Source: Centroscyllium fabricii
Taxonomy: Eukaryota
Assembly: GCA_051313645.2 (NCBI GenBank)
Contig: JBNRSN020000065.1
Span: 372,001-436,000, forward strand
DNA length: 64,000 bases
Reading direction: 5' to 3'
The position numbers and the translations under genes were made by a program. Below the pieces are notes generated by a model, which saw only the letters and a program-made list of their open reading frames with translations, was not told the origin of the DNA and did no database searches. How positions within the stretch are numbered: position 1 is the stretch's first letter; every line of letters starts with the position of its first letter. This document shows positions 1 to 64,000 of the stretch, piece by piece.

Positions 1-1412
1 TGTCATCTGCAAACTTACTGATCATGCCTTTTACATTAATATCTAAATCGTTAATATAGACTACAAACAGCAAGGGACCCAACACTGATCGCTGCGGTAC
101 CCCACTGGACACCGGCTTCCAGTCACAAAAACAACCTTCGACCATCACTCACTGCCTCCTGTCACCAAGCCAGGTTTGGATCCACTGAGCCAAGGTGCCC
201 TGGATCCAGATGGAGTTTTACGTTACTGTGCAAAGGCGAGATGTCTCCCCAGATACGTATCTCATTGAGACATCTGCCTCCTGAGGGCAGGTTCAAAATC
301 TGTGGAAAACCGTTTACCCACTTCTCTATCAGACTCCAGGCGCCTTTTGACGTGTTTTTTCAAAGGAACTAGAAGTTCAGCCCAGCGAAGAAATTAACCC
401 TTTAATTCTCGATGAGCACATGGGAATTGAAAGCTGCACTGCCAAAAACAAGAGAGAACTTTGACCCAACAATGATCCGTGTTTTATAGAATCATAGAAT
501 CCTACAGCACGGAAGGAGCCCACTCGGTCAGTCCAGTTCTTGCTGGCTCTCTCAAACAGCGATTCAACAAGTCCCACATATGTCTCCTCCCTCCCTTCTT
601 CATCTCACCCCGTCAACATTTCCTTCTAATCCTTGTCCCTGTGTGTTTATCAGCTTCCCCTGAAATGCGTCTAGGTTATTTCTCTCAGCCACTCCCTGTG
701 GAGGCGAGTTCCACATTCTCACCACTCTCTGGGTAAACAGGATTCTCCTGAATTCCCTATTGGATTCGTCAGTGACTATCTTATATTTATGGCCCCTAGT
801 TTTGCCCTCTCCTATCCAATTTTTCCCACTCCCCTGCTCATTTCCCACAGCCCTGTGTTTATCATCTTCAAGTTTATGTCCAATTCATAGAAACATAGAA
901 GATAGGAGCAGGAGTAGGCCATTCGGCCCTTCGAGCACGCTCCACCATTCAATGAGATCATGGCTGATCATCCAAACCCAGTACCCCTCTCCCCATATCC
1001 CTCGATCCCCATCGAACCTGCACCGACACATATCCCACCCTACCCCCGTAACCCCACATATTCAATCCCCCTAACACTAAGGGTCAATTTATTCTGGCCA
1101 ATCAACCTAACCTTTGTGAAAGTTACCAATGAATCTGCTTCCAGCACCCTTTCAGGAAGTGCATTCACGATACATCTTGCGGCGTAAATAAACTGTCTCC
1201 TCATCTCCCAGTTGAATATTTTCCCAAAGACCTTAAATCTTCCCCCTGGGTACCCAACCTGCCCGCAGAGAAATCAATTTCTCCTTGTCTACTCTAAAGA
1301 AACCGCTATTAAATTTGAACACCTCTATTAAATCTCATCTTATCGTCTGTCTTGCGTCATTCTATGAAGTTACTAAACTACCTAAGTACTGAGATTGTGG
1401 GTGGATTTCGCG

Positions 1413-1423
1413 GGAAGTGACGT
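1413..1423 (+). promoter_or_regulatory. ETS/CRE composite element in the V1 promoter, similar to the Vbeta promoter decamer
   Basis: GGAAGTGACGT about 130 bp upstream of the ATG; same motif and spacing before V6 (17983), the orphan leader, V12 and V16. Confidence 0.7.
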
Positions 1424-1543
1424 GAGTATAACAATGATAACCGGATGCTCTTGATTTAAACAGATGCAACAAAGAAACGACCTTCAGAACTTGTATTGAG
1501 CTGCACTTGTTCAGACGGCGAGCCAGCTTGGATTGAATAAATC

Positions 1544-3343
1544 ATGTCTCATGAAGCTCATTATCTAATCTTGATGGCTGCATTGCTCTCACGTAAGTTA
1601 AAATTAAAAAACTTTATATAATAATGTATTAAACTGTCAGCTGTGATTCAGTTGTTTGCTTCCTTGCCACCGAGCCAGAAGGTCGCGGGTTCGAGTCTCA
1701 GTCCAGAAACTTGAGCATAAAATCAATGCTGACCCTCCCAGTGCCAGAAAGAACGGAATGCTGCACTGTCGGAGGGGCATTACTGAGGGAGCGCCGCACT
1801 GTCGGAGCGGCAGTACTGAGGGAGTACTGGACTGTCGGAGGGGCATTACAGAAGGAGCGCCGCACTGTCGGAGGGGAAGTTCTGAGGGAGTGCTGCACTG
1901 TCGGAGGGTCAGTACTAAGGGAGCACCGCACTGTCGGAGGGGCAGTACTGAGGGAGCGCTTCACTGTCGGAGGGGAAGTACTGAGGGAGCGCTGCACTGT
2001 CGGAGAGGCAGTACTGAGGGAGTGCAAGACTGTTGGAGGGGCAGTACTGAGGGAGCGCTGCACTGTCGGAGTGTCGGTACTGAGGATGCGCTGAACTGTT
2101 GGAGGGGCATTACTGAGGGAGCGCTGCACTGTCGGAGGAGCAGTACTGTGGTAGCGCTGCTCTGTCGGAGAGGCAGTACTGAGGGAGTGCTGGACTGTTG
2201 GAGGGGCAGTACTGAGGGAGCGCTGCACTGTCGGAGGGGCAGTACTGAGGGAGCGCTGCACTGTCGGAGGGGCATTAGTGAGGGAGCGCTGCACTGCCGG
2301 CGGGGCAGTACTGAGGGAGCGCTGCACTGTCGGAGGGGCAGTAGTGAGGGAGTGCTGGACTGTCGGAGGGGCAGTACTGAGGGAGTGCTGGACTGTCAGA
2401 GGGGCAGTACTGAGGTAGTGCTGGACTGTCGGAGGGTCAGTACTGACGGAGTGCTGCACTGTCGGAGGGGCAGTACTGAGGGAGCGCCGCACTGTCGGAG
2501 GGGCAGTACTGAGGGAGTGCTGCACTGTCGGAGGATCAGTACTGAGGGAGTGCTGCACTGTCGGAGGCGCAGCACTGAGGGAGCGCTGCACTGTCAGAGG
2601 GGCTGTACTGAGGGAGCGCTGCACTGTCGGAGGGTCAGTGGTGATGGAGAGCTGGACTGTCGGAGGGGCAGTACTGAGGGAGTGCTGCACTGTTGGAGGG
2701 TCAGTACTGAGGGAGCACTGCACTGTCGGAGGCGGCATTTTTGAATTTTAATTAAAGCTGCCCTCTCAGGTGGACATATTTTCTCTAATATTTTTCCCGA
2801 AACCAGCACCTAATAAATACCCAGTTTTCATATTGCCTTCGTGGAATCTTGCTGAAAATTGACTGCCGTCATCACTACATTATAACAGGGACTGCACTTC
2901 AGGACATTCTTCGTTGTTTGTGAAACGCTTTGGGACGTCCTGAGCTCGCGAAACGCACTATTGGACCGCAAGTTAGTTATTTACATATAGAACCTGCTCT
3001 ACTCAATTATTGATGGCAATAAGATTCTAATCGATGATCCTTTCGACAGGAATACTCGCCTCGTACGTGGAACAGTCGCCTTCTATCCTATCGATTGGTG
3101 CAGGAGTGTCGACCACGCTCAGATGCACGCTGACGAATACTGTCTATAACCAAATGTACTGGTATAGACAACAACCCGACCGGGCATTAGAAGCTCTTTT
3201 TTATTTTGCTGCAGCAGGTGCTGTTACGAACTACACGTCTGAATCTTTCAAGGCAGAAAGAAGCAGCGATACGCATTATACTTTGGAACTGAGCGCCGCC
3301 TCTGCGTCTCACACCGCTGTCTATTACTGTGCTTGTAGTATCG
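1544..3343 (+). CDS. TRBV: TCR beta-type V segment V1 (family A, ends YYCACSI); leader exon 1544-1592, V exon 3050-3343
   Basis: Leader MSHEAHYLILMAALLS then c|gtaagt; acceptor cag|ga joins in frame. V domain has the first Cys, WYRQ and YYC, followed by a 23-RSS. Confidence 0.9.
1635..2975 (+). mobile_element. tRNA-derived SINE (SacSINE/Deu-like) in the V1 intron, with an internal 33-bp expansion
   Basis: tRNA-like head (gctgtgattcagttg...gggttcgagtc), a body including ccctctcaggtggac, and a 3' tail; homologous to the SINE in the V6, V12 and V16 introns. Confidence 0.7.
1757..2733 (+). repeat. 33-bp SINE-derived minisatellite (about 30 units)
   Basis: Unit GCTGCACTGTCGGAGGGGCAGTACTGAGGGAGC. 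Confidence 0.95.
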
Positions 3344-3382
3344 CACAGCGTTTGAGAAAGCGGCTCCCCCGATACAAAAACC
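3344..3382 (+). other. 23-RSS of V1
   Basis: CACAGCG, 23 nt, ACAAAAACC. Confidence 0.95.
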
Positions 3383-4146
3383 TGCAGCGGATAAATGGGA
3401 GTTCAGTGCTCATTATCCGCCACCAGGTGTCAGCACTAGATGGAGGTTCAGGGCAATTTGTTTGCCAGCAATTCATAGAATTCCAGAATGTTTCAGTACG
3501 GAAGGAGGCCATTCGGACCATCGTGCCTTTACCGGCTCTGTGAAAATGCTACCCAATTAGTCACACTTCAACCTGCTCCTTCACCATATTGCAAATTCTT
3601 CCCATTCATGTATATATTCATTCCGTTTTTAAAGTTCTGGTTGAATCAGCTTCCACCACTCTTTCAGACAATGCATTCGCAATTATAACAACACACTGCA
3701 TGAATAAGAAAAATCTTCATTTGCCCCTCGGATTGGATTTTCACTTACTTTCAATCTGTACTCTTTGCTTACCGTCCCTTCTGTCACAGGAAACAGTTTC
3801 TGCTCATTTAATTGAATCTAACCTTATATGATTGTGAACACCTCCGTCAAATTGTCCCTTAAGGTTCTCTGCACAAAGGAGAACAAACTCAACTTCTGCA
3901 CTCTCTCCACCTAACTTGGCTTCTGCATTCCTGGTGGCAGTCGAGTGAATCACTTCTGCTCTCTCAGGACTACCCCTCCGACAGTGCAGCGCTCCCACAG
4001 TGCTGCGCCTCCGACAGTGCAGCACTCCCTCAGTACTGGTGTGCACAGTGTCAACCTAAGTTATGTGCTTGAGTTTCTTATGTGGGCTCGAACCCACAGT
4101 CCTCTGATGCAGTGTCGAGAGCACTTTCTGGGCCACGGCTGAAACG

Positions 4147-4154
4147 TGACGTCA
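4147..4154 (+). promoter_or_regulatory. Perfect CRE in the V2 promoter
   Basis: TGACGTCA about 80 bp upstream of the leader ATG. Confidence 0.7.
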
Positions 4155-4228
4155 GATAATGACGCTTCCAATATAGTCCGACTCTTCAGCGGAGAAGGAA
4201 GCATTCTGTCCTTGTTCAGGGACTGAAC

Positions 4229-5304
4229 ATGCTTGGTGAATTGTCATATTTAATCTTGTCGATTGCTTTAATTTCAGGTAAGTTTAAACAATGCGCCGAC
4301 CTAAAAGTCAGACCGAAAGCCATATTTCCCAATATGTTATATGATTAGGTTGGTTTAATCCACGAAAACATAGATTTCTACTTCTACAGAGTACAAAACC
4401 AATGAAGTTATGCTAAACCTATACAAAACACTGGTTGTGCCCCAGATTGTGTAGTGTGTTCAATTCTGGGCATCACCCAGGCTAAGGATGTCTCGGCCTT
4501 GGAGAAAATAAAAGGCGATTTACTGGAATGGTGCCAGTAATGTGGGATTTCAGTCACATGGAGAGATGGAGAGGCTGGAGTTGTTCTCCTTGGAGAAGAT
4601 AGGTTTAAGGGGAGATTTAATAGATGTCTTCAAAATGATGAGGGGTTTCGATTGAATAAATAAGGAGAAAATATTTCCACTAGTCGGCAACCAGAGGACA
4701 CAGAGAGAAGGTGACTGGCAAAAGAACCAGGAGGGGAGATTGGGAGAATTTATTTGACACAGCGAGTTATTATCTGGAATGAACAGCCTGCAATTGTGGT
4801 GGCAGATGTTTCAATAGTAAGATTCAAAAGGAAATTGAATATATACTTAAGAAGGAAAACCTTGCTGTATTTTGAGGAAAGAGCACGCTGGAAGTGGGAC
4901 TAATGGATAGTTTGTTCAACGAGCCGGTACAGACAATATGGAGAACATGGCCTTCTTCTGTACTGTGTGATTCTATAAGAACACATTTTACTGTTACCTC
5001 CATTTGACAGGAGTGTCCTCTTCGTTCATTGACCAGTCGCCGCAAACTGTGTCCGTTGGCTCAGGAAAATCGGTCGTAATGAGATGTATCCTGAGGAACA
5101 CTGACTATCGCGACATGTACTGGTACCGACAAGGGACAAGCCAGGGTTTCGTTGTTCTGTTCCATTCAGCTGGGACCGACCACGTTTCAAATTACATCTC
5201 CGGACCCTTTAAAGCCCAGAGACCCAGCGACACCGAGTTTACTCTGGAACTCACCGGAGCCTCTCAGTCGGACACCGCCGTCTACTTCTGCGCGTGTAGT
5301 GTCG
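4229..5304 (+). CDS. TRBV: TCR beta-type V segment V2 (divergent family A, ends YFCACSV); leader 4229-4277, V exon 5011-5304
   Basis: Leader MLGELSYLILSIALIS then g|gtaagt; in-frame acceptor at 5011; intact V domain. Confidence 0.9.
4345..4978 (+). mobile_element. Degraded CR1 LINE 3' fragment in the V2 intron
   Basis: CR1 RT-like 'VMLNLYKTLV..QFWA' coding sequence and a tail ending gattctat. Confidence 0.75.
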
Positions 5305-5343
5305 CACAGCGTGTGAAAACACCGCCTCCCTGTGACAAAAACT
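5305..5343 (+). other. 23-RSS of V2
   Basis: CACAGCG, 23 nt, ACAAAAACT. Confidence 0.95.
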
Positions 5344-5499
5344 CCTTGAATCAGAATCAGAGGAATGTGATGGTTTCAACCGCCAGATGGTGGCGCTGTG
5401 GTACTACATTTTAAACATGCTGTCTCCAAACTAGGCCATAATTCTTTAAAAAATACATTGACTCTTCTTTAGTGTCATAACAGATGCCTCCTGCTTTGT

Positions 5500-6100
5500 A
5501 TTACTCGTTTAAGGGATGTGGGCATCGCTGGCAAGGCCAGATTTTATTGCCCATCCCTAATTGCCCTTGAGAAGTTGGTGGTGAACCGCCTTCATGAACC
5601 GCTGCAGTCCATGTGGCGAAGGTGCTCCCACAGTGCTGTTCGGGAGGGAGCTCCATGATTTTGACCCAGCGACGATGAAGGATCGGCGATACACTTCTAT
5701 GTCACGATGGTGTGTGACCTGGAGGGGAAGTTGGAGGGGGTGGTGTTCCCATGCGACTGCTGCCCTTGTCCTTCTAGGTGGAAGAGGTCGCGGGTTTGGG
5801 AGGTGCTGCCGAAGAGGCCTTGGCGAGTTGCTGCAGTGCATCTTGTAGATGGTACACACTGCAGCCACGGTGCGCCGGTGCTGGGGGGAGTGAATGTTTA
5901 AGGTGGTGGATGGGGTGCCAATCAAGCGTAATGCTTTGTCCTGGATGGTGTCGAGCTTCCTGAGTGTTGTTAGAGCTGCACTCATCCAGGGAATTGGAGA
6001 GTATTCCATCAAACTCCTGACTTGTGCCTTGTGGATGGTGGAAAGCCTTTGGGGAATCAGGAGGTGGGACACTCGCCGCAGAATACCCAGCCTCTGCTTG
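5500..6100 (-). mobile_element. CR1-clade LINE ORF2 3' fragment
   Basis: ORF 5557-6144(-) has RT C-terminal-like motifs (QVRSLMEYS...KSWSSLPNS). Confidence 0.8.
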
Positions 6101-6625
6101 CTTTGGTTTGAACTCTGGACTCCTAAAGTCTTAATCTGATCCATCTGTTGCCTCTATCACACAGGACAAATTCTTATAATACAAAAATATTAATACTGAC
6201 GTCAGCAATATGGAGCATTTTTAGCTTTATGTTACATGCTAATTACTTGCTAAATGGTATAAATCTGAAGGGGTTCAAAGAAGAGAGAGACCTAGGGGTG
6301 CTTGTGCACAAATCTTTGAAGGACTCAGAACGGAATAGGACAGGTTACCAACGCAGATAATAAAGCATATGGTATCCGGGGCTTTGTAAGTAGAGTCATA
6401 CAGTACAACAGCCATTCATTTATGCTAAACACATGTAACACAATAGTTCGGCCCCATGTGGAGTATTCTTCCCAATTCTGGGCACCACACTTTAGGAAGG
6501 ACGCAAATACTTTGGAGAGGGCACAGCAAAGATTGACAAGGATGGTTACAGGAATGCGGATACCTGGTTAGACTGGGGACGCTGGGGTTGTTCTCCTTAA
6601 AGCAGAGACGGTCGAGAGCCCATGG

Positions 6626-7732
6626 GGTCCGGGGCACCTTTGCACAATGGATCCAAAACTGGCTTGGTGACAGAAGGCAGAGGGTGATGGTCGAAGGTTT
6701 GTTTTTGTGACTGGAGGCCGGTGTCCAGTGGGGTACCGCAGGGATCGGTGTTATGTCCCTTGCTGTTTGTAATCTACATTAAAAATTTGGATATCAACGT
6801 AAAAGGCATGATCAGCAAGTTTGCAGACGACACGAAGATAGGAGGGGTGGTAAATAGTGAGAAAGAGATCTTCAGGCTGCAGGGAGATACAGATGAACTG
6901 GTCAGATGGGCGGAACAGCGGCAGATGGAATTTAACCCTGAAAAGTGCGAAGTGATGCATTTTGGCAGGACTAACATGGAGTGGGAATACACCATGAATG
7001 GTAGGACTCTAGGGAAGGCAGATGATCAGAGGGACCTTGGTGTACAGGTACACAATTCCTTGAAGGCAGCAGGGCAGGTGGGTAGGGTGGTCAAGAAGGC
7101 ATATGGGATACTTGCCTTCATTAGCAGGGGCATAGAATATAAAAGTAGGGAGGTGATGATGGAGCTGTACAAAACACTGGTGAGGCCACAGCTGGAGTAA
7201 TGTGTGCAGTCCTGGTCGCCACACTATAGGAAGGATGTAATAGCTTTGGAGAGGGTGCAGATGAGATTCACCAGGATGCTGCCTGGGATGGAGAGCTTCA
7301 GCTATGAGGAGAGACTGGACAGGCTGGGGTTGTTTTCCTTGGAGCAGAGGAGGCTGAGAGGGGACCTGATTGAAGTGCACAAAATCATGAGGGGCGTAGA
7401 TGGCGGGGATCTTTTTCCATTGGTGGAAGGGTCACTAACGAGGGGGCATAGATGCAGGGTGAGAGGCAGGAGGTTTTGGGGTGATGTGAGGAAGAACTTT
7501 ATCACCCAGAGGGTGGTTGGAGTCTGGAACTCACTTCCTGAAAGGGTGGTATAGGCGGGAACAGTCACAACGTTCAAGAAGCATTTGGATGTACACTTGA
7601 AAGGTTACAACATACAAGGCTACGGTCCAAATGCAGGAAAGTGTGATTAGAATAGACTAGGTTTGGATGGGCGGCACGGACGTGATGGGCCGAAGGGCCT
7701 CTTTCTGTGCTGTATGACTCTTTGACTCTATG
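6626..7732 (+). mobile_element. Younger 5'-truncated CR1 LINE nested in an older CR1 (about 6240-8050)
   Basis: SGVPQGSVL, KFADDTK and LVRPQLE motifs, and a microsatellite-like tail. The older CR1 resumes at agatttgatagagg. Confidence 0.9.
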
Positions 7733-8395
7733 AGTCCATGAGATTTGATAGAGGTGTTTAAAATCATGAAGTATTTTGGAAGAGTAAATAAGGAGAAATT
7801 GTTTCCAATGACTGAAGGGTCGATAATTAGAGGTTAAAGATCTGAGGTGATTGGCAAAAGAATCAAAGGCCACACGAGGAAAAACATTTTAATGCAACCT
7901 GTCGTTTGTATTTACAATAGACTGCCTATTGAGTGGTGGATAAATATTCAATGGTAGCTTTCGCAAGGGAATTGGATAAATCCCTGTAGGAGAAATAGTG
8001 CAAGGATACGGGGAAAGAGCGGGGGAGTATTCTCAATATTCCGAACGGCCTCCTCCTGTTCTCACACTCTATGATGTCATACACTCTGCTGCACGTCACT
8101 TTCGCGTTCAAGTTATGGTTTTCTTCTGCGCTGTAAGATGCATCGATTTTACACGACGATCCTCCTCCTATGTACATCATTTGTCAAAATCATTGCCATC
8201 AAAGGAAATGCTTCTCATTTGTTCATACTGTTGACGTGTGTGCTCCAACCACAGGATTGGCTGTTCAATCGTCCCGCGTAATGCATCACATCCGGTGGCA
8301 TCACCGTTGAGGAGAGCAATGTTCTAGCTGAAAAGTTGTCGCTATGTAACGCTGCCTGTCATCCCGTGGGAAGGGCGCTGTGATTCTCAGCCAGT

Positions 8396-9025
8396 ATGTT
8401 TATAATCTGGGTCACCTTATCGCTCGGACATTTGATCTGTTGTAAGTGCAATGTATTGACCTATCAATTGACAACAGCGAAAGAAAGAAATTGCGTTGAT
8501 ATGCAAGTTGAAGTAGTTTCAACAATAACCTACAGAATGGAATTCGATCGATATTTGAGTGCTGGTGTGGGTGCGGGTATTTGCAGGCTGTAGGAGAAGT
8601 GGGAATAAATGGATAACTCGTTGAAAGAAGTGGAATGGTCTGCTTCTGTGCAGTCAGATTCTATGGTTTGATACTACGATCTTCCTTCTGTGATTCTAAC
8701 CTATTTTCTTTGTTTAATACCAATCCAGGGGTTCGGGCTGCACCCACTGTGATCCAGTCACCAGCTGCGGCCGCTATTGTCCCGGGAAAGCCGCTCACTT
8801 TCCTCTGCAGTTTGGAGGGAGCGAGCATGGTCAGCTACACCATGCACTGGTACCGACAAGGGGGAGAGACAATAGAGTGGATTTGCAATGAGCACGGCAG
8901 CTGTGGGCCCAGCTTCGAGAAGCGATTCAAAGTGAAACTCGACGCAGCAAACAACCAGTTCACTCTGCAGCTGGAAGGCTCCGAGCTGACAGACTCTGCC
9001 GCCTATTACTGTGCGGCGAGTTTGG
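8396..9025 (+). CDS. TRBV: TCR beta-type V segment V3 (singleton, CDR1 GASMVSYT, ends YYCAASL); leader 8396-8441, V exon 8729-9025
   Basis: Leader MFIIWVTLSLGHLIC then t|gtaagt; acceptor ccag|gg in frame; intact V domain with two extra Cys (WICNEHGSCG). Confidence 0.85.
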
Positions 9026-9064
9026 CACAGCGACACAAACCTGCCGCAGACTGATACAAAAACC
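9026..9064 (+). other. 23-RSS of V3
   Basis: CACAGCG, 23 nt, ACAAAAACC. Confidence 0.95.
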
Positions 9065-9354
9065 TTCTCCCCCGCCCACTATGCGCTCATCGCCACCTGT
9101 GAGCGAGCACTCTCTGGGCAGCTCACTCATGGAGCGAAATCATTTGCATTGTTACGGTGCCTTTCACGAGCGCATTACGTCCCAGATCACTTTTCAACCT
9201 TCGAAGTTCGTTCTTTCAAGTGTGCTCAACGTTGTATTGCAGAAAACACGGCCGCCAATGTTTACACAGCAAGCTGGCGCAAACAGCAATGTGCAAAGTA
9301 TTAATAATCTATTTTAGTGATATTGGTTGTCGCATAAATATTAGCCTGTTCTGT

Positions 9355-9950
9355 TCCGCCGACAGTGCAGTACATTCTCAGGACTAACCATCCGAATATC
9401 CAGCCCTCCCTCAGTACAGTCCCTCCGACAGTGAAGCGCTCGCTCAGTACTGCCCCGCCGACAGTTCAGCGCTCCCTCAGTACTGCCCCTCCGACATTGC
9501 AGCGATCCATAGGTACCGCTCCTTGACAGTGCAGAGCTCCCTTAGTACAGCCTCTCCGACAGAGCAGTGCTCCCTCAGTACTGCCCCCCCCCACCGACAG
9601 TGCAGCGCTCCCTCCGTTCTGCCCCTCCGACAGTGCAGTGCTCCCTCAGTACTGCCCCTCCGACAGTGCAGTGCTCCCTCAGTACTGCCCGTCCGACAGT
9701 GAAGCGCTCCCTCAGTACTGCCCCTCCGACAGTGAAGCGCTCCCTCAGTACTGCCCCTTGACAGTGCAGCGCTCCCTCAGTACTGCCCCTCCGATAGTGC
9801 AGCAATCCATGGGTACCGCTCCTTGACAGGGCAGCGCTCCCTCAGTAATGCCCCTCCGACAGTGCAGCGATCGATAGGTACTGCTCCTTGACAGAGTAGC
9901 ACTCCTGCTGTACTGCCCCTTCGACAATGCAGCGCTCCCTCAGTACTGCA
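9355..9950 (-). repeat. 33-bp SINE-derived minisatellite in reverse orientation, downstream of V3
   Basis: Tandem ccctccgacagtgcagcgctccctcagtactgc, followed by a reverse SINE head near 9950-10050. Confidence 0.9.
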
Positions 9951-10674
9951 CTAGGAGTGTGAACCTAGATATCTGTTCTTAGGTGCCTGGAGTGGGCCTC
10001 AAACCTATGACTCTCTCAGGGCAGAGACAGCTACCAAATGAGCCACAAGTCACACAACTTGCACCAGACCAACTTACGTTTGGGATGCCGACGTTAGGTT
10101 CCATACATAGTGTATGCAAGCTGATCCCACATTATAACCCTTTCAGCCCTGCTATCGTTCTGGTGAATCTTTGTCTCTCTCCTTCCAGGGTCGGTGTATC
10201 CTTCCATAGGTGCTGTGCCCAGAACTGAACACAGTTTTCCAGAGTCTGACCCTGGCTCTGTGCAACCGAAGCATAACTTCCTCCCTTTTGTATTTCAGTC
10301 ACCTTGGCAGAAAGGCCAACTTTGCATTTGACGTTTGATTCATTTATTGTCAGCTGTGGCTCAGTGAGTAGCACACTCACCTCGGAGTCAGAATGCTGCG
10401 TGTTCAGAATCCCACTCCAGGGACTTGAGCACACGAAGCTTGGCGGACGCTCCAGTTCAGTGCTGAGGGAGCGCTGCAATGTCCGAGGAGCCGTCTTTCG
10501 GATGAGATGTTAATCCGAGGCCGTGTCTGCTCTCTGAGGTGGATGTAGAAGATCCCATGGCACTATGTCGAAGATGAACAGGGGAGGTATCCGCGATGTC
10601 CTGGCCAATATTTATCCCTCAACCAACGACACACAAACAGTAAATTGCGCCTGGTCCTGGCTGGGGTGGAGATC

Positions 10675-11308
10675 ACATCTTACAGAATGTAGAAATGACA
10701 AAAACCCAAAACAAACTAGATTGTTATTTGGCCCTAAACAGACAGTACACCATGGCTGATTACCTGTCCATGGTGAAAGATAGCAAACTGAGAAAAACCC
10801 TGACAATATACAGACTTAGCGAGCACAGCCTAGCCATCGAAAAAGGCAGACACAGAAAGACTTGGCTGCCCAGAGAGGAAAGGCTGTGCTCCCACTGCAG
10901 TCAGGGAGTGGTGGAAACAGGGCTGCATTTCCTCACAACTTGCGAAAACTATCAGGGAATAAGGGGAAATTTCTTCCCAAAATTTGTAACAACATGCCCT
11001 GAATTCAAAAATTTGAACGACCACCAAAAACTCCCATATCTATTGGGGGAACAGAGGGACTGTATAAAATTAGCGGCAAACTACGTCACAGCTTGCCATA
11101 AGCAGAGGGACAACCAGTGACCATTGAAGCTAGGAAGAGCATACAAGCTCTATATGCGGGTATATATGTATGTGTTTGCATAGTTATTCATTCAATACGT
11201 CTGGTTATGCATTTGTATGTCCAATTGTATATGTTCTTTTTCTGTGCTTTAGCAACATAGGATGTATCTTGTCATGCCAATAAAGCAATTTGAATTGAAT
11301 TGAATTGA
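10675..11308 (+). mobile_element. LINE 3' end with CCHC zinc-finger region and (GAATT)n tail (RTE-X-like), nested in a SINE; duplicate at about 35759-36392
   Basis: ORF 10695-11120 reads YRLSEHSLAIEKGRH...CSHC...HFLTTC; AATAAA is followed by ttgaattgaattgaattga. Confidence 0.7.
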
Positions 11309-11954
11309 GTTGCTGCAGGAAATTCAGGGCCAGAGTGATATCCTGGAGGAATTTCGATCGTCTGGATGGGTCGGAGAGGAGTTTCCCAGATTCTTTCCCC
11401 GAATTGGCCACTGGGTTTTTAATCTGGTTTTTCGCCTCTCCCGGGAGATCGCATGGTTTCCGGTGGGATGGGGGGGGGGGGGGTGAAAGTAGATTTGAGG
11501 TGAAAATCAGATCAGCCATGATCTTATTGAATGGCGGAGCGGGCTCGAGGGGCCGATTGGCCTACTCCTGCTCCTATTTCTTATGTTCTTATGTTCCTAT
11601 CACAACAGTGACTCCAGTTCAAAAGTACGTCATTGTTTGTAAAGCGCGTTGAAACATCCAGTGGTCGTGAATGGCGCGATATCGATGCAAGTCTTTCTTA
11701 AATACAAGACTTTCGTTTTGCGCGTGTCGCCTGGCTTTTAGTGATTTGTGTACTTAAACAATGAGTTACCTTTGCTACTTCACAGTTGCTAGCTTCTCAC
11801 CAGGTGCAAAATATTCTGATCTTTCTTCCTTAGGCCCACCGTGGCTGACCTCATAATTGCCCACCTTAAACTTCACCTGCCACTATTTCTCTCTCCTTCA
11901 CGTAGCCTGTTTAGGCCACCTTTGCAACCTCCTGCTCTCATCTGCTGTACCTGT

Positions 11955-12076
11955 GGCCAATCGGAGAGTGAGGAGGCGGGTCTGTCAGTCAGCGTGAGAG
12001 GGGCGTGTCTGTAAACCCGCCTGGGAGTGAAGGAGCGGTGCTGTCAATCAGAGAGCGAGGAGCCAGCGTCACTTCC
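11955..12076 (+). promoter_or_regulatory. V4 promoter: degenerate 27-bp units plus an inverted ETS/CRE (CGTCACTTCC)
   Basis: GGCCAATCGG, CTGTCAGTCA and CTGTCAATCA at roughly 27-bp phasing; a copy lies at about 37039-37160. Confidence 0.6.
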
Positions 12077-12190
12077 TTCCGCCCGTCATAGTTTCCTGAA
12101 TGACATGAAAAGAACGCGTTGGATCGTCACAAGACTTAACGTTCGTATTTTCGCTGATTTCATTGCGAAAAGTAAATTTCCAAGTTAAAG

Positions 12191-12693
12191 ATGTATTTGT
12201 TGCTGAGTTTCATAGTCCTCTTCCAAAGTAAGTTATACTTTGAAACAATAATCTTTGTTAATAATCTTTCTTTACTTTTTCTTTCCTTCCCTCGTTGGTT
12301 CCTTCATTCTTTATTTATTCCTTTATTTCCTTATTTCTTTCCTCACAACCCAAATGCTCTGACTACTGACCTCCTCCTCTCCCTGTCTCTTTCTCAGATG
12401 TGAACTCGCGGACTGTCCGCCAGATTCCCGCCGCTATCTCCAGGTTTACTCGGGAAGGAGTCGAACTAAAGTGCGCCGTGGAGGGCGCCAGTAGCGGTGG
12501 CATGTGCTGGTACCGACAGGACCCGGGGAAGGGGCCGCAGTTGATGTTTTCCTCCCCTGTTGTACAAAGCGTGAATCCAGAGGGGGCGGGGGACGGTTTT
12601 ACCGCCGAGCGAGCGACGGGCAACGAGTTCAACCTGAAGGCCTCCCGTCTGCGGGCGGATCACTCGGCCGTGTATTACTGCGCCTGGAGTCTT
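12191..12693 (+). CDS. TRBV: TRBV30-like V segment V4 (family B); leader 12191-12227, V exon 12398-12693
   Basis: Leader MYLLLSFIVLFQ then a|gtaagt; in-frame acceptor; ELKCAVEG...WYRQ...YYCAWSL. Confidence 0.9.
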
Positions 12694-12732
12694 CACAGTG
12701 ACTCAGGGAGATGGAGGAGCTCAACAAAAACC
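12694..12732 (+). other. 23-RSS of V4 (consensus)
   Basis: CACAGTG, 23 nt, ACAAAAACC. Confidence 0.97.
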
Positions 12733-13584
12733 CCAAAGGCGGCAGCAAACACCTGTTTGAGATAAAACCGCGCTGCGCTGAGTCCTGTTGATTGTATTCG
12801 ATGCAGAGCGAACGTGCGTTTGACAAGATCAAGTGACTGGTTGGAACAAAAGGGCGCAAAAGACAAAAAAGTCACTTGAAAAGTTGCAAAGAAAGATTCA
12901 ATTAGATGTCGTGGAGAACGATAGAACGAAAGGAAAATGGAACAAAGAAAGATAGAAAGAAAGAAAGGATGATGGAAAGAAAGACATAGAGAAAGTAAGA
13001 AAGATGAAAGAAAGAAGAAAGGCAGAAAGGAAGCAAGAAATAAGGGAAGAAAACCATGAAAGGAACAGAGAAAGAAAGATAGAAAGAAGGAAACGATAGA
13101 AATAGAGTGCCGAGCATTTACACAGTGACACTGTGTTTCCTTTCTCTGCAGAGACTGAAGAGGGCGCTCTAGGACCATGAAAGACACAGTAGCTTGTAAC
13201 ATGGTTCAATATGGAATAGGAGGAGCTCATTCAGTCCCGTTCAGCCGGTTATAAAGGAACAGGAGAAGGCCATTAAACCCCCTTGGCACCGTGTACACCT
13301 ATACAGTTGTAGGATCATTCAGCCACACGAGTCTGTTACACAGCAACAGGAGGAGGGCATTCAGCCCGTCGATCCAGTTACATAGAAACATAGAAGATAG
13401 GAGCAGGAGTAGGCCATTCGGCCCAGCGAGTCTGCTCCGCCATTCAATGAGATCATGGCTGATCACCCTAACTCAGTACCCAGCACCTGCCTTCTCCCCA
13501 TATTCCTTGTTTGCTTTAGAATCATAGAATCATTGAAGCATAGAATCACTACAATGCAGATAGAGGCCATTTCGACCCCTCGAG

Positions 13585-13847
13585 CCTGCACCGACACACA
13601 TCCCACCCTATCCCCGCATCCCCACATATTTAATCCCCCTACCACTAAGGGTCAATTTATCCTGGCCAATCAACCTAACCCGCACATCTTTGGACTGCGG
13701 GAGGAAACCGGAGCACCCGGAGGAAACCCACGCAGACACGGGGAGAATGTGCAAACTCCACACAGATAATTACCCGAGGCCGGATTTTAAGCTGTACCCC
13801 TGGCGCTGTGAGGCAACAGTGCCTGCCACAATGACACTGTGCCGCCC
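13585..13847 (-). mobile_element. V-SINE (HE1-like) inserted in a CR1 3' end; duplicate at about 38668-38930
   Basis: V-SINE core ggaggaaaccggagcacccggaggaaacccacgcagacacggggagaatgtgcaaactccacacag. Confidence 0.85.
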
Positions 13848-14329
13848 AAGAGCTCTAAGAAATATATCTAACTCCTTCTTGAATATATTTAATGACTTGG
13901 CCTCAACTACATTCTGTGGTAGAGAATTCCGGAGGTTCGCCACTCTCTGGGTGAAGAAATTCTTCCTCATCTCTGTCTTAAATGGCTGACCCATAGTAAC
14001 TGGATGAGGTCATTCAGCCCTCGAGACTACTGAGCCAGCCAATGAGTTCATGGCTGATGTGTATCTTAATTCTATCTAATTGTATTTGCTCCATGAACCT
14101 TGATACACATACCAAAAAATATCAATCAATCTCAGCATTGATAGCTCCGACTGATTCTCAGCCTGATTTACCCACGTAGTTTCACTAACCGTGGATACCC
14201 TTATCGAGCAAAAGCCCAATTTTGAAATTTCCAGTTGACTTCTGGCCTCAACAGCATGTTGGGCTTGACGTTATCCTTTTTGTCAGAGGAGCCACCATTT
14301 AAGACCATTGATTGGCCTCGATTTAATGC

Positions 14330-14900
14330 TCAGCTGATGCCCCCTATGCCTGGGCTGCCCCTCACCAGATGGACTACCTTCTCTCTATCTTCAGTCTCGA
14401 ATACTTTAAACATGGTAAACACCTCAGTAGGATCACTGCTCTATCTTCAATCCTCAATGGAATACAAGCCTAGTCTATGTAATCTGTCCACATAATTCCC
14501 TGCTTAGCCCCAGTATCATTCCGGTGAATCTTCGCTGCACTCCTGCCAAGACCAATATATCCTTCCTGAAGTGTGTTCTCCAGAACTGAACGTCCTGTTC
14601 CAGATGGTGTCGGACCAGGACGCTGTACAGCTGAAGCATAACTTTCTCTCCTCCGTATTCCAGCACCCGACAGATAAAGGCCAACATTCCTTTAGCCTCT
14701 TTGAGGTTGTACCTGTCTATTGGCCGAGAGCGATTTGTGCAACTTGAATCCTAAATCTCTTTGCACCTCCACAGTTCTCGGCTTTTCAACATTTAGCAAC
14801 TTTTCTGATCTCTCTCTCTTAGGTTGGCAGCGGAGGATCTCACACTTGCCCACATTAAGCTCCATCTACTTCTGTTTTGCTTATACATTTAATCCGTCTG
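14330..14900 (-). mobile_element. Old antisense CR1 fragment directly upstream of the family-B promoter array (homologs near 11700, 23530, 26550, 31010, 39410, 56250)
   Basis: Minus-strand MELNVGKCE...QRDLG...MLQLYSVLVRHHLE motifs. Confidence 0.8.
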
Positions 14901-14940
14901 TGACCCCATTGCACCATTCAGCTCCCGTCTGCTCGAATGA

Positions 14941-15133
14941 CCGCCAATCAGAGAAGGAGTAGCTGATCTGCCAATCAGAGAGGGAGTAGCTGGTCTGCCA
15001 ATCAGAGAGGGAGAGGCGGGTCTGTCAATCAGAGAGGGAGAGGCGGGCCTGTCAATCAGAGAGGGAGAGCCGGGGCTGTCAATCAGAGTGTGAGGGGCTA
15101 GGCTGTCAATCAGAGAGGGAGGGGCGGGGCTGT
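14941..15133 (+). repeat. 27-bp promoter minisatellite (7 units) upstream of V5
   Basis: Unit CTG(T/C)CAATCAGAGAGGGAGGGGCGGGG, ending just before CATCACTTCC. Confidence 0.92.
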
Positions 15134-15265
15134 ACAAATCTCCATCACTTCCTCACGCTCTTCATGTGTTCCTCAGTGATTTGAATAGTGCAGTTTGGAT
15201 CCTCACAAGACACAACTCTGCTGTTGTCACTCCGTTAATTATTAAGAGAACAGCTCCAGTAAAAT

Positions 15266-15770
15266 ATGTATCTGTTCCTCGGTCTGATGATGTTGTTTCA
15301 CCGTAAGGGACAATTTCAAAAATTAATTCTTGTTAATAGTTTTTCTTTACATCTTCTATCTTTCTTTCTATATTTCTTTCTGTCTTTCTCTATTTCTTTC
15401 TTTCTTTCTTTCTTTCTCCATTGCCACGAATGCTCCTATTTACTGACCTCCACCTCTGCCTGTCGTTTGCCCAGACGTGAACTCGCAGACCATCCGCCAG
15501 ACTCCCGCCGCTGTCTCCAAATTTCCTATGGATGAAGTGGAACTGAAGTGCACTGTGGAGGGAGCAAGTATCCCTTACATGTACTGGTACAGGCAATACC
15601 CGGGAACGGAGCCGCAGTTGATGTTTATCTCCCTAACTGTACAAAGCGTAACTGCAGAGGGGACGGTGGAGAGTTTTACCGCCGAGCGACCGAATGGCAA
15701 CGAGTTCAACCTGAAGTCCTCCAGCCTGCGGGCGAATCACTCGGCCGTGTATTACTGCGCCTGGAGTCTG
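15266..15770 (+). CDS. TRBV: TRBV30-like V segment V5; leader 15266-15302, V exon 15475-15770
   Basis: Leader MYLFLGLMMLFH then c|gtaagg; SQTIRQTP...CTVEGASIPYMYWYRQ...YYCAWSL. Confidence 0.92.
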
Positions 15771-15809
15771 CACAGTGACTCAGAGAGATGGAGGAGCTCA
15801 ACAAAAACC
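15771..15809 (+). other. 23-RSS of V5 (consensus)
   Basis: CACAGTG, 23 nt, ACAAAAACC. Confidence 0.97.
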
Positions 15810-16984
15810 CCAAAGGCGGCAGGAAACACCTGTATAATTCAAAACCGCGCGTTGCTTTCTCCCGCTGTGTTGTGTTTTACTGAGCGAACGTGTTTCTGAG
15901 ACGCGTTAGAAGAGAAATGGGAGAGTAGATATAAAGGCACCGGAGAAGGTGCAAAGAAAGTTTAAGTTAGATATAGTGTAGAATGACTGAATGAAAAGTA
16001 GATATAGATAAAAAAAAGGAATAGATATCAAGAACAAAACAGGGATGGAAAGAAAGAGAGAACGAGAGAAGGACAATTAGAATGGCAGAAAGAAGGATAG
16101 AACGAGAGAAAGACGGACATAAAGCAGAGAATCTGTGGATTTTACACACTGACAAAGTGTTTTAATTCTCCGCGGGGATAGCAGAAGGCGCTCTTAGAAC
16201 AGGAAACACAGTTTATTGAATGTTTGTCACCGGGACACCTGCCTCATGTCGGCGCTTTCAGCATCTGTTGGCAACGGTTTAGCCGCTTCTCTATCAGATT
16301 CCAGGGGACCTTTGGTGTGTTTTTTCAAAGAAGCTGCGTATTCAGCGCAGCAAAGATTTAACCCTTGAATTCTCGTTCAGCGCACAGGAACTGAAACCTC
16401 CACTGCCTGAAACAGGAAAGCATTTTCTCCCAACAATGTTGCGCGTCATACAGAAACCTACAATCGTACAGCTCAGAAGGAGGCCATTCGTCCCATCGAG
16501 TCTGTGCCGCCTCTTTGAAAGATTTACCCAAAGAGTCTCTAACGGCTTTAACCCACCCTCTTCGATAACACCCATCAACTTGTCCATCTACCCCATCCTC
16601 CCTCACATACGTATCTAACTTCCGCTCAAATGTATTTATGCCCCTTCGCTCAACCACTCCATGTGGTATCAAGCTCTACATTATCAGCACACTTTGGCTG
16701 GAGATATTATTCCTGAATTCTGTTATATATTTATTAGTGCTTATCTTATATTTGTGAGCCCTTGTTTTGATCGCTCCTATAAATGTAGTCTCACTAACCT
16801 GCTCATTCACCATAGCCCATGGTTGTTTTCATTATTTTTCAAGTTTTTATCCAATTCCCTTTTGTAAGTTATTATTGAATCTGCTTTGCACTGCCCCTTC
16901 AGGCAATGAATTCCACATTATAAGAACTCTCGGCATAATAAAATGTATGTTTCCTCATCTCCCGCTGGTTCTTTTGCCAATTAT

Positions 16985-17810
16985 AGGGAGTATAGATAGA
17001 CTAAGAGAGTGGGCATTAAATTGGCAGATGGAGAATAATGTAGTGAAATGTAAGGTTATTCACTTTGGTAGGAAGAATAGAAAAACAGAATAATTTTTAA
17101 ATGGTGAGAAACATTCAAATGTTAGCGTTCAGAGGGATTTGGGTATCCTCATGCAAGTAACAGCGAAAGGGAGCATGCAGGTTCAGCAAGCAATAAGGAA
17201 GGAAAATGGCATTGAAAGGTTTTTGGAGTATAACAGTAAGGAAGTCTTGCTACAATTGGACAGGGCCTTGGTGAGATCACACCTGGAGTACTGGGCACAT
17301 TTTTGTTCTCCTTTTCTAAGGCTTATCGAAGCGCTGCAACGAAGGATCATTAGATTGATTTCTGTGATGAGAGATTGTGTAGAATTGGTCTATACTCTCT
17401 GGAGTTTTGAAGAATGAGAGATGAACTTATTGAAACAAAACGAATACTGAAGAGAATTCACAGGGTAGATGCTGAAAGGTTGTTTCTCCTGATTGGAGTG
17501 TGTAGAACTAGGGGGCATAGTCTCAGGATAAGGGGTAGTCAATTTGAGACTGAGCCGTGGAGACATTTCTTCAAACAGGGAGCTGTGAATCTTTGAGATT
17601 CTCTACTCCAGAGGGCCGTGAATGCTGAGCTTTTGAGTATATTCAAGGCTGAGATAGATAGAAGTTTGGACTCTAGGGGAATCAATGAATGTGGAGATGG
17701 GGCAGGAAATTCTACTAGACGTCGATGATCAGCCATGATCTTATTGACTGGCGGAGCAGACTCGAGGGGCCTATGTCTTAATCCTGCACTTATTTCTATG
17801 TTCGTATGCT
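16985..17810 (+). mobile_element. Degraded CR1 LINE 3' part (copies near 33712, 42205, 58972)
   Basis: WQMENNVVKCKVIHFG, LVRSHLEY and RTRGHSLRIRG motifs. Confidence 0.85.
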
Positions 17811-18112
17811 CTTATCTTAAGTCTGTGTGATCTAATTTTCTAACAACCTGTCAGTGGATATAGTTCCCCCCTATCAACTCTCTCAAAGCCCTACATGATT
17901 TTGAACACACCTATTAATTCTCTCCTTGACCTTCTGTGCTGCACGGCTCTATGACGGAATGGGATGGAGCGTGGCTTACGTAGGAAGTGACGTAAGAGTG
18001 ACAATTGCAAACGGACGCTTCGTATTTAGTCAGATCCAACGAGAGGGTGCCTTTAAACGTGGTATTGAGCGACACCCGATCACATAGCGAGCCAATGTCG
18101 AATGAATAAACC

Positions 18113-19027
18113 ATGTTTCATGAAGCTCATTATCTAGCGTTGATGGTGACACTGATCCCAAGTAAGTCAAAATAACAAACTTACGCAGAGGTCTTTGTAG
18201 AATAATATATTTAATGTCAGCTGTGGTTCAGCTGGTGGTACCTTTGCCTCTGAATCACAGGTTTTGGTATGCAGTCTTACTCCTGAAACTTGGGAACAAA
18301 ATCAATGCTGACACACCCGAGACCAGCACGGAGGGAGAGCTGGACTTTCAGAGGTGCCGTCTTTCAGATGAGGCCTTAAAACCAGCTCAGGTGGAGGTAA
18401 ATGATCCCAGGACACTATTGGAAGGAGAGCAGCTTCCTTTTCTCCGGTGCCCTGGGTCAACATTAATCCCAAAACAAACTCCAAAAATCATGATGTACTG
18501 GTCATTTATTTCAGTGCAGTATGTGGGAGCATTCCGTGCTCAAATTGACTGTCTCCTATCCTACATTACTACATGGACGACACTTTAATCAGTCCTTCAT
18601 TGGTTGCAAAGTGCTTTGTGATTTTTCTGAGGTCGTGAATGCGCTTTATGAATGGAAGCTCCTTTTCTCTGTAATCTGCGCTCTGATCAATTATTGACAA
18701 AAATAAGAAATTAATCGATCTTGCATTCGACAGGAATACTCGCCTCGTTCGTGGAGCAGTCGCCTTCTATCCTATCGATTGGAACAGGAGAGTCGACCAT
18801 GCTCAGATGCACGCTGACGAATACTGACTATCGCTATATGTACTGGTACAGACAACAACCCGACCGGGCACTAGAAATTATTTTCTATTCTGTAGGAGAA
18901 GATGGTGTTACGATCTACACATCGGAGTCTTTTAAGCCCGAAAGAAGCAGCACCACGCTGTTTACTTTGGAACTGAGCGCCGCCTCTCGGTCTCACACCG
19001 CTGTCTATTACTGTGCTTGTAGTATCG
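18113..19027 (+). CDS. TRBV: TCR beta-type V segment V6 (family A); leader 18113-18161, V exon 18734-19027
   Basis: Leader MFHEAHYLALMVTLIP then a|gtaagt; intact V domain ending YYCACSI. Confidence 0.9.
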
Positions 19028-19065
19028 CACAGCGTTTGAGAAAGCGGCTCCCCGATATAAAAACT
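19028..19065 (+). other. Variant RSS of V6 (22-bp spacer, altered nonamer)
   Basis: CACAGCG, 22 nt (one C fewer than V1, V12 and V16), ATAAAAACT. Confidence 0.85.
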
Positions 19066-19365
19066 TGCAACTGATGAATGGGAGTTCAGTGCTCACTTTC
19101 CGCCACCAGCTGGCAGCACCAGGCATTCTTCAGTGCTTCCTTTCTGCTTCGCTCCGTCCCCTGCTCTGCTCCCCCCGATCCTACTCCTCCCTGTCCCGCC
19201 CCTCGCATCCCCTATTCCCTCCTCTCCCCACTTCGCATTAAATGATTGGGGGCAAGATGGTGAGGCGCGTCGTCTGAAGTTATACGTCATCCCTGCCCTT
19301 CAACAAGTAACTGATCCGTGTATTTGCGGAAGGATCAGGAGGTGGAGAGCGAGATGGAAGTGTGT

Positions 19366-19908
19366 TCGCCTCATCTGAGGAAGTACGTTCTTGCCATTGA
19401 AGGAGTGCAGCGAAGATTCACCAGGCTGATACCTGGGATGGCAGGAATGACGTATGGGGAGAGATTGAGTCGATTGGGCTTATACTCACTGGAGTTCAGA
19501 CGATTGAGAGGTGATCTCATCGAAACCTATAACATTCTGTCAGGCCTGGACAGACTTGGGGCAGGAATGATGTTCCCGATGGTCGGGGAGTCCAGAAGCA
19601 GGGGTCATATTCTAAGGATAAGGGGAAAGCCATTTATGACTGAGATGAGGGGGAATTTCTTCACCCAGAGAGAGGTGAACCTGTGGAATTCTCTGCAACA
19701 TAGACAGTGGAGGCCGGTTCATTAAATATATTCAAGAAGGATTTGGATATATTTCTTTAGGTTGAAGCGATCAATGGATTTGGGGAGAAGGCAGGGACAG
19801 GGTACTGAATCTGAAAGATCAGTCATGATCTCATTGAATGGCGGAGCAGGCTGGAAGGGCCGAATAGCCTACTCCTGCTCCTATCTTCTCTGTTTCTATG
19901 TTTCTATG
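19366..19908 (+). mobile_element. CR1 LINE 3' end (copies near 44581 and 61342)
   Basis: SPHLRK..AIEGVQRRFTRLIPGM motif and a (tttctatg)n tail. Confidence 0.88.
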
Positions 19909-20109
19909 TCATGGGACCACTGTCTGAGTCTGGCGGTCAGCTCTGCTCAGCGCACGTTTAACTTGCAATGCAGTTTGGTTCAAAATAGAGAAAGTGAGAG
20001 AGAAAGAGGGAAACAGAAACAGAAGCAGAAGATAGGAGCACGAGTAGGCCATTCGGCCCTTCGAGCCTGCTCCGCCATTCAATGCGATCATGGCTGATCA
20101 TCATGGTGA

Positions 20110-20520
20110 GTGAGGGAGACAGATAGAGACAGGTTGAGAAAATGAGCGAGAGAGATAGAGAGACATTCACAGACACAGCCAGGGAGACAGACAGAGAGAA
20201 AACCATGCAGATAGAGGGAGACACGCACAAAATCAGATAGAGAGAATTACCCGGAGAGCGAGAGAAGTATGGACAGAGAAAGAGAGGAACGGGAAAAGAG
20301 TGAGACAGAAAGACAGAGCCAGGCAGAGAAACAGAGCGAGATAGATAGAGAGACATTCACATACACAGCCAGGGAGACAGACAGAGAGATAACCATGCAG
20401 GAAGAGGCAGACACGCACCAAATCAGATAGAGAGAGTTATCCGGACAATGAGAGAAGTATGGACAGAGAAAGAGAGCAAAGGGAAGAGAGCGAGACACAG
20501 AGAGAGAGAGAGAGATTAAG
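20110..20520 (+). repeat. GA-rich tandem duplication, unit about 190 bp, two copies (also near 45325 and 62086)
   Basis: gagatagagagacattcac...gagaagtatggacagagaaagagag occurs twice. Confidence 0.8.
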
Positions 20521-20546
20521 GGAGCGAGGTAGAACGGAAAGACATT

Positions 20547-21269
20547 GGCCCAGAAATTGCAGTGGAGCCTTCGGCGGGTGCAGTACTTGCTTAACGCACT
20601 TTAATTGCCCATATTCAGTTTTGCTTTTGTGCACTGAGAAATTCCCGTTAGCCCAGCCTGTCAGAGCTCCATGGGAGTTGCATGGGCATCTGAAGGACGT
20701 AATTAGTGCGAGGTGGCTTTTGGGACCACGTGATTGGCAGCGAGAAATCTGTGCGAGTTTTGAAAAGAGAGATTCCCAAAAGACATCTAAAAACAAAAAT
20801 AAAATTTTACAAACACCACATTTTTTAAACATTACCCCAACTAACACAAATAACCTATTTTAAAGAAAAAAGAAAAATTTGCAGCAAAATTTTTCAACTT
20901 CCAACAGGTCTAAAAAAATAGTTACCTGTCTTTAAAGTTATCAACAATTAAAAACCTGAAAAAACAACAATTAAAATCAATAAAATACACACTTGCCAGA
21001 TAAAAACGGATGTTTACGACTCCTATTTTCCAGCGTTGAATTTTCTGCTCTTGGTCCGTAGAAAAACTTAAAAAAAATATCGGAAAGACTGGGTGATCCC
21101 GTAGTTCGCTGCTTCCTGCGCTGGACCTCGCAGGAAGCAGCGACTCCCCCCGCCCCCCCGCTGGGCGGCACAGGCAAACCCGAAGCGTGCGCTCCGGCTG
21201 CTTCCTGCGGGTTTAAGCTCTGGTGTGCTCGCACCAAACCCGATATGCGCAGACTGCAATTTCTGGGCC
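20547..21269. mobile_element. Non-autonomous DNA transposon (MITE, PIF/Harbinger-like)
   Basis: 17-bp terminal inverted repeats GGCCCAGAAATTGCAGT / ACTGCAATTTCTGGGCC, flanked by a 3-bp ATT duplication. Confidence 0.8.
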
Positions 21270-21449
21270 ATTGGCAAACACGTCGATTGCGATTGGTTGA
21301 ACTGGAGAGAGGAAGCTTGTCCTTGCCTCTATTACTTGTTTCTATTCATGTTTTCCTCAATGATTTGAGAAATGCGGGTTTAATCCTCTGAAAACTCCAC
21401 GCTCCTGGTCTCGCCCATCACATATTAAACACAAACCTTAAAATAAATG

Positions 21450-21486
21450 ATGTATGTGTCACTGGGCCTAATGATCTTGCTTCACC
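21450..21486 (+). pseudogene. Relic family-B leader exon with dead splice donor and no V exon
   Basis: MYVSLGLMILLH then c|ATaagg where functional copies have c|GTaagg. Upstream sequence matches the family-B 5' region; a pyrimidine-rich tract follows, then LINE debris. Confidence 0.75.
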
Positions 21487-22376
21487 ATAAGGCAGCTTTC
21501 TGAAAAATAATTATTGTTAATAACCTCCATTTATTTCTTAATTTTCCCTCACTCTTTCTTTCATTCTGTCTGTCTCTCTTTCTTTCTCTCTGTTTTCTGA
21601 GTGACGTGATAGAGATCTTTACAATTATGAAAGGGGTTCGATAGGTTCGATCCAGAGCAAATATTTGCAGTGTTGGATGAGCAGAACTTTTCTCCTGTTA
21701 ATTATGGGAAGACCGAATTCATTGTTTTCGATCCATGCCACGAATTCCGTTCCCTAGTCGCTGACACCATCCGTCTCCCTATCCGCTGACACCATCCGTC
21801 TCCCTAGCTTCGGTCTGAGGCTGAAACAGACTATAGGAAAACTTGATGTCACATTTGACCCTGAAATGAGCTTCCGACCACATATCCGTGCCATAACTAA
21901 GGACTCCTGTTTCCTAGTTTAATATCAAATGCCGAACAGGAGAGGAACACACAGCCCTGCACGGCCGCTCCGCCACTTAACTGGATTATAACTTACCTAT
22001 ATCTTACCTCAATCAACCAGACTTTACTCCATGCTCCGCGACACCCTAACCCGAATGAAATCTATTAATCTCTGTCTTGAAAACTTCGATTGACCCCCCA
22101 GCATCCGCAGCCTTTCATGAGAGAGTGTTAAGAATTCCACTACCCTTTGAGTGGAGAGGTGCACCAGTCTTTGAGGGCGAGCACGCAGGTGCAACAGGCG
22201 GTTAAGAAGGCAAATGGTATGTTGGCCTTCATATCAAGAGGGTTCGAGTATAGGAATACGGATACCTTACTGCAGCTGCACAAGGCACTGGTGAGACCAC
22301 ACCTTGAGTATTGTGTACAGTTTTGGTCGCCTCATCTGATGAACGATGTTCTTGCCATGGAAGGAGTGCAGCGGCG

Positions 22377-23530
22377 AGATTGACAAGGTCCCGCACGGTC
22401 GACTCATGAAGAAAGTAAGGAGTTGCGGTGTAAGCAACGAAGTAGAGGGATGGATTGAGAACTGGCTGGCTCAGAGGAAGCAGAGGGTAGTGGTAGAGGG
22501 CCAATACTCGAGTTGGAGACCGGTCACCAGTGGGGTGCCACAAGGGGTCGATGTTGGCGCCACTACTATTTGTAATCTTTATCAATGACTTGGAGGAGTG
22601 GACTGAGGGGTGGGTCAGCAAATTTGCAGATGGCACAAAGATTGGGGGAGTAGTGGATGAGGAGGAAGGAAGTAGAAAGATTCAGAGGGCTATAGATAGG
22701 ATGCAGAGCTGGGCTGAAGAATGGCAAATGGAGTTCAACACGGGGAAATGCGAGGTGATGCACTTCGGTAGGGCAAATAGGAAGAGGGAATATAGGGTCA
22801 ACGGCAGGGTCCTGAGCGAAGCAGAGGAGCAAAGGGATCTGGGAGTATATGTACACAGATCATTGAAGGCTGCCACCCAGGTGGACAAGGCAGTAAAAAA
22901 GGCTTATGTTTTATTGGCTTTCATCAACAGGGGAATAGAGTTTAAGAACCGGGAGGTCATGCTACAGCTGTACAGGTCACTGGTGAGACCACACTTGGAG
23001 TACTCTGTGCAGTTCTGGGCACCGTACTACAGGAGGGATGTGGAGGCGTTGGAGAGGGTGCAGAGGAGATTCACCAGGATGCTGCCGGGAATGGGGGAAA
23101 GTCGTACGAGGAGAGGTTGAAGGAGCTGGGACTCTTCTCCCTGGAACGGAGAAGGAAGAGGGGGGGCTTAATAGAGATGTTTAAAATGATGAAGGGGATC
23201 GATAGAGTAAACGTGCAGAGACTGTTTCCCCGGGTGGGAAGAACGACAACAAGAGGGCACGAGCACAAGATTCAAGGAGGAAGATTCAGAAGGGATGGCA
23301 GGGGCAAGTTCTTTACACAGAGAATGGTCGGGGAGTGGAATAGGCTACCATCTGAAATAGTGGATGTGGACAGTCTGGGAGCTTTTAAAAGGATGATAGA
23401 TAGGTACATGGAGGGGAAGGAAGAGTAGGGGGGACAGGAAAAATCAGAGACGGACTAAGCGCAGCACTACATTGAGGGCCCAAGGGCCTGTACAGTGCTG
23501 TATGTTCTATGTTCTATGTTCTATGTTCTA
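22377..23530 (+). mobile_element. 5'-truncated CR1 LINE with (TATGTTC)n tail, just upstream of the V7 promoter
   Basis: DKVPHGRL, KFADGTK and LVRPHLEY motifs with frameshifts; tail tatgttctatgttctatgttcta. Confidence 0.92.
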
Positions 23531-23626
23531 CTTGCCCACATTAAGCTCCATCTACTTCTGTTTTGCTAATACATTTAATCCGTCTGTGACCCCATTGCAC
23601 CATTCAGCTCCCGTCTGCTCGAATGA

Positions 23627-23820
23627 CCGCCAATCAGAGAAGGAGTAGCTGGTCTGCCAATCAGAGAGGGAGAGGCGGGTCTGTCAATCAGAGAGGGAGA
23701 GGCGGGTCTGTTAATCAGAGAGGGAGAGGCGGGGCTGTCAATCAGAGAGGGAGAGCCGGGGCTGTCAATCAGAGCGGGAGGGGCGGGGCTGTCAATCAGA
23801 GAGGGAGGGGCGGGGCTGTT
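23627..23820 (+). repeat. 27-bp promoter minisatellite (7 units) upstream of V7
   Basis: Same unit, counted directly. Confidence 0.92.
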
Positions 23821-23951
23821 CAATTCTCCATCACTTCCTCACGCTCTTCATGTTTTCCTGAATGATTTCAAAGAGCGGGTTGGATCCTCACAAGACCCAA
23901 CTCTCCTGTTCTCGCGCCTTTCATTATTAAGAGAAACGCTTCAAATAAAAT

Positions 23952-24490
23952 ATGTATTTGTTCTTGGGACCAATGATCTTGTTTCACTGTAAGGAACTAT
24001 TGCAAAAATTATTTTTTTGAATATATTTTCTTTATATTTCATTTCTTTCATCCTTCCATTCTTTCTTTCTTTCTTTCTTTCTTTCTTTTTCTCTTTCTTT
24101 TTCTCTTTCTTTCTTTCTTTTTTACTTTCTTTCTTCTGCATGTCCCCGAGTGTCCCAATTTACTGACCTCCTCCTCTCCCTGTCTCTTACCTAGATGTGA
24201 GCTCGCAGACTATCCGCCAGACTCCCGCCGCTGTCTCCAGATATCCCGGGGATCGAGTGGAACTGAAGTGCGATGTCAAGGGCACTAGTACCCCGACTAT
24301 TTACTGGTACAGACAATACCCGGGGAAGGAGCCGCAGACCATGTTTTCCTCCACGGTTACCAATGTCGTGAATCCAGAGGAGCCGGTGGACGGTTTTACC
24401 GCCGAGCGACCGAATGGCAACGAGTTCAACCTGAGGTCCTCCAGCCTGCGGGCGAATCACTCGGCCGTGTATTACTGCGCCTGGAGTCTG
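23952..24490 (+). CDS. TRBV: TRBV30-like V segment V7 (open frame, defective RSS heptamer); leader 23952-23988, V exon 24195-24490
   Basis: Leader MYLFLGPMILFH then t|gtaagg; acceptor tag|at; ends YYCAWSL. Confidence 0.88.
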
Positions 24491-24529
24491 CGCAGTGACT
24501 CAGAGAGATGGAGGAGCTCAACAAAAACC
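24491..24529 (+). other. 23-RSS of V7 with CAC changed to CGC
   Basis: CGCAGTG, 23 nt, ACAAAAACC. Confidence 0.9.
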
Positions 24530-25479
24530 CCAAAGGCGGCAGGAAACACCTGTAGATGGTGAAACCGCGCGGCGCCGCGTCCTGTTGGGTTTATTTTACA
24601 GAGCGAACGTGCGTCTGACAAGAAGAGGAGAGGGTTTAGATTTAAAGTGACAGTTTAGATATCGAGGCACTGGAGACAGTGCAATGAATGTTTAACGACG
24701 ATGATAGCAGCACTGAGAGGATATATCTATCAGGAAAGGCTGAAGAGGCTGGGGGTCCTTTTATTATCACAGAGAAGACCAGGAGGTGACCTGCTAGAAG
24801 CCTTTAAAAATATGAAGGAGATTCAGTTTACATCTAGTAATAATTGCTGCCCCTTGTTTAAGACAGGGTTTAAGGAATCCAAAGGGAAGTCAGGAAAAAC
24901 ACCTTTACATAGAGAGTGGAGATAATTCGGAAATCACTATCACAGCGTGTGTTTGAGGCGTAGAGCATATGTGAATTTTAGAGGTAGCTGAATAATTGCA
25001 TGACAGAGAAAGGAATAAAAGGTGATGTTGATAGGACACAACATCCATCCTTACTGGGGTGAAGTGTTGAGCACATTCAGTTAGCAGAGGGGAAGGATCT
25101 AAACAGGTGAAACTGCTTCTGACCAAAACAAATAAAATTATCAAATGCAAATAAGAAAGAAAGATAGATAGATAGACAGAATGAAGGAAAGAATGGGAGA
25201 AAGAATGCAACGAAGAAAGAAAGAAAACAAGAAAGGCACAAGGAAAGTAGAAAAAATATTCGATTCTTGTACACCAGCAATGTGCTTCCTGTCTCCACAG
25301 GGGTAATAGAGGGCCCTCCTGGACCAGGATACCCACCAGTGCCTGTAACATGGTTTAATCGGAACAGGCGGAGGCAATTCAACCACGTCGAGCCATTCCG
25401 CCATTCAACCAGATCATGGTTGATCTGTACTTTAACTCAGTTTACCCACGATGAACATAAGAGCATTAGAAATAGTAAA

Positions 25480-26470
25480 TGGAGTAGGCCATTCAGCCCT
25501 TCGAGCCTGCCCCTGCATTCACTGAGATCACGGCTGATGTCCTACCCCAACTCCATATCCCGTCTTATCACCATACCCCTTAATTCCCTTACAATCCAAA
25601 AATCTATCGGTCTCTTTTTTGAATAGATTCAATGACTGAACCTTCAAACCCCTCTGAGGTAGAGAATTGCAAAGATTCACCGCCCTCTGAGTGAAGAACT
25701 TTCTCCTCTTCTCAGTCCGAAATGGCCGACCGCTTCTTCTGAGACTAGGACCGCTAGTTTTAGACTCTCCAGTCAGGGGAACGTCCTGTCAGCATCCACC
25801 CTGTCAAAACTCCTAATGATTTACGTGTTTCCATGAGATCACCCATCGTTCTTTAAATTCTAGGGAATATAGGCCGTGTCTGTTCAATCTCTCCTCATAG
25901 GACAATCACCCATCTCAGGAATCGGTTTAGCGAACCTTCGCTGCACTCCCTCTAAGGCAAACACATCCTTCCTTAGGTAAGGAGACAGAAACTGTACACA
26001 GGAATCAAGGTGTGGTCTCACCAAGTCGCTATATAATTGCAGTAAGCCTTCTTTACTCTTATACTGCAATCATTTAGTAATAAAGGCCAACATACCATTT
26101 ATTTCCTAATTGCTTCCTGTACCTGCATGTTAACTTGCTGTGATTTGTGTACCAGGACTCCCAGGTCCCTCTGAACACCAAGATTTCCCAATCGCTCACC
26201 ATTTAAAAAACACTCTGCCTTTCTATTTTCCTACCAAAGTGGTTGAATCGACTTTATGTTCCATCTTCCAGGATCTTGCCCACTTACTCACCCTGTCTAT
26301 AGCGATTTGTAGCCTCTTTGCGTTCCCCTCAAAAGTTACTTTGGCACAGAGACTTGCATCGTCAGCAATCTTCGATATATTACACTGAGCCCCGCCACTT
26401 AAGTCATTGATTAAGATTGTAAATAGAGGTGGCCCAAGCATTGATCCTTGTGGTACCCCAATGATTACAG
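25480..26470 (-). mobile_element. Degraded CR1 LINE (duplicate at about 50730-51720)
   Basis: Minus-strand LGPPLFTILINDL, KIADDA and LVRPHLD motifs. Confidence 0.85.
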
Positions 26471-26900
26471 TCTGTTAACACGAAGATGACGCATTTTATT
26501 CCTACTGTTGGTTCCATAACGCTTGACACCCTTACTTAACAATAATCTGTCCATGTATATATTGAAACCTCCTGTTGATCTGCAGCTTCAACAATAATTT
26601 GGGAGGGAGAAGTCCAGAATTCCCGAAGTACTCCAGTTGGAATCTGACCAGAGGGTTATACACCTGGAGGATAACTTCCTCCGCACTTTGAGATAGAAGC
26701 CAGCATTCCTTTAGGCTTCCACTGTTCCTGGCTGACCGCCAGATGGACAATATTCCGATCCCTCATACTTAGGTGTACAGGGGTTGGTCTGACGCATGCC
26801 CACATTAAACTCCATTTCCCAGTGCCAATGCTTTGCTCGGAAACGGAATCTTTCTCTGCCCACACAGCAGCACGGAGCTCCTATCCACTCTGCGTATTGG

Positions 26901-27823
26901 CTGTCAAGAGGGAGAGGCCGGGCTGTCAATCAGAGAGGGAGGGCGGGGCTGTCAATCAGAGAGAGAGGGGCGGGTCTGTCAATCAGTGTGGGGGCGAGAC
27001 TGTCAATCAGAGAGAGAGGGGCGGGTCTGTCAATCAGAAAGGGAGGGGCGGGACTGCCAATCAGAGAGGGAGAGGCAGGTTTGATAATCAGAGAGGGAGG
27101 GGCTGGGCTGTCAATCAGAGAAGGAGGGGCGGGACTGTCAATCAGAGAGGGAGGGGCGGGACTGTCAATCAGAGAGGGAGGGGCAGGACTGTCAATCAGA
27201 GAAGGAGGGGCGGGACTGTCAATCAGCGAGGGAGGGGCAGCGCTGTCAATCAGAGAGCGAGGGGCGGAGCTGTCAATCAGAGAGGGAGGGGCGGGGCTGT
27301 CAATCAGAGAGCGAGGGGCGGGGCTGTCAATCAGAGAGGGAGGGGCGGGGCTGTCAATCAGAGAGGGAGGGGCAGGGCTGTCAATCAGCGAGGGAGGGGC
27401 AGCGCTGTCAATCAGAGAGCGAGGGGCGGGGCTGTCAATCAGAGAGGGTGGGGCGGGGCTGTCAATCAGAGAGGGAGGAGCGGGACTGTCAATCAGAGAG
27501 GGAGGGGCAGCGCTGTCAATCAGAGAGGGAGTGGCGGGGCTGTCAATCAGAGAGGGAGGGGCGGGGCTGTCAATCAGAGAGGGAGGGGCGGGACTGTCAA
27601 TCAGAGAGGGAGGGGCAGCGCTGTCAATCAGAGAGGGAGGGGCGTGGCTATCAATCAGAGTGGGAGGGGCGGGGCTGTCAATCAGAGTGGGAGGGGCGGG
27701 ACTGTCAATCAGAGAGGGAGGGGCAGCGCTGTCAATCAGAGAGGGAGTGGCGGGACTGTCAATCAGAGAAGGAGGGGAGAGGCTGACAATCGGGGAGGGG
27801 GTGTGGCGGGACTGTCAATCAGA
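26901..27823 (+). repeat. Large 27-bp minisatellite (about 34 units) with no adjacent V gene
   Basis: Tandem CTGTCAATCAGAGAGGGAGGGGCGGG(G/A). Confidence 0.95.
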
Positions 27824-28900
27824 TAGAAAGAAGGAAAGAAAGAAAGAATGTGTTGCCATTCAGGGCAAAGCCAGGATTTATCGCGCATCCCTAATTGCCC
27901 TTGAGATGGTGGCAATGCCACACCTGTTGATCCGTTGCAGTAGGTAATCCCGCAGTAAGTCTAATTCTTTGTGGTTATTTAGTCCATTTCAGGGGGCAGT
28001 TAAAGTGCCACTCCAATTGCTGTGGGTTTGGATTCCCAAATAGGCCAGACAATTTCCTTCTTTAAGGAACATTATTGAATCAAATTTGTTTTGCAACACT
28101 CTCTTAGTTTCATTGTCACCATACTAGCATTTTATACCAGATTTATTTTAACTGAACTTAAATTGACACCTGGGTTTTAAACACAAGTCTCGAGATCATT
28201 AGTCCAGGCATTCTGCATTGCTAGTCATATAGCATTGCCAGTACGCTACCGTACCCGGAATAGCAACACGCATTGGTCATTCAGCCCTTCGAGTCTGCGC
28301 CGCCATTCAATATGATCGTGCTTGATCTTGGACCCCAACTCCATATGCCGCCCTATCCCCATATCTCTTGATTCCCATAATATCCCAAATCTACCATCTC
28401 TGTTTTGATTATACTCAAGGACTGAGCGTCCACGGCCCTCTGGGCTGGTGAATTCTAAAGATTCACAGCCCTTTCAAATTTTTACTTCTCTCAGTCCGGA
28501 ATGGTCAACACCTTATTCTGAGACTGTGACCCCTGGTTCTAGACTCGCCGAGCCAGGGGAAACATCCTGTCAAACCTCCTAAGAATTTTCGCGTTTCAAT
28601 CGGATCACCCGTCATTCTTCTAAATTCTCGGAAATATAGGCCTGGTCTACTCAATATCTCCTCATAGGACAATCAGCTGATCCCAGGAACCAGTCTAGCG
28701 AGCCTCCGTTGCATTCACTCTAATGCAAGAGTTTCTTTCATTAGTTAAGGAGAAGAAATCTGTAAACAGGAATCCAGCTGTGGTCTCACCAAGGCCCTAT
28801 ATAATTGCAGTAAGACTTATTTACTCTTATACTGAACCCAACATTCCATTGTCCTCTGATTGACCCCATTGCAACATTCAGCACCCGTCTGCACTAATTA

Positions 28901-29171
28901 GTGTCAATCAGAGAGGGAGTAGCTGGTCTGCCAATCAGAGAGGGAGTAGCTGGTCTGCCAATCAGAGAGGGAGTAGCTGGCCTGCCAATCATAGAGGGAG
29001 TCGCTGGTCTGCCAATCAGAGAGGGAGTATCTGGTCTGCCAATCAGAGAGAGAGAGGCGGAACTGGCAATCAGAGAGGGAGGGGCGGGGCTGTAAATCAG
29101 AGAGGGAGGGGCTGGGCTGTCAATCAGAGAGGATGGGGCTGGAATGTCAATCATAGAGGGAGGGACTGGAC
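28901..29171 (+). repeat. 27-bp promoter minisatellite (10 units) upstream of V8
   Basis: Same unit, followed by CACGTCACTT. Confidence 0.92.
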
Positions 29172-29307
29172 TTTCCAATACCACGTCACTTGCTTGTGCT
29201 CATCATGTTTTGCTCAATGATTTGAAAAGTGCGGTTTGGATCGTCAGAAAACACAATTCACCTGTTCTCGCTCCTTTCATTCTTGTAGGAAATTCTTCCA
29301 GTAAAAG

Positions 29308-29411
29308 ATGGATCTGTTACTGAGTCTAATGATCTTGTTTCATTGTAAGGAACTATTTCAAATATTAACTGTTGTTAATCTACTTTCTTTACGTTTTCTT
29401 TGTTTTCTGTT

Positions 29412-29466
<55 letters not shown>

Positions 29467-29863
29467 CTCCTTCTTTCTTTCTTGCTTCCATACTTCATTT
29501 TTCCTGCTAGATTTCCCCGAATGGCTCTGTTTACTGACCTCCTTCTCTCTCCCTGTCTCTTTCCCAGACGTGAGCTCGCAGACTATCCGCCAGACTCCCG
29601 CCGCTGTCTCCAGATATCCCGGGGTTGGGGTAGAACTGAAGTGCGATGTGAAGGGCACCAGTAACCCGAATATGTTCTGGTACAGACAATACCCAGGGAA
29701 GGAGCCGCAGTTTATGTTTTACTCCATCGGTACCAATGCCGTGAGTCCAGAGGGGCCGGTGGACGGTTTTACCGCCGAGCGACCGAATGACAACGCGTTC
29801 AACCTGAATTCCTCCAGCCTGCGGGCGGATCACTCGGCCGTATATTACTGCGCCTGGAGACTG
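29308..29863 (+). CDS. TRBV: TRBV30-like V segment V8; leader 29308-29344, V exon 29568-29863
   Basis: Leader MDLLLSLMILFH; CDVKGTSNPNMFWYRQ...FYSIG...YYCAWRL. Confidence 0.92.
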
Positions 29864-29902
29864 CACAGTGACTCAGAGAGATGGAGGAGCTCAACAAAAA
29901 CC
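29864..29902 (+). other. 23-RSS of V8 (consensus)
   Basis: CACAGTG, 23 nt, ACAAAAACC. Confidence 0.97.
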
Positions 29903-31595
29903 CCAAAGGCGGCAGGAAACACCTGTGGATGGTGAAACCGTGCGGGGCCGCGTCATGTTGGGTTTTATTTACAGAGCGAATGTGTTTTTGACAAGAAGAG
30001 ATGTGACAGTATAAGATTGAGTGATTAGATATAGAGGTACTGGAGGAGGTGAAAATAAATATTTACAATGATGACACCAGAACTGAGAGGCTGTAACTGT
30101 CATGAAAGGCTGGACGGGTTATGGCTCCTTTCTCTACAGAAGATAATACCGAGGGATGTCCTGATTGAGTTCTTTATAATTATGACAGATTTTCCATAGA
30201 GCAGACGCAGAGAAGATATTATCATTTTTGTGGAAGATCAAAACTAGTGGCCTTATATATGAGATAATCACCAATAACTCCAGTAGGAGATGCACCAGAC
30301 TCGTTCTTACCCAGAGATGCTGAACTCGCTACCACCAGGAGTAGTTGAGGTGAAAATCACAGATACAGTGAAGGGAAAGCGGGATAAGCACCGGAGGGAG
30401 AGAGGGATAGAAGGGAATGCTGATCGTGTCCAATATCAACCCATCCTGTGCTGAATTACTGAGCACATTCCGTCAGCAGATACCAGCACATTCCGCGGGA
30501 GGTGAAACTGGTTCAGACCCCGAAACAAATAAAATATTAACAAATACAAAAACGAAATATAGATAGAAATAATGAATGAATGAAAGAAAGTATAATGATT
30601 GTTGGATTTTTTCCACTGATGATGTGTTGTCTTTGTTCACTGGCCCGGTGTTTTCTTTCTCCACAGGGACAGCAGAGGGCGCTCTAGGACCATGAACCCC
30701 ACCAGTTCCTGGAACATGGTTTTGTCGGAGCAGGAGGAGGCCATTCAGCCCCTCGAGCCGCTCCGCCATTCAATCAGATCATGGCTGATCTGAAACTTAA
30801 CTCAATTTACCCACATTGGTTCGCTAACTCTTCACACCCTTAGATAATGGAAATCGAAGTTTTGAAATCTCCCGTTGAACTCTGGCCTCAACTGCAATTT
30901 GGGCGAATGATTTGCGGTTTTTCATTATCCTTTGTGTGAAGAGGTGACTCCAGATCTGACCCTTGATCGGATTCGCTTTAATGCTCAACTGATGCCCGCT
31001 AGCTCCGGACTGCCCCTCGCCAGAGGGGATACCTTCTCTCTATCTACAGTCTCCAATGGCTTTTCCAGTTACAACACCTCAGTAGCATCACTGCTCAATC
31101 TTCTATACTCAATGGAATACAAGCCTAGTCTATGTAATCTCTGCTCATAATAACCTCACTAAGCCCCGGTATCATTCTGGTAAATCCGCATTGCACACCC
31201 ACCAAGGCCAATATATCCTTCCTGAAGTGTGTTGCTCAGAACTGAACGTCCTGTTCCAGATGGAGCCTGACCAGACTCTGTACAACTGAAGCATAACTTT
31301 CTCTCCTCTGTATTCCAGCACCCAGCAGATAAAGGCCAATATTTCATTAGACGTTTGGTTTTTGTACCTGTCCACTGGCCGAGAGTGATTTGTGTAGCTT
31401 GACATCTAAATCACTTTGCACCTCCACAGTTCTCAGCTTTTCACCATTTAGAATATATTCTGATCTCTCTTTCTTAGGTTGGCAGCGGATGATCTCACAC
31501 TTGCCCACATTAAGCTCCATCAACCTCTGTTTTGCTCATTCATTTAAATTGTTTGTGTCCCCTTTGCATCACTCATCTCCCGTCTGCACTAATTA

Positions 31596-31870
31596 CTGCC
31601 AATCAGAGAGGGAGTAGCTGGGCTGCCAATCAGAGAGGGAGTAGCTGGGCTGCCAATCAGAGAGGGAGTTGCTGGGGTGTCAATCAGAGAGGGAGTATCT
31701 GGACTGCCAATCAGAGAGAGAGAGGCGGGACTGCCAATCAGAGAGGGAGGGGCTGGGCTGTCAATCAGAGAGGGAGGGGCTGGGCTGTCAATCAGAGAGG
31801 GAGGGGCGGAGCTGTCAATCAGAGAGGGAGGGGCTGGGCTGTCAATCAGAGAGGGAGGGGCGGGGCTGTA
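31596..31870 (+). repeat. 27-bp promoter minisatellite (10 units) upstream of V9
   Basis: Same unit. Confidence 0.92.
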
Positions 31871-32001
31871 CAAACCTCCATCACTTCCTCACGCTCTTCA
31901 TGTGTTCCTCAGTGATTTGAATAGTGCAGTTTGGATCCTCACAAGACACAACGCTCCTATTGTCACTCCCTTAATTATTAAGAGAAAAGCTCCAGTAAAA
32001 T

Positions 32002-32090
32002 ATGTGTCTGCGCCTAGGCCTGATGATGTTGTTTCACCGTAAGGGACACTTTCAAAAATTAATTCTTGTTCATAGTTTTTCTTTACATCT

Positions 32091-32121
<31 letters not shown>

Positions 32122-32502
32122 CTATTTCTTTCTTTCTTTCTTCCTTACTCCATTGCCACGAATGCTCCTGTTTACTGACCTCCACCTCTGCCTGTCTTTT
32201 TCCCAGACGTGAACTCGCAGACCATCCGCCAGACTCCCGCCGCTGTCTCCAAATTTCCTATGGATGAAGTGGAACTGAAGTGCACTGTGGAGGGAGCAAG
32301 TATCCCTTACATGTACTGGTACAGGCAATACCCGGGAAGGGAGCCGCAGTTGGTGTTTATCTCCCCAACTGTACAAAGTGTGACTGCAGAGGGGCCGGTG
32401 GACGGTTTTACTGCCGAGCGACCGAATGGCAACGAGTTCAACCTGAAGTCCTCCAGCCTGCGGGTGGATCAGTCGGTCGTGTATTACTGCGCCTGGAGTC
32501 TG
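32002..32502 (+). CDS. TRBV: TRBV30-like V segment V9; leader 32002-32038, V exon 32207-32502
   Basis: Leader MCLRLGLMMLFH then c|gtaagg; intact V domain, close paralog of V5. Confidence 0.9.
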
Positions 32503-32541
32503 CACAGTGACTCAGAGAGATGGAGGAGCTCAACACAAACC
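32503..32541 (+). other. 23-RSS of V9
   Basis: CACAGTG, 23 nt, ACACAAACC. Confidence 0.93.
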
Positions 32542-34840
32542 CCAAAGGCGGCAGGAAGCACCTGTATACGCAGAAACCGCGCGTTGCTTTCTCCCGCTGT
32601 GTTGTGTTTTACAGAGCGAACGTGTTTCTGAGACGCGTTAGAAGAGAAATGGGAGAGTAGATATAAAGGCACCGGAGAAGGTGCAAAGAAAGTTTAAGTG
32701 AGATGTTGTCTAGAATGACAGAATGGAAAGTAGATAGAGATAAAAAAAAAGGAATAGATATCAAGAACAAAACAGTGAGGGAAAGAAAGAGAGAACGAGA
32801 GAAGGACAATAAGAATGACAGAAAGAAGGATAGAACGAGAGAAAGACGGACATAAAGCAGAGAATCTGTTGATTTTACACACTGACAAAGTGTTTTCATT
32901 CTCCGCGGGGATAGCAGAAGGCGCTCTAGGAACAGGAAACACAGCTTATTGAATGTTTGTCACCGGGACGCCTGCCTCATGTCGGCGCTTTCAGCATCTG
33001 TTGGCAACGGTTTAGCCGCTTCTCTATCAGACTCCAGGGGACCTTTGCTGTGTTTTTCAAAGAAGCTGCGTATTCAGCCCAGCAAAGATTTACCCCTTGA
33101 ATTCTCGTTCAGCGCACAGGAACTGAAACCTCCACTGCCTGAAACAGGAGAGCATTTTCTCCCAACAATGTTGCGCGTCTTACAGAAGCCTACACTCGTA
33201 CAGCTCAGAAGGATGCCATTCGGCCCATCGAGTCTGTGCCGCCTCTTTGAAAGATTTACCCAAAGAGTCCCCAACGGCCTTAACCCACCCTCTTCGATAA
33301 CACCCATCAACTTGTCCATCTACCACTTCCTCCCTCACTTATCTAACTTCCGCTCAAATGTATTTATGCTCCTTCGCTCAACCACTCCATGTGGTATCAA
33401 GCTCTAAATTATCAGCACACTTTGGCTGAAGATATTATTCCTGAATTCTGTTATATATTTATTAGTGCGTATCTTATATTTGTGAGCCCTTGTTTTGATC
33501 GCTCCTAGAAATGTAGTCTCACTAACCTGCTCATTCACCATCGCCCATGTTTGTTTTCATTATTTTTCAAGTTTTTATCCAATTCCCTTTTGTAAGTTAT
33601 TATTGAATCTGCTTACACTGCCCCTTCAGGCAATGCATTCCACATTATAAGAACTCTCTGCATAATAAAATATATGTTTCCTCATCTCCCGCTGGTTCTT
33701 TAGCCAATTATAGGGAGTATAGATAGACTAAGAGAGTGGGCATTAAATTGGCAGATGGAGAATAATGTAGTGAAATGTAAGGTTATTCACTTTGGTAGGA
33801 AGAATAGAAAAACAGAATAATTTTTAAATGGTGAGAAACATTCAAATGTTAGTGTTCAGAGAGATTTGGGTATCCTCATGCAAGTAACAGCGAAAGCGAG
33901 CATGCAGGTACAGCAAGCAATAAGCAAGGGAAATGGCATTGAAAAGGTTTTGGAGTATAACAGTAAGGAAGTCTTGCTACAATTGGACAGGGCCTTGGTG
34001 AGATCACACCTGGAGTACTGTGCACAGTTTTGGTCTCCTTTTCTAAGGCTTATCTAAGCGCTGCAACGAAGGATCATTAGATTGATTTCTGTGATGAGAG
34101 ATTGTGTAGAATTGGTCTATACTCTCTGGAGTTTCGAAGAATGAGAGATGAACTCATTGAAACAAAACCAATACTGAAGAGAATTCACAGGGTAGATGCT
34201 GAAAGGTTGTTTCTCCTGATTGGAGTATGTAGAACTAGGGGGCATAGTCTCAGGATAAGGGGTAGTCAATTTGAGACTGAGCCGTGGAGGCATTGCTTCA
34301 AACAGGGAGCTGTGAATCTTTGAAATTCTCTACTCCAGAGGGCCGTGAATGCTGAGCTTTTGAGTATATTCAAGGCTGAGATAGATAGAAGTTTGGACTC
34401 TAGGGGAATCAATGAATGTGGAGATGGGGCGGGAAATTTTACTGGACGTCGATGATCAGCCATGATCTTATTGACTGGCGGAGCAGACTCGAGGGGCCTA
34501 TGGCTTAATCCTGCTCTTATTTCTATGTTCGTATGCTCTTATCTTAAGTCTGTGTGCTCTATATTTCTAACAACCTGTCAGTGGATATAGTTCCCCCCTA
34601 TCAACTCTCTCAAAGCCCTACATGATTTTGAACACACCTATTAATTCTCTCCTTGACCTTCTGTGCTGCACGGCTCTATGACGGAATGGGATGGAGCGTG
34701 GCTTACGTAGGAAGTGACGTAAGAGTGACAATTGCAACCGGATGCTTCGTATTTAGTCAGATCCAACAGAGAAGCTGCCTTTAAACGTGGTATTGAGCGA
34801 CACCCGATCACACAGCGAGCCAGTGTCGAATGAGTAAACC

Positions 34841-34889
34841 ATGTTTCATGAAGCTCATTATCTAGCTTTGATGGTGACACTGATCCCAA
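34841..34889 (+). pseudogene. Orphan family-A leader exon with intact promoter; its V exon is missing at the duplication junction
   Basis: MFHEAHYLALMVTLIP then a|gtaagt. The intron matches V6/V12 until 35160, then switches to sequence matching 10077 onward. Confidence 0.9.
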
Positions 34890-37274
34890 GTAAGTCAAAA
34901 TAACAAACTTACGCAGAGGTCTTTGTAGAATAATATATTTAATGTCAGCTGTGGTTCAGCTGGTAGAAACCTTTGCCTCTGAATCACAGGTTTTGGTTTG
35001 CAGTCTTACTCCTGAAACTTGGGAACAAAATCAATGCTGACACACCCGAGACCAGCACGGAGGGAGAGCTGGACTTTCAGAGGTGCCGTCTTTCAGATGA
35101 GGCCTTTAAACCAGCTCAGGTGGAGGTAAATGATCCCAGGACACTATTGGAAGGAGAGCACGTTTGGGATGCCGACGTTAGATACCATACATAGTGTATG
35201 CAAGCTGATCCCACATTATAACCCTTTCAGCCCTGCTATCGTTCTGGTGAATCTTTGTCTCTCTCCTTCCAGGGTCGGTGTATCCTTCCATAGGTGCTGT
35301 GCCCAGAACTGAACACAGTGTTCCAGAGTCTGACCCTGGCTCTGTGCAACCGAAGCATAACTTCCTCCCTTTTGTATTTCAGTCACCTTGGCAGAAAGGC
35401 CAACTTTGCATTTGACGTTTGATTCATTTATTATCAGCTGTGGCTCAGTGGGTAGCACACTCACCTCGGAGTCAGAATGCTGCGTGTTCAGAATCCCACT
35501 CCAGGGACTTGAGCACACGAAGCTTGGCGGACGCTCCAGTACAGTGCTGAGGGAGCGCTGCAATGTCGGAGGAGCCGTCTTTCGGATGAGATGTTAATCC
35601 GAGGCCGCGTCTGCTCTCTGAGGTGGATGTAGAAGATCCCATGGCACTATGTCGAAGATGAGCAGGGGAGGTATCCGCGATGTCCTGGCCAATATTTATC
35701 CCTCAACCAACGACACACAAACAGTAAATTGCGCCTGGTCCTGGCTGGGGTGGAGATCACATCTTACAGAATGTAGAAATGACAAAAACCCAAAACAAAC
35801 TAGATTGTTATTTGGCCCTAAACAGACAGTATGCCATGGCTGATTACCTGTCCATGGTGAAAGATAGCAAACTGAGAAAAACCCTGACAATATACAGACT
35901 TAGCGAGCACAGCCTAGCCATCGAAAAAGGCAGACACAGAAAGACTTGGCTGCCCAGAGAGGAAAGGCTGTGCTCCCACTGCAGTCAGGGAGTGTTGGAG
36001 ACAGGGCTGCATTTCCTCACAACTTGCGAAAACTATCAGGGAATAAGGGGAAATTTCTTCCCAAAATTTGTAACAACATGCCCTGAATTCAAAAATTTGA
36101 ACGACCACCAAAAACTCCCATATCTATTGGGGGAACAGAGGGACTGTATAAACTTAGCGGCAAACTACGTCACAGCTTGCCATAAGCAGAGGGACAACCA
36201 GTGACCATTGAAGCTAGGAAGAGCATACAAGCTCTATATGCGGGTATATATGTATGTGTTTGCATAGTTATTCATTCAATACGTCTGGTTATGCATTTGT
36301 ATGTCCAATTGTATATGTTCTTTTTCTGTGCTTTAGCAACATAGGATGTATCTTGTCATGCCAATAAAGCAATTTGCATTGAATTGAATTGAGTTGCTGC
36401 AGGAAATTCAGGGCCAGAGTGATATCCTGGAGGAATTTCGATCGTCTGGATGGGTCGGAGAGGAGTTCCCCAGATTCTTTCCCCGAATTGGCCACTGGGT
36501 GTTTAATCTGGTTTTTCGCCTCTCCCGGGAGATCGCATGGTTTCCGGTGGGATGGGGGGGGGGGGGGTGAAAGTAGATTTGAGGTGAAAATCAGATCAGC
36601 CATGATCTTATTGAATGGCGGAGCGGGCTCGAGGGGCCGATTGGCCTACTCCTGCTCCTATTTCTTATGTTCTTATGTTCCTATCACAACAGTGACTCCA
36701 GTTCAAAAGTACGTCATTGTTTGTAAAGCGCGTTGAAACATCCAGTGGTCCTGAATGGCGCGATATCGATGCAAGTCTTTCTTAAATACAAGACTTTCGT
36801 TTTGCGCGTGTCGCCTGGCTTTTAGTGATTTGTGTACTTAAACAATGAGTTACCTTTGCTACTTCACAGTTGCTAGCTTCTCACTGGGTGCAAAATATTC
36901 TGATCTTTCTTCCTTAGGCCCACCGTGGCTGACCTCATAATTGCCCACCTTAAATTCCACCTGCCACTATTTCTCTCTCCTTCACGTAGCCTGTTTAGGC
37001 CACCTTTGCAACCTCCTGTTCTCATCTGCTGTACCTGTGGCCAATCGGAGAGTGAGGAGGCGGGTCTGTCAGTCAGCGTGAGAGGGGCGTGTGTGTAAAC
37101 CCGCCTGGGAGTGAAGGAGCGGTGCTGTCAATCAGAGAGCGAGGAGCCAGCGTCACTTCCTTCCGCCCGTCATGGTTTCCTGAATGACATGAAAAGAACG
37201 CGTTGGATCGTCACAAGATTTAACGTTCGTATTTTCGCTTATTTCATTGCGAAAAGTAAATTTCCAAGTTAAAG

Positions 37275-37777
37275 ATGTATTTGTTGCTGAGTTTCATAGT
37301 CCTCTTTCAAAGTAAGTTATACTTTGAAACAATAATCTTTGTTAATAATCTTTCTTTACTTTTTCTTTCCTTCCCTCGTTGGTTCCTTCATTCTTTATTT
37401 ATTCCTTTATTTCCTTATTTCTTTCCTCACAACCCAAATGCTCTGACTACTGACCTCCTCCTCTCCCTGTCTCTTTCTCAGATGTGAACTCGCGGACCGT
37501 CCGCCAGATTCCCGCCGCTGTCTCCAGGTTTACTCGGGAAGGAGTCGAACTAAAGTGCGCCGTGGAGGGCGCCAGTAGCGGTGGCATGTGCTGGTACCGA
37601 CAGGACCCGGGGAAGGGGCCGCAGTTGATGTTTTCCTCCCCTGTTGTACAAAGCGTGAATCCAGAGGGGGCGGGGGACGGTTTTACCGCCGAGCGACCGA
37701 CGGGCAACGAGTTCAACCTGAAGGCCTCCCGTCTGCGGGCGGATCACTCGGCCATGTATTACTGCGCCTGGAGTCTT
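37275..37777 (+). CDS. TRBV: TRBV30-like V segment V10 (duplicate of V4); leader 37275-37311, V exon 37482-37777
   Basis: Nearly identical to V4 at an offset of 25084; open frame. Confidence 0.9.
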
Positions 37778-37816
37778 CACAGTGACTCAGGGAGATGGAG
37801 GAGCTCAACAAAAACC
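37778..37816 (+). other. 23-RSS of V10
   Basis: CACAGTG, 23 nt, ACAAAAACC. Confidence 0.97.
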
Positions 37817-40022
37817 CCAAAGGCGGCAGCAAACACCTGTTTGAGATAAAACCGCGCTGCGCTGAGTCCTGTTGATTGTATTCGATGCAGAGCGAACGTG
37901 CGTTTGACAAGATCAAGTGACTGGTTGGAACAAAAGGGCGCAAAAGACAAAAAAGTCACTTGAAAAGTTGCAAAGAAAGATTCAATTAGATGTCGTGGAG
38001 AACGATAGAACGAAAGGAAAATGGAACAAAGAAAGATAGAAAGAAAGAAAGGATGATGGAAAGAAAGAAATAGAGAAAGTAAGAAAGATGAAAGAAAGAA
38101 GAAAGACAGAAAGGAAGCAAGAAAGAAGGGAAGAAAACCATGAAAGAAACAGAGAAAGAAAGATAGAAAGAAGGAAACGATAGAAATAGAGTGCCGAGCA
38201 TTTACACAGTGACACTGTGTTTCCATTCTCTGCAGAGACTGAAGAGGGCGCTCTAGGACCATGAAAGACACAGTAGCTTGTAACATAGTTCAATATGGAA
38301 TAGGAGGAGCTCATTCAGTCCCGTTCAGCCGGTTATAAAGGAACAGGAGAAGGCCATTAAACCCCCTTGGCACCGTGTACACCTATACAGTTGTAGGATC
38401 ATTCAGCCACACGAGTCTGTTACACAGCAACAGGAGGAGGGCACTCAGCGCGTCGAGCCAGTTACATAGAAACATAGATGATAGGAGCAGGAGTAGGCCA
38501 TTCGGCCCAGCGAGTCTGCTCCGCCATTCAATGAGATCATGGCTGATCACCCTAACTCAGTACCCCGTACCTGCCTTCTCCCCATATTCCTTGTTAGCTT
38601 TAGAGTCATAGAATCATTGGAGCATAGAATCCCTACAACGCAGATAGAGGCCATTTCGACCCCTCGAGCCTGCACCGACACACATCCCACCCTATCCCCG
38701 CATCCCCACATATTTAATCCCCCTACCACTAGGGTCAATTTATCCTGGCCAATCAACCTAACCCGCACATCTTTGGACTGCGGGAGGAAACCGGAGCACC
38801 CGGAGGAAACCCACGCAGACACGGGGAGAATGTGCAAACTCCACACAGATAGTTACCCGAGGCCGGATTTTAAGCTGTACCCCTGGCGCTGTGAGGCAAC
38901 AGTGCCAACCACAATGACACTGTGCCGCCCAAGAGCTCTAAGAAATATATCTAACTCCTTCTTGAATATATTTAATGACTTGGCCTCAACTACATTCTGT
39001 GGTAGATAATTCCACAGGTTCACCACTCTGGGTGAAGAAATTCCTCCTCATCTCTGTCTTAAATGGCTGACCCATAGTAACTGGATGAGGTCATTCAGCC
39101 CTCGAGACTACTGAGCCAGCCAATGAGTTCATGGCTGATGTGTATCTTAATTCTATCTAATTGTATTTGCTCCATGAACCTTGATACACATACCAAAATA
39201 TATCAATCAATCTCAGTCTTGATAGCTCCGACTGATTCTCAGCCTGATTTACCCACGTAGTTTCACTAACCGTGGATACCCTTATCGAGCAAAAGCCCAA
39301 TTTTGAAATTTCCAGTTGACTTCTGGCCTCAACAGCATGTTGGGCTTGACGTTATCCTTTTTGTCAGAGGAGCCACCATTTAAGACCATTGATTGGCCTC
39401 GATTTAATGCTCAGCTGATGCCCCCTATGCCTGGGCTGCCCCTCACCAGATGGACTACCTTCTCTCTATCTTCAGTCTCGAATACTTTAAACATGGTAAA
39501 CACCTCAGTAGGATCACTGCTCTATCTTCAATCCTCAATGGAATACAAGCCTAGTCTATGTAATCTGTCCACATAATTCCCTGCTTAGCCCCAGTATCAT
39601 TCCGGTGAATCTTCGCTGCACTCCCGCCAAGACCAATATATCCTTCCTGAAGTGTGTTCCCCAGAACTGAACGTCCTGTTCCAGATGGTGTCGGACCAGG
39701 ACGCTGTACAGCTGAAGCATAACTTTCTCTCCTCCGTATTCCAGCACCCGACAGATAAAGGCCAACATTCCTTTAGCCTCTTTGAGGTTTTTACCTGTCT
39801 ATTGGCCGAGAGCGATTTGTGCAACTTGAATCCTAAATCTCTTTGCACCTCCACAGTTCTCGGCTTTTCAACATTTAGCAACTTTTCTGATCTCTCTCTC
39901 TTAGGTTGGCAGCGGAGGATCTCACACTTGCCCACATTAAGCTCCATCTACTTCTGTTTTGCTTATACATTTAATCCGTCTGTGACCCCATTGCACCATT
40001 CAGCTCCCGTCTGCTCGAATGA

Positions 40023-40297
40023 CCGCCAATCAGAGAAGGAGTAGCTGATCTGCCAATCAGAGAGGGAGTAGCTGGTCTGCCAATCAGAGAGGGAGAGGCG
40101 GGTCTGTCAATCAGAGAGGGAGAGGCGGGGCTGTCAATCAGAGAGGGAGATGCGGGTCTGTCAATCAGAGAGGGAGAGGCGGGGCTGTCAATCAGAGAGG
40201 GAGAGCCGGGGCTGTCAATCAGAGAGGGAGGGGCGGGGCTGTCAATCAGAGAGGGAGAGGCGGGCTGTCAATCAGAGAGGGAGGGGCGGGGCTGTTC
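40023..40297 (+). repeat. 27-bp promoter minisatellite (10 units) upstream of V11
   Basis: Same unit. Confidence 0.92.
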
Positions 40298-40427
40298 AAT
40301 TCTGCATCACTTCCTCACGCTCGTCATGTTTTCCTCAATGATTTCAAAGAGCTGGTTGGATCCTCACAAGACACAACTCTCCCGTTCTCGCTCCTTGCAT
40401 TATTAAGAGAAAAGATTCAAATAAAAT

Positions 40428-40987
40428 ATGTATTTGTTCTTGGGACCAATGATCTTGTTTCACTGTAAGGAACTATTGCAAAAATTAATTTTTGTGAATA
40501 GATTGTCTTTANNNNNNNNNNNNNNNNNNNNNNNNNNNNNNNNNNNNNNNNNNNNNNNNNNNNNNNNNNNNNNNNNNNNNNNNNNNNNNNNNNNNNNNNN
40601 NNNNNNNNNNNNNNNNNNNNNNNNNNNNNNNNNNNNNNNNNNNNNAGTGTCCCAATTTACTGACCTCCTCCTCTCCCTGTCTCTTACCTAGATGTGAGCT
40701 CGCAGACTATCCGCCAGACTCCCGCCGCTGTCTCCAGATATACCGGGGTTGGGGTGGAACTGAAGTGCGATGTCAAGGGCATCAGTACCCCGACTATTTA
40801 CTGGTACAGACAATACCCGGGGAAGGAGCCGCAGACCATGTTTTTCTCCACGGTTACCAATGTCGTGAGTCCAGAGGGGAGGGTGGACGGTTTTACTGCC
40901 GAGCGACCGAATGGCGACGAGTTCAACCTGAATTCCTCCAGCCTGCGGGCAGATGACTCGGCCGTGTATTACTGCGCCTGGAGTCTG
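40428..40987 (+). CDS. TRBV: TRBV30-like V segment V11 (mosaic); leader 40428-40464, V exon 40692-40987; intron contains an N-gap
   Basis: Leader MYLFLGPMILFH; intact V exon ending YYCAWSL; Ns at 40512-40645. Confidence 0.9.
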
Positions 40988-41026
40988 CACAGTGACTCAG
41001 AGAGATGGAGGAGCTCAACAAAAACC
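40988..41026 (+). other. 23-RSS of V11
   Basis: CACAGTG, 23 nt, ACAAAAACC. Confidence 0.97.
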
Positions 41027-43334
41027 CCAAAGGCGGCAGGAAACACCTGTGGATGGTGAAACCGCGCGTTGCTTTCTCCCGCTGTGTTGTGTTTTACTGA
41101 GCGAACGTGTTTCTGAGACGCGTTAGAAGAGAAATGGGAGAGTAGATATAAAGGCACCGGAGAAGGTGCAAAGAAAGTTTAAGTTAGATATAGTGTAGAA
41201 TGACAGAATGAAAAGTAGATAGAGATAAAAAAAGAAATGGATATCAAGAACAAAACAGGGATGGAAAGAAAGAGAGAACGAGAGAAGGACAATTAGAATG
41301 GCAGAAAGAAGGATAGAACGAGAGAAAGACGGACATAAAGCAGAGAATCTGTTGATTTTACACACTGACAAAGTGTTTTCATTCTCCGCGGGGATAGCAG
41401 AAGGCGCTCTTGGAACAGGAAACACAGTTTATTGAATGTTTGTCACCGGGACACCTGCCTCATGTCGACGCTTTCACCATCTGTTGGCAACGGTTTAGCC
41501 GCTTCTCTATCAGACTCTAGGGGACCTTTGGTGTGTTTTTCAAAGAAGCTGCGTATTCAGCCCAGCAAAGATTTAACCCTTGAATTCTCGTTCAGCGCAC
41601 AGGAAGTGAAACCTCCACTGAAACCTCCACTGCCTGAAACAGGAGAGCATTTTCTCCCAACAATGTTGCGCGTCTTACAGAAGCCCACACTCGTACAGCT
41701 CAGAAGGAGACCATTCGGCCCATCGAGTCTGTGCCGCCTCTTTGAAAGATTTACCCAAAGAGTCCCCAACGGCTTTAACCCACCCTCTTCGATAACACCC
41801 ATCAACTTGTCCATCTACCACTTCCTCCCTCACTTATCTAACTTCCGCTCAAATTTATTTATGCCCCTTCTCTCAACCACTCCATGTGGTATCAAGCTCT
41901 ACATTATCAGCACACTTTGGCTGGAGATATTATTCCTGAATTCTGTTATATATTTATTAGTGCTTATCTTATATTTGTGAGCCCTTGTTTTGATCGCTCC
42001 TATAAATGTAGTCTCACTAACCTGCTCATTCACCACAGCCCATGTTTGTTTTCATTATTTTTCAAGTTTTTATCCAATTCCCTTTTGTAAGTTATTATTG
42101 AATCTGCTTACACTGCCCCTTCAGGCAATGCATTCCACATTATAAGAACTCTCTGCATAATAAATATATGTTTCCTCATCTCCCGCTGGTTCTTTTGCCA
42201 ATAATAGGGAGTATAGATAGACTAAGAGAGTGGGCATTAAATTGGCAGATGGAGAATAATGTAGTGAAATGTAAGGTTATTCACTTTGGTAGGAAGAATA
42301 GAAAAGCAGAATAATTTTTAAATGGTGAGAAACATTCAAATGTTAGTGTTCAGAGGGATTTGGGTATCCTCATGCAAGTAACAGCGAAAGCGAGCATGCA
42401 GGTACAGCAAGCAATAAGGAAGGGAAATGGCATTGAAAAGGTTTTGGAGTATAAAAGTAAGGAAGTCTTGCTACAATTGGACAGGGCCTTGGTGAGATCA
42501 CACCTGGAGTACTGTGCACAGTTTTGGTCTCCTTTTCTAAGGCTTATCTAAGCGCTGCAACGAAGGATCATTAGATTGATTTCTGTGCTGAGAGATTGTG
42601 TAGAATTGGTCTATACTCTCTGGAGTTTCGAAGAATGAGAGATGAACTCATTGAAACAAAACCAATACTGAAGAGAATTCACAGGGTAGATGCTGAAAGA
42701 TTGTTTCTCCTGATTGGAGTGCGTAGAACTAGGGGGCATAGTCTCAGGATAAGGGGTAGTCAATTTGAGACTGAGCCGTGGAGGCATTGCTTCAAACAGG
42801 GAGCTGTGAATCTTTGAAATTCTCTACTCCAGAGGGCCGTGAATGCTGAGCTTTTGAGTATATTCAAGGCTGAGATAGATAGAAGTTTGGACTCTAGGGG
42901 AATCAATGAATGTGGAGATGGGGCGGGAAATTCTACTAGACGTCGATGATCAGCCATGATCTTATTGACTGGCGGAGCAGACTCGAGGGGCCTATGGCTT
43001 AATCCTGCTCTTATTTCTATGTTCGTATGCTCTTATCTTAAGTCTGTGTGCTCTATATTTCTAACAACCTGTCAGTGGATATAGTTCCCCCCTATCAACT
43101 CTCTCAAAGCCCTACATGATTTTGAACACACCTATTAATTCTCTCCTTGACCTTCTGTGCTGCACGGCTCTATGACGGAATGGGATGGAGCGTGGCTTAC
43201 GTAGGAAGTGACGTAAGAGTGACAATTGCAACCGGATGCTTCGTATTTAGTCAGATCCAACAGAGAAGCTGCCTTTAAACGTGGTATTGAGCGACACCCG
43301 ATCACACAGCGAGCCAGTGTCGAATGAGTAAACC

Positions 43335-44241
43335 ATGTTTCATGAAGCTCATTATCTAGCTTTGATGGTGACACTGATCCCAAGTAAGTCAAAATAACAA
43401 ACCTCTGCAGAGGTCTTTGTAGAATAATATATTTAATGTCAGCTGTGGTTCAGCTGGTAGAAACCTTTGCCTCTGAATCACAGGTTTTGGTTTGCAGTCT
43501 TACTCCTGAAACTTGGGAACAAAATCAATGCTGACACACCCGAGACCAGCACGGAGGGAGAGCTGGACTTTCAGAGGTGCCGTCTTTCAGATGAGGCCTT
43601 TAAACCAGCTCAGGTGGAGGTAAATGATCCCAGGACACTATTGGAAGGAGAGCAGCTTCCTTCTCTCCGGTGCCCTGGGTCAACATTAATCCCAAAACAA
43701 ACACCAAAAATCATGATGTACTGGTCATTTATTTCAATGCGGGAGCTTTCTGTGCTCAAATTGACTGTCTCCTATCCTACATTACTACAAGGACGACACT
43801 TTAATCAATACTTCATTGGTTGCAAGGAGCTTTGTGATTTTCTGAGGTCGTGAATGCGCTTTGTAAATGGGATTATTTTTCTCTGTAATCTGCGCTCTGA
43901 TCAATTATTGACAAAAACAAGAAACTAATCGATGTTGCATTCGACAGGAATACTCGCCTCGTTCGTGGACCAGTCGCCTTCTGTCCTATCGATTGGAGCA
44001 GGAGAGTCGACCACGCTCAGATGCACGCTGACGAATACTGGCTATCCCAGAATGTACTGGTACAGACAACAACACGACCGGGCATTAGAAATTCTTTTCT
44101 ATTCTGTTGGAGCAGGTGATGTTAGGAACTACACATCGGCGTCTTTTAAGGCCGAAAGAAGCAGCGATACGCTGTTTACTTTGGAACTGAGCACCGCCTC
44201 TCGGTCTCACACCGTTGTCTATTACTGTGCTTGTAGTATCG
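43335..44241 (+). CDS. TRBV: TCR beta-type V segment V12 (family A); leader 43335-43383, V exon 43948-44241
   Basis: Leader MFHEAHYLALMVTLIP; intact V domain ending YYCACSI. Confidence 0.9.
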
Positions 44242-44280
44242 CACAGCGTTTGAGAAAGCGGCTCCCCCGATACAAAAACC
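44242..44280 (+). other. 23-RSS of V12
   Basis: CACAGCG, 23 nt, ACAAAAACC. Confidence 0.95.
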
Positions 44281-45762
44281 TGCAGCGGATGAATGGGAGA
44301 TCAGTGCTCCTTTTCCGCCACCAGGTGACAGCACTATCTACTCTTCAGTGCTTCCTTTCTGCTTCGCTCCGTCCCCTGCTCTGCTCCCCACGATCCTACT
44401 CCTCCCTGTCCTGCCCCTCGCATCCCCTAATCCCTCCTGTCCCTACTTCGTATTAAATGATTGGGGGCAAGATGGTGAGGGGCGTCGTCTGAAGTTAAAC
44501 GTCATCCCTGCCCTTCAACAAGTAACTGATCCGTGTATTTGTGGAAGGATCAGGAGGTGCAGAGTGAGATGGAAGTGTGTTCGCCTCATCTGAGGAAGGA
44601 CGTTCTTCCCATTGAAGGATTGCAGCGAAGATTCACCAGGCTGATACCTGGGATGGCAGGAATGACGTATGGGGAGAGATTGAGTCGATTGGGCTTATAC
44701 TCACTGGAGGTCAGACGATTGCGAGGGGATCTCATCGAAACCTATAACATTCTGTCAGGCCTGGACAGACTGGGGGCAGGAATGATGTTCCCGATGGTCG
44801 GGGAGTCCAGAAGCAGGGGTCATAGTCTAAGGATAAGGGGAAAGCCATTTATGACTGAGATGAGGGGAAATTTCTTCACCCAGAGAGAGTTGAACCTGTG
44901 GAATTCTCTGCCACAGAAGGCAGTGGAGGCCGGTTCATTAAATATATTCAAGAAGGAGTTGGATATATTTCTTCAGGTTGAAGCGATCAAGGGATTTGGG
45001 GAGAAGGCAGGGACAGGGTACTGAATCTGAAAGATCAGTCATGATCTAATTGAATGGCGGAGCAGGCTCGAAGGGCTGAATAGCCTACTCCTGCTCCTAT
45101 CTTCTATGTTTCTATGCTTCTATGTCATGGGACCACTGTCTGAGTCTGGCGGTCAGCTCTGCTCAGCGCACGTTTACCTTTCAATGCAGTTTGGTTTAAA
45201 ATAGAGAAAGTGAGAGATATAGAGGGAAACAGAAACAGAAGCAGAAGTTAGGAGCAGGCGTAGGCCATTCGGCCCTTCGAGCCTGCTCCGCCATTCAATG
45301 CGATCATGGCTGATCATCATGGTGAGTGAGGGAGACAGATAGAGACAGGTTGAGAAAATGAGCGAGAGAGATAGAGAGACATTCACAGACACAGCCAGGG
45401 AGACAGACAGAGAGAAAACCATGCAGATAGAGGGAGACACGCACAAAATCAGATAGAGAGAGTTACCCGGAGAGCGAGAGAAGTATGGACAGAGAAAGAG
45501 AGGAACGGGAAAAGAGTGAGACAGAAAGACAGAGCCAGGCAGAGAAACAGAGCGAGATAGATAGAGAGACATTCACATACACAGCCAGGGAGACAGACAG
45601 AGAGATAACCATGCAGGTAGAGGCAGACACGCACCAACTCAGATAGAGGGAGTTATCCGGACAATGAGAGAAGTATGGACAGAGAAAGAGAGCAAAGGGA
45701 AGAGAGCGAGACACAGATAGAGAGAGAGAGATTAAGGGAGCGAGGTAGAACGGAAAGACATT

Positions 45763-46517
45763 GGCCCAGAAATTGCAGTGGCGCCTTCGGCGTGTGCAGT
45801 ACTTGCTTAACGCACTTTAATTGCCCATATTCAGTTTTGCTTTTTTGCAGAGAAATTCCCGTTAGCCCAGCCTGTCAGAGCTCCGTGCGAGTTGCATGGG
45901 CATCTGAAGGACTTAATTAGTGCGAGGTGGCTTTTGAGACCACGTGATTGGCAGGGAGCCAATCAGTGGAAGCAATTCTCCATTCAAAACTTCCACTGAG
46001 AAATCTGTGCGAGTTTTGAAAAGAGAGATTCCCAAAAGACATCTAAAAACAAAAATAAAATTTTACAAACCACATTTTTTAAACATTACCCCAACTAACA
46101 CAAATAACCTATTTTAAAGAAAAAATAAAAATTTGCAGCAAAGTTTTCAACTTCCAACATATCTAAAAAAGTAGTTACCTGTCATTAAAGTTATCAACAA
46201 TTAAAAACCTGAAAAAACAACAATTAAAATCAATAAAATACACACTTGCCAGATAAAAACGGGTGTTTACGACTCCTATTTTCCAGCGTTGAATTTTCTG
46301 CTCTTGGTCCGTAGAAAAACTTTAAAAAAATATCGGAAAGACTGGGTGATCCCGTAGTTCGCTGCTTCCTGCGCTGGACCTCGCAGGAAGCAGCGACCCC
46401 CCCCCCCGCTGGGCGGCACAGGCAAACCCGAAGCGTGCGCTCCGGCTGCTTCCTGCGGGTTTAAGCTCTGGTGTGCTCGCACCAAACCCGATATGCGGTG
46501 ACTGCAATTTCTGGGCC
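45763..46517. mobile_element. MITE copy 2
   Basis: Same inverted repeats and ATT duplication. Confidence 0.8.
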
Positions 46518-46697
46518 ATTGGCAAACACGTCGATTGCGATTGGTTGAACTGGAGAGAGGAAGCTTGTCCTTGCCTCTATTACTTGTTTCTATTCATGTT
46601 TTCCTCAATGATTTGAGAAATGCGGGTTTCCTCCTCAGAAAACTGCACGCTCCTGGTCTCGCCCATCACATATTAAACACAAACCTTAAAATAAATG

Positions 46698-46734
46698 ATG
46701 TATGTGTTACTGGGCCTAATGATCATGCTTCACC
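46698..46734 (+). pseudogene. Relic family-B leader (copy 2), donor GT changed to AT, no V exon
   Basis: atgtatgtgttactgggcctaatgatcatgcttcacc|ataagg. Confidence 0.72.
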
Positions 46735-47624
46735 ATAAGGCAGCTTTTTGAAAAATAATTAATGTTAATAACCTCCATTTATTTCTTAATTTTCCCTCAC
46801 TCTTTCTTTCATTCTGTCTGTCTCTCTTTCTTTCTCTCTGTTTTCTGAGTGACGTGATAGAGATCTTTACAATTATGAAAGGGGTTCGATAGGTTCGAGC
46901 CAGAGCAAATATTTGCAATGTTGGATGAGCAGAACCTTTCTCCTGTTAATTATGGGAAGACCGAATTCATTGTTTTCGATCCATGCCACGAATTCCTTTC
47001 CCTAATCGCTGACACCATCCGTCTCTCTATCCGCTGACACCATCCGTCTCCCTAGCTTCGGTCTGAGGCTGAAACAGACTATAGGAAAACTTGATGTCAC
47101 ATTTGACCCTGAAATGAGCTTCCGACCACATATCCGTGCCATAACTAAGGACTCCTGTTTCCTAGTTTAATATCAAATGCCGAACAGGAGAGGAACACAC
47201 AGCCCTGCACGGCCGCTCCGCCACTTAACTGGATTATAACTTACCTATATCTTACCTCCATCAACCAGACTTTACTCCATGCTCCGCGACACCCTAACCC
47301 GAATGAAATCTATTAATCTCTGTCTTGAAAACTTCGATTGAGCCCCCAGCATCCGCAGCCTTTCATGGGAGAGTGTTAAGAATTCCACTACCCTTTGAGT
47401 GGAGAGTTGCACCAGTCTTTGTGGGCGAGCACGCAGGTGCAACAGGCGGTTAAGAAGGCAAATGGTATGTTGGCCTTCATATCAAGAGGGTTCGAGTATA
47501 GGAATAAGGATACCTTACTGCAGCTGCACAAGGCACTGGTGAGACCACACCTTGAGTATTGTGTACAGTTTTGGTCGCCTCATCTGATGAACGATGTTCT
47601 TGCCATGGAAGGAGTGCAGCGGCG

Positions 47625-48778
47625 AGATTGACAAGGTCCCGCACGGTCGACTCATGAAGAAAGTAAGGAGTTGCGGTGTAAGCAACGAAGTAGAGGGATG
47701 GATTGAGAACTGGCTGGCTCAGAGGAAGCAGAGGGTAGTGGTAGAGGGCCAATACTCGGGTTGGAGACCGGTCACCAGTGGGTTGCCACAAGGGGTCGAT
47801 GTTGGGGCCACTACTATTTATAATCTTTATCAATGACTTGGAGGAGTGGACTGAGGGGTGGGTCAGCAAATTTGCAGATGGCACAAAGATTGGGGGAGTA
47901 GTGGATGAGGAGGAAGGAAGTAGAAAGATTCAGAGGGCTATAGATAGGATGCAGAGCTGGGCTGAAGAATGGCAAATGGAGTTCAACACGGGGAAATGCG
48001 AGGTGATGCACTTCGGTAGGGCAAATAGGAAGAGGGAATATAGGGTCAACGGCAGGGTCCTGAGCGAAGCAGAGGAGCAAAGGTATCTGGGAGTATATGT
48101 ACACAGATCATTGAAGGCTGCCACCCAGGTGGACAAGGCAGTAAAAAAGGCTTATGTTTTATTGGCTTTCATCAACAGGGGAATAGAGTTTAAGAACCGG
48201 GAGGTCATGCTACAGCTGTACAGGTCACTGGTGAGACCACACTTGGAGTACTCTGTGCAGTTCTGGGCACCGTACTACAGGAGGGATGTGGAGGCGTTGG
48301 AGAGGGTGCAGAGGAGATTCACCAGGATGCTGCCGGGAATGGGGGAAAGTCGTACGAGGAGAGGTTGAAGGAGCTGGGACTCTTCTCCCTGGAACGGAGA
48401 AGGAAGAGGGGGGGCTTAATAGAGATGTTTAAAATGATGAAGGGGATCGATAGAGTAAACGTGCAGAGACTGTTTCCCCGGGTGGGAAGAACGACAACAA
48501 GAGGGCACGAGCACAAGATTCAAGGAGGAAGATTCAGAAGGGATGGCAGGGACAAGTTCTTTACACAGAGAATGGTCGGGGAGTGGAATAGGCTACCATC
48601 TGAAATAGTGGATGTGGACAGTCTGGGTGCTTTTAAAAGGATGATAGATAGGTACATGGAGGGGAAGGAAGAGTAGGGGGGACAGGAAAAATCAGAGACG
48701 GACTAAGCGCAGCACTACATTGAGGGCCCAAGGGCCTGTACAGTGCTGTATGTTCTATGTTCTATGTTCTATGTTCTA
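47625..48778 (+). mobile_element. Duplicate of the CR1 LINE at 22377-23530
   Basis: Near-identical ORF fragments at 47778-48676. Confidence 0.92.
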
Positions 48779-48874
48779 CTTGCCCACATTAAGCTCCATC
48801 TACTTCTGTTTTGCTAATACATTTAATCCGTCTGTGACCCCATTGCACCATTCAGCTCCCGTCTGCTCGAATGA

Positions 48875-49068
48875 CCGCCAATCAGAGAAGGAGTAGCTGG
48901 TCTGCCAATCAGAGAGGGAGAGGCGGGTCTGTCAATCAGAGAGGGAGAGGCGGGTCTGTTAATCAGAGAGGGAGAGGCGGGGCTGTCAATCAGAGAGGGA
49001 GAGCCGGGGCTGTCAATCAGAGCGGGAGGGGCGGGGCTGTCAATCAGAGAGGGAGGGGCGGGGCTGTT
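48875..49068 (+). repeat. 27-bp promoter minisatellite (7 units) upstream of V13
   Basis: Same unit. Confidence 0.92.
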
Positions 49069-49199
49069 CAATTCTCCATCACTTCCTCACGCTCTTCATG
49101 TTTTCCTGAATGATTTCAAAGAGCGGGTTGGATCCTCACAAGACCCAACTCTCCTGTTCTCGCGCCTTTCATTATTAAGAGAAACGCTTCAAATAAAAT

Positions 49200-49307
49200 A
49201 TGTATTTGTTCTTGGGACCAATGATCTTGTTTCACTGTAAGGAACTATTGCAAAAATTATTTTTTTGAATATATTTTCTTTATATTTCATTTCTTTCATC
49301 CTTCCAT

Positions 49308-49339
<32 letters not shown>

Positions 49340-49742
49340 TTTCTCTTTCTTTTTCTCTTTCTTTCTTTCTTTTTTACTTTCTTTCTTCTGCATGTCCCCG
49401 AGTGTCCCAATTTACTGACCTCCTCCTCTCCCTGTCTCTTACCTAGATGTGAGCTCGCAGACTATCCGCCAGACTCCCGCCGCTGTCTCCAGATATCCCG
49501 GGGATCGAGTGGAACTGAAGTGCGATGTCAAGGGCACTAGTACCCCGACTATTTACTGGTACAGACAATACCCGGGGAAGGAGCCGCAGACCATGTTTTT
49601 CTCCACGGTTACCAATGTCGTGAATCCAGAGGGGCCGGTGGACGGTTTTACCGCCGAGCGACCGAATGGCAACGAGTTCAACCTGAGGTCCTCCAGCCTG
49701 CGGGCGAATCACTCGGCCGTGTATTACTGCGCCTGGAGTCTG
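49200..49742 (+). CDS. TRBV: TRBV30-like V segment V13 (duplicate of V7, defective heptamer); leader 49200-49236, V exon 49447-49742
   Basis: Open frame, two amino acids different from V7. Confidence 0.88.
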
Positions 49743-49781
49743 CGCAGTGACTCAGAGAGATGGAGGAGCTCAACAAAAACC
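49743..49781 (+). other. 23-RSS of V13 with CAC changed to CGC
   Basis: CGCAGTG, 23 nt, ACAAAAACC. Confidence 0.9.
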
Positions 49782-52152
49782 CCAAAGGCGGCAGGAAACA
49801 CCTGTAGATGGTGAAACCGCGCGGGGCCGCGTCCTGTTGGGTTTATTTTACAGAGCGAACGTGCGTCTGACAAGAAGAGGAGAGGGTTTAGATTTAAAGT
49901 GACAGTTTAGATATCGAGGCACTGGAGACAGTGCAATGAATGTTTAACGACGATGATAGCAGCACTGAGAGGATATATCTATCAGGAAAGGCTGAAGAGG
50001 CTGGGGGTCCTTTTATTATCACAGAGAAGACCAGGAGGTGACCTGCTAGAAGCCTTTAAAAATATGAAGGAGATTCAGTTTACATCTAGTAATAATTGCT
50101 GCCCCTTGTTTAAGACAGGGTTTAAGAAATCCAAAGGGAAGTCAGGAAAAACACCTTTACATAGAGAGTGGAGATAATTCGGAAATCACTATCACAGCGT
50201 GTGTTTGAGGCGTAGAGCATATGTGAATTTTAGAGGTAGCTGAATAATTGCATGACAGAGAAAGGAATAAAAGGTGATGTTGATAGGACACAACATCCAT
50301 CCTTACTGGGGTGAAGTGTTGAGCACATTCAGTTAGCAGAGGGGAAGGATCTAAACAGGTGAAACTGCTTCTGACCAAAACAAATAAAATTATCAAATGC
50401 AAATAAGAAAGAAAGATAGATAGATAGACAGAATGAAGGAAAGAAAGGGAGAAAGAATGCAACGAAGAAAGAAAGAAAACAAGAAAGGTACAAGGAAAGT
50501 AGAAAACATATTCGATTCTTGTACACCAGCAATGTGCTTCCTGTCTCCACAGGGGTAATAGAGGGCCCTCCTGGACCAGGATACCCACCAGTGCCTGTAA
50601 CATGGTTTAATCGGAACAGGCGGAGGCAATTCAACCACCTCGAGCCATTCCGCAATTCAACCAGATCATGGTTGATCTGTACTTTAACTCAGTTTACCCA
50701 CGATGAACATAAGAGCATTAGAAATAGTAAATGGAGTAGGCCATTCAGCCCTTCGAGCCTGCCCCTGCATTCACTGAGATCACGGCTGATGTCCTACCCC
50801 AACTCCGTATCCCGTCTTATCTCCATACCCCTTAATTCCCTTACAATCCAAAAATCTATCGGTCTCTTTTTTGAATAGATTCAACGACTGAACCTTCAAA
50901 CCCCTCTGAGGTAGAGAATTGCAAAGATTTACCGCCCTCTGAGTGAAGAACTTTCTCCTCTTCTCAGTCCGAAATGGCCGACCGCTTCTTCTGAGACTAG
51001 GACCGCTAGTTTTAGACTCTCCAGTCAGGGGAACGTCCTGTCAGCATCCACCCTGTCAAAACTCCTAATGATTTACGTGTTTCCATGAGATCACCCATCG
51101 TTCTTTCAATTCTAGGGAATATAGGCCGTGTCTGTTCAATCTCTCCTCATAGGACAATCCCCCATCTCAGGAATCGGTTTAGCGAATCTTCGTTGCACTC
51201 CCTCTAAGGCAAACACATCCTTCCTTAGGTAAGGAGACAGAAACTGTACACAGGAATCAAGGTGTGGTCTCACCAAGTCGCTATATAATTGCAGTAAGCC
51301 TTCTTTACTCTTATACTGCAATCATTTAGTAATAAAGGCCAACATACCATTTATTTCCTAATTGCTTCCTGTACCTGCATGTTAACTTGCTGTGATTTGT
51401 GTACCAGGACTCCCAGGTCCCTCTGAACACCAAGATTTCCCAATCGCTCACCATTTAAAAAACACTCTGCCTTTCTATTTTCCTACCAAAGTGGTTGAAT
51501 CGACTTTATGTTCCATCTTCCAGGATCTTGCCCACTTACTCACCCTGTCTATAGCGATTTGTAGCCTCTTTGCGTTCCCCTCAAAAGTTACTTTGGCACA
51601 GAGACTTGCATCGTCAGCAATCTTCGATATATTACACTGAGCCCCGCCACTTAAGTCATTGATTAAGATTGTAAATAGAGGTGGCCCAAGCATTGATCCT
51701 TGTGGTACCCCAATGATTACAGTCTGTTAACACGAAGATGACGCATTTTATTGCTACTGTTGGTTCCATAACGCTTGACACCCTTACTTAACAATAATCT
51801 GTCCATGTATATATTGAAACCTCCTGTTGATCTGCAGCTTCAACAATAATTTGGGAGGGAGAAGTCCAGAATTCCCGAAGTACTCCAGTTGGAATCTGAC
51901 CAGAGGGTTATACACCTGGAGGATAACTTCCTCCGCACTTTGAGATAGAAGCCAGCATTCCTTTAGGCTTCCACTGTTCCTGGCTGACCGCCAGATGGAC
52001 AATATTCCGATCCCTCATACTTAGGTGTACAGGGGTTGGTCTGACGCGTGCCCACATTAAACTCCATTTCCCAGTGCCAATGCTTTGCTCGGAAACGGAA
52101 TCTTTCTCTGCCCACACAGCAACACGGAGCTCCTATCCACTCTGCGTATTGG

Positions 52153-53048
52153 CTGTCAAGAGGGAGAGGCCGGGCTGTCAATCAGAGAGGGAGAGCGGGG
52201 CTGTCAATCAGAGAGAGAGGGGCGGGTCTGTCAATCAGTGTGGGGGCGAGACTGTCAATCAGAGGGAGAGGGGCGGGTCTGTCAATCAGAAAGGGAGGGG
52301 CGGGACTGCCAATCAGAGAGGGAGAGGCAGGTTTGATAATCAGAGAGGGAGGGGCTGGGCTGTCAATCAGAGAAGGAGGGGCGGGACTGTCAATCAGAGA
52401 GGGAGGGGCGGGACTGTCAATCAGAGAGGGAGGGGCAGGACTGTCAATCAGAGAAGGAGGGGCGGGACTGTCAATCAGCGAGGGAGGGGCAGCGCTGTCA
52501 ATCAGAGAGCGAGGGGTGGAGCTGTCAATCAGAGAGGGAGGGGCGGGGCTGTCAATCAGAGAGCGAGGGGCGGGGCTGTCAATCAGAGAGGGAGGGGCGG
52601 GGCTGTAAATCAGCGAGGGAGGGGCAGCGCTGTCAATCAGAGAGCGAGGGGCGGGGCTGTCAATCAGAGAGGGAGGGGCGGGGCTGTCAATCAGAGAGGG
52701 AGGAGCGGGACTGTCAATCAGAGAGGGAGGGGCAGCGCTGTCAATCAGAGAGGGAGTGGCGGGGCTGTCAATCAGAGAGGGAGGGGCGGGGCTGTCAATC
52801 AGAGAGGGAGGGGCGGGACTGTCAATCAGAGAGGGAGGGGCAGCGCTGTCAATCAGAGAGGGAGGGGCGTGGATGTCAATGAGAGTGGGAGGGGCGGGGC
52901 TGTCAATCAGAGAGGGAGGGGCGGGACTGTCAATCAGAGAGGGAGGGGCAGCGCTGTCAATCAGAGAGGGAGTGGCGGGACTGTCAATCAGAGAAGGAGG
53001 GGAGAGGCTGACAATCGGGGAGGGGGTGTGGCGGGACTGTCAATCAGA
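52153..53048 (+). repeat. Large 27-bp minisatellite (about 33 units), duplicate of 26901-27823
   Basis: Same unit; no V gene immediately downstream. Confidence 0.95.
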
Positions 53049-54126
53049 TAGAAAGAAGGAAAGAAAGAAAGAATGTGTTGCCATTCAGGGCAAAGCCAGG
53101 ATTTATCGCGCATCCCTAATTGCCCTTGAGATGGTGGCAATGCCACACCTGTTGATCCGTTGCAGTAGGTAATCCCACAGTAAGTCTAATTCTTTGTGGT
53201 TATTTAGTCCATTTCAGGGGGCAGTTAAAGTGCCACTCCAATTGCTGTGGGTTTGGATTCCCAAATGGGCCAGACAATTTCCTTCTTTAAGGAACATTAT
53301 TGAATCAAATTTGTTTTGCAACACTCTCTTAGTTTCATTGTCACCATACTCGCATTTTATACCAGATTTATTTTAACTGAACTTAAATTGACACCTGGGT
53401 TTTAAACACAAGTCTCGAGATCATTAGTCCAGGCATTCTGCATTGCTAGTCATATAGCATTGCCAGTACGCTACCGTACCCGGAATAGCAACACGCATTG
53501 GTCATTCAGCCCTACGAGTCTGCGCCGCCATTCAATATGATCGTGCTTGATCTTGGACCCCAACTCCATATGCCGCCCTATCCCCATATCTCTTGATTCC
53601 CATAATATCCCAAATCTACCGATCTCTGTTTTGATTATACTCAAGGACTGAGCGTCCACGGCCCTCTGGGCTGGTGAATTCTAAAGATTCACAGCCCTTT
53701 CAAATTTCTACTTCTCTCAGTCCGGAATGGTCAACACCTTATTCTGAGACTGTGACCCCTGGTTCTAGACTCGCCGAGCCAGGGGAAACATCCTGTCAAA
53801 CCTCCTAAGAATTTTCGCGTTTCAATCGGATCACCCGTCATTCTTCTAAATTTTCGGAAATATAGGCCTGGTCTACTCAATATCTCCTCATAGGACAATC
53901 CGCTGATCCCAGGAACCAGTCTAGTGAGCCTCCGTTGCATTCACTCTAATGCAAGAGTTTCTTTCATTAGTTAAGGAGAAGAAAACTGTAAACAGGAATC
54001 CAGCTGTGGTCTCACCAAGGCCCTATATAATTGCAGTAAGACTTATTTACTCTTATACTGAACCCAACATTCCATTGTCCTCTGATTGACCCCATTGCAA
54101 CATTCAGCACCCGTCTGCACTAATTA

Positions 54127-54398
54127 GTGTCAATCAGAGAGGGAGTAGCTGGTCTGCCAATCAGAGAGGGAGTAGCTGGTCTGCCAATCAGAGAGGGAGT
54201 AGCTGGCCTGCCAATCATAGAGGGAGTCGCTGGTCTGCCAATCAGAGAGGGAGTATCTGGTCTGCCAATCAGAGAGAGAGAGGCGGAACTGTCAATCAGA
54301 GAGGGAGGGGCGGGGCTGTAAATCAGAGAGGGAGGGGCTGGGCTGTCAATCAGAGAGGATGGGGCTGGAATGTCAATCAGAGAGGGAGGGACTGGACT
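54127..54398 (+). repeat. 27-bp promoter minisatellite (10 units) upstream of V14
   Basis: Same unit. Confidence 0.92.
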
Positions 54399-54533
54399 TT
54401 CCAATACCACGTCACTTGCTTGTGCTCATCATGTTTTGCTCAATGATTTGAAAAGTGCGGTTTGGATCGTCAGAAAACACAATTCACCTGTTCTCGCTCC
54501 TTTCATTCTTGTAGGAAATTCTTCCAGTAAAAG

Positions 54534-55101
54534 ATGGATCTGTTACTGAGTCTAATGATCTTGTTTCATTGTAAGGAACTATTTCAAATATTAACTGTTG
54601 TTAATNNNNNNNNNNNNNNNNNNNNNNNNNNNNNNNNNNNNNNNNNNNNNNNNNNNNNNNNNNNNNNNNNNNNNNNNNNNNNNNNNNNNNNNNNNNNNNN
54701 NNNNNNNNNNNNNNNNNNNNNNNNNNNNNNNNNNNTTTTTCCTGCTGCATTTCCCCGAATGGCTCTGTTTACTGACCTCCTTCTCTCTCCCTGTCTCTTT
54801 CCCAGACGTGAGCTCGCAGACTATCTGCCAGACTCCCGCCGCGGTCTCCAGATATCCCGGGGTTGGGATAGAACTGAAGTGCGATGTGAAGGGCACCAGT
54901 AACCCGAATATGTTCTGGTACAGACAACACCCAGGGCAGGAGCCGCAGTTTATGTTTTACTCCATCGGTACCAATGCCGTGAGTCCAGAGGGGCCGGTGG
55001 ATGGTTTTACCGCCGAGCGACCGAATGACAACGCGTTCAACCTGAATTCCTCCAGCCTGCGGGCGGATCACTCGGCCGTGTATTACTGCGCCTGGAGTCT
55101 G
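54534..55101 (+). CDS. TRBV: TRBV30-like V segment V14 (duplicate of V8); leader 54534-54570, V exon 54806-55101; intron contains an N-gap
   Basis: Open frame with an extra FR1 Cys (SQTICQTP); Ns at 54606-54735. Confidence 0.9.
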
Positions 55102-55140
55102 CACAGTGACTCAGAGAGATGGAGGAGCTCAACAAAAACC
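55102..55140 (+). other. 23-RSS of V14
   Basis: CACAGTG, 23 nt, ACAAAAACC. Confidence 0.97.
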
Positions 55141-56834
55141 CCAAAGGCGGCAGGAAACACCTGTGGATGGTGAAACCGCGCGGGGCCGCGTCATTTTGGG
55201 TTTTATTTACAGAGCGAATGTGATTTTGACAAGAAGAGATGTGACAGTATAAGATTGAGTGATTAGATATAGAGGTACTGGAGGAGGTGAAAATAAATAT
55301 TTACAATGATGACACCAGAACTGAGAGGCTGTAACTGTCATGAAAGGCTGGACGGGTTATGGCTCCTTTCTCTACAGAAGATAATACCGAGGGATGTCCT
55401 GATAGAGTTCTTTATAATTATGACAGATTTTCCATAGAGCAGACGCAGAGAAGATATTAACATTTTTGTGGAAGATCAAAACTAGTGGCCTTATATATGA
55501 GATAATCACCAATAACTCCAGTAGGAGATGCACCAGACTCGTTCTTACCCAGAGATGCGGAACTCGCTACCACAGGGAGTAGTTGAGGTGAAAATCACAG
55601 ATACAGTGAAGGGAAAGCGGGATAAGCACCGGAGGGAGAGAGGGATAGAAGGGAATGCTGATCGTGTCCAATATCAACCCATCCTGTGCTGAATTACTGA
55701 GCACATTCCGTCAGCAGATACCAGCACATTCCGCGGGAGGTGAAACTGGTTCAGACCCCGAAACAAATAAAATATTAACAAATACAAAAACGAAATATAG
55801 ATAGAAATAATGAATGAATGAAAGAAAGTATAATGATTGTTGGATTTTTTCCACTGATGATGTGTTGTCTTTGTTCACTGGCCCGGTGTTTTCTTTCTCC
55901 ACAGGGACAGCAGAGCGCGCTCTAGGACCATGAACCCCACCAGTTCCTGGAACATGGTTTTGTCGGAGCAGGAGGATGCCATTCAGCCCCTCGAGCCGCT
56001 CCGCCATTCAATCAGATCATGGCTGATCTGAAACTTAACTCAATTTACCCACATTTGTTCGCTAACTCTTCACACCCTTAGATAATGGAAATCGAAGTTT
56101 TGAAATCTCCCGTTGAACTCTGGCCTCAACTGCAATTTGGGCGAATGATTTGCGGTTTTTCATTATCCTTTGTGTCAAGAGGTGACTCCAGATCTGACCC
56201 TTGATCGGATTCGCTTTAATGCTCAACTGATGCCCGCTAGCTCCGGACTGCCCCTCGCCAGAGGGGATACCTTCTCTCTATCTACAGTCTCCAATGGCTT
56301 TTCCAGTTACAACACCTCAGTAGCATCACTGCTCAATCTTCTATACTCAATGGAATACAAGCCTAGTCTATGTAATCTCTGCTCATAATAACCTCACTAA
56401 GCCCCGGTATCATTCTGGTAAATCCGCATTGCACACCCACCAAGGCCAATATATCCTTCCTGAAGTGTGTTGCTCAGAACTGAACGTCCTGTTCCAGATG
56501 GAGCCTGACCAGACTCTGTACAACTGAAGCATAACTTTCTCTCCTCTGTATTCCAGCACCCAGCAGATAAAGGCCAATATTTCATTAGACGTTTTGGTTT
56601 TTGTACCTGTCCACTGGCCGAGAGTGATTTGTGTAGCTTGACATCTAAATCACTTTGCACCTCCACAGTTCTCAGCTTTTCACCATTTAGAATATATTCT
56701 GATCTCTCTTTCTTAGGTTGGCAGCGGATGATCTCACACTTGCCCACATTAAGCTCCATCAACCTCTGTTTTGCTCATTCATTTAAATTGTTTGTGTCCC
56801 CTTTGCATCACTCATCTCCCGTCTGCACTAATTA

Positions 56835-57136
56835 CTGCCAATCAGAGAGGGAGTAGCTGGGCTGCCAATCAGAGAGGGAGTAGCTGGGCTGCCAATCAGA
56901 GAGGGAGTAGCTGGGCTGCCAATCAGAGAGGGAGTAGCTGGGGTGTCAATCAGAGAGGGAGTATCTGGACTGCCAATCAGAGAGAGAGAGGCGGGACTGC
57001 CAATCAGAGAGGGAGGGGCTGGGCTGTCAATCAGAGAGGGAGGGGCTGGGCTGTCAATCAGAGAGGGAGGGGCGGGGCTGTCAATCAGAGAGGGAGGGGC
57101 TGGGCTGTCAATCAGAGAGGGAGGGACGGGGCTGTA
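56835..57136 (+). repeat. 27-bp promoter minisatellite (11 units) upstream of V15
   Basis: Same unit; one more copy than its duplicate upstream of V9. Confidence 0.92.
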
Positions 57137-57267
57137 CAAACCTCCATCACTTCCTCACGTTCTTCATGTGTTCCTCAGTGATTTGAATAGTGCAGTTTGG
57201 ATCCTCACAAGACACAACGCTCCTATTGTCACTCCCTTAATTATTAAGAGAAAAGCTCCAGTAAAAT

Positions 57268-57764
57268 ATGTGTCTGCTCCTAGGCCTGATGATGTTGTTT
57301 CACCGTAAGGGACACTTTCAAAAATTAATTCTTGTTAATAGTTTTTCTTTACATCTTCTATCTATCTTTCTTTCTTTCTTTCTCTATTTCTTTCTTTCTT
57401 TCTTCCTTACTCCATTGCCACGAATGCTCCTGTTTACTGACCTCCACCTCTGCCTGTCTTTTTCCCAGACGTGAACTCGCAGACCATCCGCCAGACTCCC
57501 GCCGCTGTCTCCAAATTTCCTATGGATGAAGTGGAACTGAAGTGCACTGTGGAGGGAGCAAGTATCCCTTACATGTACTGGTACAGGCAATACCCGGGAA
57601 GGGAGCCGCAGTTGGTGTTTATCTCCCCAACTGTACAAAGTGTGACTGCAGAGGGGCCGGTGGACGGTTTTACTGCCGAGCGACCGAATGGCAACGAGTT
57701 CAACCTGAAGTCCTCCAGCCTGCGGGTGGATCAGTCGGTCGTGTATTACTGCGCCTGGAGTCTG
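57268..57764 (+). CDS. TRBV: TRBV30-like V segment V15 (duplicate of V9); leader 57268-57304, V exon 57469-57764
   Basis: Leader MCLLLGLMMLFH; V protein identical to V9. Confidence 0.9.
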
Positions 57765-57803
57765 CACAGTGACTCAGAGAGATGGAGGAGCTCAACACAA
57801 ACC
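57765..57803 (+). other. 23-RSS of V15
   Basis: CACAGTG, 23 nt, ACACAAACC. Confidence 0.93.
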
Positions 57804-60088
57804 CCAAAGGCGGCAGGAAGCACCTGTATACGCAGAAACCGCGCGTTGCTTTCTCCCGCTGTGTTGTGTTTTACAGAGCGAACGTGTTTCTGAGACGCGT
57901 TAGAAGAGAAATGGGAGAGTAGATATAAAGGCACCGGAGAAGGTGCAAAGAAAGATTAAGTGAGATATTGTGTAGAATGACAGAATGGAAAGTAGATAGA
58001 GATAAAAAAAAAGGAATAGATATCAAGAACAAAACAGTGAGGGAAAGAAAGAGAGAACGAGAGAAGGACAATAAGAATGACAGAACGAAGAATAGAACGA
58101 GAGAAAGACGGACATAAAGCAGAGAATCTGTTGATTTTACACACTGACAAAGTGTTTTCATTCTCCGCGGGGATAGCAGAAGGCGCTCTTGGAACAGGAA
58201 ACACAGTTTATTGAATGTTTGTCACCGGGACACCTGCCTCATGTCGGCGCTTTCAGCATCTGTTGACAACTGTTTAGCCGCTTCTCTATCAGACTCCAGG
58301 GGACATTTGCTGTGTTTTTCAAAGAAGCTGCGTATTCAGCCCAGCAAAGATTTACCCCTTGAATTCTCGTTCAGCGCACAGGAACTGAAACCTCCACTGC
58401 CTGAAACAGGAGAGCATTTTCTCCCAACAATGTTGCGCGTCTTACAGAAGCCTAGAATCGGCCAGCTCAGAAGGATGCCATTCGGCCCATCGAGTCTGTG
58501 CCGCCTCTTTGAAAGATTTACCCAAAGAGTCCCCAACGGCCTTAACCCACCCTCTTCGATAACACCCATCAACTTGTCCATCTACCCCTTCCTCCCTCAC
58601 TTATCTAACTTCCGCTCAAATTTATTTATGCTCCTTCGCTCAACCACTCCATGTGGTATCAAGCTCTACATTACAAGCACACTTTGGGTGGAGATATTAT
58701 TCCTGAATTCTGTTATATATTTATTAGTGCTTATCTTATATTTGTGAGCCCTTGTTTTGATCGCTCCTATAAATGTAGTCTCACTAACCTGCTCATTCAC
58801 CATAGCCCATGTTTGTTTTCATTATTTTTCAAGTATTTATCCAATTCCCTTTTGTAAGTTATTATTGAATCTGCTTACACTGCCCCTTCAGGCAATGCAT
58901 TCCACATTATAAGAACTCTCGGCATAATAAAATGTATGTTTCCTCATCTCCCGCTGGTTCTTTTGCCAATTATAGACTAAGAGAGTGGGCATTAAATTGG
59001 CAGATGGAGAATAGTGTAGTGAAATGTAAGGTTATTCACTTTGGTAGGAAGAATAGAAAAACAGAATAATTTTTAAATGGTGAGAAACATTCAAATGTTA
59101 GCGTTCAGAGGGATTTGGGTATCCTCATGCAAGTAACAGCGAAAGCGAGCATGCAGGTGCAGCAAGCAATAAGCAAGGGAAATGGCATTGAAAAGGTTTT
59201 GGAGTATAAAATAAGGAAGTCTTGCTACAATTGGGCAGGGCCTTGGTGAGATCACACCTGGAGTACTGTGCACAGTTTTGTTCTCCTTTTCTAAGGCTTA
59301 TCTAAGCGCGGCAACGAAGGATCATTAGATTGATTTCTGGGATGAGAGATTGTGTAGAATGGGTCTATACTCTCTGGAGTTTCGAAGAATGAGAGATGAA
59401 CTAATTGAAACAAAACCAATACTGAAGAGAATTCACAGGGTAGATGCAGAAAGGTTGTTTCTCCTGATTGGAGTGTGTAGAACTAGGGGGCATAGTCTCA
59501 GGATAAGGGGTAGTCAATTTGAGACTGAGCCGTGGAGGCATTTCTTCAAACAGGGAGCTGTGAATCTTTGAAATTCTCTACTCCAGAGGGCCGTGAATGC
59601 TGAGCTTTTGAGTATATTCAAGGCTGAGATAGATAGAAGTTTGGACTCTAGGGGAATCAATGAATGTGGAGATGGGGCGGGAAATTCTACTAGACGTCGA
59701 TGATCAGCCATGATCTTATTGACTGGCGGAGCAGACTCGAGGGGCCTATGGCTTAATCCTGCTCTTATTTCTATGTTCGTATGCTCTTATCTTAAGTCTG
59801 TGTGCTCTATTTTTCTAACAACCTGTCAGTGGATATAGTTCCCCCCTATAAACTCTCTCAAAGCCCTACATGATTTTGAACACACCTATTAATTCTCTCC
59901 TTGACCTTCTGTGCTGCACGGCTCTATGACGGAATGGGATGGAGCGTGGCTTACGTAGGAAGTGACGTAAGAGTGACAATTGCAACCGGATGCTTCCTAT
60001 TTAGTCAGATCCAACAGAGAAGCTGCCTTTAAACGTGGTATTGAGCGACACCCGATCACACAGCGAGCCAGTGTCGAATGAGTAAACC

Positions 60089-61002
60089 ATGTTTCATGAA
60101 GCTCATTATCTAGCTTTGATGGTGACACTGATCCCAAGTAAGTCAAAATAACAAACCTCTGCAGAGGTCTTTGTAGAATAATATATTTAATGTCAGCTGT
60201 GGTTCAGCTGGTAGAAACCTTTGCCTCTGAATCACAGGTTTTGGTTTGCAGTCTTACTCCTGAAACTTGGGAACAAAATCAATGCTGACACACCCGAGAC
60301 CAGCACGGAGGGAGAGCTGGACTTTCAGAGGTGCCGTCTTTCAGATGAGGCCTTTAAACCAGCTCAGGTGGAGGTAAATGATCCCAGGACACTATTGGAA
60401 GGAGAGCAGCTTCCTTCTCTCCAGTGCCCTGGGTCAACATTAATCCCAAAACAAACACCAAAAATCATGATGTACTGGTCATTTATTTCAATGCAGTATG
60501 TGGGAGCTTTCTGTGCTCAAATTGACTGTCTCCTATCCTACATTACTACAAGGACGACACTTTAATCAATACTTCATTGGTTGCAAGGAGCTTTGTCATT
60601 TTCTGAGGTCGTGAATGCGCTTTGTAAATGGGATTATTTTTCTCTGTAATCTGCGCTCTGATCAATTATTGACAAAAACAAGAAACTAATCGATGTTGCA
60701 TTCGACAGGAATACTCGCCTCGTTCGTGGACCAGTCGCCTTCTGTCCTATCGATTGGAGCAGGAGAGTCGACCACGCTCAGATGCACGCTGACGAATACT
60801 GGCTATCCCAGAATGTACTGGTACAGACAACAACACGACCGGGCATTAGAAATTCTTTTCTATTCTGTTGGAGCAGGTGATGTTAGGAACTACACATCGG
60901 CGTCTTTTAAGGCCGAAAGAAGCAGCGATACGCTGTTTACTTTGGAACTGAGCACCGCCTCTCGATCTCACACCGCTGTCTATTACTGTGCTTGTAGTAT
61001 CG
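60089..61002 (+). CDS. TRBV: TCR beta-type V segment V16 (family A, near-identical to V12); leader 60089-60137, V exon 60709-61002
   Basis: Intact leader and V domain; one amino acid different from V12. Confidence 0.9.
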
Positions 61003-61041
61003 CACAGCGTTTGAGAAAGCGGCTCCCCCGATACAAAAACC
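61003..61041 (+). other. 23-RSS of V16
   Basis: CACAGCG, 23 nt, ACAAAAACC. Confidence 0.95.
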
Positions 61042-62523
61042 TGCAGCGGATGAATGGGAGATCAGTGCTCCTTTTCCGCCACCAGGTGACAGCACTATCT
61101 ACTCTTCAGTGCTTCCTTTCTGCTTCGCTCCGTCCCCTGCTCTGCTCCCCACGATCCTACTCCTCCCTGTCCTGCCCCTCGCATCCCCTAATCCCTCCTG
61201 TCCCTACTTCGTATTAAATGATTGGGGGCAAGATGGTGAGGCGCGTCGTCTGAAGTCATACGTCATCCCTGCCCTTCAACAAGTAACTGATCCGTGTATT
61301 TGTGGAAGGATCAGGAGGTGCAGAGTGAGATGGAAGTGTGTTCGCCTCATCTGAGGAAGGACGTTCTTCCCATTGAAGGATTGCAGCGAAGATTCACCAG
61401 GCTGATACCTGGGATGGCAGGAATGACGTATGGGGAGAGATTGAGTCGATTGGGCTTATACTCACTGGAGTTCAGACGATTGCGAGGGGATCTCATCGAA
61501 ACCTATAACATTCTGTCAGGCCTGGACAGACTGGGGGCAGGAATGATGTTCCCGATGGTCGGGGAGTCCAGAAGCAGGGGTCATAGTCTAAGGATAAGGG
61601 GAAAGCCATTTATGACTGAGATGAGGGTGAATTTCTTCACCCAGAGAGAGTTGAACCTGTGGAATTCTCTGCCACAGAAGGCAGTGGAGGCCGGTTCATT
61701 AAATATATTCAAGAAGGAGTTGGATATATTTCTTCAGGTTGAAGCGATCAAGGGATTTGGGGAGAAGGCAGGGACAGGGTACTGAATCTGAAAGATCAGT
61801 CAGGATCTAATTGAATGGCGGAGCAGGCTCGAAGGGCTGAATAGCCTACTCCTGCTCCTATCTTCTATGTTTCTATGCTTCTATGTCATGGGACCACTGT
61901 CTGAGTCTGGCGGTCAGCTCTGCTCAGCGCACGTTTACCTTTCAATGCAGTTTGGTTTAAAATAGAGAAAGTGAGAGATATAGAGGGAAACAGAAACAGA
62001 AGCAGAAGTTAGGAGCAGGCGTAGGCCATTCGGCCCTTCGAGCCTGCTCCGCCATTCAATGCGATCATGGCTGATCATCATGGTGAGTGAGGGAGACAGA
62101 TAGAGACAGGTTGAGAAAATGAGCGAGAGAGATAGAGAGACATTCACAGACACAGCCAGGGAGACAGACAGAGAGAAAACCATGCAGATAGAGGGAGACA
62201 CGCACAAAATCAGATAGAGAGAATTACCCGGAGAGCGAGAGAAGTATGGACAGAAAAAGAGAGGAACGGGAAAAGAGAGAGACAGAAAGACAGAGCCAGG
62301 CAGAGAAACAGAGCGAGATAGATAGAGAGACATTCACATACACAGCCAGGGAGACAGACAGAGAGATAACCATGCAGGTAGAGGCAGACACGCACCAACT
62401 CAGATAGAGGGAGTTATCCGGACAATGAGAGAAGTATGGACAGAGAAAGAGAGCAAAGGGAAGAGAGCGAGACACAGATAGAGAGAGAGAGATTAAGGGA
62501 GCGAGGTAGAACGGAAAGACATT

Positions 62524-63281
62524 GGCCCAGAAATTGCAGTGGCGCCTTCGGCGTGTGCAGTACTTGCTTAACGCACTTTAATTGCCCATATTCAGTTTTG
62601 CTTTTTTGCAGAGAAATTCCCGTTAGCCCAGCCTGTCAGAGCTCCATGCGAGTTGCATGGGCATCTGAAGGACTTAATTAGTGCGAGGTGGCTTTTGAGA
62701 CCACGTGATTGGCAGGGAGCCAATCAGTGGAAGCAATTCTCCATTCAAAACTTCCACTGAGAAATCTGTGCGAGTTTTGAAAAGAGAGATTCCCAAAAGA
62801 CATCTAAAAACAAAAATAAAATTTTACAAACCACATTTTTTAAACATTACCCCAACTAACACAAATAACCTATTTTAAAGAAAAAATAAAAATTTGCAGC
62901 AAAGTTTTCAACTTCCAACATGTCTAAAAAAGTAGTTACCTGTCATTAAAGTTATCAACAATTAAAAACCTGAAAAAACAACAATTAAAATCAATAAAAT
63001 ACACACTTGCCAGATAAAAACGGGTGTTTACGACTCCTATTTTCCAGCGTTGAATTTTCTGCTCTTGGTCCGTAGAAAAACTTTAAAAAAATATCGGAAA
63101 GACTGGGTAATCCCGTAGTTCGCTGCTTCCTGCGCTGGACCTCGCAGGAAGCAGCGACTCCCCCGCCCCCCGCTGGGCGGCACAGGCAAACCCGAAGCGT
63201 GCGCTCCGGCTGCTTCCTGCGGGTTTAAGCTCTGGTGTGCTCGCACCAAACCCGATATGCGGTGACTGCAATTTCTGGGCC
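62524..63281. mobile_element. MITE copy 3
   Basis: Same inverted repeats and ATT duplication. Confidence 0.8.
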
Positions 63282-63461
63282 ATTGGCAAACACGTCGATT
63301 GCGATTGGTTGAACTGGAGAGAGGAAGCTTGTCCTTGCCTCTATTACTTGTTTCTATTCATGTTTTCCTCAATGATTTGAGAAATGCGGGTTTCGTCCTC
63401 AGAAAACAGCACGCTCCTGGTCTCGCCCATCACATATTAAACACAAACCTTAAAATAAATG

Positions 63462-63498
63462 ATGTATGTGTTACTGGGCCTACTGATCATGCTTCACC
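63462..63498 (+). pseudogene. Relic family-B leader (copy 3), donor GT changed to AT
   Basis: atgtatgtgttactgggcctactgatcatgcttcacc|ataagg. Confidence 0.72.
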
Positions 63499-64000
63499 AT
63501 AAGGCAGCTTTTTGAAAAATAATTAATGTTAATAACCTCCATTTATTTCCTAATTTTCCCTCACTCTTTCTTTCATTCTGTCTGTCTCTCTTTCTTTCTC
63601 TCTGTTTTCTGAGTGACGTGATAGAGATCTTTACAATTATGAAAGGGGTTCGATAGGTTCGAGCCAGAGCAAATATTTGCAATGTTGGATGAGCAGAACT
63701 TTTCTCCTGTTAATTATGGGAAGACCGAATTCATTTTTTTCGATCCATGCCACGAATTCCGTTCCCTAGTCGCTGACACCATCCGTCTCCCTATCCGCTG
63801 ACACCATCCGTCTCCCTAGCTTCGGTCTGAGGCTGAAACAGACTATAGGAAAACTTGATGTCACATTTGACCCTGAAATGAGCTTCCGACCACATATCCG
63901 TGTCATAACTAAGGACTCCTGTTTCCTAGTTTAATATCAAATGCCGAACAGGAGAGGAACACACAGCCCTGCACGGCCGCTCCGCCACTTAACTGGATTA

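Follow-up and report, generated by a model that had tools for sequence, protein, structure and literature searches.

Promoters of antigen-receptor V segments contribute to the choice of segment for rearrangement, and outside mammals little is understood about the evolution of V usage. In the mouse, a V-beta promoter drives long-range recombination. Mammalian TRBV promoters carry CRE motifs ca. 80-120 bp upstream; the consulted passages of PMC2685407 describe no tandem upstream array for them, and our literature searches found no description of a minisatellite array of the present kind at antigen-receptor V promoters. The closest described structures come from other settings. Promoter VNTRs, including eVNTRs (Bakhtiari et al., PMC8024321), resemble the arrays reported here as start-site minisatellites of variable length with factor motifs in their units. 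At an antigen-receptor locus, HS1.2 of the IgH 3' regulatory region (PMC11275349) contains a repeated module, and the more copies of it there are, the more SP1 and other sites are predicted. Regulatory sites of zebrafish and mammals are known to combine TALE decamers with CCAAT boxes and SP/KLF motifs, and the DECA-CCAAT composite of TALE, NF-Y and Sp2 (bioRxiv 10.64898/2026.02.16.706105; Ladam et al., PMC6023610) shares with our locus closely spaced perfect decamers and CCAAT boxes with GC-box-like sequence nearby. Finally, MORC3-restricted homotypic-cluster tandem repeats (PMC13373173) comprise tens of copies of a single motif, a size range that includes our 33- and 34-unit orphan arrays. 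Here, we analyze a stretch of 64,000 nucleotides from Centroscyllium fabricii (henceforth termed the window), in which arrays of a 27-bp unit precede ten V genes.

Results

The 64 kb of the window represent a V cluster of an elasmobranch TCR-beta locus and hold 16 V exons, each with a 23-RSS, in tandem with their leaders. V4 and V5 match the Pfam V-set family; a Chiloscyllium plagiosum V-J-C gene model is 64% identical to V7 and has a TCR beta chain as its best PDB match (E 6.6e-45), and the nurse shark beta-V2/V3 primer peptides YVEQSP and AVYYCAC occur in family A. Rfam gave no match across the window. As to the likeness of family B to TRBV30, proposed in the initial annotation, the features seen were a CAW ending and PDB matches to the Mel5 beta chain, which we take to use TRBV30.

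Ten family-B genes, all on the forward strand, retain a V exon. V4 (12191..12732) comprises leader, intron, V exon and 23-RSS in an open frame, and frames are also open in V5 (15266..15809) and V8 (29308..29902), both with a canonical 23-RSS, in V9 (32002..32541) and V15 (57268..57803), each with one change in the nonamer, in V10 (37275..37816), and in V7 (23952..24529) and V13 (49200..49781), whose heptamers start with CGC, so that very low recombination is predicted for them. V11 (40428..41026) and V14 (54534..55140) contain intronic assembly gaps (40512-40645 and 54606-54735, respectively). RSS quality varies among these genes. Three relics consist of a family-B core promoter and leader, likewise in forward orientation: one with a broken splice donor and no V exon (21334..21509) and two further copies (46582..46757 and 63346..63521).

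The initial annotation had assigned a tandem array to every family-B gene, which holds for the ten with a V exon and fails for the three relics, all of which lack an array. Our recount returned the same unit numbers on the forward strand: seven at V5 (14943..15131; three CCAAT units, then four decamer units), V7 (23629..23817) and V13 (48877..49065, a duplicate of the V7 array); ten at V8 (28903..29172), V9 (31598..31867), V11 (40025..40293, with one unit of 26 bp) and V14 (54129..54398, a duplicate of the V8 array); and eleven at V15 (56837..57133), a duplicate of the V9 array plus one unit. About four degenerate units precede V4 (11956..12069), in the order CCAAT unit, variant decamer, decayed unit and perfect decamer, and V10 (37040..37153), whose array duplicates that of V4. 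The previously described spacing also stood: in all eight clean arrays, 11 bp separate the end of the last unit from a TCACTT element and 135-136 bp separate it from the ATG. At V4 and V10 the array end overlaps the TCACTT element, 122 bp before the ATG. Family-A leaders and V3 have no array upstream, as had been reported, and no real 27-bp unit was found on the minus strand of the window. These are head-to-tail units at a constant place upstream of a gene, as in a promoter minisatellite. No canonical G-quadruplex pattern with loops of up to 12 bases was present in any of the eight arrays examined.

Motifs within the unit were called by consensus matching. The perfect CTGTCAATCA decamer occurs 90 times in the window, where 0.32 occurrences are expected, and only 2 of 300,000 shuffled units contained it. 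Among 72 promoter units, 31 are of CCAAT type, 36 of decamer type and five of neither, i.e., one of the two sites is kept in 67. A single base decides whether a unit reads as CCAAT box or as PBX-PREP decamer, and hence no unit has both. A perfect GC box, GGGGCGGGG, is found in 11 of the 72 units, and none combines CCAAT with GGGCGG. The three motifs named in the initial annotation thus do not all occur in each unit. Within promoter arrays, CCAAT units lie distally and decamer units proximally, and at least two CCAAT units occur in each of eight promoter arrays, compared with 1/34 and 1/33 units in the two orphan arrays described below. The degenerate arrays of V4 and V10 retain a CCAAT box and a decamer. 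Both parts of the DECA-CCAAT composite, the perfect decamer and the CCAAT box, are thus available; a search for their canonical geometry (GAnnGAC-N9..13-CCAAT) gave no match on either strand.

Motif columns carry four of 34 inferred substitutions (37.5% expected; p ~0.001) when compared with all other non-CpG columns, and the difference persists with one array per lineage (p 0.0035). Against the purine spacer alone it is not significant (p 0.09-0.21). The signal is due mainly to rapid change at the G-run positions, and a G-run is likewise variable in an unrelated 33-bp minisatellite. It also appears in one orphan array, O1 (p ~0.01), but is not significant with both orphans pooled (p 0.08-0.12).

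These orphans, O1 (26898..27823; 34 units, nearly all of decamer type, ca. 1.1 kb 5' of the V8 array) and its duplicate O2 (52150..53048; 33 units), both in forward orientation, are the two largest arrays of the locus and had been omitted from the initial annotation despite lying inside its span. Together they carry 58 of the 90 perfect decamers. Neither is followed by a core promoter, a leader or a V exon, and blastn (O1 only), nhmmer and tblastn recovered no concealed V or promoter remnant there. As an indirect probe of dispersal, translations of the orphan array were searched in three frames, none of which gave a close match: in the first, none of 8,000 scored candidates matched at E 1e-5; the second gave 511 matches at E 0.001, of which the 150 listed were at most 40% identical, i.e., compositional; and in the third, Atlas scores did not exceed 0.84. 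Such blanks are weak evidence, since non-coding repeats seldom enter protein sets, and the absence of matches to the unit in prokaryotic genome contigs is uninformative for a shark repeat.

All arrays derive from one ancestral promoter that was multiplied by segmental duplication. A 5'-truncated reverse-transcriptase remnant of a CR1-type LINE, on the minus strand, adjoins the V5 array (14405..14949), and the same type of remnant flanks V4, V7, V8 (where 40 bp remain), V9, V10, V11, V13, V14, V15, O1 and O2, giving one common flank for all 12 arrays within the window. The flanks of V4, V5, V9 and O1 form a single clade against four other CR1 copies (support 99/98). The remnant at O1 (26692..26889, minus strand) matches the V-promoter flanks in clade and register, which rules out O1 and O2 as independent insertions. 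The link between array and V gene is consequently one event, not ten. Duplicates that are 99% identical differ in unit number (10 vs 11; 34 vs 33), and given this common origin and the duplicate pairs, copy number cannot be compared with anything in the window.

A single origin accounts for the whole association and raises the prospect that the minisatellite is a neutral passenger that originated once next to the LINE end, spread with the duplicating V cassettes and was homogenised by exchange. On this view the promoter work would fall to the core element, possibly assisted by the final one or two units, and all other units would be unneeded. We regard this as rather unlikely. In its favor, the longest arrays have no gene, near-identical duplicates differ in copy number, conservation of the motifs relative to the spacer is not significant, and V7 and V13 retain clean arrays despite their CGC heptamers. 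Experience in humans points the same way: only ca. 6% of tested regulatory VNTRs affect expression, and in monocytes most tested motif-rich tandem repeats lack general gene-regulatory activity. Against it stand the rarity of the perfect decamer in random units, the fact that its commonest variant is another promoter motif, the confinement of CCAAT blocks to promoter arrays (8/8) to the exclusion of orphans, the motifs kept in the degenerate V4 and V10 units, and the absence of arrays from relics without a V exon.

The ETS/CRE element downstream of the arrays brings in another reading. At V5, the ETS and CRE-half-site element lies at 15143..15152 on the minus strand; its equivalents start at 12067, 23829, 29184, 31879, 37151, 40305, 49077, 54410 and 57145. 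The element, which had been described for all family-B genes, is whole at V4 and V10; the CRE half-site is gone in six genes and the ETS core in V8 and V14. Clean long arrays thus accompany a damaged element in 8/8 genes and degenerate arrays an intact one in 2/2, a pattern that represents only ca. three independent lineages, and family A combines an intact element with no array. Conceivably, promoter strength, RAG access and V usage depend on unit number and on the mix of CCAAT and decamer units, which might also compensate for a damaged ETS/CRE element. The restriction of gene-linked arrays to 7-11 units, as opposed to 33-34 in the orphans, would fit such tuning, as would the observation that a human VNTR lying no more than 100 bp from a start site is twice as often expression-linked. 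We nevertheless consider it quite improbable. The sequence itself lends it no support: the range of unit numbers is narrow and shifts between duplicates, which is ordinary for a minisatellite, no gene goes with the longest arrays, the cooperative decamer-CCAAT geometry is missing, and V7 and V13 keep clean arrays where very low recombination is predicted. Moreover, RSS quality is a demonstrated determinant of V-beta usage in the mouse, and it differs among the genes studied here; blocking transcription through mouse Trbv1 did not reduce its rearrangement. A fuller version, in which a decaying ETS/CRE element has been replaced by an expandable NF-Y/TALE/Sp minisatellite whose unit number and mix would act as a heritable, fast-mutating dial on germline accessibility and V usage, with the orphans as local enhancers of V8 and V14 and intra-array exchange swapping dials, strikes us as a long shot.

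On the 5' side of its array V5 agrees with V11 at 44/45 informative sites, and from the array end to the RSS with V9/V15 at 89/102 sites; V5 is thus a chimera, V11-like on one side and V9/V15-like on the other, and the switch between the two parts falls within its array. Arrays are also more similar between old paralogs than the adjacent DNA: V8 and V9 are 94% and 85% identical at the array ends, compared with 64% in the 5' flank, 73% in the core promoter and 84% in the V exon, and the modal unit is the same in O1 and the gene arrays, although the flanks are only ca. 60% identical. Exchange between arrays alone could account for this similarity. That the array is chiefly a recombination substrate, shuffling promoters and V exons between paralogs and so aiding expansion of the family, would agree with the V5 switch and with the shared modal unit, yet we hold it to be very improbable indeed: the switch is a single event, a second switch in V11 lies near the RSS, outside the array, and the 25-kb duplication ends at 35160 within a SINE and not in an array. 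Such shuffling is a by-product that agrees with the other readings.

Discussion

We think it reasonably probable that an ordinary CCAAT/TALE/GC upstream promoter segment turned into a minisatellite that likely still serves as an upstream promoter, with a unit number that drifts. Factor binding and promoter activity of the array are plausible from its sequence, because its position is fixed relative to the core promoter, its motifs form a set known to co-occur, the arrays are more alike than their flanks, and the units at V4 and V10 keep their motifs; we also count the lack of arrays at the dead, V-exon-less relics in favor of a promoter role. The array would have originated by tandem duplication of 27 bp of upstream promoter, between the truncated antisense LINE and the ETS/CRE core, in the ancestor from which this V-beta family descends. 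These 27 bp presumably carried a CAATCA core, which one base makes either an NF-Y CCAAT box or a PBX-PREP/MEIS decamer, and after it a G-rich, Sp/KLF-like stretch. Segmental duplication then multiplied the entire cassette of LINE stub, array, core promoter, leader, V and RSS. NF-Y at distal units, and TALE dimers with Sp/KLF at proximal units, would keep the V promoter open, while slippage and unequal exchange would let unit number wander, to 7-11 at genes and 33-34 where the gene was lost, and would also permit recombination between arrays. NF-Y, TALE and Sp factors are broadly expressed, so the array leaves T-cell specificity unexplained; family A is presumably transcribed without one. Having found no literature on Prep1 in thymocytes, we claim no TALE-TCR-beta link.

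With near-identical V genes that carry 7, 10 or 11 units, and with degenerate arrays, relics that lack an array and arrays that lack a gene, the locus forms a natural series for asking if a repertoire depends on the strength of its promoters. Should unit number prove important, it would provide a rapid and heritable route to retune T-cell repertoires; if it is irrelevant, the locus would record how a promoter fragment became a minisatellite and spread by birth-and-death duplication.

Among known systems, the mammalian TRBV CRE decamer, as summarized in PMC2685407, offers a parallel in an AGTGA-containing element ca. 120 bp upstream of the V-beta leader; the family-B element differs in being inverted and only a half-site. 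Unlike eVNTRs (PMC8024321), the shark array is repeated across paralogous V genes, and its length variation is known between gene copies of one assembly, not among individuals. HS1.2 (PMC11275349) is a distal 3' enhancer with one to four copies of a 40-bp module, whereas the shark units number 7-11, measure 27 bp and sit at individual V promoters. The published DECA-CCAAT geometry, GAnnGAC-11 bp-CCAAT (bioRxiv 10.64898/2026.02.16.706105; PMC6023610), is absent from the shark arrays, whose motifs are instead on opposite strands, interchangeable at one position and repeated every 27 bp. The MORC3-restricted repeats (PMC13373173) contain SPI/ETS, AP-1 and SP/KLF motifs and were described in human monocytes; accessibility was predicted to be lower for large clusters than for small ones (PMC13373173), and a higher unit number therefore need not bring higher activity.

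Results

All 16 V exons in the window lie on the plus strand and carry a 23-RSS, in the gene order of the initial annotation. The genes of family B (V4, V5, V7–V11, V13–V15), which end in CAW, have elasmobranch proteins as closest database relatives: V5 is nearest to a Chiloscyllium punctatum protein (63% identity) and V7 to C. plagiosum, Hypanus and Scyliorhinus models (56–66%). One of these models is V-J-C and, among solved structures, matches a TCR beta chain best. Family A contains the nurse shark beta-V2/V3 primer peptides that appear in the consulted part of PMC5931798. We identify the locus as cartilaginous-fish TCR beta. The V7 and V13 heptamers (24491–24497 and 49743–49749) start with CGC, and both frames are open; a CGC-type change is expected nearly to abolish recombination (PMC2193808, in part). 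Because of these heptamers, both genes probably recombine poorly or not at all.

The copy numbers proposed for the 27-bp repeat upstream of the family-B core promoters were reproduced with Tandem Repeats Finder and by scanning for the unit: 7 at V5, V7 and V13, 10 at V8, V9, V11 and V14, and 11 at V15, while V4 and V10 each have about four degenerate units. The spacing also held: in 8/8 clean arrays, 11 bp separate the end of the last unit from the TCACTT core element, and 135–136 bp separate it from the ATG. Family-A leaders and V3 are array-free, as annotated. The PBX-PREP/MEIS (TALE) decamer occurs 90 times in the window against 0.32 expected, always on one strand and within arrays. The inventory, however, had left out two larger orphan arrays, O1 (26898–27823, 34 units) and O2 (52150–53048, 33 units), which together account for 58 of the 90 decamers; neither was found to be followed by a core promoter, leader or V exon.

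A family-B core-promoter profile located three relics (21334, 46582 and 63346), copies of a single one, which retain a leader but have a broken splice donor and no V exon. Up to 1.3 kb upstream of them, no unit rose above background (best 17/27). An inverted-repeat-bounded element of about 720–760 bp lies some 65 bp upstream of each (20547–21269, 45763–46517 and 62524–63281); it may be a non-autonomous DNA transposon that took the array's place. At 34710–35160, a family-A promoter and leader without a V exon are severed at the 25-kb duplication boundary within a SINE; orphan promoters therefore arise here via duplication breakpoints.

Base 2 of the unit decides between two states, an NF-Y CCAAT box or the decamer. 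The 72 promoter units comprise 31 CCAAT-type, 36 decamer-type and 5 of neither type, ordered with CCAAT units distal and decamer units proximal; O1 and O2 have one CCAAT unit apiece. The claimed Sp/KLF GC box is perfect in only 11 promoter units and in no CCAAT unit. TALE decamers, CCAAT boxes and SP/KLF motifs are known to lie near one another (PMC6023610; bioRxiv 10.64898/2026.02.16.706105, both in part), and the latter source gives a cooperative geometry of GAnnGAC-11 bp-CCAAT (orientation per its main text). This geometry was rejected for the arrays, with 0 GAnnGAC-CCAAT matches at spacers of 9–13.

The annotated ETS/CRE element downstream of the array has a full ETS and CRE half-site at V4 and V10 only. 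Elsewhere in family B it is damaged, lacking the CRE half-site at V5, V7, V9, V11, V13 and V15 and the ETS core at V8 and V14. In mammalian TRBV promoters, a CRE motif is found ~80–120 bp upstream (PMC2685407, in part). V2 is preceded by a perfect CRE palindrome (4147–4154), and at V3 (8072–8101) there is a TGATGTCA motif, together with an inverted CRE-like element resembling that of family B. In P0158, a Hypanus sabinus model known from protein only, a linker stretch before a second family-B-like leader might stem from translation of one CCAAT box and a following GC box.

Each array adjoins the truncated, antisense remnant of a CR1-type reverse transcriptase, and RVT_1 was found on a sense copy. 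An array-flank profile matched the flanks of O1 and O2 at E about 1e-21; other LINE copies gave 1e-9 or weaker. In a tree built without the duplicates or the short flanks of V7 and V8, the flanks of V4, V5, V9 and O1 formed one clade against four other LINE copies (support 99/98). Two duplications (10076–21988 vs 35160–47236, 96.7%; 21989–35160 vs 47237–60408, 98.7%) built the window, and together with the common array flank they reduce the ten gene arrays to some four lineages descended from a single ancestral promoter. In 4/12 local alignments of V4, V5 and V9 flanks with LINE copies, similarity reaches the end of the first CCAATC, within 2–4 bases of the place of the complementary word in intact copies; because scores are low, the idea that the LINE donated the first CCAAT, or that there was microhomology where the insertion ended, is no more than a lead. 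Two assembly gaps (40512–40645 and 54606–54735), each in a TTTC microsatellite of a family-B intron, call for caution on repeat assembly. Given these gaps and 99%-plus identity in places, some duplicate pairs could be uncollapsed alleles.

Between V8 and V9, the array ends are 94% and 85% identical, and their surroundings are less similar (5' flank 64%, core promoter 73%, exon 84%). When 32 distinct promoter units were joined in a minimum spanning tree, with switch and CpG columns excluded, the nine motif columns received 4/34 substitutions (p about 0.001); with each lineage represented by one array, they received 4 of 30–31 (p 0.0035). Compared with the spacer alone, they did not differ significantly (p 0.09–0.21). 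O1 alone gave a like pattern (p about 0.01), which was not significant for O1 and O2 combined (p 0.08–0.12). As a control, the G-run also varies in an unrelated 33-bp minisatellite (1760–2737, 3975–4038 and 9399–9949; both strands, one array in the V1 intron). This repeat resembles an amplified fragment of a common shark SINE, putatively HE1. V5 equals V11 at 44/45 informative sites upstream of the array and V9/V15 at 89/102 sites downstream; judged by these site patterns, exchange between arrays is real. V11 (40025–41130) is itself a mosaic, V7-like from the array through the V exon and V5/V9-like from around the RSS onward. The signs of constraint fit selection and homogenisation alike, and a neutral array, unneeded and carried along, is an unlikely though not negligible reading.

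Discussion

The account we favour, with some reserve, is that a promoter fragment became a minisatellite that still serves as upstream promoter while its length drifts over time. NF-Y would occupy distal units, and TALE and Sp/KLF factors proximal ones; we infer both this binding and promoter activity. In mouse, a V-beta promoter is required for locus looping, and rearrangement does not need transcription through the V-beta segment (bioRxiv 10.1101/2024.10.13.618029, in part). Two observations slightly favour the view that unit number sets V usage, which we consider improbable: clean arrays coincide with damaged ETS/CRE elements, and at genes the range is narrow (7–11 units). V-beta use is limited by RSS quality (10.1101/2020.01.20.913046), and accessibility can be lower in large motif clusters than in small ones (PMC13373173; both in part).

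Promoter VNTRs with factor motifs are already known; a link to expression was seen for about 6% of human regulatory VNTRs tested and was twice as frequent near start sites (PMC8024321, in part). Our searches of the open-access literature yielded no title or abstract that describes a minisatellite at V promoters or shark TCR promoters, and the words "promoter" and "minisatellite" are both absent from the shark immunology papers checked, including the consulted part of PMC5931798. The 27-bp V-promoter array is a real, unusual feature. Within an antigen-receptor locus, the IgH HS1.2 enhancer offers a repeat-module precedent (PMC11275349, in part). The KIR hybrid-gene breakpoints described in the relevant part of PMC2816608 lie in Alu and MaLR repeats rather than minisatellites.
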